From NCBI RefSeq assembly GCF_964213995.1, contig NC_135819.1:44454001-44518000 (forward strand): a DNA stretch of 64,000 nucleotides, in the 5' to 3' direction. The stretch is from Mustelus asterias. Its lineage: Eukaryota. Of the stretch, positions 1-64,000 are shown in pieces (position 1 is the stretch's first letter; every line of letters begins with the position of its first letter). The position numbers and the translations under genes are program-made. The notes under the pieces are model-generated. The model searched no databases. It had not been told where the DNA came from and saw nothing but the letters and a program-made list of their open reading frames with translations.

Positions 1-585
1 GCTGATACTGGAGCAACTCCTCCCAAGGCTCCAACATGATCTTAACAGAGTATACAGGGTCAATGGAAGGGTCTACCATTTAAGCATTTATGCTGTGGAC
101 CTGCACTACATTATTCAGTCACACGTCATGTTACTGCTACTATTCATTATGAATAGGGAGTAAACAGTTGATCATGTCGAGCTAGGCACCAGTCACTTTC
201 TTGATGTGAGTGTGTCCGCAGTATATTAGTTATAATGCAAAAGAAATTTTAGTCCAAAAAGAGGAGATGGTTCAGGTAAGAGTTAAATAGCATGTGAAAC
301 AATGCCGGACAAATAGTTGAAAATACACTAATCATCTTATTGCTATCCACTTCTCTAATTGATGTATTAGCCCATGTATTTGATATGGACCAATGACTCG
401 ATTAAAATGACAGACATTGTCTTATGAATCAGTGCATCTTTTGGGCAGACTATTACTACAATAATTTCTAATTTGGATCTACTATTGCTTTATCAGCTTG
501 ATGCATTATCTGTGTCGGATGTAGGATTTTCACTCATATAGGGCAAGTTTGTTCAAAGTGTTTTTGTTCTAAAAGAGATGTGTAT

Positions 586-940
586 TTTATTTATTCATTC
601 ATGGGACATGGGCGTTGCTGGCTGGCCAGCATTTATTACCCATCCCTGACTGCCTGAGGACAATTGAGAGTCAACCACTTTGCTGTGGCTCTGGAGTCAC
701 ATGTCGACCAGACCAGGTAAGGACGGCAGATGACCTTCCTTAAAGGACATGAATGAACCAGATGGATTTTTACGACAGTCGACAATGGTTTCGTGGTCAT
801 CGGTAGATTCTTAATTCCAGATATTTTTTATTGAATCCAAATTTCACCATCTGCCTTGGCGGGATTCGAACCCTGGTCCCCAGAACATTCTAGCTGAGTT
901 TCTGGATTGATAGTCTAGTGATAATAGGCCATCATCCCCT
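586..940 (-). mobile_element. tRNA-derived SINE, SacSINE1/Deu-domain-like (also ~12699-13053, 26871-27225, 41047-41401, 55220-55574)
   Basis: Minus strand shows B box gggttcgaatcccg, central ccttacctggtctgg..acatgtgactccag, and LINE-derived tail gggtaataaatgctggccagccagc..catgaatgaataaataaaa; family name from recall. Confidence 0.75.
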
Positions 941-963
941 TTACACGCAAATATCATATTTAC

Positions 964-1323
964 CAGGAGTGGTGGTTGTAGAGGTGGTTTCAGGCAGATA
1001 GGTTGTTGTCCGTTGTGTTGTGGTTTGTGGCTCACAGCAAACACGGATTTGATAATCATAACAAAACTTCCTGTCCAGCGAAGCACTTTCGCTGTAAACA
1101 CAGACAAGTCCTGTGTCTTTGTCACAGGTCACATTGTCCGTCGATTCACTTATTGGCCTCTCCGGGTAATCAGCAAATTGACATTGGATTTTATTAATTG
1201 CATCAGAAGAGGAAGGGCACAGTTCATCGCGCATGGAATCCAATAACTCAGAATCGCCTGGGCTGTCCTCAGAAGGCGTCTGATCATTAATCCAAGGAGA
1301 CCATTCACCGTTACATTGCTCCT
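964..1323 (-). CDS. CysD (Mucin2_WxxW) domain exon plus short PTS tail, copy 1
   Basis: ttattttgcag|AGGAG...ACTCCTG|gtaaat; 360 nt; (E)EQCNGEWSPWINDQTPSEDSPGDSELLDSMRDELC...IQC...VTCDKDTGLVC...FCYDYQIRVCCEPQTTTQRTTTYLPETTSTTTTP. WxxW, GDxE, GLxC and CxDY..RVCC are CysD hallmarks. Confidence 0.92.
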
Positions 1324-1443
1324 CTGCAAAATAAGAAGTCTGGGCTTACTGAACCTGCCTTTAAACAAGTTAATTAACAAGAAATACAAAGATTAAAATG
1401 GCACAGCAACCTCTCTCAATTTGACGCCATATTCTTTCAACGT

Positions 1444-2940
1444 CATACAGCATAGAAACAGGCCCTTCAGCCCATCATGTCTATGTCAACCATCAAATAC
1501 CAATCAAAATCATCCCATTTACCAGTCCTTGGTCATTAGTCTACTGTGCATTCAAGATTTAAGTGCTTGTCCAGATGTTTCTTAAATGTTGCAAGGGTAT
1601 CTGCCTCCATCACCCTCTCGGGCAGCGCATTCCATATTTCCATCGCCCTCTGGGTGAATCATCCCCCTCTAAACCACTTACTCCTCACCTTAAACCTATG
1701 CCCTCTGGTCTTAGACTCCTCTGCCATAACTAAAAGATTCTGAAGATCTATCCTTGCTATGCCTCTCATTATTTTATATACCTCTATCAGATCCCCCTTC
1801 AGTCTCCACTGCTCCAGGGAAAACAAACCCAGCCTATCCAGTCTCTCCTCATAGCTGAAACTTTCCATCCCTGGCAACATCCTGGTGAATCTCCTCTGCG
1901 CCCTCTCCACTGCAATCACGTTCTTCGACATTGTGACGTCCAGAACTGCACACAATATTCCATCTGTGGCCTAACCAATGTTTTATAAAGTTGTACCAAC
2001 TCCTCCCTGCTCCGATAGTCTATGCGCCGGCTAATGAAGGCAAACATTCTGTATGCCTTCTTCACCATCTTATCTACCTGCGCTGCGACCTTCAGCGTTC
2101 TATGAATTTGTACATCAAAGTCCCTTTGTTCCTCAATACTCCCTAGGGACCTACCATTCATTGTGTATATTCCACCCTTATTGGACCTCCCAAAATGCAT
2201 CACCTCACACTTATCAGGATTAAATTCCATCTGCCATTGCTCTGCCCAATTTACCAGCTGATCTATATCAGTCTGTAGTCTTAGACTATCCTCCTCGCTA
2301 TCAACAACACCACCAATTTTCATGTCATCTGCAAACTTACTAATTATACCTATTACATTCCAATCCTGCACGGTGGCACAGTGGTTAGCACTGCTGCCTC
2401 ACAGCGCCAGGGACCCAGGTTCAATTCCGGCCTTGGGTCATTGTCTGTGCAGAGTCTGCATGTTCTCCCCGTGTCTGCTTGGGTTTCCTCCGGGTGCTCC
2501 AGTTTCCTTCCACAGTCCGAAAGAGGTGCTGGTTAGGTGCCTTGGCCATGCTAAATTCTCCCTCAGTGTACCCGAACAGGCGCCGGAGTGTGGCGACTAG
2601 GGGATATCCACAGTAACTTTGTAGTGTTTATTAGTGTCACAAGTAAGCCTACTTGTGACACTAACAAATAAATTTTAATAAACTTTATTCAAGTCATTAA
2701 TGTATATAACAAACATCAAGGGTCCCAGCACTGATCCCTGTGGTACACCACTGGTCACAGGTTTCCAATCACAAAAGCAACCCTCCTCCATCACTTTTGG
2801 CTCCTATTAACAAGTTAATTTTGGATCCAATTGGCAACTAACCTTGGATCCCATGGGCTCCAACCTTTTGGACCAACCTTCCCCGTGGGACCTCACTGAA
2901 GTCCATGTAAACCATATCAACTGTGCTACTTTCCTGAACA
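1444..2940 (-). mobile_element. Decayed CR1-type LINE, RT and 3' end, interrupted by a SINE (also ~13557-15053, 27729-29225, 41905-43401, 56078-58053)
   Basis: Frameshifted ORFs with SKFADD, LQTDIDQL..W, YKTLVRPQMEYCVQFW, QRRFTRMLPG, TRGH; VDMVYMDF near 2900-2925. Confidence 0.92.
2368..2686 (+). mobile_element. tRNA-derived V-SINE/HE1-related SINE nested in CR1 (also ~14481-14799, 28653-28971, 42829-43147, 57481-57799)
   Basis: A box ggtggcacagtggttag, B box ggttcaattcc, V-core gcatgttctccccgtgtctgc..gggtttcctccgggtgctcc. Confidence 0.85.
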
Positions 2941-3630
2941 GTTGCAGTCCATGTATCCATTCAGTCTCACATTGCAGTTAAGAAGAGTGGTTTTAGGATG
3001 TTGACCCCGTGATAGTGAAGGAATGGTGATATAGTTCCGAATTAGGGTGTGCAGTTGACATTCACTGGGAATAGTGCTTCAGATAACTTATTACATTCCA
3101 GCTCCACAATTTCATCGCAATGATGCAAAGACGACCAATCCAGTACAACACTGTTCATCTAAGCACTAAGGTGCTTTCCATGTTCATATTCCTACTTCAG
3201 AAATCAATGGGTTAATTTTCATTTACGTGCGAGAGAGAGAAAGAGCGGGGAAATGAAATTCCAGGGAAGAATTTGAGAGTCTATTGAGAGAATTCTTTTC
3301 CTGGTTTGAAACAGAAACCACCCCGATATTTGATAACTGCAGAATTGCTATTTAATAGGAATGTATAATACAATGCCCCCACGTTGCTTGGGCTGCACAT
3401 AGGATTTGTACCCTGTTCTGCTAAACATGATGCGAGGAACATAATTTCCTAAAATTGAACCAAAAATTTACAAAATAAGGAACAGCTTTGCAAACATTTT
3501 CAAAGCAAACCAATTTGAAGTAGAAAATTCAAAGCCACATTTATAAAATAATAAAACAGACCACATAAAGTTAGAATCGAATCCATTCTGAAATAGACTT
3601 AGCACAAGATATAAAATCGCTGCCAATTAC

Positions 3631-3690
3631 CGGTTGTGGTGCTGCTGGTGGGCACGGTTGAAGTTGTTGTCACAATCGGGGTTGTAGTTT
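3631..3690 (-). CDS. PTS micro-exon A, (E)TTTPIVTTTSTVPTSSTTT, copy 1
   Basis: tttttctcctctgcag|AAACT...ACAACCG|gtaatt; 60 nt, phase 1-1. Confidence 0.85.
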
Positions 3691-3911
3691 CTGCAGAGGA
3701 GAAAAATATTTCAACAGTGCACACTGAGGATTATAAACTTACCTTTCTATTGCATGTAGCTAAGCACAAAATTTCTAAAAATTACACCTATTCAATTGTA
3801 TACTCAGTACACTCAATAAACTTAGCGTGGAGAGAATAGAACTACTTAATAACCCACATTCATACACTAATTGCACAAGTGAACAGTTGATGGAATTGTC
3901 ACATTGATTTG

Positions 3912-4110
3912 CTACAGTGCAGAAAGAGGCCATTCAGCCCATCGAGTCTGCGCCGACCACAATCCCACCCAGATCCTATTCCCATAACCCGACATTTTTA
4001 CCCTGCTAATCTCCTGGCACTAAGGGGCAATTGAGCATGGCCAATGCACCTAACCCGCACATCTTTGGACTGGAGGAGGAAACTGGAGCACCCAGAGGAA
4101 ACCCACACAC
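3912..4110 (-). mobile_element. 5'-truncated HE1-like SINE (also ~16025-16223, 30199-30397, 44375-44573, 59027-59225)
   Basis: Reverse complement matches the V-core and CR1-like tail of the 10856-11174 element. Confidence 0.8.
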
Positions 4111-5077
4111 TATTTCAGACAAGCAGTCCTTGAACTTATGACACAACTTGTTCCTGAAAACTATGTCATGTCAAAACATCATAAGTGTGAACTGATTTTC
4201 ACGTAGGTACACAATGATAAAAACAATCAACTGGTTCATGACCACATGTCAATGTTCATCCTTCAGGATTATTTGTGCATCCATGTATTGGTCTCAGGTA
4301 GTTGGAAACTTCTTGTCTGAAGCTATTTGTCAGCCAACAGGTCACTGCAGGAGATTTGACCACATGAATACACTCGCAGATGAGCCTCACATATTTACTG
4401 CGCTCTCACTGAAAGTGTCTGCCTAAACAAGACACACAAAACCAAGACAGACAGCACTGCCTCTCCCACTCTCCGTCCACCCATCGTCCTGTCCGTCTCT
4501 GGCCCCATGTCTCCGCACTGTGGGGTCACATTTTTCCAGGAAAATCGGACAGCGGTTTCACCGATTCCACAGACTTGTTCAGGTTCTGCGACTGAATAAT
4601 ATACAAGGCAGGTGGCATAGAGCATTGTATTGTCGAAGCCAGCATCGTAAAGCCGAAACAACATGCAGATTTATAAATATCCTAAGTGCCATTCATTTTA
4701 ATTCGAACATCGAGGGATGCTTGTCGGGATATATTTGATAATATACACTTCTTGTTTGAAGCTTCGACACTGGGGACATATATCAGTTTATGCAAGTGGA
4801 TGCACCCTGCAGGATTTTACCACAACTGGTACCAAATCCCTAACATACATCTTATTTCCACTAAACAATAAATTAGGAGCCCCATCTCTTAAAAGCTGCG
4901 TAAACATTACCAGAAAACAAAAATAATACATTTTCAAACCAAATAATTAGAATGGAATATCTGTGGTAAAAAGGTGAAAGTTTTATTTCATTACGTATTC
5001 AGTGACAGGCCACATGGAGTTAGAAAATAATCCATTTGTGGAAACCGTCTTGATGCAAGTTATTAAACGGCACTTAC

Positions 5078-5143
5078 CCACTTTGGGGGTGGGGGTGGTG
5101 GTGGATGCAGTTGAAGTCGTTGTTTCAATGAGTGATGTAGTTT
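5078..5143 (-). CDS. PTS micro-exon B, (E)TTSLIETTTSTASTTTPTPKV, copy 1
   Basis: tttttcacttctgtag|AAACT...AAAGTGG|gtaagt; 66 nt, phase 1-1. Confidence 0.85.
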
Positions 5144-5374
5144 CTACAGAAGTGAAAAATATTTCAAACCATTACACTGAGACTCATCTGTACCAGATTT
5201 ATATAGACTTACTTTTCTGCTGCAGGTAGATAAGCATAAAGTTCCTGAAGATTATAGCTATTCTCTTTATCTTAGCGTACCCAATAAATGTACTTAGTGG
5301 AGACTGAATAGAACTATTTAATGAACCATATTCAATATTCTATTTAGTGTAAGAGTTTCCGGAATTGTTACACG

Positions 5375-5600
5375 GATTTGATTTCTGATTTGATTTATTC
5401 TTGTCACATGTATTAGCATACAGTGAAGAGTATTGTTTCTTCCGTGCTAGACAGACAAAGCATACCGTTCATAGAGTACATAGTAGAGAAGGAAAGGAGA
5501 GGGTGCTGAATGTAATGTTACAGTCATATGTAGAGTGTAGAAAAAGATCAGCTTAATGCAAGATAGGTCCATTCAAAAGTCTGATGGCAGCAGGGAAGAA
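5375..5600 (-). mobile_element. 3' end of a LINE, possibly Rex/Babar or L2 group (repeated in each copy)
   Basis: Minus strand ends cactgtatgctaatacatgtgacaagaataaatcaaatcagaaatcaaatc, a short-repeat tail; family by recall only. Confidence 0.55.
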
Positions 5601-5669
5601 ACATTCAAAAATAATTAATTTGTGGAGGTAGATTTGGTGCAATTTAATTCAAAAACTGCTGTCACTTAC

Positions 5670-5729
5670 CAGGCATGTAACTGGTGGTGGAGGTAGTTTT
5701 AATCATTGTCCACGTTAGTGGTACAGTTT
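5670..5729 (-). CDS. PTS micro-exon C, (E)TVPLTWTMIKTTSTTSYMP, copy 1
   Basis: tttttcttgcgacatag|AAACT...ATGCCTG|gtaagt; 60 nt, phase 1-1; weaker acceptor and more diverged peptide. Confidence 0.7.
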
Positions 5730-5937
5730 CTATGTCGCAAGAAAAATATTGCTACACCACTCAGTGAGCCTTGCCTGTACCAGGTTTGAAAACATACTTT
5801 CCTGCTGCCCGCAGCCAAGCACCCAAATTTCAAACTTCTAGACACTTTGGTCGGGATTCTCTGATCTCATTCCCCCGCCCACCGCCCGCCCACCGCCCGC
5901 CCACCCCCCACCGCTGTCAGCAAGAACAGACAATTTC

Positions 5938-6374
5938 TGTCGTATGGAGAACGGCTGAGGACTCTGGGTCTGTACTTGTTGGAGTTTAGAAGGATGAAGG
6001 GGCAATCCTATTGAAACTTACAGGATACTGCGTGGTTTGGATAGGATGGACGTGGAGAGGATGTTTCCACTAGTAGGAAAAACTAGAACCAGAGGGCACA
6101 ACCTCAGGCTAAAGGGACGATCCTTTAAAGCAGAGAGGAGGAATTTCTTCAGCCAGAGAGTGGTGAACCTGTTGAACTCGTTGCCACAGAAGGCTGTGGA
6201 GGTCATTGAGTGTCTTTAAGACAGAGATAGATAGGTTCTTGATTAATAAGGGGATCAAGGATTATGGGGAAAAGGCAGATGAATGGGGATGAGAAAACTA
6301 TCAGCCATGATTGAATGGCGGAGCAGACTCAATGGGCCGAGTGGCCTAATTCTGCTCCTATGTCTTATGGTCTA
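5938..6374 (+). mobile_element. 5'-truncated CR1 LINE 3' end (also ~18051-18487, 32227-32663, 46401-46837, 61053-61489)
   Basis: LSYGERLRTLGLY, TRTRGHNL, RRNFFSQRVVNL; tail ctcctatgtcttatggtcta. Confidence 0.9.
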
Positions 6375-6559
6375 ATGGTGCTCAGCCGAAACTCCATTCA
6401 CTGCAGCGAGACCGGAAAATCCCAGCCATGAGCAAAGTAGGAGAATTCTGGCCTTCATCTCAGTCTCGATCACAAAATTATTTCATCAGTTAATCCACAA
6501 GGCAAAATAATTTGTCAAACCTAATTTGGTAGCCCATTCCACTTAGCGCTGGCCAAAGC

Positions 6560-6711
6560 TTTCTGGCCCTTCCCGTTGCGGAATCTTCTGGGATCCCACT
6601 AACGTCTACGGTACTTTGTGTGGCTTGCTTGTCCCGCTGTTGAGGAATCTGCCCGGTGGGAGGTTGCCATTGGCAGAACTGGAAGAACCTGCTGGCAGGA
6701 ACGGCCAGAAT
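6560..6711. mobile_element. Decayed MITE-like element with imperfect terminal inverted repeats (repeated in each copy)
   Basis: tttctggcccttcc ... ggaacggccagaat (12/14 complementary). Confidence 0.45.
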
Positions 6712-6910
6712 CCCAGAATTCCTGTCTTTGTCCAATGTTCTGATTGCCCACTGGGTTGATTTGCTGGGCAGATCACACAAAGGCATGAGAGGCACATGCA
6801 GAACTGGAGTGTACGTCATGGGCATGGCTGCCAACACTGGATGACAGCAGCAGTGGGTGCAGGGAGATGGTGGAGTAAGAAGGTAAAGAGAGCCCAGCTC
6901 TCTAGACGGA

Positions 6911-7303
6911 CACACGAGGACGGCCTCAACCGGGATATTGGGTTCATGTCACACTATTTGTAACTCCCACAGTTGCGTGGACCTGCAGAGTTTCACTGGC
7001 TGTCTTGTCTGGAGACAATACACATCTTTTTAGCCTGTCTTGATGCTCTCTCCACTCCCATTGTTTTGTTTCTTAAAGACTTGATTAGTTGTAAGTATTC
7101 GCATTCCAACCATTATTCATGTAAATTGAGTCTGTGTCTTTATAAGCTCTGTTTGTGAACAGAATTCCCACTCACCTGAAGAAGGGGCTTGCAGCTCCGA
7201 AAGCTTGTGTGGCTTTTGCTACCAAATAAACCTGTTGGACTTTAACCTGGTGTTGTTAAACTTACTGTGTTTACCCCAGTCCAACGCCGGCATCTCCACA
7301 TCA
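6911..7303 (+). mobile_element. Penelope-like element 3' fragment with 8-bp TSD (also 19024-19416, 33200-33592, 47374-47766, 62026-62418)
   Basis: Encodes ...HEDGLNRDIGFMSHYL* (PLE GIY-YIG C-terminal GLN motif), contains hammerhead core and aataaa; tagacgga at 6903-6910 and 7304-7311. Confidence 0.85.
7168..7212 (+). ncRNA. Minimal type I hammerhead ribozyme motif, copy 1
   Basis: cac-CTGAAGA-a-ggggct(tgc)agctcc-GAAA-gctt-gtg: core boxes, 6-bp stem II, palindromic aagctt stem III, stem I cac/gtg plus cca/tgg. Confidence 0.7.
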
Positions 7304-7958
7304 TAGACGGATCAGGACAGGAAGGATGGTATGTGGGGAGTGGCATGAGATGGGGGAATCATATGGGAGGAGGGGAGAGAACAGGAGGGGATAGCGTGAA
7401 AATAAAAAGGGATAGCATGGGAAGTTTGCGATTGGGAACAAGGTGGCATGGATGCAGAAGACATAGAAAGAAGGGCTAGATTGGCTGAGAATGATAGGAA
7501 TGAAAGAAATGGGATGGGTATGGATATGAGAGGGTTGGCCTGGGAAGGATGGAATGTGGCTGGTAATGGCACAGGAAAGTACTGTGGGAAATGGGAAAGG
7601 TACACCATGGTAGGAGTCACATGAGAAGAATGGAAAGGTCTGGGATAACATACCAAGTGACAGTAAAAATTTCACCACAAAGGCTTTGTTGGTCCATATC
7701 ATAATACGGTGGATGTTATAATAAATACATCCTTCTCACTTGGGAGCTTCGCATGCAGTGGAGAAATATGAGAATGAAAGGGCATGGCAGTTGATGCATG
7801 TTAGAAATTATCTATTATTATCTATCATTCCACGAACTGTTATGTCAGGAGTACAACTTCCTACAAGCTGCATTCAAATTTACAACTTAACGACCAGAGA
7901 AACAAATGTTTTCAAAGCAAACAATTAAAAGGATAATGTGAGGTAGAAAATGAAAGTT

Positions 7959-8841
7959 GAGGAGGTGGGGAGGCTGCAGAAAGATTTAGACAGTTTAGGA
8001 GAGTGGTCCAAGAAGTGGCTGATGAAATTCAACGTGGGCAAGTGCGAGGTCGTGCACTTTGGAAAAAAGAATAGAGGCATGGACTATTTTCTAAACGGTG
8101 ACAAAATTCATAATGCTAAAGTGCAAAGGGACTTGGGAGTCCTAGTCCAGGATTCTCTAAAGGTAAACTTGCAGGTTGAGTCCGTAATTAAGAAAGCAAA
8201 TGTAATGTTGTCATTTATCTCAAGAGGCTTGGAATACAAAAGCAGGGATGTACTTCTGAGGCTTTATAAAGCACTGGTTAGGCCCCATTTGGAGTACTGT
8301 GAGCAATTTTGGGCCCCACACCTCAGGAAGGACATACTGGCACTGGAGCGGGTCCAGCGGAGATTCACACGGATGATCCCAGGAATGGTAGGCCTGACAT
8401 ACGATGAACGTCTGAGGATTGTGGGATTATATTCATTGGAGTTTAGGAGGTTGAGGGGAGATCTGATAGAGACTTACAAGATAATGAACGGCTTAGATAG
8501 GATGGACGTAGGGAAGTTGTTTCCATTAGCAGGGGAGACTAGGACGCGGGGGCACAGCCTTAGAATAAAAGGGAGTCACTTTAGAACAGAGATGAGGAGA
8601 AATTTCTTCAGCCAGAGAGTGGTAGGTCTGTGGAATTCATTGCCACAGAGGGCTGTGGAGGCCGAGACGTTGAGCGTCTTCAAGACAGAAATTGATAAAT
8701 TCTTGATTTCTCGAGGAATTAAGGGCTATGGGGAGAGAGCGGGTAAATGGAGTTGAAATCAACCATGATTGAATGGTGAAGTGGACTCGATGGGCCGAAT
8801 GGCCTTACTTCCGCTCCTATGTCTTATGGTCTTATCTTGTG
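7959..8841 (+). mobile_element. Young 5'-truncated CR1 LINE with uninterrupted C-terminal RT frame, copy 1
   Basis: ORF 7950-8756: LQKDLDSL..W, RDLGVLV, YKALVRPHLEYC, QRRFTRMIPG, TRGHS, FFSQRVV; tail tcctatgtcttatggtcttat. Confidence 0.95.
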
Positions 8842-8922
8842 GTTATATTTGTTAATGAGTCAGTGATAGACCACACAGAGATGGACAGACTTGCAGCAGG
8901 GTGTACAACCATTGCTGCTTAC

Positions 8923-8982
8923 CAGGTATGTATTTGGTGGTGGATGTGGTTGTTGTCACTGTCTCAGGTTTTGATGTCGTTT
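8923..8982 (-). CDS. PTS micro-exon D, (E)TTSKPETVTTTTSTTKYIP, copy 1
   Basis: ttttctgcttcatag|AAACG...ATACCTG|gtaagc; 60 nt, phase 1-1. Confidence 0.85.
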
Positions 8983-9063
8983 CTATGAAGCAGAAAACAT
9001 TCAACCTGTGAAACTGCTCTGAGTCTCAGATTCTGCTGCATGTAGCTACGTACAGACATTGAA

Positions 9064-9263
9064 NNNNNNNNNNNNNNNNNNNNNNNNNNNNNNNNNNNNN
9101 NNNNNNNNNNNNNNNNNNNNNNNNNNNNNNNNNNNNNNNNNNNNNNNNNNNNNNNNNNNNNNNNNNNNNNNNNNNNNNNNNNNNNNNNNNNNNNNNNNNN
9201 NNNNNNNNNNNNNNNNNNNNNNNNNNNNNNNNNNNNNNNNNNNNNNNNNNNNNNNNNNNNNNN
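9064..9263. other. Assembly gap (200 N)
   Basis: Run of N; flanks correspond to 21177 and 23435 in copy 2. Confidence 0.99.
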
Positions 9264-9729
9264 AACCGCTCTGAGTCTCAGATTCTGCTGCATGTCGCTA
9301 CGCACAGAAGTTGCAAAAAATGAATCCATTCACTTTTCTCTTTACTTAACAAAATTATTTTAGCAAATAGGCAATATAATTAATTAATAGCTCTTCAGCC
9401 AGGACATCAATTTTTCAAGGTAAGATTTGCTGGCGTTTGTCACATAGAATGGAGTTCCTGTCAATATTAGTTTTCAATGGACAGTGCAAACCTCTTAGAA
9501 TAGACAGATGCACATCGACTTGAATTCTCCACATTAACAGCGGCTCTGACTGTTTCACTTCCCAGAGTCCTCCAGCTCGAAGCTGACCTGACAATGTAGT
9601 GTCAGTGGAAGGTCCTAACATTGAAATATTGTCCTGGCAACCTGCACCATCATATCCAGATTCATACATAATGCCGTTTCTATTCAACACAGAGCGTGAA
9701 CTGCAGTCCCTGTCTCTCTTGCTAGACGA

Positions 9730-10495
9730 TGACCATCTCCCCCAAGAGACAGAATCTACCCATAGTCCCCCAACAATCAATGGCTTTACCATTGCTGAAT
9801 TTCCCACTATCAACATCCTGGGTGTTACCATTGACCAGAAACTGAACTGGACTGGCCATATAAATACTGTGGCTAGCAGAGCAGGTCAGAGGCTAGGAAT
9901 CCTTTTGTAAGTATCTCACTTTCTGACTCCCCAAAGCCTGTCTACCATCTACAACGGACAAGTCTGGAGAAAAATGAAATACTCTCCACTTGTCTGGATG
10001 AGTGCACCTCCAAAACATTCAAGAAGCCTGGCACCATCCAGGACAAAGTTGTCCACTTGACTGCTACCCCTTCAACACACATTTAATCCCTCTACCGCCG
10101 ATGAACAGTGGCAGCAGTGTGTACCATCTCCAAGATGCACTGCATGAACCCACGAAGGTTCCTTAGGCTGCACCTTTCAAACCCATGTTTTCAGCCATCT
10201 AGAAGGACAAGGGCAACAGATATCTGGGAACACCATCACCTGGAGGTTCCCCTCCAAGTCACTCACCATCCTGACTTGCAAATATATCGTCGTTCCTTGT
10301 TGTTGTTGTTGGGTTGTTGTTGGGTCAAAATCCTGGAATTCCCTCTCTAACAGCACTGTGGGAGTACCAACACCTCAGGAACTACAGCAGTTCAAGAAGG
10401 TGGCTCATCACCACGTTCTCAAGGGCAAGTAAGGATGGGCAATTAATGCTGGCCAGCCAGTGACACCCACACCCCACAAATGAATTTTTAAAAAA
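9730..10495 (+). mobile_element. Decayed L2/CR1-clade LINE 3' part (also ~23901-24666, 38078-38843, 52251-53016)
   Basis: INILGVTIDQKLNWTGHI...RAGQRLGIL RT thumb motif; tail ggatgggcaattaatgctggccagccag..aatgaatttttaaaaaa. Confidence 0.8.
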
Positions 10496-10855
10496 TTCTT
10501 CATCCTCCTCATTCGAAATGGATTTAAGACAGCTACTCTATGTTTGATGACACTTCCAAATAGACTTGTGAGACAGTTTATCATAGTTTAGTTACACAAC
10601 ATTGCCACAGTGGTCCATATAACATCAATCTAGCATGTAATTTGACTGCTTGACTCATTTAGCATCAGGTTGTTTCATCAGACTGGTAATTCACTCATCA
10701 TCTCAAAGATCAAAGGGGGTGAAGAGGGTGATATTCTGCTATCTGCAAGAGGAGGAGTCACACTGCAGGAAAACTACATTCCACAGACCAACCTACTGAG
10801 CACATACCACCAGACTCAGTTTTCTAGTGGGTATCAACAAAAAACCTGATAATAT

Positions 10856-11174
10856 GGGCTGTACGGTGGCACAGTGTTTAGCAATTCTGCCTCACAGCTC
10901 CAGTGACCCAGGTTCGATTCCCGGCTTGGGTCACTATCTGTGTGGAGTTTGCACATTCTCCCCGTGTCTGGGTGGGTTTTCTCCGAGTGTTCTGGTTTCC
11001 TCCCACACTCCAAAGATGTGTGGGTTAGGTTGATTGACCATGCGGAATTGTTCCTTAGGTGTCAGGGGGACTATTAGGATAAATACTTGGGGTTTTTGGG
11101 ATAGGGCCTGGGTGGGATTCTTGTCGGTGCAGGCTTGATGGACCGAATGGCCTCCTTCTATGATTCTTCTATGA
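10856..11174 (+). mobile_element. HE1-like V-SINE with CR1-type tail (also ~25027-25345, 39204-39522, 53377-53695)
   Basis: A box ggtggcacagtg(g/t)ttag, B box ggttcgattccc, V-core, tail gatggaccgaatggcctccttctatgattc. Confidence 0.85.
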
Positions 11175-11672
11175 AATCCTGTAGCTGAGCTCAGAACAGC
11201 GTGAAATAGTCAGAGAGATGGAATGAGATGGATTGGCTGTGACTTGCAGTCCATTATATTGCTTTACAACATCAGTATTGACAAAGTGTGACAAACAGGT
11301 TGTTCAGTGACAGCATGTTATATATATATATAAAAATAATTTAACATACTCTTCTCATTAGGAGCTGGGCACTCTACGGGATGGTAGTTAACGCTCATTG
11401 CAAAAAAGTGTGAACTTGGGAGCGAAAGTGCTGATTTGCTTCCCATTTGGGCAAACATGATGTCAGGAAGACGATTTGCTAAACAACTTCCAATAAATTA
11501 CAACTTAACGGTCAAGGATGCAATCACTTTCCAAGCAAACAATTAGAAAGGGAAATGTGTGTGTAAAAGTGAAAGCTGTATGTTGTTACCCTTCAATGAC
11601 AGGCCGCATGGAGCTAGTAAACAACCTATTGGAGACTAACTTAATGCAAGGTATGAAAGTGTTGTCCCTTAT

Positions 11673-11732
11673 TAGGTATGTAGCTGGTGGTAGCTGTAAT
11701 TGTAGCCCATGCCAGTGTTGGTAGCATTGTTT
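11673..11732 (-). pseudogene. Degenerate PTS micro-exon F, (E)TMLPTLAWATITATTSYIP, donor lost; copy 1
   Basis: Intact acceptor ttttcctgttctacag|AAAC; ends ATACCTA|ataagg where paralogues have ATACCTG|gtaag. Confidence 0.75.
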
Positions 11733-13076
11733 CTGTAGAACAGGAAAATCTTTCAACTTCTTACATTGCACACTGAAGCCCGTAGTATTCAGTTTAAAAA
11801 CATATATTCTTGGTCATGTGCGGCAGAATAGCATTTGTAAAAACGAAATCTATTCACTTCTATCTTAATCTACTCAATAAGATTATTTTGGAGGAAAGGA
11901 AAGAGAACCATTCAAAGCGAACAGCCTTTGCCATCAGAGCATCATTTCCACAAATATAAAGGGTTGTGGGAATTGCTATGTCAATTGGACCATTAATGGA
12001 GTTCCTGCAACAATTAGTTTTCAATGGACAGTGGAAAGCTTGGGCAGATTTATATTCAACTAGCTATCCAAAAAAAAAGAGTGGTTTTAAAACACTTGGA
12101 CAACAATCCTGGCGCTGATACTGGAGCAACTCCTCCCAAGGCTCCAACATGATCTTAACAGAGTATACAGGGTCAATGGAAGGGTCTACCATTTAAGCAT
12201 TTATGCTGTGGACCTGCACTACATTATTCAGTCACACGTCATGTTACTGCTACTATTCATTATGAATAGGGAGTAAACAGTTGATCATGTCGAGCTAGGC
12301 ACCAGTCACTTTCTTGATGTGAGTGTGTCCGCAGTATATTAGTTATAATGCAAAAGAAATTTTAGTCCAAAAAGAGGAGATGGTTCAGGTAAGAGTTAAA
12401 TAGCATGTGAAACAATGCCGGACAAATAGTTGAAAATACACTAATCATCTTATTGCTATCCACTTCTCTAATTGATGTATTAGCCCATGTATTTGATATG
12501 GACCAATGACTCGATTAAAATGACAGACATTGTCTTATGAATCAGTGCATCTTTTGGGCAGACTATTACTACAATAATTTCTAATTTGGATCTACTATTG
12601 CTTTATCAGCTTGATGCATTATCTGTGTCGGATGTAGGATTTTCACTCATATAGGGCAAGTTTGTTCAAAGTGTTTTTGTTCTAAAAGAGATGTGTATTT
12701 TATTTATTCATTCATGGGACATGGGCGTTGCTGGCTGGCCAGCATTTATTACCCATCCCTGACTGCCTGAGGACAATTGAGAGTCAACCACTTTGCTGTG
12801 GCTCTGGAGTCACATGTCGACCAGACCAGGTAAGGACGGCAGATGACCTTCCTTAAAGGACATGAATGAACCAGATGGATTTTTACGACAGTCGACAATG
12901 GTTTCGTGGTCATCGGTAGATTCTTAATTCCAGATATTTTTTATTGAATCCAAATTTCACCATCTGCCTTGGCGGGATTCGAACCCTGGTCCCCAGAACA
13001 TTCTAGCTGAGTTTCTGGATTGATAGTCTAGTGATAATAGGCCATCATCCCCTTTACACGCAAATATCATATTTAC

Positions 13077-13436
13077 CAGGAGTGGTGGTTGTAGAGGTGG
13101 TTTCAGGCAGATAGGTTGTTGTCCGTTGTGTTGTGGTTTGTGGCTCACAGCAAACACGGATTTGATAATCATAACAAAACTTCCTGTCCAGCGAAGCACT
13201 TTCGCTGTAAACACAGACAAGTCCTGTGTCTTTGTCACAGGTCACATTGTCCGTCGATTCACTTATTGGCCTCTCCGGGTAATCAGCAAATTGACATTGG
13301 ATTTTATTAATTGCATCAGAAGAGGAAGGGCACAGTTCATCGCGCATGGAATCCAATAACTCAGAATCGCCTGGGCTGTCCTCAGAAGGCGTCTGATCAT
13401 TAATCCAAGGAGACCATTCACCGTTACATTGCTCCT
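13077..13436 (-). CDS. CysD (WxxW) exon, copy 2
   Basis: Same sequence and splice sites as 964-1323. Confidence 0.92.
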
Positions 13437-15743
13437 CTGCAAAATAAGAAGTCTGGGCTTACTGAACCTGCCTTTAAACAAGTTAATTAACAAGAAATAC
13501 AAAGATTAAAATGGCACAGCAACCTCTCTCAATTTGACGCCATATTCTTTCAACGTCATACAGCATAGAAACAGGCCCTTCAGCCCATCATGTCTATGTC
13601 AACCATCAAATACCAATCAAAATCATCCCATTTACCAGTCCTTGGTCATTAGTCTACTGTGCATTCAAGATTTAAGTGCTTGTCCAGATGTTTCTTAAAT
13701 GTTGCAAGGGTATCTGCCTCCATCACCCTCTCGGGCAGCGCATTCCATATTTCCATCGCCCTCTGGGTGAATCATCCCCCTCTAAACCACTTACTCCTCA
13801 CCTTAAACCTATGCCCTCTGGTCTTAGACTCCTCTGCCATAACTAAAAGATTCTGAAGATCTATCCTTGCTATGCCTCTCATTATTTTATATACCTCTAT
13901 CAGATCCCCCTTCAGTCTCCACTGCTCCAGGGAAAACAAACCCAGCCTATCCAGTCTCTCCTCATAGCTGAAACTTTCCATCCCTGGCAACATCCTGGTG
14001 AATCTCCTCTGCGCCCTCTCCACTGCAATCACGTTCTTCGACATTGTGACGTCCAGAACTGCACACAATATTCCATCTGTGGCCTAACCAATGTTTTATA
14101 AAGTTGTACCAACTCCTCCCTGCTCCGATAGTCTATGCGCCGGCTAATGAAGGCAAACATTCTGTATGCCTTCTTCACCATCTTATCTACCTGCGCTGCG
14201 ACCTTCAGCGTTCTATGAATTTGTACATCAAAGTCCCTTTGTTCCTCAATACTCCCTAGGGACCTACCATTCATTGTGTATATTCCACCCTTATTGGACC
14301 TCCCAAAATGCATCACCTCACACTTATCAGGATTAAATTCCATCTGCCATTGCTCTGCCCAATTTACCAGCTGATCTATATCAGTCTGTAGTCTTAGACT
14401 ATCCTCCTCGCTATCAACAACACCACCAATTTTCATGTCATCTGCAAACTTACTAATTATACCTATTACATTCCAATCCTGCACGGTGGCACAGTGGTTA
14501 GCACTGCTGCCTCACAGCGCCAGGGACCCAGGTTCAATTCCGGCCTTGGGTCATTGTCTGTGCAGAGTCTGCATGTTCTCCCCGTGTCTGCTTGGGTTTC
14601 CTCCGGGTGCTCCAGTTTCCTTCCACAGTCCGAAAGAGGTGCTGGTTAGGTGCCTTGGCCATGCTAAATTCTCCCTCAGTGTACCCGAACAGGCGCCGGA
14701 GTGTGGCGACTAGGGGATATCCACAGTAACTTTGTAGTGTTTATTAGTGTCACAAGTAAGCCTACTTGTGACACTAACAAATAAATTTTAATAAACTTTA
14801 TTCAAGTCATTAATGTATATAACAAACATCAAGGGTCCCAGCACTGATCCCTGTGGTACACCACTGGTCACAGGTTTCCAATCACAAAAGCAACCCTCCT
14901 CCATCACTTTTGGCTCCTATTAACAAGTTAATTTTGGATCCAATTGGCAACTAACCTTGGATCCCATGGGCTCCAACCTTTTGGACCAACCTTCCCCGTG
15001 GGACCTCACTGAAGTCCATGTAAACCATATCAACTGTGCTACTTTCCTGAACAGTTGCAGTCCATGTATCCATTCAGTCTCACATTGCAGTTAAGAAGAG
15101 TGGTTTTAGGATGTTGACCCCGTGATAGTGAAGGAATGGTGATATAGTTCCGAATTAGGGTGTGCAGTTGACATTCACTGGGAATAGTGCTTCAGATAAC
15201 TTATTACATTCCAGCTCCACAATTTCATCGCAATGATGCAAAGACGACCAATCCAGTACAACACTGTTCATCTAAGCACTAAGGTGCTTTCCATGTTCAT
15301 ATTCCTACTTCAGAAATCAATGGGTTAATTTTCATTTACGTGCGAGAGAGAGAAAGAGCGGGGAAATGAAATTCCAGGGAAGAATTTGAGAGTCTATTGA
15401 GAGAATTCTTTTCCTGGTTTGAAACAGAAACCACCCCGATATTTGATAACTGCAGAATTGCTATTTAATAGGAATGTATAATACAATGCCCCCACGTTGC
15501 TTGGGCTGCACATAGGATTTGTACCCTGTTCTGCTAAACATGATGCGAGGAACATAATTTCCTAAAATTGAACCAAAAATTTACAAAATAAGGAACAGCT
15601 TTGCAAACATTTTCAAAGCAAACCAATTTGAAGTAGAAAATTCAAAGCCACATTTATAAAATAATAAAACAGACCACATAAAGTTAGAATCGAATCCATT
15701 CTGAAATAGACTTAGCACAAGATATAAAATCGCTGCCAATTAC

Positions 15744-15803
15744 CGGTTGTGGTGCTGCTGGTGGGCACGGTTGAAGTTGTTGTCACAATCGGGGTTGTAG
15801 TTT
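15744..15803 (-). CDS. PTS micro-exon A, copy 2
   Basis: As 3631-3690. Confidence 0.85.
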
Positions 15804-17190
15804 CTGCAGAGGAGAAAAATATTTCAACAGTGCACACTGAGGATTATAAACTTACCTTTCTATTGCATGTAGCTAAGCACAAAATTTCTAAAAATTACAC
15901 CTATTCAATTGTATACTCAGTACACTCAATAAACTTAGCGTGGAGAGAATAGAACTACTTAATAACCCACATTCATACACTAATTGCACAAGTGAACAGT
16001 TGATGGAATTGTCACATTGATTTGCTACAGTGCAGAAAGAGGCCATTCAGCCCATCGAGTCTGCGCCGACCACAATCCCACCCAGATCCTATTCCCATAA
16101 CCCGACATTTTTACCCTGCTAATCTCCTGGCACTAAGGGGCAATTGAGCATGGCCAATGCACCTAACCCGCACATCTTTGGACTGGAGGAGGAAACTGGA
16201 GCACCCAGAGGAAACCCACACACTATTTCAGACAAGCAGTCCTTGAACTTATGACACAACTTGTTCCTGAAAACTATGTCATGTCAAAACATCATAAGTG
16301 TGAACTGATTTTCACGTAGGTACACAATGATAAAAACAATCAACTGGTTCATGACCACATGTCAATGTTCATCCTTCAGGATTATTTGTGCATCCATGTA
16401 TTGGTCTCAGGTAGTTGGAAACTTCTTGTCTGAAGCTATTTGTCAGCCAACAGGTCACTGCAGGAGATTTGACCACATGAATACACTCGCAGATGAGCCT
16501 CACATATTTACTGCGCTCTCACTGAAAGTGTCTGCCTAAACAAGACACACAAAACCAAGACAGACAGCACTGCCTCTCCCACTCTCCGTCCACCCATCGT
16601 CCTGTCCGTCTCTGGCCCCATGTCTCCGCACTGTGGGGTCACATTTTTCCAGGAAAATCGGACAGCGGTTTCACCGATTCCACAGACTTGTTCAGGTTCT
16701 GCGACTGAATAATATACAAGGCAGGTGGCATAGAGCATTGTATTGTCGAAGCCAGCATCGTAAAGCCGAAACAACATGCAGATTTATAAATATCCTAAGT
16801 GCCATTCATTTTAATTCGAACATCGAGGGATGCTTGTCGGGATATATTTGATAATATACACTTCTTGTTTGAAGCTTCGACACTGGGGACATATATCAGT
16901 TTATGCAAGTGGATGCACCCTGCAGGATTTTACCACAACTGGTACCAAATCCCTAACATACATCTTATTTCCACTAAACAATAAATTAGGAGCCCCATCT
17001 CTTAAAAGCTGCGTAAACATTACCAGAAAACAAAAATAATACATTTTCAAACCAAATAATTAGAATGGAATATCTGTGGTAAAAAGGTGAAAGTTTTATT
17101 TCATTACGTATTCAGTGACAGGCCACATGGAGTTAGAAAATAATCCATTTGTGGAAACCGTCTTGATGCAAGTTATTAAACGGCACTTAC

Positions 17191-17256
17191 CCACTTTGGG
17201 GGTGGGGGTGGTGGTGGATGCAGTTGAAGTCGTTGTTTCAATGAGTGATGTAGTTT
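17191..17256 (-). CDS. PTS micro-exon B, copy 2
   Basis: As 5078-5143. Confidence 0.85.
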
Positions 17257-17782
17257 CTACAGAAGTGAAAAATATTTCAAACCATTACACTGAGACTCAT
17301 CTGTACCAGATTTATATAGACTTACTTTTCTGCTGCAGGTAGATAAGCATAAAGTTCCTGAAGATTATAGCTATTCTCTTTATCTTAGCGTACCCAATAA
17401 ATGTACTTAGTGGAGACTGAATAGAACTATTTAATGAACCATATTCAATATTCTATTTAGTGTAAGAGTTTCCGGAATTGTTACACGGATTTGATTTCTG
17501 ATTTGATTTATTCTTGTCACATGTATTAGCATACAGTGAAGAGTATTGTTTCTTCCGTGCTAGACAGACAAAGCATACCGTTCATAGAGTACATAGTAGA
17601 GAAGGAAAGGAGAGGGTGCTGAATGTAATGTTACAGTCATATGTAGAGTGTAGAAAAAGATCAGCTTAATGCAAGATAGGTCCATTCAAAAGTCTGATGG
17701 CAGCAGGGAAGAAACATTCAAAAATAATTAATTTGTGGAGGTAGATTTGGTGCAATTTAATTCAAAAACTGCTGTCACTTAC

Positions 17783-17842
17783 CAGGCATGTAACTGGTGG
17801 TGGAGGTAGTTTTAATCATTGTCCACGTTAGTGGTACAGTTT
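17783..17842 (-). CDS. PTS micro-exon C, copy 2
   Basis: As 5670-5729. Confidence 0.7.
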
Positions 17843-19280
17843 CTATGTCGCAAGAAAAATATTGCTACACCACTCAGTGAGCCTTGCCTGTACCAGGTTT
17901 GAAAACATACTTTCCTGCTGCCCGCAGCCAAGCACCCAAATTTCAAACTTCTAGACACTTTGGTCGGGATTCTCTGATCTCATTCCCCCGCCCACCGCCC
18001 GCCCACCGCCCGCCCACCCCCCACCGCTGTCAGCAAGAACAGACAATTTCTGTCGTATGGAGAACGGCTGAGGACTCTGGGTCTGTACTTGTTGGAGTTT
18101 AGAAGGATGAAGGGGCAATCCTATTGAAACTTACAGGATACTGCGTGGTTTGGATAGGATGGACGTGGAGAGGATGTTTCCACTAGTAGGAAAAACTAGA
18201 ACCAGAGGGCACAACCTCAGGCTAAAGGGACGATCCTTTAAAGCAGAGAGGAGGAATTTCTTCAGCCAGAGAGTGGTGAACCTGTTGAACTCGTTGCCAC
18301 AGAAGGCTGTGGAGGTCATTGAGTGTCTTTAAGACAGAGATAGATAGGTTCTTGATTAATAAGGGGATCAAGGATTATGGGGAAAAGGCAGATGAATGGG
18401 GATGAGAAAACTATCAGCCATGATTGAATGGCGGAGCAGACTCAATGGGCCGAGTGGCCTAATTCTGCTCCTATGTCTTATGGTCTAATGGTGCTCAGCC
18501 GAAACTCCATTCACTGCAGCGAGACCGGAAAATCCCAGCCATGAGCAAAGTAGGAGAATTCTGGCCTTCATCTCAGTCTCGATCACAAAATTATTTCATC
18601 AGTTAATCCACAAGGCAAAATAATTTGTCAAACCTAATTTGGTAGCCCATTCCACTTAGCGCTGGCCAAAGCTTTCTGGCCCTTCCCGTTGCGGAATCTT
18701 CTGGGATCCCACTAACGTCTACGGTACTTTGTGTGGCTTGCTTGTCCCGCTGTTGAGGAATCTGCCCGGTGGGAGGTTGCCATTGGCAGAACTGGAAGAA
18801 CCTGCTGGCAGGAACGGCCAGAATCCCAGAATTCCTGTCTTTGTCCAATGTTCTGATTGCCCACTGGGTTGATTTGCTGGGCAGATCACACAAAGGCATG
18901 AGAGGCACATGCAGAACTGGAGTGTACGTCATGGGCATGGCTGCCAACACTGGATGACAGCAGCAGTGGGTGCAGGGAGATGGTGGAGTAAGAAGGTAAA
19001 GAGAGCCCAGCTCTCTAGACGGACACACGAGGACGGCCTCAACCGGGATATTGGGTTCATGTCACACTATTTGTAACTCCCACAGTTGCGTGGACCTGCA
19101 GAGTTTCACTGGCTGTCTTGTCTGGAGACAATACACATCTTTTTAGCCTGTCTTGATGCTCTCTCCACTCCCATTGTTTTGTTTCTTAAAGACTTGATTA
19201 GTTGTAAGTATTCGCATTCCAACCATTATTCATGTAAATTGAGTCTGTGTCTTTATAAGCTCTGTTTGTGAACAGAATTC

Positions 19281-19325
19281 CCACTCACCTGAAGAAGGGG
19301 CTTGCAGCTCCGAAAGCTTGTGTGG
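19281..19325 (+). ncRNA. Minimal hammerhead motif, copy 2
   Basis: As 7168-7212. Confidence 0.7.
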
Positions 19326-20071
19326 CTTTTGCTACCAAATAAACCTGTTGGACTTTAACCTGGTGTTGTTAAACTTACTGTGTTTACCCCAGTCCAACGC
19401 CGGCATCTCCACATCATAGACGGATCAGGACAGGAAGGATGGTATGTGGGGAGTGGCATGAGATGGGGGAATCATATGGGAGGAGGGGAGAGAACAGGAG
19501 GGGATAGCGTGAAAATAAAAAGGGATAGCATGGGAAGTTTGCGATTGGGAACAAGGTGGCATGGATGCAGAAGACATAGAAAGAAGGGCTAGATTGGCTG
19601 AGAATGATAGGAATGAAAGAAATGGGATGGGTATGGATATGAGAGGGTTGGCCTGGGAAGGATGGAATGTGGCTGGTAATGGCACAGGAAAGTACTGTGG
19701 GAAATGGGAAAGGTACACCATGGTAGGAGTCACATGAGAAGAATGGAAAGGTCTGGGATAACATACCAAGTGACAGTAAAAATTTCACCACAAAGGCTTT
19801 GTTGGTCCATATCATAATACGGTGGATGTTATAATAAATACATCCTTCTCACTTGGGAGCTTCGCATGCAGTGGAGAAATATGAGAATGAAAGGGCATGG
19901 CAGTTGATGCATGTTAGAAATTATCTATTATTATCTATCATTCCACGAACTGTTATGTCAGGAGTACAACTTCCTACAAGCTGCATTCAAATTTACAACT
20001 TAACGACCAGAGAAACAAATGTTTTCAAAGCAAACAATTAAAAGGATAATGTGAGGTAGAAAATGAAAGTT

Positions 20072-20954
20072 GAGGAGGTGGGGAGGCTGCAGAAAGATTT
20101 AGACAGTTTAGGAGAGTGGTCCAAGAAGTGGCTGATGAAATTCAACGTGGGCAAGTGCGAGGTCGTGCACTTTGGAAAAAAGAATAGAGGCATGGACTAT
20201 TTTCTAAACGGTGACAAAATTCATAATGCTAAAGTGCAAAGGGACTTGGGAGTCCTAGTCCAGGATTCTCTAAAGGTAAACTTGCAGGTTGAGTCCGTAA
20301 TTAAGAAAGCAAATGTAATGTTGTCATTTATCTCAAGAGGCTTGGAATACAAAAGCAGGGATGTACTTCTGAGGCTTTATAAAGCACTGGTTAGGCCCCA
20401 TTTGGAGTACTGTGAGCAATTTTGGGCCCCACACCTCAGGAAGGACATACTGGCACTGGAGCGGGTCCAGCGGAGATTCACACGGATGATCCCAGGAATG
20501 GTAGGCCTGACATACGATGAACGTCTGAGGATTGTGGGATTATATTCATTGGAGTTTAGGAGGTTGAGGGGAGATCTGATAGAGACTTACAAGATAATGA
20601 ACGGCTTAGATAGGATGGACGTAGGGAAGTTGTTTCCATTAGCAGGGGAGACTAGGACGCGGGGGCACAGCCTTAGAATAAAAGGGAGTCACTTTAGAAC
20701 AGAGATGAGGAGAAATTTCTTCAGCCAGAGAGTGGTAGGTCTGTGGAATTCATTGCCACAGAGGGCTGTGGAGGCCGAGACGTTGAGCGTCTTCAAGACA
20801 GAAATTGATAAATTCTTGATTTCTCGAGGAATTAAGGGCTATGGGGAGAGAGCGGGTAAATGGAGTTGAAATCAACCATGATTGAATGGTGAAGTGGACT
20901 CGATGGGCCGAATGGCCTTACTTCCGCTCCTATGTCTTATGGTCTTATCTTGTG
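20072..20954 (+). mobile_element. Young truncated CR1, copy 2
   Basis: ORF 20063-20869. Confidence 0.95.
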
Positions 20955-21035
20955 GTTATATTTGTTAATGAGTCAGTGATAGACCACACAGAGATGGACA
21001 GACTTGCAGCAGGGTGTACAACCATTGCTGCTTAC

Positions 21036-21095
21036 CAGGTATGTATTTGGTGGTGGATGTGGTTGTTGTCACTGTCTCAGGTTTTGATGTCGTTT
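21036..21095 (-). CDS. PTS micro-exon D, copy 2
   Basis: As 8923-8982. Confidence 0.85.
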
Positions 21096-21574
21096 CTATG
21101 AAGCAGAAAACATTTCAACCTGTGAAACTGCTCTGAGTCTCAGATTCTGCTGCATGTAGCTACGTACAGACATTGAAAAAATCAAATTGATTCACTTCTT
21201 TGTTAGTTGATTTAAATAAAATTATTTTAGTTAAGAGGGGATACAACTATTTAATAGCTCGTTCAGCCAGGAAATTAATTATACATTATAGATTTATTGG
21301 AATTGTTACATAGAATGAAGTTCTGATAAATATTGGTTCGCAATGCACAGTGGAAACCTCTTACAATCAGCAAAAGCACAGACTTGAATTCTCCAGGCAG
21401 GCAGTGGCTCTGAATATTCTCAGGCCAATTATACTCAGTCTCACTTCCCAGGAACCTCCAGCTCTAACCAGGCCTGAGGATGCCGTGTCGGTCAAAGATC
21501 CTAATGCTCAAATATTGTTAACATTGATCATCTGTCAATTGCCATCAATTTTCTCATGTGCAAGGGGTATTCTA

Positions 21575-23220
21575 TTGCCTACTAAATAGGGAGAGAGAGA
21601 GAGAGATAGAGGAATAAATCTATGGGAGACTCACAGAGATGTAGGAGATCTATAGACTGGTAATGGTGGGGACTCCAACTACCCAAATATCAATTGGGAT
21701 AATGTTAGAGTAAGTAGTAAGGAAGGGGAGGAATTTCTGAAATGTGTTCAGGAGAACTTCCCTGATCAGCACATTCTCAACCCAACGAGAAAGGAGGCCA
21801 TTGCCAGATGTGGTGCTGGGAAATGAGGTGGGCCAACTGGACCAAGTGTCTGTAGGGACATATTTCAGCAATAGTGATCATCATATCATAAGGTTTAGAT
21901 TAGTGACGGAGATGAACAAGGAAAAATCTAAATACAGAATTCTAAATTGGAAGAGGTCTAATTTCTACACGATGAATTCTAACCAGGACATAATGGAACC
22001 AGAGCTTCCAGGAGAAGTTATAAGGGAACACGGGGTGACCTTTAAAGAAGAGATGCCTTTGGTACAGGCTTGGTACATTCCAACAACGGTGAAAGGTAAG
22101 GGAGCCAAAACAGGGCTCCCTGGATGAGAAGGGAAATAGAGATTGTGATGAAGCAAACATGTCACATGATACATGTCAGAAAAATTCATGTCAGTTGAGA
22201 TGGGAGATGAAGAGGAAAAGAAGGGAGGCAAAGGGAGAGTATGGAAATAGAATGGCGGTCAACATAAAAAGAAACCCAAAACTGTTCTACCAGAATGTAA
22301 TTACTCAGTGGCTAGTCAGAAATGTAGTTCGTCTTGTGTCTTGGGGACCAGTTAGCTCAGTTGTCTGGACAGATAGTTTGTGATGCAGAGCGGTGCCAAC
22401 AGTGCAGCTCAGGTTATTCATGAAGGCCTGCTGTCTCAACCTTACCCCTCACCTGAGGTGTGGAGGTCCTCAGGTTAAAATCACCACCAGGCAGTTCTCC
22501 CCCAAGGGGAGAGCAGCCTATGGTCATCTGGGACTATGGCGATTTTATGTCTAATAAGGTTCAAAGAGAATGATATCGACACTTTGAGGTGCAGGTGAAA
22601 GCCAGAATGCTCAATCAGTTATTTGTATTGGTGCTAATAAAGAAAGAGAATCCTGACAAAATATTGGCAGAAACTGAGACAACGGAGACAATAGTTAGTG
22701 TAAGAATTGAGAGGGAGAAGGTTAAGGAAGGCTGCTATGGCTAAGGGTGATGGTTTGGATGACTTGGATCCCAGGTTGCTAAAGAGAGTTGAAGGCTTGT
22801 TTTAATCTTAAACCTTCCTTAGATGGAGCTGGCTTAGGATTTGGAATCCATAATCAGGGAAACATTCACAAACATTTGGAGAGGTTTGGGTTAGTTAAAG
22901 AAAGCCAGCGTGGAATTGTAAAAGGAAGATCTTGCCAGGCAAACTCATTGATATTTTTTGCAAAAGTAGCAGAGGAGTTTGATGAAAGGAATATTGTGGA
23001 TGTTGTCGATATAGATTTTAATCAAATGTTTTGCAAATTTTCACATAAAAGACTGATTAAAAAATTGAAGCCTATGGAATAGAAAGGTCAGTATCCAAAC
23101 AGATAAAAAAAATTGGCTTAAGAACAGAAAGCAGCAAGCGGTGGTAGATGGTTCTATTTTGGACTTGACAACAGTAGACAGTGGTGTTTGCCAGGTGTCA
23201 GTTCTGGGATCACTGTTTGT
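21575..23220 (+). mobile_element. Old, heavily decayed CR1 ORF2 (AP endonuclease plus N-terminal RT) (also ~35751-37397, 49925-51570)
   Basis: GD.NYPNINWD, SDHHIIRF, ESQRGIVKGRSC, DVVDIDF..F..SHKRLIKKL in broken frames. Confidence 0.85.
22342..22548 (+). mobile_element. Short tRNA-headed SINE nested in the old CR1 (also ~36518-36724, 50692-50898)
   Basis: A-box-like gttagctcagttg, interrupts CR1 homology; tail ggtcatctgggactatggcgatttta. Confidence 0.55.
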
Positions 23221-23344
23221 TTAACAATAAAGGAAAAATGAAAAGTTATATTTGCTGCTGAGTCAGTGACAAACCACTCTGAGCGAGAAAACAATCACAT
23301 TTGGAGAGAGACTGGGAGCAAGGTATAAAACTGTTGCTGCTTAC

Positions 23345-23404
23345 CAGGTATGTATTTGGTGGTGGATGTGGTTGTCGTCACTATCTCAGGTTTTGGTGTC
23401 GTTT
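23345..23404 (-). CDS. PTS micro-exon E, (E)TTPKPEIVTTTTSTTKYIP, copy 2 (copy 1 equivalent falls in the gap)
   Basis: ttttctgctttatag|AAACG...ATACCTG|gtaagc; 60 nt; 57/60 identical to exon D. Confidence 0.85.
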
Positions 23405-25843
23405 CTATAAAGCAGAAAACATTTCAACCTGTGAAACCGCTCTGAGTCTCAGATTCTGCTGCATGTCGCTACGCACAGAAGTTGCAAAAAATGAATCCAT
23501 TCACTTTTCTCTTTACTTAACAAAATTATTTTAGCAAATAGGCAATATAATTAATTAATAGCTCTTCAGCCAGGACATCAATTTTTCAAGGTAAGATTTG
23601 CTGGCGTTTGTCACATAGAATGGAGTTCCTGTCAATATTAGTTTTCAATGGACAGTGCAAACCTCTTAGAATAGACAGATGCACATCGACTTGAATTCTC
23701 CACATTAACAGCGGCTCTGACTGTTTCACTTCCCAGAGTCCTCCAGCTCGAAGCTGACCTGACAATGTAGTGTCAGTGGAAGGTCCTAACATTGAAATAT
23801 TGTCCTGGCAACCTGCACCATCATATCCAGATTCATACATAATGCCGTTTCTATTCAACACAGAGCGTGAACTGCAGTCCCTGTCTCTCTTGCTAGACGA
23901 TGACCATCTCCCCCAAGAGACAGAATCTACCCATAGTCCCCCAACAATCAATGGCTTTACCATTGCTGAATTTCCCACTATCAACATCCTGGGTGTTACC
24001 ATTGACCAGAAACTGAACTGGACTGGCCATATAAATACTGTGGCTAGCAGAGCAGGTCAGAGGCTAGGGATCCTTTTGTAAGTATCTCACTTTCTGACTC
24101 CCCAAAGCCTGTCTACCATCTACAACGGACAAGTCTGGAGAAAAATGAAATACTCTCCACTTGTCTGGATGAGTGCACCTCCAAAACATTCAAGAAGCCT
24201 GGCACCATCCAGGACAAAGTTGTCCACTTGACTGCTACCCCTTCAACACACATTTAATCCCTCTACCGCCGATGAACAGTGGCAGCAGTGTGTACCATCT
24301 CCAAGATGCGCTGCATGAACCCACGAAGGTTCCTTAGGCTGCACCTTTCAAACCCATGTTTTCAGCCATCTAGAAGGACAAGGGCAACAGATATCTGGGA
24401 ACACCATCACCTGGAGGTTCCCCTCCAAGTCACTCACCATCCTGACTTGCAAATATATCGTCGTTCCTTGTTGTTGTTGTTGGGTTGTTGTTGGGTCAAA
24501 ATCCTGGAATTCCCTCTCTAACAGCACTGTGGGAGTACCAACACCTCAGGAACTACAGCAGTTCAAGAAGGTGGCTCATCACCACGTTCTCAAGGGCAAG
24601 TAAGGATGGGCAATTAATGCTGGCCAGCCAGTGACACCCACACCCCACAAATGAATTTTTAAAAAATTCTTCATCCTCCTCATTCGAAATGGATTTAAGA
24701 CAGCTACTCTATGTTTGATGACACTTCCAAATAGACTTGTGAGACAGTTTATCATAGTTTAGTTACACAACATTGCCACAGTGGTCCATATAACATCAAT
24801 CTAGCATGTAATTTGACTGCTTGACTCATTTAGCATCAGGTTGTTTCATCAGACTGGTAATTCACTCATCATCTCAAAGATCAAAGGGGGTGAAGAGGGT
24901 GATATTCTGCTATCTGCAAGAGGAGGAGTCACACTGCAGGAAAACTACATTCCACAGACCAACCTACTGAGCACATACCACCAGACTCAGTTTTCTAGTG
25001 GGTATCAACAAAAAACCTGATAATATGGGCTGTACGGTGGCACAGTGTTTAGCAATTCTGCCTCACAGCTCCAGTGACCCAGGTTCGATTCCCGGCTTGG
25101 GTCACTATCTGTGTGGAGTTTGCACATTCTCCCCGTGTCTGGGTGGGTTTTCTCCGAGTGTTCTGGTTTCCTCCCACACTCCAAAGATGTGTGGGTTAGG
25201 TTGATTGACCATGCGGAATTGTTCCTTAGGTGTCAGGGGGACTATTAGGATAAATACTTGGGGTTTTTGGGATAGGGCCTGGGTGGGATTCTTGTCGGTG
25301 CAGGCTTGATGGACCGAATGGCCTCCTTCTATGATTCTTCTATGAAATCCTGTAGCTGAGCTCAGAACAGCGTGAAATAGTCAGAGAGATGGAATGAGAT
25401 GGATTGGCTGTGACTTGCAGTCCATTATATTGCTTTACAACATCAGTATTGACAAAGTGTGACAAACAGGTTGTTCAGTGACAGCATGTTATATATATAT
25501 ATAAAAATAATTTAACATACTCTTCTCATTAGGAGCTGGGCACTCTACGGGATGGTAGTTAACGCTCATTGCAAAAAAGTGTGAACTTGGGAGCGAAAGT
25601 GCTGATTTGCTTCCCATTTGGGCAAACATGATGTCAGGAAGACGATTTGCTAAACAACTTCCAATAAATTACAACTTAACGGTCAAGGATGCAATCACTT
25701 TCCAAGCAAACAATTAGAAAGGGAAATGTGTGTGTAAAAGTGAAAGCTGTATGTTGTTACCCTTCAATGACAGGCCGCATGGAGCTAGTAAACAACCTAT
25801 TGGAGACTAACTTAATGCAAGGTATGAAAGTGTTGTCCCTTAT

Positions 25844-25903
25844 TAGGTATGTAGCTGGTGGTAGCTGTAATTGTAGCCCATGCCAGTGTTGGTAGCATTG
25901 TTT
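25844..25903 (-). pseudogene. Degenerate micro-exon F, copy 2
   Basis: As 11673-11732. Confidence 0.75.
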
Positions 25904-27248
25904 CTGTAGAACAGGAAAATCTTTCAACTTCTTACATTGCACACTGAAGCCCGTAGTATTCAGTTTAAAAACATATATTCTTGGTCATGTGCGGCAGAAT
26001 AGCATTTGTAAAAACGAAATCTATTCACTTCTATCTTAATCTACTCAATAAGATTATTTTGGAGGAAAGGAAAGAGAACCATTCAAAGCGAACAGCCTTT
26101 GCCATCAGAGCATCATTTCCACAAATATAAAGGGTTGTGGGAATTGCTATGTCAATTGGACCATTAATGGAGTTCCTGCAACAATTAGTTTTCAATGGAC
26201 AGTGGAAAGCTTGGGCAGATTTATATTCAACTAGCTATCCAAAAAAAAAAGAGTGGTTTTAAAACACTTGGACAACAATCCTGGCGCTGATACTGGAGCA
26301 ACTCCTCCCAAGGCTCCAACATGATCTTAACAGAGTATACAGGGTCAATGGAAGGGTCTACCATTTAAGCATTTATGCTGTGGACCTGCACTACATTATT
26401 CAGTCACACGTCATGTTACTGCTACTATTCATTATGAATAGGGAGTAAACAGTTGATCATGTCGAGCTAGGCACCAGTCACTTTCTTGATGTGAGTGTGT
26501 CCGCAGTATATTAGTTATAATGCAAAAGAAATTTTAGTCCAAAAAGAGGAGATGGTTCAGGTAAGAGTTAAATAGCATGTGAAACAATGCCGGACAAATA
26601 GTTGAAAATACACTAATCATCTTATTGCTATCCACTTCTCTAATTGACGTATTAGCCCATGTATTTGATATGGACCAATGACTCGATTAAAATGACAGAC
26701 ATTGTCTTATGAATCAGTGCATCTTTTGGGCAGACTATTACTACAATAATTTCTAATTTGGACCTACTATTGCTTTATCAGCTTGATGCATTATCTGTGT
26801 CGGATGTAGGATTTTCACTCATATAGGGCAAGTTTGTCCAAAGTGTTTTTGTTCGAAAAGAGATGTGTATTTTATTTATTCATTCATGGGACATGGGCGT
26901 TGCTGGCTGGCCAGCATTTATTACCCATCCCTGATTGCCTGAGGACAATTGAGAGTCAACCACTTTGCTGTGGCTCTGGAGTCACATGTCGACCAGACCA
27001 GGTAAGGACGGCAGATGACCTTCCTTAAAGGACATGAATGAACCAGATGGATTTTTACGACAGTCGACAATGGTTTCGTGGTCATCGGTAGATTCTTAAT
27101 TCCAGATATTTTTTACTGAATCCAAATTTCACCATCTGCCTTGGCAGGATTCGAACCCTGGTCCCCAGAACATTATAGCTGAGTTTCTGGATTGATAGTC
27201 TAGTGATAATAGGCCATCATCCCCTTTACACGCAAATATCATATTTAC

Positions 27249-27608
27249 CAGGAGTGGTGGTTGTAGAGGTGGTTTCAGGCAGATAGGTTGTTGTCCGTTG
27301 TGTTGTGGTTTGTGGCTCACAGCAAACGCGGATTTGATAATCATAACAAAACTTCCTGTCCAGCGAAGCACTTTCGCTGTAAACACAGACAAGTCCTGTG
27401 TCTTTGTCACAGGTCACATTGTCCGTCGATTCACTTATTGGCCTCTCCGGGTAATCAGCAAATTGACATTGGATTTTATTAATTGCATCAGAAGAGGAAG
27501 GGCACAGTTCATCGCGCATGGAATCCAATAACTCAGAATCGCCTGGGCTGTCCTCAGAAGGCGTCTGATCATTAATCCAAGGAGACCATTCACCGTTACA
27601 TTGCTCCT
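27249..27608 (-). CDS. CysD (WxxW) exon, copy 3
   Basis: Same as copy 1 apart from synonymous CGT>CGC. Confidence 0.92.
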
Positions 27609-29917
27609 CTGCAAAATAAGAAGTCTGGGCTTACTGAACCTGCCTTTAAACAAGTTAATTAACAAGAAATACAAAGATTAAAATGGCACAGCAACCTCTC
27701 TCAATTTGACGCCATATTCTTTCAACGTCATACAGCATAGAAACAGGCCCTTCAGCCCATCATGTCTATGTCAACCATCAAATACCAATCAAAATCATCC
27801 CATTTACCAGTCCTTGGTCATTAGTCTACTGTGCATTCAAGATTTAAGTGCTTGTCCAGATGTTTCTTAAATGTTGCAAGGGTATCTGCCTCCATCACCC
27901 TCTCGGGCAGCGCATTCCATATTTCCATCGCCCTCTGGGTGAATCATCCCCCTCTAAACCACTTACTCCTCACCTTAAACCTATGCCCTCTGGTCTTAGA
28001 CTCCTCTGCCATAACTAAAAGATTCTGAAGATCTATCCTTGCTATGCCTCTCATTATTTTATATACCTCTATCAGATCCCCCTTCAGTCTCCACTGCTCC
28101 AGGGAAAACAAACCCAGCCTATCCAGTCTCTCCTCATAGCTGAAACTTTCCATCCCTGGCAACATCCTGGTGAATCTCCTCTGCGCCCTCTCCACTGCAA
28201 TCACGTTCTTCGACATTGTGACGTCCAGAACTGCACACAATATTCCATCTGTGGCCTAACCAATGTTTTATAAAGTTGTACCAACTCCTCCCTGCTCCGA
28301 TAGTCTATGCGCCGGCTAATGAAGGCAAACATTCTGTATGCCTTCTTCACCATCTTATCTACCTGCGCTGCGACCTTCAGCGTTCTATGAATTTGTACAT
28401 CAAAGTCCCTTTGTTCCTCAATACTCCCTAGGGACCTACCATTCATTGTGTATATTCCACCCTTATTGGACCTCCCAAAATGCATCACCTCAAACTTATC
28501 AGGATTAAATTCCATCTGCCATTGCTCTGCCCAATTTACCAGCTGATCTATATCAGTCTGTAGTCTTAGACTATCCTCCTCGCTATCAACAACACCACCA
28601 ATTTTCATGTCATCTGCAAACTTACTAATTATACCTATTACATTCCAATCCTGCACGGTGGCACAGTGGTTAGCACTGCTGCCTCACAGCGCCATGGACC
28701 CAGGTTCAATTCCGGCCTTGGGTCATTGTCTGTGCAGAGTCTGCATGTTCTCCCCGTGTCTGCTTGGGTTTCCTCCGGGTGCTCCAGTTTCCTTCCACAG
28801 TCCGAAAGAGGTGCTGGTTAGGTGCCTTGGCCATGCTAAATTCTCCCTCAGTGTACCCGAACAGGCGCCGGAGTGTGGCGACTAGGGGATATCCACAGTA
28901 ACTTTGTAGTGTTTATTAGTGTCACAAGTAAGCCTACTTGTGACACTAACAAATAAATTTTAATAAACTTTATTCAAGTCATTAATGTATATAACAAACA
29001 TCAAGGGTCCCAGCACTGATCCCTGTGGTACACCACTGGTCACAGGTTTCCAATCACAAAAGCAACCCTCCTCCATCACTTTTGGCTCCTATTAACAAGT
29101 TAATTTTGGATCCAATTGGCAACTAACCTTGGATCCCATGGGCTCCAACCTTTTGGACCAACCTTCCCTGTGGGACCTCACTGAAGTCCATGTAAACCAT
29201 ATCAACTGTGCTACTTTCCTGAACAGTTGCAGTCCATGTATCCATTCAGTCTCACATTGCAGTTAAGAAGAGTGGTTTTAGGATGTTGACCCCGTGATAG
29301 TGAAGGAATGGTGATATAGTTCCGAATTAGGGTGTGCAGTTGACATTCACTGGGAATAGTGCTTCAGATAACTTATTACATTCCAGCTCCACAATTTCAT
29401 CGCAATGATGCAAAGACGACCAATCCAGTACAACACTGTTCATCTAAGCACTAAGGTGCTTTCCATGTTCATATTCCTACTTCAGAAATCAATGGGTTAA
29501 TTTTCATTTACGTGCGAGAGAGAGAGAAAGAGCGGGGAAATGAAATTCCAGGGAAGAATTTGAGAGTCTATTGAGAGAATTCTTTTCCTGGTTTGAAACA
29601 GAAACCACCCCGATATTTGATAACTGCAGAATTGCTATTTAATAGGAATGTATAATACAATGCCCCCACGTTGCTTGGGCTGCACATAGGATTTGTACCC
29701 TGTTCTGCTAAACATGATGCGAGGAACATAATTTCCTAAAATTGAACCAAAAATTTACAAAATAAGGAACAGCTTTGCAAACATTTTCAAAGCAAACCAA
29801 TTTGAAGTAGAAAATTCAAAGCCACATTTATAAAATAATAAAACAGACCACATAAAGTTAGAATCGAATCCATTCTGAAATAGACTTAGCACAAGATATA
29901 AAATCGCTGCCAATTAC

Positions 29918-29977
29918 CGGTTGTGGTGCTGCTGGTGGGCACGGTTGAAGTTGTTGTCACAATCGGGGTTGTAGTTT
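29918..29977 (-). CDS. PTS micro-exon A, copy 3
   Basis: As 3631-3690. Confidence 0.85.
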
Positions 29978-31364
29978 CTGCAGAGGAGAAAAATATTTCA
30001 ACAGTGCACACTGAGGATTATAAACTTACCTTTCTATTGCATGTAGCTAAGCACAAAATTTCTAAAAATTACACCTATTCAATTGTATACTCAGTACACT
30101 CAATAAACTTAGCGTGGAGAGAATAGAACTACTTAATAACCCACATTCATACACTAATTGCACAAGTGAACAGTTGATGGAATTGTCACATTGATTTGCT
30201 ACAGTGCAGAAAGAGGCCATTCAGCCCATCGAGTCTGCGCCGACCACAATCCCACCCAGATCCTATTCCCATAACCCGACATTTTTACCCTGCTAATCTC
30301 CTGGCACTAAGGGGCAATTGAGCATGGCCAATGCACCTAACCCGCACATCTTTGGACTGGAGGAGGAAACTGGAGCACCCAGAGGAAACCCACACACTAT
30401 TTCAGACAAGCAGTCCTTGAACTTATGACACAACTTGTTCCTGAAAACTATGTCATGTCAAAACATCATAAGTGTGAACTGATTTTCACGTAGGTACACA
30501 ATGATAAAAACAATCAACTGGTTCATGACCACATGTCAATGTTCATCCTTCAGGATTATTTGTGCATCCATGTATTGGTCTCAGGTAGTTGGAAACTTCT
30601 TGTCTGAAGCTATTTGTCAGCCAACAGGTCACTGCAGGAGATTTGACCACATGAATACACTCGCAGATGAGCCTCACATATTTACTGCGCTCTCACTGAA
30701 AGTGTCTGCCTAAACAAGACACACAAAACCAAGACAGACAGCACTGCCTCTCCCACTCTCCGTCCACCCATCGTCCTGTCCGTCTCTGGCCCCATGTCTC
30801 CGCACTGTGGGGTCACATTTTTCCAGGAAAATCGGACAGCGGTTTCACCGATTCCACAGACTTGTTCAGGTTCTGCGACTGAATAATATACAAGGCAGGT
30901 GGCATAGAGCATTGTATTGTCGAAGCCAGCATCGTAAAGCCGAAACAACATGCAGATTTATAAATATCCTAAGTGCCATTCATTTTAATTCGAACATCGA
31001 GGGATGCTTGTCGGGATATATTTGATAATATACACTTCTTGTTTGAAGCTTCGACACTGGGGACATATATCAGTTTATGCAAGTGGATGCACCCTGCAGG
31101 ATTTTACCACAACTGGTACCAAATCCCTAACATACATCTTATTTCCACTAAACAATAAATTAGGAGCCCCATCTCTTAAAAGCTGCGTAAACATTACCAG
31201 AAAACAAAAATAATACATTTTCAAACCAAATAATTAGAATGGAATATCTGTGGTAAAAAGGTGAAAGTTTTATTTCATTACGTATTCAGTGACAGGCCAC
31301 ATGGAGTTAGAAAATAATCCATTTGTGGAAACCGTCTTGATGCAAGTTATTAAACGGCACTTAC

Positions 31365-31430
31365 CCACTTTGGGGGTGGGGGTGGTGGTGGATGCAGTTG
31401 AAGTCGTTGTTTCAATGAGTGGTGTAGTTT
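31365..31430 (-). CDS. PTS micro-exon B, copy 3 (S>P variant)
   Basis: As 5078-5143; TCA>CCA at 31422. Confidence 0.85.
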
Positions 31431-31956
31431 CTACAGAAGTGAAAAATATTTCAAACCATTACACTGAGACTCATCTGTACCAGATTTATATAGACTTACT
31501 TTTCTGCTGCAGGTAGATAAGCATAAAGTTCCTGAAGATTATAGCTATTCTCTTTATCTTAGCGTACCCAATAAATGTACTTAGTGGAGACTGAATAGAA
31601 CTATTTAATGAACCATATTCAATATTCTATTTAGTGTAAGAGTTTCCGGAATTGTTACACGGATTTGATTTCTGATTTGATTTATTCTTGTCACATGTAT
31701 TAGCATACAGTGAAGAGTATTGTTTCTTCCGTGCTAGACAGACAAAGCATACCGTTCATAGAGTACATAGTAGAGAAGGAAAGGAGAGGGTGCAGAATGT
31801 AATGTTACAGTCATAACTAGAGTGTAGAAAAAGATCAGCTTAATGCAAGATAGGTCCATTCAAAAGTCTGATGGCAGCAGGGAAGAAACATTCAAAAATA
31901 ATTAATTTGTGGAGGTAGATTTGGTGCAATTTAATTCAAAAACTGCTGTCACTTAC

Positions 31957-32016
31957 CAGGCATGTAACTGGTGGTGGAGGTAGTTTTAATCATTGTCCAC
32001 GTTAGTGGTACAGTTT
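31957..32016 (-). CDS. PTS micro-exon C, copy 3
   Basis: As 5670-5729. Confidence 0.7.
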
Positions 32017-33456
32017 CTATATCGCAAGAAAAATATTGCTACACCACTCAGTGAGCCTTGCCTGTACCAGGTTTGAAAACATACTTTCCTGCTGCCCGCA
32101 GCCAAGCACCCAAATTTCAAACTTCTGGACACTTTGGTTGGGATTCTCTGATCTCATTCCCCCCCCCCCCCCCACCCCCCCCCCCCCCCCCCCCCCCCAC
32201 CGCTGTCAGCAAGAACAGACAATTTCTGTCGTATGGAGAACGGCTGAGGACTCTGGGTCTGTACTTGTTGGAGTTTAGAAGGATGAAGGGGCAATCCTAT
32301 TGAAACTTACAGGATACTGCGTGGTTTGGATAGGATGGACGTGGAGAGGATGTTTCCACTAGTAGGAAAAACTAGAACCAGAGGGCACAACCTCAGGCTA
32401 AAGGGACGATCCTTTAAAGCAGAGAGGAGGAATTTCTTCAGCCAGAGAGTGGTGAACCTGTTGAACTCGTTGCCACAGAAGGCTGTGGAGGTCATTGAGT
32501 GTCTTTAAGACAGAGATAGATAGGTTCTTGATTAATAAGGGGATCAAGGATTATGGGGAAAAGGCAGATGAATGGGGATGAGAAAACTATCAGCCATGAT
32601 TGAATGGCGGAGCAGACTCAATGGGCCGAGTGGCCTAATTCTGCTCCTATGTCTTATGGTCTAATGGTGCTCAGCCGAAACTCCATTCACTGCAGCGAGA
32701 CCGGAGAATCCCAGCCATGAGCAAAGTAGGAGAATTCTGGCCTTCATCTCAGTCTCGATCACAAAATTATTTCATCAGTTAATCCACAAGGCAAAATAAT
32801 TTGTCAAACCTAATTTGGTAGCCCATTCCACTTAGCGCTGGCCAAAGCTTTCTGGCCCTTCCCGTTGCGGAATCTTCTGGGATCCCACTAACGTCTACGG
32901 TACTTTGTGTGGCTTGCTTGTCCCGCTGTTGAGGAATCTGCCCGGTGGGAGGTTGCCATTGGCAGAACTGGAAGAACCTGCTGGCAGGAACGGCCAGAAT
33001 CCCAGAATTCCTGTCTTTGTCCAATGTTCTGATTGCCCACTGGGTTGATTTGCTGGGCAGATCACACAAAGGCATGAGAGGCACATGCAGAACTGGAGTG
33101 TACGTCATGGGCATGGCTGCCAACACTGGATGACAGCAGCAGTGGGTGCAGGGAGATGGTGGAGTAAGAAGGTAAAGAGAGCCTAGCTCTCTAGACGGAC
33201 ACACGAGGACGGCCTCAACCGGGATATTGGGTTCATGTCACACTATTTGTAACTCCCACAGTTGCGTGGACCTGCAGAGTTTCACTGGCTGTCTTGTCTG
33301 GAGACAATACACATCTTTTTAGCCTGTCTTGATGCTCTCTCCACTCCCATTGTTTTGTTTCTTAAAGACTTGATTAGTTGTAAGTATTCGCATTCCAACC
33401 ATTATTCATGTAAATTGAGTCTGTGTCTTTATAAGCTCTGTTTGTGAACAGAATTC

Positions 33457-33501
33457 CCACTCACCTGAAGAAGGGGCTTGCAGCTCCGAAAGCTTGTGTG
33501 G
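33457..33501 (+). ncRNA. Minimal hammerhead motif, copy 3
   Basis: As 7168-7212. Confidence 0.7.
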
Positions 33502-34247
33502 CTTTTGCTACCAAATAAACCTGTTGGACTTTAACCTGGTGTTGTTAAACTTACTGTGTTTACCCCACTCCAACGCCGGCATCGCCACATCATAGATGGA
33601 TCAGGACAGGAAGGATGGTATGTGGGGAGTGGCATGAGATGGGGGAATCATATGGGAGGAGGGGAGAGAACAGGAGGGGATAGCGTGAAAATAAAAAGGG
33701 ATAGCATGGGAAGTTTGCGATTGGGAACAAGGTGGCATGGATGCAGAAGACATAGAAAGAAGGGCTAGATTGGCTGAGAATGATAGGAATGAAAGAAATG
33801 GGATGGGTATGGATATGAGAGGGTTGGCCTGGGAAGGATGGAATGTGGCTGGTAATGGCACAGGAAAGTACTGTGGGAAATGGGAAAGGTACACCATGAT
33901 AGGAGTCACATGAGAAGAATGGAAAGGTCTGGGATAACATACCAAGTGACAGTAAAAATTTCACCACAAAGGCTTTGTTGGTCCATATCATAATACGGTG
34001 GATGTTATAATAAATACATCCTTCTCACTTGGGAGCTTCGCATGCAGTGGAGAAATATGAGAATGAAAGGGCATGGCAGTTGATGCATGTTAGAAATTAT
34101 CTATTATTATCTATCATTCCACGAACTGTTATGTCAGGAGTACAACTTCCTACAAGCTGCATTCAAATTTACAACTTAACGACCAGAGAAACAAATGTTT
34201 TCAAAGCAAACAATTAAAAGGATAATGTGAGGTAGAAAATGAAAGTT

Positions 34248-35130
34248 GAGGAGGTGGGGAGGCTGCAGAAAGATTTAGACAGTTTAGGAGAGTGGTCCAA
34301 GAAGTGGCTGATGAAATTCAACGTGGGCAAGTGCGAGGTCGTGCACTTTGGAAAAAAGAATAGAGGCATGGACTATTTTCTAAACGGTGACAAAATTCAT
34401 AATGCTAAAGTGCAAAGGGACTTGGGAGTCCTAGTCCAGGATTCTCTAAAGGTAAACTTGCAGGTTGAGTCCGTAATTAAGAAAGCAAATGTAATGTTGT
34501 CATTTATCTCAAGAGGTTTGGAATACAAAAGCAGGGATGTACTTCTGAGGCTTTATAAAGCACTGGTTAGGCCCCATTTGGAGTACTGTGAGCAATTTTG
34601 GGCCCCACACCTCAGGAAGGACATACTGGCACTGGAGCGGGTCCAGCGGAGATTCACACGGATGATCCCAGGAATGGTAGGCCTGACATACGATGAACGT
34701 CTGAGGATTGTGGGATTATATTCATTGGAGTTTAGGAGGTTGAGGGGAGATCTAATAGAAACTTACAAGATAATGAACGGCTTAGATAGGATGGACGTAG
34801 GGAAGTTGTTTCCATTAGCAGGGGCGACTAGGACGCGGGGGCACAGCCTTAGAATAAAAGGGAGTCACTTTAGAACAGAGATGAGGAGAAATTTCTTCAG
34901 CCAGAGAGTGGTAGGTCTGTGGAATTCATTGCCACAGAGGGCTGTGGAGGCCGAGACGTTGAGCGTCTTCAAGACAGAAATTGATAAATTCTTGATTTCT
35001 CGAGGAATTAAGGGCTATGGGGAGAGAGCGGGTAAATGGAGTTGAAATCAACCATGATTGAATGGTGGAGTGGACTCGATGGGCCGAATGGCCTTACTTC
35101 CGCTCCTATGTCTTATGGTCTTATCTTGTG
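34248..35130 (+). mobile_element. Young truncated CR1, copy 3
   Basis: ORF 34239-35045. Confidence 0.95.
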
Positions 35131-35211
35131 GTTATATTTGTTAATGAGTCAGTGATAGACCACACAGAGATGGACAGACTTGCAGCAGGGTGTACAACCA
35201 TTGCTGCTTAC

Positions 35212-35271
35212 CAGGTATGTATTTGGTGGTGGATGTGGTTGTTGTCACTGTCTCAGGTTTTGATGTCGTTT
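35212..35271 (-). CDS. PTS micro-exon D, copy 3
   Basis: As 8923-8982. Confidence 0.85.
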
Positions 35272-37521
35272 CTATAAAGCAGAAAACATTTCAACCTGTG
35301 AAACTGCTCTGAGTCTCAGATTCTGCTGCATGTAGCTACGTACAGACATTGAAAAAATCAAATTGATTCACTTCTTTGTTAGTTGATTTAAATAAAATTA
35401 TTTTAGTTAAGAGGGGATACAACTATTTAATAGCTCGTTCAGCCAGGAAATTAATTATACATTATAGATTTATTGGAATTGTTACATAGAATGAAGTTCT
35501 GATAAATATTGGTTCGCAATGCACAGTGGAAACCTCTTACAATCAGCAAAAGCACAGACTTGAATTCTCCAGGCAGGCAGTGGCTCTGAATATTCTCAGG
35601 CCAATTATACTCAGTCTCACTTCCCAGGAACCTCCAGCTCTAACCAGGCCTGAGGATGCCGTGTCGGTCAAAGATCCTAATGCTCAAATATTGTTAACAT
35701 TGATCATCTGTCAATTGCCATCAATTTTCTCATGTGCAAGGGGTATTCTATTGCCTACTAAATAGGGAGAGAGAGAGAGAGATAGAGGAATAAATCTATG
35801 GGAGACTCACAGAGATGTAGGAGATCTATAGACTGGTAATGGTGGGGACTCCAACTACCCAAATATCAATTGGGATAAGGTTAGAGTAAGTAGTAAGGAA
35901 GGGGAGGAATTTCTGAAATGTGTTCAGGAGAACTTCCCTGATCAGCACATTCTCAACCCAACGAGAAAGGAGGCCATTGCCAGATGTGGTGCTGGGAAAT
36001 GAGGTGGGCCAACTGGACCAAGTGTCTGTAGGGACATATTTCAGCAATAGTGATCATCATATCATAAGGTTTAGATTAGTGACGGAGATGAACAAGGAAA
36101 AATCTAAATACAGAATTCTAAATTGGAAGAGGTCTAATTTCTACACGATGAATTCTAACCAGGACATAATGGAACCAGAGCTTCCAGGAGAAGTTATAAG
36201 GGAACACGGGGTGACCTTTAAAGAAGAGATGCCTTTGGTACAGGCTTGGTACATTCCAACAACGGTGAAAGGTAAGGGAGCCAAAACAGGGCTCCCTGGA
36301 TGAGAAGGGAAATAGAGATTGTGATGAAGCAAACATGTCACATGATACATGTCAGAAAAATTCATGTCAGTTGAGATGGGAGATGAAGAGGAAAAGAAGG
36401 GAGGCAAAGGGAGAGTATGGAAATAGAATGGCGGTCAACATAAAAAGAAACCCAAAACTGTTCTACCAGAATGTAATTACTCAGTGGCTAGTCAGAAATG
36501 TAGTTCGTCTTGTGTCTTGGGGACCAGTTAGCTCAGTTGTCTGGACAGATAGTTTGTGATGCAGAGCGGTGCCAACAGTGCAGCTCAGGTTATTCATGAA
36601 GGCCTGCTGTCTCAACCTTACCCCTCACCTGAGGTGTGGAGGTCCTCAGGTTAAAATCACCACCAGGCAGTTCTCCCCCAAGGGGAGAGCAGCCTATGGT
36701 CATCTGGGACTATGGCGATTTTATGTCTAATAAGGTTCAAAGAGAATGATATCGACACTTTGAGGTGCAGGTGAAAGCCAGAATGCTCAATCAGTTATTT
36801 GTATTGGTGCTAATAAAGAAAGAGAATCCTGACAAAATATTGGCAGAAACTGAGACAACGGAGACAATAGTTAGTGTAAGAATTGAGAGGGAGAAGGTTA
36901 AGGAAGGCTGCTATGGCTAAGGGTGATGGTTTGGATGACTTGGATCCCAGGTTGCTAAAGAGCGTTGAAGGGCTTGTTTTAATCTTAAACCTTCCTTAGA
37001 TGGAGCTGGCTTAGGATTTGGAATCCATAATCAGGGAAACATTCACAAACATTTGGAGAGGTTTGGGTTAGTTAAAGAAAGCCAGCGTGGAATTGTAAAA
37101 GGAAGATCTTGCCAGGCAAACTCATTGATATTTTTTGCAAAAGTAGCAGAGGAGCTTGATGAAAGGAATATTGTGGATGTTGTCGATATAGATTTTAATC
37201 AAATGTTTTGCAAATTTTCACATAAAAGACTGATTAAAAAATTGAAGCCTATGGAATAGAAAGGTCAGTATCCAAACAGATAAAAAAAATTGGCTTAAGA
37301 ACAGAAAGCAGCAAGCGGTGGTAGATGGTTCTATTTTGGACTTGACAACAGTAGACAGTGGTGTTTGCCAGGTGTCAGTTCTGGGATCACTGTTTGTTTA
37401 ACAATAAAGGAAAAATGAAAAGTTATATTTGCTGCTGAGTCAATAACAAACCACTCTGAGCGAGAAAACAATCACATTTGGAGAGAGACTGGGAGCAAGG
37501 TATAAAACTGTTGCTGCTTAC

Positions 37522-37581
37522 CAGGTATGTATTTGGTGGTGGATGTGGTTGTCGTCACTATCTCAGGTTTTGGTGTCGTTT
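37522..37581 (-). CDS. PTS micro-exon E, copy 3
   Basis: As 23345-23404. Confidence 0.85.
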
Positions 37582-40020
37582 CTATAAAGCAGAAAACATT
37601 TCAACCTGTGAAACCGCTCTGAGTCTCAGATTCTGCTGCATGTCGCTACGCACAGAAGTTGCAAAAAATGAATCCATTCACTTTTCTCTTTACTTAACAA
37701 AATTATTTTAGCAAATAGGCAATATAATTAATTAATAGCTCTTCAGCCAGGACATCAATTTTTCAAGGTAAGATTTGCTGGCGTTTGTCACATAGAATGG
37801 AGTTCCTGTCAATATTAGTTTTCAATGGACAGTGCAAACCTCTTAGAATAGACAGATGCACATCGACTTGAATTCTCCACATTAACAGCGGCTCTGACTG
37901 TTTCACTTCCCAGAGTCCTCCAGCTCGAAGCTGACCTGACAATGTAGTGTCAGTGGAAGGTCCTAACATTGAAATATTGTCCTGGCAACCTGCACCATCA
38001 TATCCAGATTCATACATAATGCCGTTTCTATTCAACACAGAGCGTGAACTGCAGTCCCTGTCTCTCTTGCTAGACGATGACCATCTCCCCCAAGAGACAG
38101 AATCTACCCATAGTCCCCCAACAATCAATGGCTTTACCATTGCTGAATTTCCCACTATCAACATCCTGGGTGTTACCATTGACCAGAAACTGAACTGGAC
38201 TGGCCATATAAATACTGTGGCTAGCAGAGCAGGTCAGAGGCTAGGAATCCTTTTGTAAGTATCTCACTTTCTGACTCCCCAAAGCCTGTCTACCATCTAC
38301 AACGGACAAGTCTGGAGAAAAATGAAATACTCTCCACTTGTCTGGATGAGTGCACCTCCAAAACATTCAAGAAGCCTGGCACCATCCAGGACAAAGTTGT
38401 CCACTTGACTGCTACCCCTTCAACACACATTTAATCCCTCTACCGCCGATGAACAGTGGCAGCAGTGTGTACCATCTCCAAGATGCGCTGCATGAACCCA
38501 CGAAGGTTCCTTAGGCAGCACCTTTCAAACCCATGTTTTCAGCCATCTAGAAGGACAAGGGCAACAGATATCTGGGAACACCATCACCTGGAGGTTCCCC
38601 TCCAAGTCACTCACCATCCTGACTTGCAAATATATCGTCGTTCCTTGTTGTTGTTGTTGGGTTGTTGTTGGGTCAAAATCCTGGAATTCCCTCTCTAACA
38701 GCACTGTGGGAGTACCAACACCTCAGGAACTACAGCAGTTCAAGAAGGTGGCTCATCACCACGTTCTCAAGGGCAAGTAAGGATGGGCAATTAATGCTGG
38801 CCAGCCAGTGACACCCACACCCCACAAATGAATTTTAAAAAAATTCTTCATCCTCCTCATTCGAAATGGATTTAAGACAGCTATTCTATGTTTGATGACA
38901 CTTCCAAATAGACTTGTGAGACAGTTTATCATAGTTTAGTTACACAACATTGCCACAGTGGTCCATATAACATCAATCTAGCATGTAATTTGACTGCTTG
39001 ACTCATTTAGCATCAGGTTGTTTCATCAGACTGGTAATTCACTCATCATCTCAAAGATCAAAGGGGGTGAAGAGGGTGATATTCTGCTATCTGCAAGAGG
39101 AGGAGTCACACTGCAGGAAAACTACATTCCACAGACCAACCTACTGAGCACATACCACCAGACTCAGTTTTCTAGTGGGTATCAACAAAAAACCTGATAA
39201 TATGGGCTGTATGGTGGCACAGTGGTTAGCAATTCTGCCTCACAGCTCCAGGGACCCAGGTTCGATTCCCGGCTTGGGTCACTATCTGTGTGGAGTTTGC
39301 ACATTCTCCCCGTGTCTGGGTGGGTTTTCTCCGAGTGTTCTGGTTTCCTCCCACACTCCAAAGATGTGTGGGTTAGGTTGATTGACCATGCGGAATTGTT
39401 CCTTAGGTGTCAGGGGGACTATTAGGATAAATACTTGGGGTTTTTGGGATAGGGCCTGGGTGGGATTCTTGTCGGTGCAGGCTTGATGGACCGAATGGCC
39501 TCCTTCTATGATTCTTCTATGAAATCCTGTAGCTGAGCTCAGAACAGCGTGAAATAGTCAGAGAGATGGAATGAGATGGATTGGCTGTGACTTGCAGTCC
39601 ATTATATTGCTTTACAACATCAGTATTGACAAAGTGTGACAAACAGGTTGTTCATTGACAGCATGTTATATATATATATAAAAATAATTTAACATACTCT
39701 TCTCATTAGGAGCTGGGCACTCTACGGGATGGTAGTTAACGCTCATTGCAAAAAAGTGTGAACTTGGGAGCGAAAGTGCTGATTTGCTTCCCATTTGGGC
39801 AAACATGATGTCAGGAAGACGATTTGCTAAACAACTTCCAATAAATTACAACTTAACGGTCAAGGATGCAATCACTTTCCAAGCAAACAATTAGAAAGGG
39901 AAATGTGTGTGTAAAAGTGAAAGCTGTATGTTGTTACCCTTCAATGACAGGCCGCATGGAGCTAGTAAACAACCTATTGGAGACTAACTTAATGCAAGGT
40001 ATGAAAGTGTTGTCCCTTAT

Positions 40021-40080
40021 TAGGTATGTAGCTGGTGGTAGCTGTAATTGTAGCCCATGCCAGTGTTGGTAGCATTGTTT
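40021..40080 (-). pseudogene. Degenerate micro-exon F, copy 3
   Basis: As 11673-11732. Confidence 0.75.
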
Positions 40081-41424
40081 CTGTAGAACAGGAAAATCTT
40101 TCAACTTCTTACATTGCACACTGAAGCCCGTAGTATTCAGTTTAAAAACATATATTCTTGGTCATGTGCGGCAGAATAGCATTTGTAAAAACGAAATCTA
40201 TTCACTTCTATCTTAATCTACTCAATAAGATTATTTTGGAGGAAAGGAAAGAGAACCATTCAAAGCGAACAGCCTTTGCCATCAGAGCATCATTTCCACA
40301 AATGTAAAGGGTTGTGGGAATTGCTATGTCAATTGGACCATTAATGGAGTTCCTGCAACAATTAGTTTTCAATGGACAGTGGAAAGCATGGGCAGATTTA
40401 TATTGAACTAGCTATCCAAAAAAAAAGAGTGGTTTTAAAACACTTGGACAACAATCCTGGCGCTGATACTGGAGCAACTCCTCCCAAGGCTCCAACATGA
40501 TCTTAACAGAGTATACAGGGTCAATGGAAGGGTCTACCATTTAAGCATTTATGCTGTGGACCTGCACTACATTATTCAGTCACACGTCATGTTACTGCTA
40601 CTATTCATTATGAATAGGGAGTAAACAGTTGATCATGTCGAGCTAGGCACCAGTCACTTTCTTGATGTGAGTGTGTCCGCAGTATATTAGTTATAATGCA
40701 AAAGAAATTTTAGTCCAAAAAGAGGAGATGGTTCAGGTAAGAGTTAAATAGCATGTGAAACAATGCCGGACAAATAGTTGAAAATACACTAATCATCTTA
40801 TTGCTATTCACTTCTCTAATTGACGTATTAGCCCATGTATTTGATATGGACCAATGACTCGATTAAAATGACAGACATTGTCTTATGAATCAGTGCATCT
40901 TTTGGGCAGACTATTACTACAATAATTTCTAATTTGGACCTACTATTGCTTTATCAGCTTGATGCATTATCTGTGTCGGATGTAGGATTTTCACTCATAT
41001 AGGGCAAGTTTGTTCAAAGTGTTTTTGTTCTAAAAGAGATGTGTATTTTATTTATTCATTCATGGGACATGGGCGTTGCTGGCTGGCCAGCATTTATTAC
41101 CCATCCCTGATTGCCTGAGGACAATTGAGAGTCAACCACTTTGCTGTGGCTCTGGAGTCACATGTCAACCAGACCAGGTAAGGACGGCAGATGACCTTCC
41201 TTAAAGGACATGAATGAACCAGATGGATTTTTACGACAGTCGACAATGGTTTCGTGGTCATCGGTAGATTCTTAATTCCAGATATTTTTTATTGAATCCA
41301 AATTTCACCATCTGCCTTGGCAGGATTCGAACCCTGGTCCCCAGAACATTCTAGCTGAGTTTCTGGATTGATAGTCTAGTGATAATAGGCCATCATCCCC
41401 TTTACACGCAAATATCATATTTAC

Positions 41425-41784
41425 CAGGAGTGGTGGTTGTAGAGGTGGTTTCAGGCAGATAGGTTGTTGTCCGTTGTGTTGTGGTTTGTGGCTCACAGCA
41501 AACGCGGATTTGATAATCATAACAAAACTTCCTGTCCAGCGAAGCACTTTCGCTGTAAACACAGACAAGTCCTGTGTCTTTGTCACAGGTCACATTGTCC
41601 GTCGATTCACTTATTGGCCTCTCCGGGTAATCAGCAAATTGACATTGGATTTTATTAATTGCATCAGAAGAGGAAGGGCACAGTTCATCGCGCATGGAAT
41701 CCAATAACTCAGAATCGCCTGGGCTGTCCTCAGAAGGCGTCTGATCATTAATCCAAGGAGACCATTCACCGTTACATTGCTCCT
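41425..41784 (-). CDS. CysD (WxxW) exon, copy 4
   Basis: Same as copy 3. Confidence 0.92.
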
Positions 41785-44093
41785 CTGCAAAATAAGAAGT
41801 CTGGGCTTACTGAACCTGCCTTTAAACAAGTTAATTAACAAGAAATACAAAGATTAAAATGGCACAGCAACCTCTCTCAATTTGACGCCATATTCTTTCA
41901 ACGTCATACAGCATAGAAACAGGCCCTTCAGCCCATCATGTCTATGTCAACCATCAAATACCAATCAAAATCATCCCATTTACCAGTCCTTGGTCATTAG
42001 TCTACTGTGCATTCAAGATTTAAGTGCTTGTCCAGATGTTTCTTAAATGTTGCAAGGGTATCTGCCTCCATCACCCTCTCGGGCAGCGCATTCCATATTT
42101 CCATCGCCCTCTGGGTGAATCATCCCCCTCTAAACCACTTACTCCTCACCTTAAACCTATGCCCTCTGGTCTTAGACTCCTCTGCCATAACTAAAAGATT
42201 CTGAAGATCTATCCTTGCTATGCCTCTCATTATTTTATATACCTCTATCAGATCCCCCTTCAGTCTCCACTGCTCCAGGGAAAACAAACCCAGCCTATCC
42301 AGTCTCTCCTCATAGCTGAAACTTTCCATCCCTGGCAACATCCTGGTGAATCTCCTCTGCGCCCTCTCCACTGCAATCACGTTCTTCGACATTGTGACGT
42401 CCAGAACTGCACACAATATTCCATCTGTGGCCTAACCAATGTTTTATAAAGTTGTACCAACTCCTCCCTGCTCCGATAGTCTATGCGCCGGCTAATGAAG
42501 GCAAACATTCTGTATGCCTTCTTCACCATCTTATCTACCTGCGCTGCGACCTTCAGCGTTCTATGAATTTGTACATCAAAGTCCCTTTGTTCCTCAATAC
42601 TCCCTAGGGACCTACCATTCATTGTGTATATTCCACCCTTATTGGACCTCCCAAAATGCATCACCTCAAACTTATCAGGATTAAATTCCATCTGCCATTG
42701 CTCTGCCCAATTTACCAGCTGATCTATATCAGTCTGTAGTCTTAGACTATCCTCCTCGCTATCAACAACACCACCAATTTTCATGTCATCTGCAAACTTA
42801 CTAATTATACCTATTACATTCCAATCCTGCACGGTGGCACAGTGGTTAGCACTGCTGCCTCACAGCGCCAGGGACCCAGGTTCAATTCCGGCCTTGGGTC
42901 ATTGTCTGTGCAGAGTCTGCATGTTCTCCCCGTGTCTGCTTGGGTTTCCTCCGGGTGCTCCAGTTTCCTTCCACAGTCCGAAAGAGGTGCTGGTTAGGTG
43001 CCTTGGCCATGCTAAATTCTCCCTCAGTGTACCCGAACAGGCGCCGGAGTGTGGCGACTAGGGGATATCCACAGTAACTTTGTAGTGTTTATTAGTGTCA
43101 CAAGTAAGCCTACTTGTGACACTAACAAATAAATTTTAATAAACTTTATTCAAGTCATTAATGTATATAACAAACATCAAGGGTCCCAGCACTGATCCCT
43201 GTGGTACACCACTGGTCACAGGTTTCCAATCACAAAAGCAACCCTCCTCCATCACTTTTGGCTCCTATTAACAAGTTAATTTTGGATCCAATTGGCAACT
43301 AACCTTGGATCCCATGGGCTCCAACCTTTTGGACCAACCTTCCCTGTGGGACCTCACTGAAGTCCATGTAAACCATATCAACTGTGCTACTTTCCTGAAC
43401 AGTTGCAGTCCATGTATCCATTCAGTCTCACATTGCAGTTAAGAAGAGTGGTTTTAGGATGTTGACCCCGTGATAGTGAAGGAATGGTGATATAGTTCCG
43501 AATTAGGGTGTGCAGTTGACATTCACTGGGAATAGTGCTTCAGATAACTTATTACATTCCAGCTCCACAATTTCATCGCAATGATGCAAAGACGACCAAT
43601 CCAGTACAACACTGTTCATCTAAGCACTAAGGTGCTTTCCATGTTCATATTCCTACTTCAGAAATCAATGGGTTAATTTTCATTTACGTGCGAGAGAGAG
43701 AGAAAGAGCGGGGAAATGAAATTCCAGGGAAGAATTTGAGAGTCTATTGAGAGAATTCTTTTCCTGGTTTGAAACAGAAACCACCCCGATATTTGATAAC
43801 TGCAGAATTGCTATTTAATAGGAATGTATAATACAATGCCCCCACGTTGCTTGGGCTGCACATAGGATTTGTACCCTGTTCTGCTAAACATGATGCGAGG
43901 AACATAATTTCCTAAAATTGAACCAAAAATTTACAAAATAAGGAACAGCTTTGCAAACATTTTCAAAGCAAACCAATTTGAAGTAGAAAATTCAAAGCCA
44001 CATTTATAAAATAATAAAACAGACCACATAAAGTTAGAATCGAATCCATTCTGAAATAGACTTAGCACAAGATATAAAATCGCTGCCAATTAC

Positions 44094-44153
44094 CGGTTGT
44101 GGTGCTGCTGGTGGGCACGGTTGAAGTTGTTGTCACAATCGGCGTTGTAGTTT
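44094..44153 (-). CDS. PTS micro-exon A, copy 4
   Basis: As 3631-3690, synonymous ACC>ACG. Confidence 0.85.
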
Positions 44154-45540
44154 CTGCAGAGGAGAAAAATATTTCAACAGTGCACACTGAGGATTATAAA
44201 CTTACCTTTCTATTGCATGTAGCTAAGCACAACATTTCTAAAAATTACACCTATTCAATTGTATACTCAGTACACTCAATAAACTTAGCGTGGAGAGAAT
44301 AGAACTACTTAATAACCCACATTCATACACTAATTGCACAAGTGAACAGTTGATGGAATTGTCACATTGATTTGCTACAGTGCAGAAAGAGGCCATTCAG
44401 CCCATCGAGTCTGCGCCGACCACAATCCCACCCAGATCCTATTCCCATAACCCGACATTTTTACCCTGCTAATCTCCTGGCACTAAGGGGCAATTGAGCA
44501 TGGCCAATGCACCTAACCCGCACATCTTTGGACTGGAGGAGGAAACTGGAGCACCCAGAGGAAACCCACACACTATTTCAGACAAGCAGTCCTTGAACTT
44601 ATGACACAACTTGTTCCTGAAAACTATGTCATGTCAAAACATCATAAGTGTGAACTGATTTTCACGTAGGTACACAATGATAAAAACAATCAACTGGTTC
44701 ATGACCACATGTCAATGTTCATCCTTCAGGATTATTTGTGCATCCATGTATTGGTCTCAGGTAGTTGGAAACTTCTTGTCTGAAGCTATTTGTCAGCCAA
44801 CAGGTCACTGCAGGAGATTTGACCACATGAATACACTCGCAGATGAGCCTCACATATTTACTGCGCTCTCACTGAAAGTGTCTGCCTAAACAAGACACAC
44901 AAAACCAAGACAGACAGCACTGCCTCTCCCACTCTCCGTCCACCCATCGTCCTGTCCGTCTCTGGCCCCATGTCTCCGCACTGTGGGGTCACATTTTTCC
45001 AGGAAAATCGGACAGCGGTTTCACCGATTCCACAGACTTGTTCAGGTTCTGCGACTGAATAATATACAAGGCAGGTGGCATAGAGCATTGTATTGTCGAA
45101 GCCAGCATCGTAAAGCCGAAACAACATGCAGATTTATAAATATCCTAAGTGCCATTCATTTTAATTCGAACATCGAGGGATGCTTGTCGGGATATATTTG
45201 ATAATATACACTTCTTGTTTGAAGCTTCGACACTGGGGACATATATCAGTTTATGCAAGTGGATGCACCCTGCAGGATTTTACCACAACTGGTACCAAAT
45301 CCCTAACATACATCTTATTTCCACTAAACAATAAATTAGGAGCCCCATCTCTTAAAAGCTGCGTAAACATTACCAGAAAACAAAAATAATACATTTTCAA
45401 ACCAAATAATTAGAATGGAATATCTGTGGTAAAAAGGTGAAAGTTTTATTTCATTACGTATTCAGTGACAGGCCACATGGAGTTAGAAAATAATCCATTT
45501 GTGGAAACCGTCTTGATGCAAGTTATTAAACGGCACTTAC

Positions 45541-45606
45541 CCACTTTGGGGGTGGGGGTGGTGGTGGATGCAGTTGAAGTCGTTGTTTCAATGAGTGATG
45601 TAGTTT
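45541..45606 (-). CDS. PTS micro-exon B, copy 4
   Basis: As 5078-5143. Confidence 0.85.
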
Positions 45607-46132
45607 CTACAGAAGTGAAAAATATTTCAAACCATTACACTGAGACTCATCTGTACCAGATTTATATAGACTTACTTTTCTGCTGCAGGTAGATAAGCAT
45701 AAAGTTCCTGAAGATTATAGCTATTCTCTTTATCTTAGCGTACCCAATAAATGTACTTAGTGGAGACTGAATAGAACTATTTAATGAACCATATTCAATA
45801 TTCTATTTAGTGTAAGAGTTTCCGGAATTGTTACACGGATTTGATTTCTGATTTGATTTATTCTTGTCACATGTATTAGCATACAGTGAAGAGTATTGTT
45901 TCTTCCGTGCTAGACAGACAAAGCATACCGTTCATAGAGTACATCGTAGAGAAGGAAAGGAGAGGGTGCTGAATGTAATGTTACAGTCATATGTAGAGTG
46001 TAGAAAAAGATCAGCTTAATGCAAGATAGGTCCATTCAAAAGTCTGATGGCAGCAGGGAAGAAACATTCAAAAATAATTAATTTGTGGAGGTAGATTTGG
46101 TGCAATTTAATTCAAAAACTGCTGTCACTTAC

Positions 46133-46192
46133 CAGGCATGTAACTGGTGGTGGAGGTAGTTTTAATCATTGTCCACGTTAGTGGTACAGTTT
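46133..46192 (-). CDS. PTS micro-exon C, copy 4
   Basis: As 5670-5729. Confidence 0.7.
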
Positions 46193-47630
46193 CTATATCG
46201 CAAGAAAAATATTGCTACACCACTCAGTGAGCCTTGCCTGTACCAGGTTTGAAAACATACTTTCCTGCTGCCCGCAGCCAAGCACCCAAATTTCAAACTT
46301 CTAGACACTTTGGTCGGGATTCTCTGATCTCATTCCCCCGCCCACCGCCCGCCCACCGCCCGCCCACCCCCCACCGCTGTCAGCAAGAACAGACAATTTC
46401 TGTCGTATGGAGAACGGCTGAGGACTCTGGGTCTGTACTTGTTGGAGTTTAGAAGGATGAAGGGGCAATCCTATTGAAACTTACAGGATACTGCGTGGTT
46501 TGGATAGGATGGACGTGGAGAGGATGTTTCCACTAGTAGGAAAAACTAGAACCAGAGGGCACAACCTCAGGCTAAAGGGACGATCCTTTAAAGCAGAGAG
46601 GAGGAATTTCTTCAGCCAGAGAGTGGTGAACCTGTTGAACTCGTTGCCACAGAAGGCTGTGGAGGTCATTGAGTGTCTTTAAGACAGAGATAGATAGGTT
46701 CTTGATTAATAAGGGGATCAAGGATTATGGGGAAAAGGCAGATGAATGGGGATGAGAAAACTATCAGCCATGATTGAATGGCGGAGCAGACTCAATGGGC
46801 CGAGTGGCCTAATTCTGCTCCTATGTCTTATGGTCTAATGGTGCTCAGCCGAAACTCCATTCACTGCAGCGAGACCGGAAAATCCCAGCCATGAGCAAAG
46901 TAGGAGAATTCTGGCCTTCATCTCAGTCTCGATCACAAAATTATTTCATCAGTTAATCCACAAGGCAAAATAATTTGTCAAACCTAATTTGGTAGCCCAT
47001 TCCACTTAGCGCTGGCCAAAGCTTTCTGGCCCTTCCCGTTGCGGAATCTTCTGGGATCCCACTAACGTCTACGGTACTTTGTGTGGCTTGCTTGTCCCGC
47101 TGTTGAGGAATCTGCCCGGTGGGAGGTTGCCATTGGCAGAACTGGAAGAACCTGCTGGCAGGAACGGCCAGAATCCCAGAATTCCTGTCTTTGTCCAATG
47201 TTCTGATTGCCCACTGGGTTGATTTGCTGGGCAGATCACACAAAGGCATGAGAGGCACATGCAGAACTGGAGTGTACGTCATGGGCATGGCTGCCAACAC
47301 TGGATGACAGCAGCAGTGGGTGCAGGGAGATGGTGGAGTAAGAAGGTAAAGAGAGCCCAGCTCTCTAGACGGACACACGAGGACGGCCTCAACCGGGATA
47401 TTGGGTTCATGTCACACTATTTGTAACTCCCACAGTTGCGTGGACCTGCAGAGTTTCACTGGCTGTCTTGTCTGGAGACAATACACATCTTTTTAGCCTG
47501 TCTTGATGCTCTCTCCACTCCCATTGTTTTGTTTCTTAAAGACTTGATTAGTTGTAAGTATTCGCATTCCAACCATTATTCATGTAAATTGAGTCTGTGT
47601 CTTTATAAGCTCTGTTTGTGAACAGAATTC

Positions 47631-47675
47631 CCACTCACCTGAAGAAGGGGCTTGCAGCTCCGAAAGCTTGTGTGG
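47631..47675 (+). ncRNA. Minimal hammerhead motif, copy 4
   Basis: As 7168-7212. Confidence 0.7.
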
Positions 47676-48421
47676 CTTTTGCTACCAAATAAACCTGTTG
47701 GACTTTAACCTGGTGTTGTTAAACTTACTGTGTTTACCCCAGTCCAACGCCGGCATCTCCACATCATAGACGGATCAGGACAGGAAGGATGGTATGTGGG
47801 GAGTGGCATGAGATGGGGGAATCATATGGGAGGAGGGGAGAGAACAGGAGGGGATAGCGTGAAAATAAAAAGGGATAGCATGGGAAGTTTGCGATTGGGA
47901 ACAAGGTGGCATGGATGCAGAAGACATAGAAAGAAGGGCTAGATTGGCTGAGAATGATAGGAATGAAAGAAATGGGATGGGTATGGATATGAGAGGGTTG
48001 GCCTGGGAAGGATGGAATGTGGCTGGTAATGGCACAGGAAAGTACTGTGGGAAATGGGAAAGGTACACCATGATAGGAGTCACATGAGAAGAATGGAAAG
48101 GTCTGGGATAACATACCAAGTGACAGTAAAAATTTCACCACAAAGGCTTTGTTGGTCCATATCATAATACGGTGGATGTTATAATAAATACATCCTTCTC
48201 ACTTGGGAGCTTCGCATGCAGTGGAGAAATATGAGAATGAAAGGGCATGGCAGTTGATGCATGTTAGAAATTATCTATTATTATCTATCATTCCACGAAC
48301 TGTTATGTCAGGAGTACAACTTCCTACAAGCTGCATTCAAATTTACAACTTAACGACCAGAGAAACAAATGTTTTCAAAGCAAACAATTAAAAGGATAAT
48401 GTGAGGTAGAAAATGAAAGTT

Positions 48422-49304
48422 GAGGAGGTGGGGAGGCTGCAGAAAGATTTAGACAGTTTAGGAGAGTGGTCCAAGAAGTGGCTGATGAAATTCAACGTGG
48501 GCAAGTGCGAGGTCGTGCACTTTGGAAAAAAGAATAGAGGCATGGACTATTTTCTAAACGGTGACAAAATTCATAATGCTAAAGTGCAAAGGGACTTGGG
48601 AGTCCTAGTCCAGGATTCTCTAAAGGTAAACTTGCAGGTTGAGTCCGTAATTAAGAAAGCAAATGTAATGTTGTCATTTATCTCAAGAGGCTTGGAATAC
48701 AAAAGCAGGGATGTACTTCTGAGGCTTTATAAAGCACTGGTTAGGCCCCATTTGGAGTACTGTGAGCAATTTTGGGCCCCACACCTCAGGAAGGACATAC
48801 TGGCACTGGAGCGGGTCCAGCGGAGATTCACACGGATGATCCCAGGAATGGTAGGCCTGACATACGATGAACGTCTGAGGATTGTGGGATTATATTCATT
48901 GGAGTTTAGGAGGTTGAGGGGAGATCTGGTAGAGACTTACAAGATAATGAAGGGCTTAGATAGGATGGACGTAGGGAAGTTGTTTCCATTAGCAGGGGAG
49001 ACTAGGACGCGGGGGCACAGCCTTAGAATAAAAGGGAGTCACTTTAGAACAGAGATGAGGAGAAATTTCTTCAGCCAGAGAGTGGTAGGTCTGTGGAATT
49101 CATTGCCACAGAGGGCTGTGGAGGCCGAGACGTTGAGCGTCTTCAAGACAGAAATTGATAAATTCTTGATTTCTCGAGGAATTAAGGGCTATGGGGAGAG
49201 AGCGGGTAAATGGAGTTGAAATCAACCATGATTGAGTGGTGGAGTGGACTCGATGGGCCGAATGGCCTTACTTCCGCTCCTATGTCTTATGGTCTTATCT
49301 TGTG
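48422..49304 (+). mobile_element. Young truncated CR1, copy 4
   Basis: ORF 48413-49219. Confidence 0.95.
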
Positions 49305-49385
49305 GTTATATTTGTTAATGAGTCAGTGATAGACCACACAGAGATGGACAGACTTGCAGCAGGGTGTACAACCATTGCTGCTTAC

Positions 49386-49445
49386 CAGGTATGTATTTGG
49401 TGGTGGATGTGGTTGTTGTCACTGTCTCAGGTTTTGATGTCGTTT
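49386..49445 (-). CDS. PTS micro-exon D, copy 4
   Basis: As 8923-8982. Confidence 0.85.
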
Positions 49446-51694
49446 CTATAAAGCAGAAAACATTTCAACCTGTGAAACTGCTCTGAGTCTCAGATTCTGC
49501 TGCATGTAGCTACGTACAGACATTGAAAAAATCAAATTGATTCCCTTCTTTGTTAGTTGATTTAAATAAAATTATTTTAGTTAAGAGGGGATACAACTAT
49601 TTAATAGCTCGTTCAGCCAGGAAGTTAATTATACATTATAGATTTATTGGAATTGTTACATAGAATGAAGTTCTGATAAATATTGGTTCGCAATGCACAG
49701 TGGAAACCTCTTACAATCAGCAAAAGCACAGACTTGAATTCTCCAGGCAGGCAGTGGCTCTGAATATTCTCAGGCCAATTATACTCAGTCTCACTTCCCA
49801 GGAACCTCCAGCTCTAACCAGGCCTGAGGATGCCGTGTCGGTCAAAGATCCTAATGCTCAAATATTGTTAACATTGATCATCTGTCAATTGCCATCAATT
49901 TTCTCATGTGCAAGGGGTATTCTATTGCCTACTAAATAGGGAGAGAGAGAGAGAGATAGAGGAATAAATCTGTGGGAGACTCACAGAGATGTAGGAGATC
50001 TATAGACTGGTAATGGTGGGGACTCCAACTACCCAAATATCAATTGGGATAAGGTTAGAGTAAGTAGTAAGGAAGGGGAGGAATTTCTGAAATGTGTTCA
50101 GGAGAACTTCCCTGATCAGCACATTCTCAACCCAACGAGAAAGGAGGCCATTGCCAGATGTGGTGCTGGGAAATGAGGTGGGCCAACTGGACCAAGTGTC
50201 TGTAGGGACATATTTCAGCAATAGTGATCATCATATCATAAGGTTTAGATTAGTGACGGAGATGAACAAGGAAAAATCTAAATACAGAATTCTAAATTGG
50301 AAGAGGTCTAATTTCTACACGATGAATTCTAACCAGGACATAATGGAACCAGAGCTTCCAGGAGAAGTTATAAGGGAACACGGGGTGACCTTTAAAGAAG
50401 AGATGCCTTTGGTACAGGCTTGGTACATTCCAACAACGGTGAAAGGTAAGGGAGCCAAAACAGGGCTCCCTGGATGAGAAGGGAAATAGAGATTGTGATG
50501 AAGCAAACATGTCACATGATACATGTCAGAAAAATTCATGTCAGTTGAGATGGGAGATGAAGAGGAAAAGAAGGGAGGCAAAGGGAGAGTATGGAAATAG
50601 AATGGCGGTCAACATAAAAAGAAACCCAAAACTGTTCTACCAGAATGTAATTACTCAGTGGCTAGTCAGAAATGTAGTTCGTCTTGTGTCTTGGGGACCA
50701 GTTAGCTCAGTTGTCTGGACAGATAGTTTGTGATGCAGAGCGGTGCCAACAGTGCAGCTCAGGTTATTCATGAAGGCCTGCTGTCTCAACCTTACCCCTC
50801 ACCTGAGGTGTGGAGGTCCTCAGGTTAAAATCACCACCAGGCAGTTCTCCCCCAAGGGGAGAGCAGCCTATGGTCATCTGGGACTATGGCGATTTTATGT
50901 CTAATAAGGTTCAAAGAGAATGATATCGACACTTTGAGGTGCAGGTGAAAGCCAGAATGCTCAATCAGTTATTTGTATTGGTGCTAATAAAGAAAGAGAA
51001 TCCTGACAAAATATTGGCAGAAACTGAGACAACGAAGACAATAGTTAGTGTAAGAATTGAGAGGGAGAAGGTTAAGGAAGGCTGCTATGGCTAAGGGTGA
51101 TGGTTTGGATGACTTGGATCCCAGGTTGCTAAAGAGAGTTGAAGGTTTGTTTTAATCTTAAACCTTCCTTAGATGGAGCTGGCTTAGGATTTGGAATCCA
51201 TAATCAGGGAAACATTCACAAACATTTGGAGAGGTTTGGGTTAGTTAAAGAAAGCCAGCGTGGAATTGTAAAAGGAAGATCTTGCCAGGCAAACTCATTG
51301 ATATTTTTTGCAAAAGTAGCAGAGGAGCTTGATGAAAGGAATATTGTGGATGTTGTCGATATAGATTTTAATCAAATGTTTTGCAAATTTTCACATAAAA
51401 GACTGATTAAAAAATTGAAGCCTATGGAATAGAAAGGTCAGTATCCAAACAGATAAAAAAAATTGGCTTAAGAACAGAAAGCAGCAAGCGGTGGTAGATG
51501 GTTCTCTTTTGGACTTGACAACAGTAGACAGTGGTGTTTGCCAGGTGTCAGTTCTGGGATCACTGTTTGTTTAACAATAAAGGAAAAATGAAAAGTTATA
51601 TTTGCTGCTGAGTCAGTGACAAACCACTCTGAGCGAGAAAACAATCACATTTGGAGAGAGACTGGGAGCAAGGTATAAAACTGTTGCTGCTTAC

Positions 51695-51754
51695 CAGGTA
51701 TGTATTTGGTGGTGGATGTGGTTGTCGTCACTATCTCAGGTTTTGGTGTCGTTT
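51695..51754 (-). CDS. PTS micro-exon E, copy 4
   Basis: As 23345-23404. Confidence 0.85.
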
Positions 51755-54193
51755 CTATAAAGCAGAAAACATTTCAACCTGTGAAACCGCTCTGAGTCTC
51801 AGATTCTGCTGCATGTCGCTACGCACAGAAGTTGCAAAAAATGAATCCATTCACTTTTCTCTTTACTTAACAAAATTATTTTAGCAAATAGGCAATATAA
51901 TTAATTAATAGCTCTTCAGCCAGGACATCAATTTTTCAAGGTAAGATTTGCTGGCGTTTGTCACATAGAATGGAGTTCCTGTCAATATTAGTTTTCAATG
52001 GACAGTGCAAACCTCTTAGAATAGACAGATGCACATCGACTTGAATTCTCCACATTAACAGCGGCTCTGACTGTTTCACTTCCCAGAGTCCTCCAGCTCG
52101 AAGCTGACCTGACAATGTAGTGTCAGTGGAAGGTCCTAACATTGAAATATTGTCCTGGCAACCTGCACCATCATATCCAGATTCATACATAATGCCGTTT
52201 CTATTCAACACAGAGCGTGAACTGCAGTCCCTGTCTCTCTTGCTAGACGATGACCATCTCCCCCAAGAGACAGAATCTACCCATAGTCCCCCAACAATCA
52301 ATGGCTTTACCATTGCTGAATTTCCCACTATCAACATCCTGGGTGTTACCATTGACCAGAAACTGAACTGGACTGGCCATATAAATACTGTGGCTAGCAG
52401 AGCAGGTCAGAGGCTAGGAATCCTTTTGTAAGTATCTCACTTTCTGACTCCCCAAAGCCTGTCTACCATCTACAACGGACAAGTCTGGAGAAAAATGAAA
52501 TACTCTCCACTTGTCTGGATGAGTGCACCTCCAAAACATTCAAGAAGCCTGGCACCATCCAGGACAAAGTTGTCCACTTGACTGCTACCCCTTCAACACA
52601 CATTTAATCCCTCTACCGCCGATGAACAGTGGCAGCAGTGTGTACCATCTCCAAGATGCACTGCATGAACCCACGAAGGTTCCTTAGGCAGCACCTTTCA
52701 AACCCATGTTTTCAGCCATCTAGAAGGACAAGGGCAACAGATATCTGGGAACACCATCACCTGGAGGTTCCCCTCCAAGTCACTCACCATCCTGACTTGC
52801 AAATATATCGTCGTTCCTTGTTGTTGTTGTTGGGTTGTTGTTGGGTCAAAATCCTGGAATTCCCTCTCTAACAGCACTGTGGGAGTACCAACACCTCAGG
52901 AACTACAGCAGTTCAAGAAGGTGGCTCATCACCACGTTCTCAAGGGCAAGTAAGGATGGGCAATTAATGCTGGCCAGCCAGTGACACCCACACCCCACAA
53001 ATGAATTTTTAAAAAATTCTTCATCCTCCTCATTCGAAATGGATTTAAGACAGCTACTCTATGTTTGATGACACTTCCAAATAGACTTGTGAGACAGTTT
53101 ATCATAGTTTAGTTACACAACATTGCCACAGTGGTCCATATAACATCAATCTAGCATGTAATTTGACTGCTTGACTCATTTAGCATCAGGTTGTTTCATC
53201 AGACTGGTAATTCACTCATCATCTCAAAGATCAAAGGGGGTGAAGAGGGTGATATTCTGCTATCTGCAAGAGGAGGAGTCACACTGCAGGAAAACTACAT
53301 TCCACAGACCAACCTACTGAGCACATACCACCAGACTCAGTTTTCTAGTGGGTATCAACAAAAAACCTGATAATATGGGCTGTATGGTGGCACAGTGGTT
53401 AGCAATTCTGCCTCACAGCTCCAGGGACCCGGGTTCGATTCCTGGCTTGGGTCACTATCTGTGTGGAGTTTGCACATTCTCCCCGTGTCTGGGTGGGTTT
53501 TCTCCGAGTGTTCTGGTTTCCTCCCACACTCCAAAGATGTGTGGGTTAGGTTGATTGACCATGCGGAATTGTTCCTTAGGTGTCAGGGGGACTATTAGGA
53601 TAAATACTTGGGGTTTTTGGGATAGGGCCTGGGTGGGATTCTTGTCGGTGCAGGCTTGATGGACCGAATGGCCTCCTTCTATGATTCTTCTATGAAATCC
53701 TGTAGCTGAGCTCAGAACAGCGTGAAATAGTCAGAGAGATGGAATGAGATGGATTGGCTGTGACTTGCAGTCCATTATATTGCTTTACAACATCAGTATT
53801 GACAAAGTGTGACAAACAGGTTGTTCATTGACAGCATGTTATATATATATATAAAAATAATTTAACATACTCTTCTCATTAGGAGCTGGGCACTCTACGG
53901 GATGGTAGTTAACGCTCATTGCAAAAAAGTGTGAACTTGGGAGCGAAAGTACTGATTTGCTTCCCATTTGGGCAAACATGATGTCAGGAAGACGATTTGC
54001 TAAACAACTTCCAATAAATTACAACTTAACTGTCTAGGATGCAATCACTTTCCAAGCAAACAATTAGAAAGGGAAATGTGTGTGTAAAAGTGAAAGCTGT
54101 ATGTTGTTACCCTTCAATGACAGGCCGCATGGAGCTAGTAAACAACCTATTGGAGACTAACTTAATGCAAGGTATGAAAGTGTTGTCCCTTAT

Positions 54194-54253
54194 TAGGTAC
54201 GTAGCTGGTGGTAGCTGTAATTGTAGCCCATGCCAGTGTTGGTAGCATTGTTT
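54194..54253 (-). pseudogene. Degenerate micro-exon F, copy 4
   Basis: As 11673-11732, ATA>GTA. Confidence 0.75.
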
Positions 54254-55597
54254 CTGTAGAACAGGAAAATCTTTCAACTTGTTACATTGCACACTGAAGC
54301 CCGTAGTATTCAGTTTAAAAACATATATTCTTGGTCATGTGCGGCAGAATAGCATTTGTAAAAACGAAATCTATTCACTTCTATCTTAATCTCTCAATAA
54401 GATTATTTTGGAGGAAAGGAAAGAGAACCATTCAAAGCGAACAGCCTTTGCCATCAGAGCATCATTTCCACAAATATAAAGGGTTGTGGGAATTGCTATG
54501 TCAATTGGACCATTAATGGAGTTCCTGCAACAATTAGTTTTCAATGGACAGTGGAAAGCTTGGGCAGATTTATATTGAACTAGCTATCCAAAAAAAAAAG
54601 AGTGGTTTTAAAACACTTGGACAACAATCCTGGCGCTGATACTGGAGCAACTCCTCCCAAGGCTCCAACATGATCTTAACAGAGTATACAGGGTCAATGG
54701 AAGGGTCTACCATTTAAGCATTTATGCTGTGGACCTGCACTACATTATTCAGTCACACGTCATGTTACTGCTACTATTCATTATGAATAGGGAGTAAACA
54801 GTTGATCATGTCGAGCTAGGCACCAGTCACTTTCTTGATGTGAGTGTGTCCGCAGTATATTAGTTATAATGCAAAAGAAATTTTAGTCCAAAAAGAGGAG
54901 ATGGTTCAGGTAAGAGTTAAATTGCATGTGAAACAATGCCGGACAAATAGTTGAAAATACACTAATCATCTTATTGCTATTCACTTCTCTAATTGATGTA
55001 TTAGCCCATGTATTTGATATGGACCAATGACTCGATTAAAATGACAGACATTGTCTTATGAATCAGTGCATCTTTTGGGCAGACTATTACTACAATAATT
55101 TCTAATTTGGATCTACTATTGCTTTATCAGCTTGATGCATTATCTGTGTCGGATGTAGGATTTTCACTCATATAGGGCAAGTTTGTTCAAAGTGTTTTTG
55201 TTCTAAAAGAGATGTGTATTTTATTTATTCATTCATGGGACATGGGCGTTGCTGGCTGGCCAGCATTTATTACCCATCCCTGACTGCCTGAGGACAATTG
55301 AGAGTCAACCACTTTGCTGTGGCTCTGGAGTCACATGTCAACCAGACCAGGTAAGGACGGCAGATGACCTTCCTTAAAGGACATGAATGAACCAGATGGA
55401 TTTTTACGACAGTCGACAATGGTTTCGTGGTCATCGGTAGATTCTTAATTCCAGATATTTTTTATTGAATCCAAATTTCACCATCTGCCTTGGCGGGATT
55501 CGAACCCTGGTCCCCAGAACATTCTAGCTGAGTTTCTGGATTGATAGTCTAGTGATAATAGGCCATCATCCCCTTTACACGCAAATATCATTTTTAC

Positions 55598-55957
55598 CAG
55601 GAGTGGTGGTTGTAGAGGTGGTTTCAGGCAGATAGGTTGTTGTCCGTTGTGTTGTGGTTTGTGGCTCACAGCAAACGCGGATTTGATAATCATAACAAAA
55701 CTTCCTGTCCAGCGAAGCACTTTCGCTGTAAACACAGACAAGTCCTGTGTCTTTGTCACAGGTCACATTGTCCGTCGATTCACTTATTGGCCTCTCCGGG
55801 TAATCAGCAAATTGACATTGGATTTTATTAATTGCATCAGAAGAGGAAGGGCACAGTTCATCGCGCATGGAATCCAATAACTCAGAATCGCCTGGGCTGT
55901 CCTCAGAAGGCGTCTGATCATTAATCCAAGGAGACCATTCACCGTTACATTGCTCCT
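55598..55957 (-). CDS. CysD (WxxW) exon, copy 5
   Basis: Same protein; donor gtaaaa instead of gtaaat. Confidence 0.9.
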
Positions 55958-56376
55958 CTGCAAAATAAGAAGTCTGGGCTTACTGAACCTGCCTTTAAAC
56001 AAGTTAATTAACAAGAAATACAAAGATTAAAATGGCACAGCAACCTCTCTCAATTTGACGCCATATTCTTTCAACGTCATACAGCATAGAAACAGGCCCT
56101 TCAGCCCATCATGTCTATGTCAACCATCAAATACCAATCAAAATCATCCCATTTACCAGTCCTTGGTCATTAGTCTACTGTGCATTCAAGATTTAAGTGC
56201 TTGTCCAGATGTTTCTTAAATGTTGCAAGGGTATCTGCCTCCATCACCCTCTCGGGCAGCGCATTCCATATTTCCATCGCCCTCTGGGTGAATCATCCCC
56301 CTCTAAACCACTTACTCCTCACCTTAAACCTATGCCCTCTGGTCTTAGACTCCTCTGCCATAACTAAAAGATTCTG

Positions 56377-56872
56377 GTCACCTCATTACAGGAAAGATGT
56401 TGAAGCCATTGAAAGGGTGCAGAGGAGATTTACAAGGATGTTGCCTGGATTGGGGGGCATGCCTTATGAGGATAGGTTGAGGGAGCTTGGTCTCTTCTCC
56501 CTGGAGAGACGAAGGATGAGAGGTGACCTGATAGAGGTTTACAAGATGTTGAGAGGTCTGGATAGGGTAGACTCTCAGAGGCTATTTCCAAGGGCTGAAA
56601 TGGTTGCTACGAGAGGACACAGGTTTAAGGTGCTGGGGGGTAGGTACAGAGGAGATGTCAGGGGTAAGTATTTCACTCAGAGGGTGGTGGGTGAGTGGAA
56701 TCGGCTGACGTCGGTGGTGGTGGAGGCAAACTCGTTGGGGTCTTTTAAGAGACTTCTGGATGAGTACATGGGATTTAATGGGATTGAGGGCTATAGATAG
56801 GCCTAGAGGTGGGGATGTGATCGGCGCAACTTGTGGGCCGAAGGGCCTGTTTGTGCTGTGCTGTGGCTTTCT
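56377..56872 (+). mobile_element. Copy-5-specific 496-bp 5'-truncated CR1 insertion
   Basis: Absent from copies 1-4 (attctg-aag-atctatcc); open frame WSPHYRKDVEAIERVQRRFTRMLPG...GIEGYR*, then 3' UTR ending tttcta. Confidence 0.95.
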
Positions 56873-58745
56873 ATCTATCCTTGCTATGCCTCTCATTATT
56901 TTATATACCTCTATCAGATCCCCCTTCAGTCTCCACTCCTCCAGGGAAAACAAACCCAGCCTATCCAGTCTCTCCTCATAGCTGAAACTTTCCATCCCTG
57001 GCAACATCCTGGTGAATCTCCACTGCAATCACGTTCTTCGACATTGTGACGTCCAGAACTGCACACAATATTCCATCTGTGGCCTAACCAATGTTTTATA
57101 AAGTTGTACCAACTCCTCCCTGCTCCGATAGTCTATGCGCCGGCTAATGAAGGCAAACATTCTGTATGCCTTCTTCACCATCTTATCTACCTGCGCTGCG
57201 ACCTTCAGCGTTCTATGAATTTGTACATCAAAGTCCCTTTGTTCCTCAATACTCCCTAGGGACCTACCATTCATTGTGTATATTCCACCCTTATTGGACC
57301 TCCCAAAATGCATCACCTCACACTTATCAGGATTAAATTCCATCTGCCATTGCTCTGCCCAATTTACCAGCTGATCTATATCAGTCTGTAGTCTTAGACT
57401 ATCCTCCTCGCTATCAACAACACCACCAATTTTCATGTCATCTGCAAACTTACTAATTATACCTATTACATTCCAATCCTGCACGGTGGCACAGTGGTTA
57501 GCACTGCTGCCTCACAGCGCCAGGGACCCAGGTTCAATTCCGGCCTTGGGTCATTGTCTGTGCAGAGTCTGCATGTTCTCCCCGTGTCTGCTTGGGTTTC
57601 CTCCGGGTGCTCCAGTTTCCTTCCACAGTCCGAAAGAGGTGCTGGTTAGGTGCCTTGGCCATGCTAAATTCTCCCTCAGTGTACCCGAACAGGCGCCGGA
57701 GTGTGGCGACTAGGGGATATCCACAGTAACTTTGTAGTGTTTATTAGTGTCACAAGTAAGCCTACTTGTGACACTAACAAATAAATTTTAATAAACTTTA
57801 TTCAAGTCATTAATGTATATAACAAACATCAAGGGTCCCAGCACTGATCCCTGTGGTACACCACTGGTCACAGGTTTCCAATCACAAAAGCAACCCTCCT
57901 CCATCACTTTTGGCTCCTATTAACAAGTTAATTTTGGATCCAATTGGCAACTAACCTTGGATCCCATGGGCTCCAACCTTTTGGACCAACCTTCCCTGTG
58001 GGACCTCACTGAAGTCCATGTAAACCATATCAACTGTGCTACTTTCCTGAACAGTTGCAGTCCATGTATCCATTCAGTCTCACATTGCAGTTAAGAAGAG
58101 TGGTTTTAGGATGTTGACCCCGTGATAGTGAAGGAATGGTGATATAGTTCCGAATTAGGGTGTGCAGTTGACATTCACTGGGAATAGTGCTTCAGATAAC
58201 TTATTACATTCCAGCTCCACAATTTCATCGCAATGATGCAAAGACGACCAATCCAGTACAACACTGTTCATCTAAGCACTAAGGTGCTTTCCATGTTCAT
58301 ATTCCTACTTCAGAAATCAATGGGTTAATTTTCATTTACGTGCGAGAGAGAGAGAAAGAGCGGGGAAATGAAATTCCAGGGAAGAATTTGAGAGTCTATT
58401 GAGAGAATTCTTTTCCTGGTTTGAAACAGAAACCACCCCGATATTTGATAACTGCAGAATTGCTATTTAATAGGAATGTATAATACAATGCCCCCACGTT
58501 GCTTGGGCTGCACATAGGATTTGTACCCTGTTCTGCTAAACATGATGCGAGGAACATAATTTCCTAAAATTGAACCAAAAATTTACAAAATAAGGAACAG
58601 CTTTGCAAACATTTTCAAAGCAAACCAATTTGAAGTAGAAAATTCAAAGCCACATTTATAAAATAATAAAACAGACCACATAAAGTTAGAATCGAATCCA
58701 TTCTGAAATAGACTTAGCACAAGATATAAAATCGCTGCCAATTAC

Positions 58746-58805
58746 CGGTTGTGGTGCTGCTGGTGGGCACGGTTGAAGTTGTTGTCACAATCGGCGTTGT
58801 AGTTT
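58746..58805 (-). CDS. PTS micro-exon A, copy 5
   Basis: As copy 4. Confidence 0.85.
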
Positions 58806-60192
58806 CTGCAGAGGAGAAAAATATTTCAACAGTGCACACTGAGGATTATAAACTTACCTTTCTATTGCATGTAGCTAAGCACAACATTTCTAAAAATTAC
58901 ACCTATTCAATTGTATACTCAGTACACTCAATAAACTTAGCGTGGAGAGAATAGAACTACTTAATAACCCACATTCATACACTAATTGCACAAGTGAACA
59001 GTTGATGGAATTGTCACATTGATTTGCTACAGTGCAGAAAGAGGCCATTCAGCCCATCGAGTCTGCGCCGACCACAATCCCACCCAGATCCTATTCCCAT
59101 AACCCGACATTTTTACCCTGCTAATCTCCTGGCACTAAGGGGCAATTGAGCATGGCCAATGCACCTAACCCGCACATCTTTGGACTGGAGGAGGAAACTG
59201 GAGCACCCAGAGGAAACCCACACACTATTTCAGACAAGCAGTCCTTGAACTTATGACACAACTTGTTCCTGAAAACTATGTCATGTCAAAACATCATAAG
59301 TGTGAACTGATTTTCACGTAGGTACACAATGATAAAAACAATCAACTGGTTCATGACCACATGTCAATGTTCATCCTTCAGGATTATTTGTGCATCCATG
59401 TATTGGTCTCAGGTAGTTGGAAACTTCTTGTCTGAAGCTATTTGTCAGCCAACAGGTCACTGCAGGAGATTTGACCACATGAATACACTCGCAGATGAGC
59501 CTCACATATTTACTGCGCTCTCACTGAAAGTGTCTGCCTAAACAAGACACACAAAACCAAGACAGACAGCACTGCCTCTCCCACTCTCCGTCCACCCATC
59601 GTCCTGTCCGTCTCTGGCCCCATGTCTCCGCACTGTGGGGTCACATTTTTCCAGGAAAATCGGACGGCGGTTTCACCGATTCCACAGACTTGTTCAGGTT
59701 CTGCGACTGAATAATATACAAGGCAGGTGGCATAGAGCATTGTATTGTCGAAGCCAGCATCGTAAAGCCGAAACAACATGCAGATTTATAAATATCCTAA
59801 GTGCCATTCATTTTAATTCGAACATCGAGGGATGCTTGTCGGGATATATTTGATAATATACACTTCTTGTTTGAAGCTTCGACACTGGGGACATATATCA
59901 GTTTATGCAAGTGGATGCACCCTGCAGGATTTTACCACAACTGGTACCAAATCCCTAACATACATCTTATTTCCACTAAACAATAAATTAGGAGCCCCAT
60001 CTCTTAAAAGCTGCGTAAACATTACCAGAAAACAAAAATAATACATTTTCAAACCAAATAATTAGAATGGAATATCTGTGGTAAAAAGGTGAAAGTTTTA
60101 TTTCATTACGTATTCAGTGACAGGCCACATGGAGTTAGAAAATAATCCATTTGTGGAAACCGTCTTGATGCAAGTTATTAAACGGCACTTAC

Positions 60193-60258
60193 CCACTTTG
60201 GGGGTGGGGGTGGTGGTGGATGCAGTTGAAGTCGTTGTTTCAATGAGTGATGTAGTTT
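60193..60258 (-). CDS. PTS micro-exon B, copy 5
   Basis: As 5078-5143. Confidence 0.85.
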
Positions 60259-60784
60259 CTACAGAAGTGAAAAATATTTCAAACCATTACACTGAGACTC
60301 ATCTGTACCAGATTTATATAGACTTACTTTTCTGCTGCAGGTAGATAAGCATAAAGTTCCTGAAGATTATAGCTATTCTCTTTATCTTAGCGTACCCAAT
60401 AAATGTACTTAGTGGAGACTGAATAGAACTATTTAATGAACCACATTCAATATTCTATTTAGTGTAAGAGTTTCCGGAATTGTTACACGGATTTGATTTC
60501 TGATTTGATTTATTCTTGTCACATGTATTAGCATACAGTGAAGAGTATTGTTTCTTCCGTGCTAGACAGACAAAGCATACCGTTCATAGAGTACATAGTA
60601 GAGAAGGAAAGGAGAGGGTGCTGAATGTAATGTTACAGTCATATGTAGAGTGTAGAAAAAGATCAGCTTAATGCAAGATAGGTCCATTCAAAAGTCTGAT
60701 GGCAGCAGGGAAGAAACATTCAAAAATAATTAATTTGTGGAGGTAGATTTGGTGCAATTTAATTCAAAAACTGCTGTCACTTAC

Positions 60785-60844
60785 CAGGCATGTAACTGGT
60801 GGTGGAGGTAGTTTTAATCATTGTCCACGTTAGTGGTACAGTTT
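60785..60844 (-). CDS. PTS micro-exon C, copy 5
   Basis: As 5670-5729. Confidence 0.7.
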
Positions 60845-62282
60845 CTATGTCGCAAGAAAAATATTGCTACACCACTCAGTGAGCCTTGCCTGTACCAGGT
60901 TTGAAAACATACTTTCCTGCTGCCCGCAGCCAAGCACCCAAATTTCAAACTTCTAGACACTTTGGTCGGGATTCTCTGATCTCATTCCCCCGCCCACCGC
61001 ACGCCCCCCGCCCGCCCACCCCCCACCGCTGTCAGCAAGAACAGACAATTTCTGTCGTATGGAGAACTGCTGAGGACGCTGGGTCTGTACTTGTTGGAGT
61101 TTAGAAGGATGAAGGGGCAATCCTATTGAAACTTACAGGATACTGCGTGGTTTGGATAGGATGGACGTGGAGAGGATGTTTCCACTAGTAGGAAAAACTA
61201 GAACCAGAGGGCACAACCTCAGGCTAAAGGGACGATCCTTTAAAGCAGAGAGGAGGAATTTCTTCAGCCAGAGAGTGGTGAACCTGTTGAACTCGTTGCC
61301 ACAGAAGGCTGTGGAGGTCATTGAGTGTCTTTAAGACAGAGATAGATAGGTTCTTGATTAATAAGGGGATCAAGGATTATGGGGAAAAGGCAGATGAATG
61401 GGGATGAGAAAACTATCAGCCATGATTGAATGGCGGAGCAGACTCAATGGGCCGAGTGGCCTAATTCTGCTCCTATGTCTTATGGTCTAATGGTGCTCAG
61501 CCGAAACTCCATTCACTGCAGCGAGACCGGAGAATCCCAGCCATGAGCAAAGTAGGAGAATTCTGGCCTTCATCTCAGTCTCGATCACAAAATTATTTCA
61601 TCAGTTAATCCACAAGGCAAAATAATTTGTCAAACCTAATTTGGTAGCCCATTCCACTTAGCGCTGGCCAAAGCTTTCTGGCCCTTCCCGCTGCGGAATC
61701 TTCTGGGATCCCACTAACGTCTACGGTACTTTGTGTGGCTTGCTTGTCCCGCTGTTGAGGAATCTGCCCGGTGGGAGGTTGCCATTGGCAGAACTGGAAG
61801 AACCTGCTGGCAGGAACGGCCAGAATCCCAGAATTCCTGTCTTTGTCCAATGTTCTGATTGCCCACTGGGTTGATTTGCTGGGCAGATCACACAAAGGCA
61901 TGAGAGGCACATGCAGAACTGGAGTGTACGTCATGGGCATGGCTGCCAACACTGGATGACAGCAGCAGTGGGTGCAGGGAGATGGTGGAGTAAGAAGGTA
62001 AAGAGAGCCCAGCTCTCTAGACGGACACACGAGGACGGCCTCAACCGGGATATTGGGTTCATGTCACACTATTTGTAACTCCCACAGTTGCGTGGACCTG
62101 CAGAGTTTCACTGGCTGTCTTGTCTGGAGACAATACATATCTTTTTAGCCTGTCTTGATGCTCTCTCCACTCCCATTGTTTTGTTTCTTAAAGACTTGAT
62201 TAGTTGTAAGTATTCGCATTCCAACCATTATTCATGTAAATTGAGTCTGTGTCTTTATAAGCTCTGTTTGTGAACAGAATTC

Positions 62283-62327
62283 CCACTCACCTGAAGAAGG
62301 GGCTTAGAGCTCCGAAAGCTTGTGTGG
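62283..62327 (+). ncRNA. Minimal hammerhead motif, copy 5 (loop II tgc>tag)
   Basis: ggggct(tag)agctcc; core and stems unchanged. Confidence 0.7.
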
Positions 62328-63073
62328 CTTTTGCTACCAAATAAACCTGTTGGACTTTAACCTGGTGTTGTTAAACTTACTGTGTTTACCCCAGTCCAAC
62401 GCCGGCATCTCCACATCATAGACGGATCAGGACAGGAAGGATGGTATGTCGGGAGTGGCATGAGATGGGGGAATCATATGGGAGGAGGGGAGAGAACAGG
62501 AGGGGATAGCGTGAAAATAAAAAGGGATAGCATGGGAAGTTTGCGATTGGGAACAAGGTGGCATGGATGCAGAAGACATAGAAAGAAGGGCTAGATTGGC
62601 TGAGAATGATAGGAATGAAAGAAATGGGATGGGTATGGATATGAGAGGGTTGGCCTGGGAAGGATGGAATGTGGCTGGTAATGGCACAGGAAAGTACTGT
62701 GGGAAATGGGAAAGGTACACCATGATAGGAGTCACATGAGAAGAATGGAAAGGTCTGGGATAACATACCAAGTGACAGTAAAAATTTCACCACAAAGGCT
62801 TTGTTGGTCCATATCATAATACGGTGGATGTTATAATAAATACATCCTTCTCACTTGGGAGCTTCGCATGCAGTGGAGAAATATGAGAATGAAAGGGCAT
62901 GGCAGTTGATGCATGTTAGAAATTATCTATTATTATCTATCATTCCACGAACTGTTATGTCAGGAGTACAACTTCCTACAAGCTGCATTCAAATTTACAA
63001 CTTAACGACCAGAGAAACAAATGTTTTCAAAGCAAACAATTAAAAGGATAATGTGAGGTAGAAAATGAAAGTT

Positions 63074-63956
63074 GAGGAGGTGGGGAGGCTGCAGAAAGAT
63101 TTAGACAGTTTAGGAGAGTGGTCCAAGAAGTGGCTGATGAAATTCAACGTGGGCAAGTGCGAGGTCGTGTACTTTGGAAAAAAGAATAGAGGCATGGACT
63201 ATTTTCTAAACGGTGACAAAATTCATAATGCTAAAGTGCAAAGGGACTTGGGAGTCCTAGTCCAGGATTCTCTAAAGGTAAACTTGCAGGTTGAGTCCGT
63301 AATTAAGAAAGCAAATGTAATGTTGTCATTTATCTCAAGAGGCTTGGAATACAAAAGCAGGGATGTACTTCTGAGGCTTTATAAAGCACTGATTAGGCCC
63401 CATTTGGAGTACTGTGAGCAATTTTGGGCCCCACACCTCAGGAAGGACATACTGGCACTGGAGCGGGTCCAGCGGAGATTCACACGGATGATCCCAGGAA
63501 TGGTAGGCCTGACATACGATGAACGTCTGAGGATTGTGGGATTATATTCATTGGAGTTTAGGAGGTTGAGGGGAGATCTGGTAGAGACTTACAAGATAAT
63601 GAATGGCTTAGATAGGATGGACGTAGGGAAGTTGTTTCCATTAGCAGGGGAGACTAGGACGCGGGGGCACAGCCTTAGAATAAAAGGGAGTCACTTTAGA
63701 ACAGAGATGAGGAGAAATTTCTTCAGCCAGAGAGTGGTAGGTCTGTGGAATTCATTGCCACAGAGGGCTGTGGAGGCCGAGACGTTGAGCGTCTTCAAGA
63801 CAGAAATTGATAAATTCTTGATTTCTCGAGGAATTAAGGGCTATGGGGAGAGAGCGGGTAAATGGAGTTGAAATCAACCATGATTGAATGGTGGAGTGGA
63901 CTCGATGGGCCGAATGGCCTTACTTCCGCTCCTATGTCTTATGGTCTTATCTTGTG
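63074..63956 (+). mobile_element. Young truncated CR1, copy 5
   Basis: ORF 63065-63871. Confidence 0.95.
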
Positions 63957-64000
63957 GTTATATTTGTTAATGAGTCAGTGATAGACCACACAGAGATGGA

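Follow-up and report, generated by a model that had tools for sequence, protein, structure and literature searches.

The 64,000-nucleotide stretch of Mustelus asterias DNA analysed here (the window) is very probably the central part of an intact shark gene of the Muc19 clade, with six or seven tandem copies of a 14.17-kb block, likely produced by unequal crossing-over; the block comprises five PTS exons and one CysD exon, and each copy is predicted to add 222 in-frame residues. The macro-repeat in a mucin gene that a preliminary description had noted is real and is confirmed here; the interpretation offered with it is, as a whole, partly supported.

Self-alignment within the window gives a repeat period of 14,171-14,177 bp, with copies 99.2-99.99% identical; for the units as a whole the figure is about 99.4-99.9%. 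Each unit carries exons of 60, 60, 60, 66 and 60 nt followed by one of 360 nt, in the order E-D-C-B-A-CysD, all of phase 1-1, as the earlier term symmetric cassettes implied. Joined, they give 666 nt (222 codons) free of stops in 4/4 complete units tested, one of which extends beyond the window end, and the alternative frames contain 8 and 23 stops. The preliminary figures of 222 aa per unit without a stop, composed of about 102 aa of PTS and a 120-aa CysD, and of a coding share under 5% (we obtain 4.7%) are thus reproduced. Scanned without bias for PTS-rich open exons bounded by AG..GT, the minus strand yields all five short exons in each unit, and the plus strand yields none; for one unit the scan returned 5 minus-strand and 0 plus-strand exons, compared with a mean of 0.01 and a maximum of 1 in 100 local shuffles. 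The CysD exon matches Pfam Mucin2_WxxW (E 1.5e-16), the family proposed beforehand for comparison, and there were no Rfam matches within one unit. The label micro-exon has to be dropped for the short exons, whose 60-66 nt exceed the limit of <=51 nt given in the available part of PMC4317164. The features are, in window coordinates:

964..1323, minus: CysD exon, 360 nt, phase 1-1; left of gap; may duplicate 13077-13436 through mis-assembly
3631..3690, minus: PTS exon A, 60 nt (AG..GT scan)
5078..5143, minus: PTS exon B, 66 nt (AG..GT scan)
5670..5729, minus: PTS exon C, 60 nt (AG..GT scan)
8923..8982, minus: PTS exon D, 60 nt (AG..GT scan)
9064..9263, no strand: 200-N assembly gap; ~11.9 kb each side identical save one indel
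9264..23434, minus: unit U5, 14.17 kb (self-alignment)
11673..11732, minus: U5 dead cassette F*; frame open and AG acceptor present, but AT in place of the GT donor
13077..13436, minus: U5 CysD exon
15744..15803, minus: U5 PTS exon A
17191..17256, minus: U5 PTS exon B
17783..17842, minus: U5 PTS exon C
21036..21095, minus: U5 PTS exon D
23345..23404, minus: U5 PTS exon E, 60 nt
23435..37611, minus: unit U4, 14.18 kb, reference unit (self-alignment)
25844..25903, minus: U4 dead cassette F*
27249..27608, minus: U4 CysD exon, 8 cysteines (Pfam Mucin2_WxxW)
27855..29208, minus: U4 intronic LINE-type RT relic and nested short repeat, shared by all units
29918..29977, minus: U4 PTS exon A
31365..31430, minus: U4 PTS exon B
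31957..32016, minus: U4 PTS exon C
35212..35271, minus: U4 PTS exon D
37522..37581, minus: U4 PTS exon E
37612..51784, minus: unit U3, 14.17 kb (self-alignment)
40021..40080, minus: U3 dead cassette F*
41425..41784, minus: U3 CysD exon
44094..44153, minus: U3 PTS exon A
45541..45606, minus: U3 PTS exon B
46133..46192, minus: U3 PTS exon C
49386..49445, minus: U3 PTS exon D
51695..51754, minus: U3 PTS exon E
51785..64000, minus: unit U2, window part; runs 2.4 kb beyond window
54193..54252, minus: U2 dead cassette F*
55598..55957, minus: U2 CysD exon
56377..56872, no strand: interspersed-repeat insertion, ~493 bp, U2 only
58746..58805, minus: U2 PTS exon A
60193..60258, minus: U2 PTS exon B
60785..60844, minus: U2 PTS exon C

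Introns and transposon relics were copied along with the exons, as described before: the RT relic present in every unit, which we take to be of CR1 type, gives a weak RVT_1 match (E 5e-4, below the curated cut-off), and ~37-39% of a unit matches interspersed repeats elsewhere (within 677 kb of compared DNA). Each unit also carries a sixth, dead cassette, F*, with donor AT. The preliminary description was silent on F*, on the 200-N gap and on the 493-bp insertion in one unit. Exons A-E, F* and further cassettes go back to old duplications of a single cassette made up of an exon and its flanks, the homology extending into the flanking intron. The claim of exon-plus-intron amplification over 14 kb therefore stands, but 14 kb is one among several scales of cassette duplication in the gene and its cluster.

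The array could be real and yet mostly silent, most units being skipped by the spliceosome and the amplification reflecting neutral drift by segmental duplication in an intron-like region. We consider this unlikely. Dead cassettes have indeed been amplified too (F* is dead at 8/8 positions and one copy of A' has a TG acceptor), and no constraint is measurable among the young 14-kb copies, in a test left without power because only 3/110 variable columns fall in live exons (~5 expected). For older duplicates, exon and intron differences are 3/60 and 49/329 between D and E, 17/356 and 34/403 between the amplified and an older CysD (8 silent and 8 amino-acid changes in the exon), both suggesting constraint, and 4/60 and 24/413 between A and A', where the exon is not lower. 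Nor is it lower in the 57-nt exon class of paralog g3 (substitution 0.053 in exon, 0.033 in intron), and silent:replacement counts in g3 short exons are near neutral (1:3, 3:9, 2:6); the selection test behind these counts took exons of set lengths whose sites were intact, and its exon-vs-intron p-values were discarded since the flanks mixed non-homologous sequence. Several rows of the cassette survey likewise mixed classes, and only intact/broken counts and single-class rows were used. A silent array is, on the other hand, difficult to reconcile with the retention of AG, GT[A] and frame by 5/6 cassettes per unit despite 65-82% cassette divergence, with selection on frame in paralog g4, where exons differ by 3.1% and introns by 7.1%, 64/67 comparisons are intact and indels shift the frame in 0/6 exonic vs 83/90 intronic cases (comparisons not independent), and with the joining of such exons in public models of paralogs and orthologues.

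These public protein models are automated predictions. Model P0019 of g3 joins the same kind of exons and ends at a read-through donor; premature ends within the array are common in automated models of such mucins. Isoform models of the g4 orthologue in skate and sawfish differ by whole PTS blocks of 13-17 aa or 37 aa, and those of the skate orthologue by one 113-aa CysD module. Orthologue models from basking shark and skate contain their own homogenised CysD repeats, the internal copies being 97-100% identical within species and 55-86% between. Mammalian Muc19 and frog FIM-B.1 have many short repeat exons, a design that fits the isoform models of dingo MUC19, between which blocks of 78 and 90 aa come and go. 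In-frame splicing of the unit exons, with a predicted gain of 222 aa per copy, is likely, with indirect support from the public models of paralogs and orthologues. All exons in the region have lengths divisible by three and are of phase 1-1, with a phase-1 N-terminal exon before and a phase-1 CysD exon after, and consequently the gain, loss or skipping of whole cassettes or blocks would leave the frame intact.

The assembly contains 7 copies of the 14.17-kb unit. The two flanking the 200-N gap show 0 substitutions and 1 indel over ~11.9 kb, so that 6, 7 or more real copies are possible; the left one is without exon E and may be an assembly duplicate. Among 6 units, 409/741 site pairs fail the four-gamete test and nearby sites are more compatible than shuffled ones (0.423 vs 0.552, p 0.0047), which points to exchange between units; the mosaic could partly reflect mis-tiled reads or mixed haplotypes. 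It is very improbable that the array is mostly an artefact, with one or two true units inflated by mis-assembly: identity over ~11.9 kb around a gap is the pattern of an unmerged contig overlap, but 12-72 substitutions separate the other units across the ~11.9 kb compared, private insertions of 493 and 63 bp occur among them, gap-free sequence contains five units, and repeated near-identical CysD blocks recur in orthologue models of two other species.

On the minus strand, an intact gel-forming mucin gene of ~230 kb extends to both sides of the window, which occupies its middle. We modelled the gene as a phase-consistent exon chain, which supersedes a greedy model broken at several junctions. 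The N-terminus consists of 28 exons from the ATG in a single open frame with AG/GT ends, exon 28 closing in phase 1, and is homologous to models P0002/P0004/P0005, that is, (VWD-C8-TIL)x3 with a leader (the leader peptide was judged by eye and homology). On the other side a CysD-VWD-C8 chain opens in phase 1, and the final exons, with cystine knot and stop codon, match the C-termini of P0003 and P0006. The VWD-C8-TIL and cystine-knot exons that the preliminary description had suggested looking for in the flanks are thus present on the N- and C-terminal sides, and its single mucin gene is borne out by units that lie between intact terminal exon chains without starts or stops of their own. As assembled, the whole gene has 10 CysD exons and ~55 candidate short exons; P+T+S make up 66% of the short-exon part, which gives the gene the PTS domain of gel-forming mucins, and CysD within PTS together with a fourth VWD gives the Muc2/Muc5 layout despite the Muc19-clade placement. 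The predicted domain layout is that of a gel-forming mucin. That each unit is a small gene or pseudogene of its own is scarcely credible, as all exons are internal and of phase 1-1, a genome-wide search with an N-terminal exon finds a single 5' end for the locus, and one C-terminal chain follows the array.

The nearest proteins are all elasmobranch, in agreement with the shark origin claimed. Judged by its sequence, the gene is of the Muc19 clade, not Muc2/Muc5. A tree of the VWD region (42 rows, 368 columns, midpoint root, Muc6 and VWF rows absent) splits the Muc19 group from Muc2/Muc5 at 100/100 and groups the gene with mammal, coelacanth and bichir Muc19; its identity to Muc19 is 60-63%, vs 45-51% to Muc2/5. 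A Roc search placed LRRK2 just upstream of the mucin cluster (its Roc, COR and kinase exons lie at C19:43.07-43.12 Mb, and the cluster opens with a mucin at 43.167 Mb); family searches with COR and CUE did not place LRRK2 or TOLLIP. Human MUC19 also adjoins LRRK2, according to the part of PMC10557577 available. Muc2/Muc5 identity was considered and is excluded by the same split and identities; its place is taken by the Muc2-clade gene of this genome (C9), which has the single huge exon with a 5349-codon open frame. The comparison with MUC2/MUC5AC/MUC5B, on which the earlier contrast in exon structure rested, is accordingly not supported. Mammalian Muc19 has no fourth VWD and no CysD in the portion of PMC4948705 consulted, whereas the shark gene has both; bichir P0049 has four VWD, so the missing fourth VWD is a mammal-specific rather than a clade-defining trait. 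CysD is not limited to Muc2/Muc5, and automated shark names such as 'mucin-2-like', '-5AC-like' and '-6-like' on Muc19-clade proteins therefore mislead. The cluster comprises six Muc19-clade genes, 4/6 with short-exon PTS arrays and 2/6 with one big exon. With both PTS designs among sister paralogs of one cartilaginous fish, the question of the ancestral design is testable by genome comparison and long-read cDNA.

We infer that single cassettes would first have duplicated while their introns collected repeats, that the recent amplification of a block with the middle CysD exon in it followed, and that exchange between units may have homogenised the copies, which would reset their divergence. 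Unequal exchange between frame-safe units is an ordinary mechanism. Each block would contribute one CysD and a PTS stretch of ~102 aa open to O-glycosylation. If CysD acts like that of MUC2, it would form non-covalent cross-links, and the length of the chain and the number of its cross-links would depend on copy number and exon skipping; cross-linking is here an analogy only, because the shark CysD has 8 cysteines vs 10 in MUC2 CysD. A wider reading, possible but in our judgement somewhat doubtful, is that an expanded Muc19 cluster has gone unrecognised in sharks and rays, its Muc2/Muc5 layout (CysD and fourth VWD) being either retained or reached by convergence. Its mucin domain would grow by two parallel routes: in four genes through frame-safe short-exon cassettes, amplified in blocks of at most 14 kb, and in two genes through repeats expanding within the last CysD exon. 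On this reading the middle CysD block was amplified independently in Mustelus asterias, basking shark and thorny skate, and its polymorphism and alternative splicing would tune how densely mucus is cross-linked.

The comparisons below refer to the available parts of the papers cited. Within the Muc19/spiggin clade of gel-forming mucins (PMC4948705, PMC2180178), stickleback spiggins share tandem gene expansion with the shark cluster, and some have a fourth VWD, as here; three Muc19-clade paralogs are reported for Callorhinchus, against six here, and PMC4948705 ties CysD to Muc2/Muc5, whereas the shark gene carries 10 CysD exons. Human MUC19 has a 30-bp VNTR within a ~12-kb exon (PMC10557577), unlike the shark unit, which spans six exons. 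Human MUC2/MUC5AC/MUC5B share the protein layout of (VWD-C8-TIL)x3, alternating PTS/CysD, VWD and cystine knot, but belong to another clade and hold the PTS/CysD region in one exon (PMC9712336), a design that the C9 gene follows. The literature searched yielded no earlier case of a shark Muc19 cluster in which short-exon PTS repeats are combined with multi-exon repeat units. Precedents closer than the multi-exon ones named earlier, chicken Muc2 and Xenopus integumentary mucins, exist in chicken Muc13 and in LPA, NEB, DMBT1 and CR1. Chicken MUC2 is gel-forming, with PTS and CysD over 32-45 exons and repeated elements in flanking DNA; it differs in its Muc2 clade, its 69-aa repeat, a region unresolved in that assembly and no defined genomic unit in the text available (PMC3549977). 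Chicken Muc13 has 20-aa PTS repeats of one exon each, like the shark short exons, but is a membrane SEA mucin without CysD, and the available text describes no higher-order multi-exon block (PMC1552070); there Lang et al. 2006 proposed exon-per-repeat PTS as ancestral, with length controlled by recombination and splicing. Multi-exon repeat units of 4-18 kb occur in human LPA (KIV-2, a 5.6-kb unit with 2 exons, in as many as 40 copies), NEB (10.5 kb) and DMBT1 (4 kb) (PMC11201333) and in CR1 (54.7 kb in 3 copies; PMC4079513). Such copies set protein length, as the tandem exon-plus-intron units, in frame within one gene, would do in the shark array; the human units encode folded domains and are polymorphic, whereas the shark unit, known from one assembly, is mostly disordered PTS with one CysD and 4.7% coding. 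Both ingredients, PTS repeats of one exon per 20 aa and multi-exon repeat units, are thus known, and their combination in the shark gene is a variant.

The window (C19:44454001-44518000) is a tandem array with a period of 14,171–14,177 bp by self-alignment, and the array is a real feature. Scanning of both strands detects in each unit five PTS-rich exons (short exons of the mucin domain) with AG..GT ends, on the minus strand only, namely E, D and C of 60 nt, B of 66 nt and A of 60 nt. Exon A is followed by a 360-nt exon that matches Pfam Mucin2_WxxW (CysD), a search proposed in the preliminary description. All unit exons are of phase 1-1 with GTAAG, GTAAT or GTAAA donors, and E-D-C-B-A-CysD joined give 666 nt, or 222 codons, without a stop in all four complete units tested. 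The numbers given in the preliminary description are correct. In a control on one unit the PTS-exon scan yielded five exons on the minus strand, none on the plus strand and a mean of 0.01 over 100 shuffles. The introns span 0.5–3.8 kb, and 37–39% of the unit matches repeats elsewhere in 677 kb of this genome. A C-rich tract at window positions 32159-32198 is almost uninterrupted over 40 nt in one unit but broken up in the others.

Shark proteins retrieved with CysD were used to map the terminal exons of the gene, whose main parts are as follows.

46–93 kb past the window's right edge: 28 N-terminal exons
from ~20 kb past the window's left edge to 24 kb past its right edge, minus strand: the 14-kb array, followed into flanking DNA
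C19:44.412-44.431 Mb: second array, with 11 intact A-type 60-nt exons (A') at 0.9–3-kb spacing and one A-type copy with a TG acceptor
50–72 kb past the window's left edge: CysD-VWD-C8-cystine-knot chain

Both terminal chains, which the preliminary description had suggested seeking in the flanks, are thus present. The phase-consistent chain has one open frame with AG/GT ends, and phase is 1 both at the end of the last N-terminal exon and at the start of the terminal CysD exon; because the array is bracketed by phase-1 chains, the units are internal to one gene. The whole gene holds ~55 short-exon candidates, including the two arrays and several single cassettes.

Seven CysD exons of the assembly are near-identical to each other; a further one matches at 92%, and two of older origin at 43% and 51%. 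The sole gap in 464 kb sits within the array, and the ~11.9 kb to its left differ from the ~11.9 kb to its right by no substitutions and one indel, whereas other unit pairs are 12–72 substitutions apart in the same columns. The simplest reading is an unmerged assembly overlap. The unit next to these copies is likewise almost unchanged along most of its extent, so there are very young copies at the gap end of the array, and the gap could hide more; a copy number of 6, 7 or more is possible. The other copies are distinct, since they carry private insertions of 493 bp and 63 bp. The 63-bp insertion (~C19:44525690-44525740) includes, in inverted orientation, sequence that also lies ~650 bp away within that unit, and may be a templated repair scar.

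Exons A–E, the dead sixth cassette F* (without a donor in 8/8 positions) and others align, including intron flanks, at 65–82% and so descend from one cassette. Another PTS cassette outside the window (~C19:44544834-44545233) is interrupted by an insertion of ~320 bp that is A-rich at one end and accompanied by a short target duplication. In a recombination test on six units and 39 informative sites, with the doubtful copy at the gap and the poly-C tract excluded, 409 of 741 site pairs are incompatible, and compatibility is higher between neighbouring sites than after shuffling (p 0.0047). This mosaic pattern fits unequal crossing-over or gene conversion among units, and assembler mis-tiling could add to it.

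The preliminary description compared the gene with Muc2/Muc5; the feature is real but was partly misfiled, as the gene belongs to the Muc19 clade. Its third-VWD region is 60–63% identical to Muc19 proteins and 45–51% to Muc2/Muc5, and a midpoint-rooted tree of 36 author-selected matches out of ~120, with Muc6 and VWF absent, gives 100/100 support to a split between Muc2/Muc5 and a group of Muc19 with the shark cluster. The gene groups with whale and basking shark (99/94) within an orthologue group adding sawshark, sevengill, sawfish and skate (99/97). LRRK2 precedes the C19 cluster's first gene by ~50 kb and likewise adjoins human MUC19 (PMC10557577).

Six Muc19-clade genes are located on C19 (43.17-44.61 Mb), and four other mucin starts on C9. 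Short-exon arrays occur in four of the six, with about 55, 82 and 99 candidate exons in three of them and no fewer than 64 in the fourth. Paralog g3 (C19:44.117-44.198 Mb) has a 2.8-kb unit of 57–60-nt exons repeated ~25 times, eight near-identical CysD exons and a 20-kb higher-order duplication that includes CysD exons; g4 units measure 4.4–4.7 kb; and the at least 64 candidates of g6 (C19:43.248-43.36 Mb), nearly all of 57 nt, encode Gly-rich PTS in an array extending beyond the stretch examined. In g2 and g5, which use one big exon, the PTS is a long tail within the last CysD exon, in frames of 819 and 1209 codons. The C9 gene (C9:72956487-72972533), which falls with Muc2 in the tree, has a single giant PTS exon in a 5349-codon open frame and carries a single CysD, at the beginning of that frame. 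Orthologue models contain four internal CysD copies in basking shark and three to four in skate, 97–100% identical within species and 55–86% between, which points to separate amplification or continual homogenisation of CysD per lineage. Many VWD exons at near-regular ~8–10-kb steps were seen on C624, C573, C946 and C3:6.37-6.44 Mb, possibly FCGBP-like genes with multi-exon repeats of their own.

Evidence for constraint on the exons is mixed. In its favour, exons D and E differ at 3/60 exon and 49/329 intron positions, and amplified and older CysD at 17/356 and 34/403; the coding changes between these CysD comprise 8 silent and 8 replacement ones (p ~0.01, hand-computed with site counts borrowed from a paralogous CysD). 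The A' array shows 6 silent and 3 replacement changes. In g4, over non-independent pairs, divergence is 3.1% in exons versus 7.1% in introns, and frameshifting indels number 0/6 versus 83/90. Neutral or contrary to constraint, exon and intron divergence are alike between A and A', g3 short exons are near neutral, and the young 14-kb copies are too similar to give a constraint test power. The sequence comparisons suggest selection that acts less on residues than on frame, splice sites and composition. Public automated models lend indirect support to use of the exons. P0019 matches g3 and joins its short exons; it terminates within the g3 array. The whale shark model P0004 matches one short exon of the window's gene at 15/16. 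Isoform models of skate (13) and sawfish (14) differ from the longest form of their species by whole PTS blocks, except one sawfish form in which the difference is a single residue. A pair of isoforms of the skate orthologue differs by one CysD module. The exons of the 14-kb units are likely spliced into mRNA.

No published account of the shark cluster or the 14-kb unit was found in the full-text literature searched, which included few subscription papers and no supplements, nor an exon-level description of Muc19 repeats in the available parts of PMC2180178 and PMC3056801. Shark skin mucus contains mucins, reported without gene structure in the part available (PMC10707392). A PTS and CysD block of 14 kb appears undescribed for a shark Muc19 cluster that has expanded and holds the two gene designs next to each other; each ingredient has precedent. 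Three Muc19 paralogs are reported for Callorhinchus in a source that links CysD with Muc2/Muc5 (PMC4948705); CysD of MUC2 is described as a non-covalent cross-link with ten cysteines (PMC3195396). Human MUC2/5AC/5B/6 use a single central exon (PMC9712336), chicken MUC2 spreads PTS/CysD over multiple exons (PMC3549977), and chicken Muc13 has one exon per PTS repeat, of 20 aa each (PMC1552070). Multi-exon repeat units are known in LPA, NEB and DMBT1 (PMC11201333) and in CR1 (PMC4079513).
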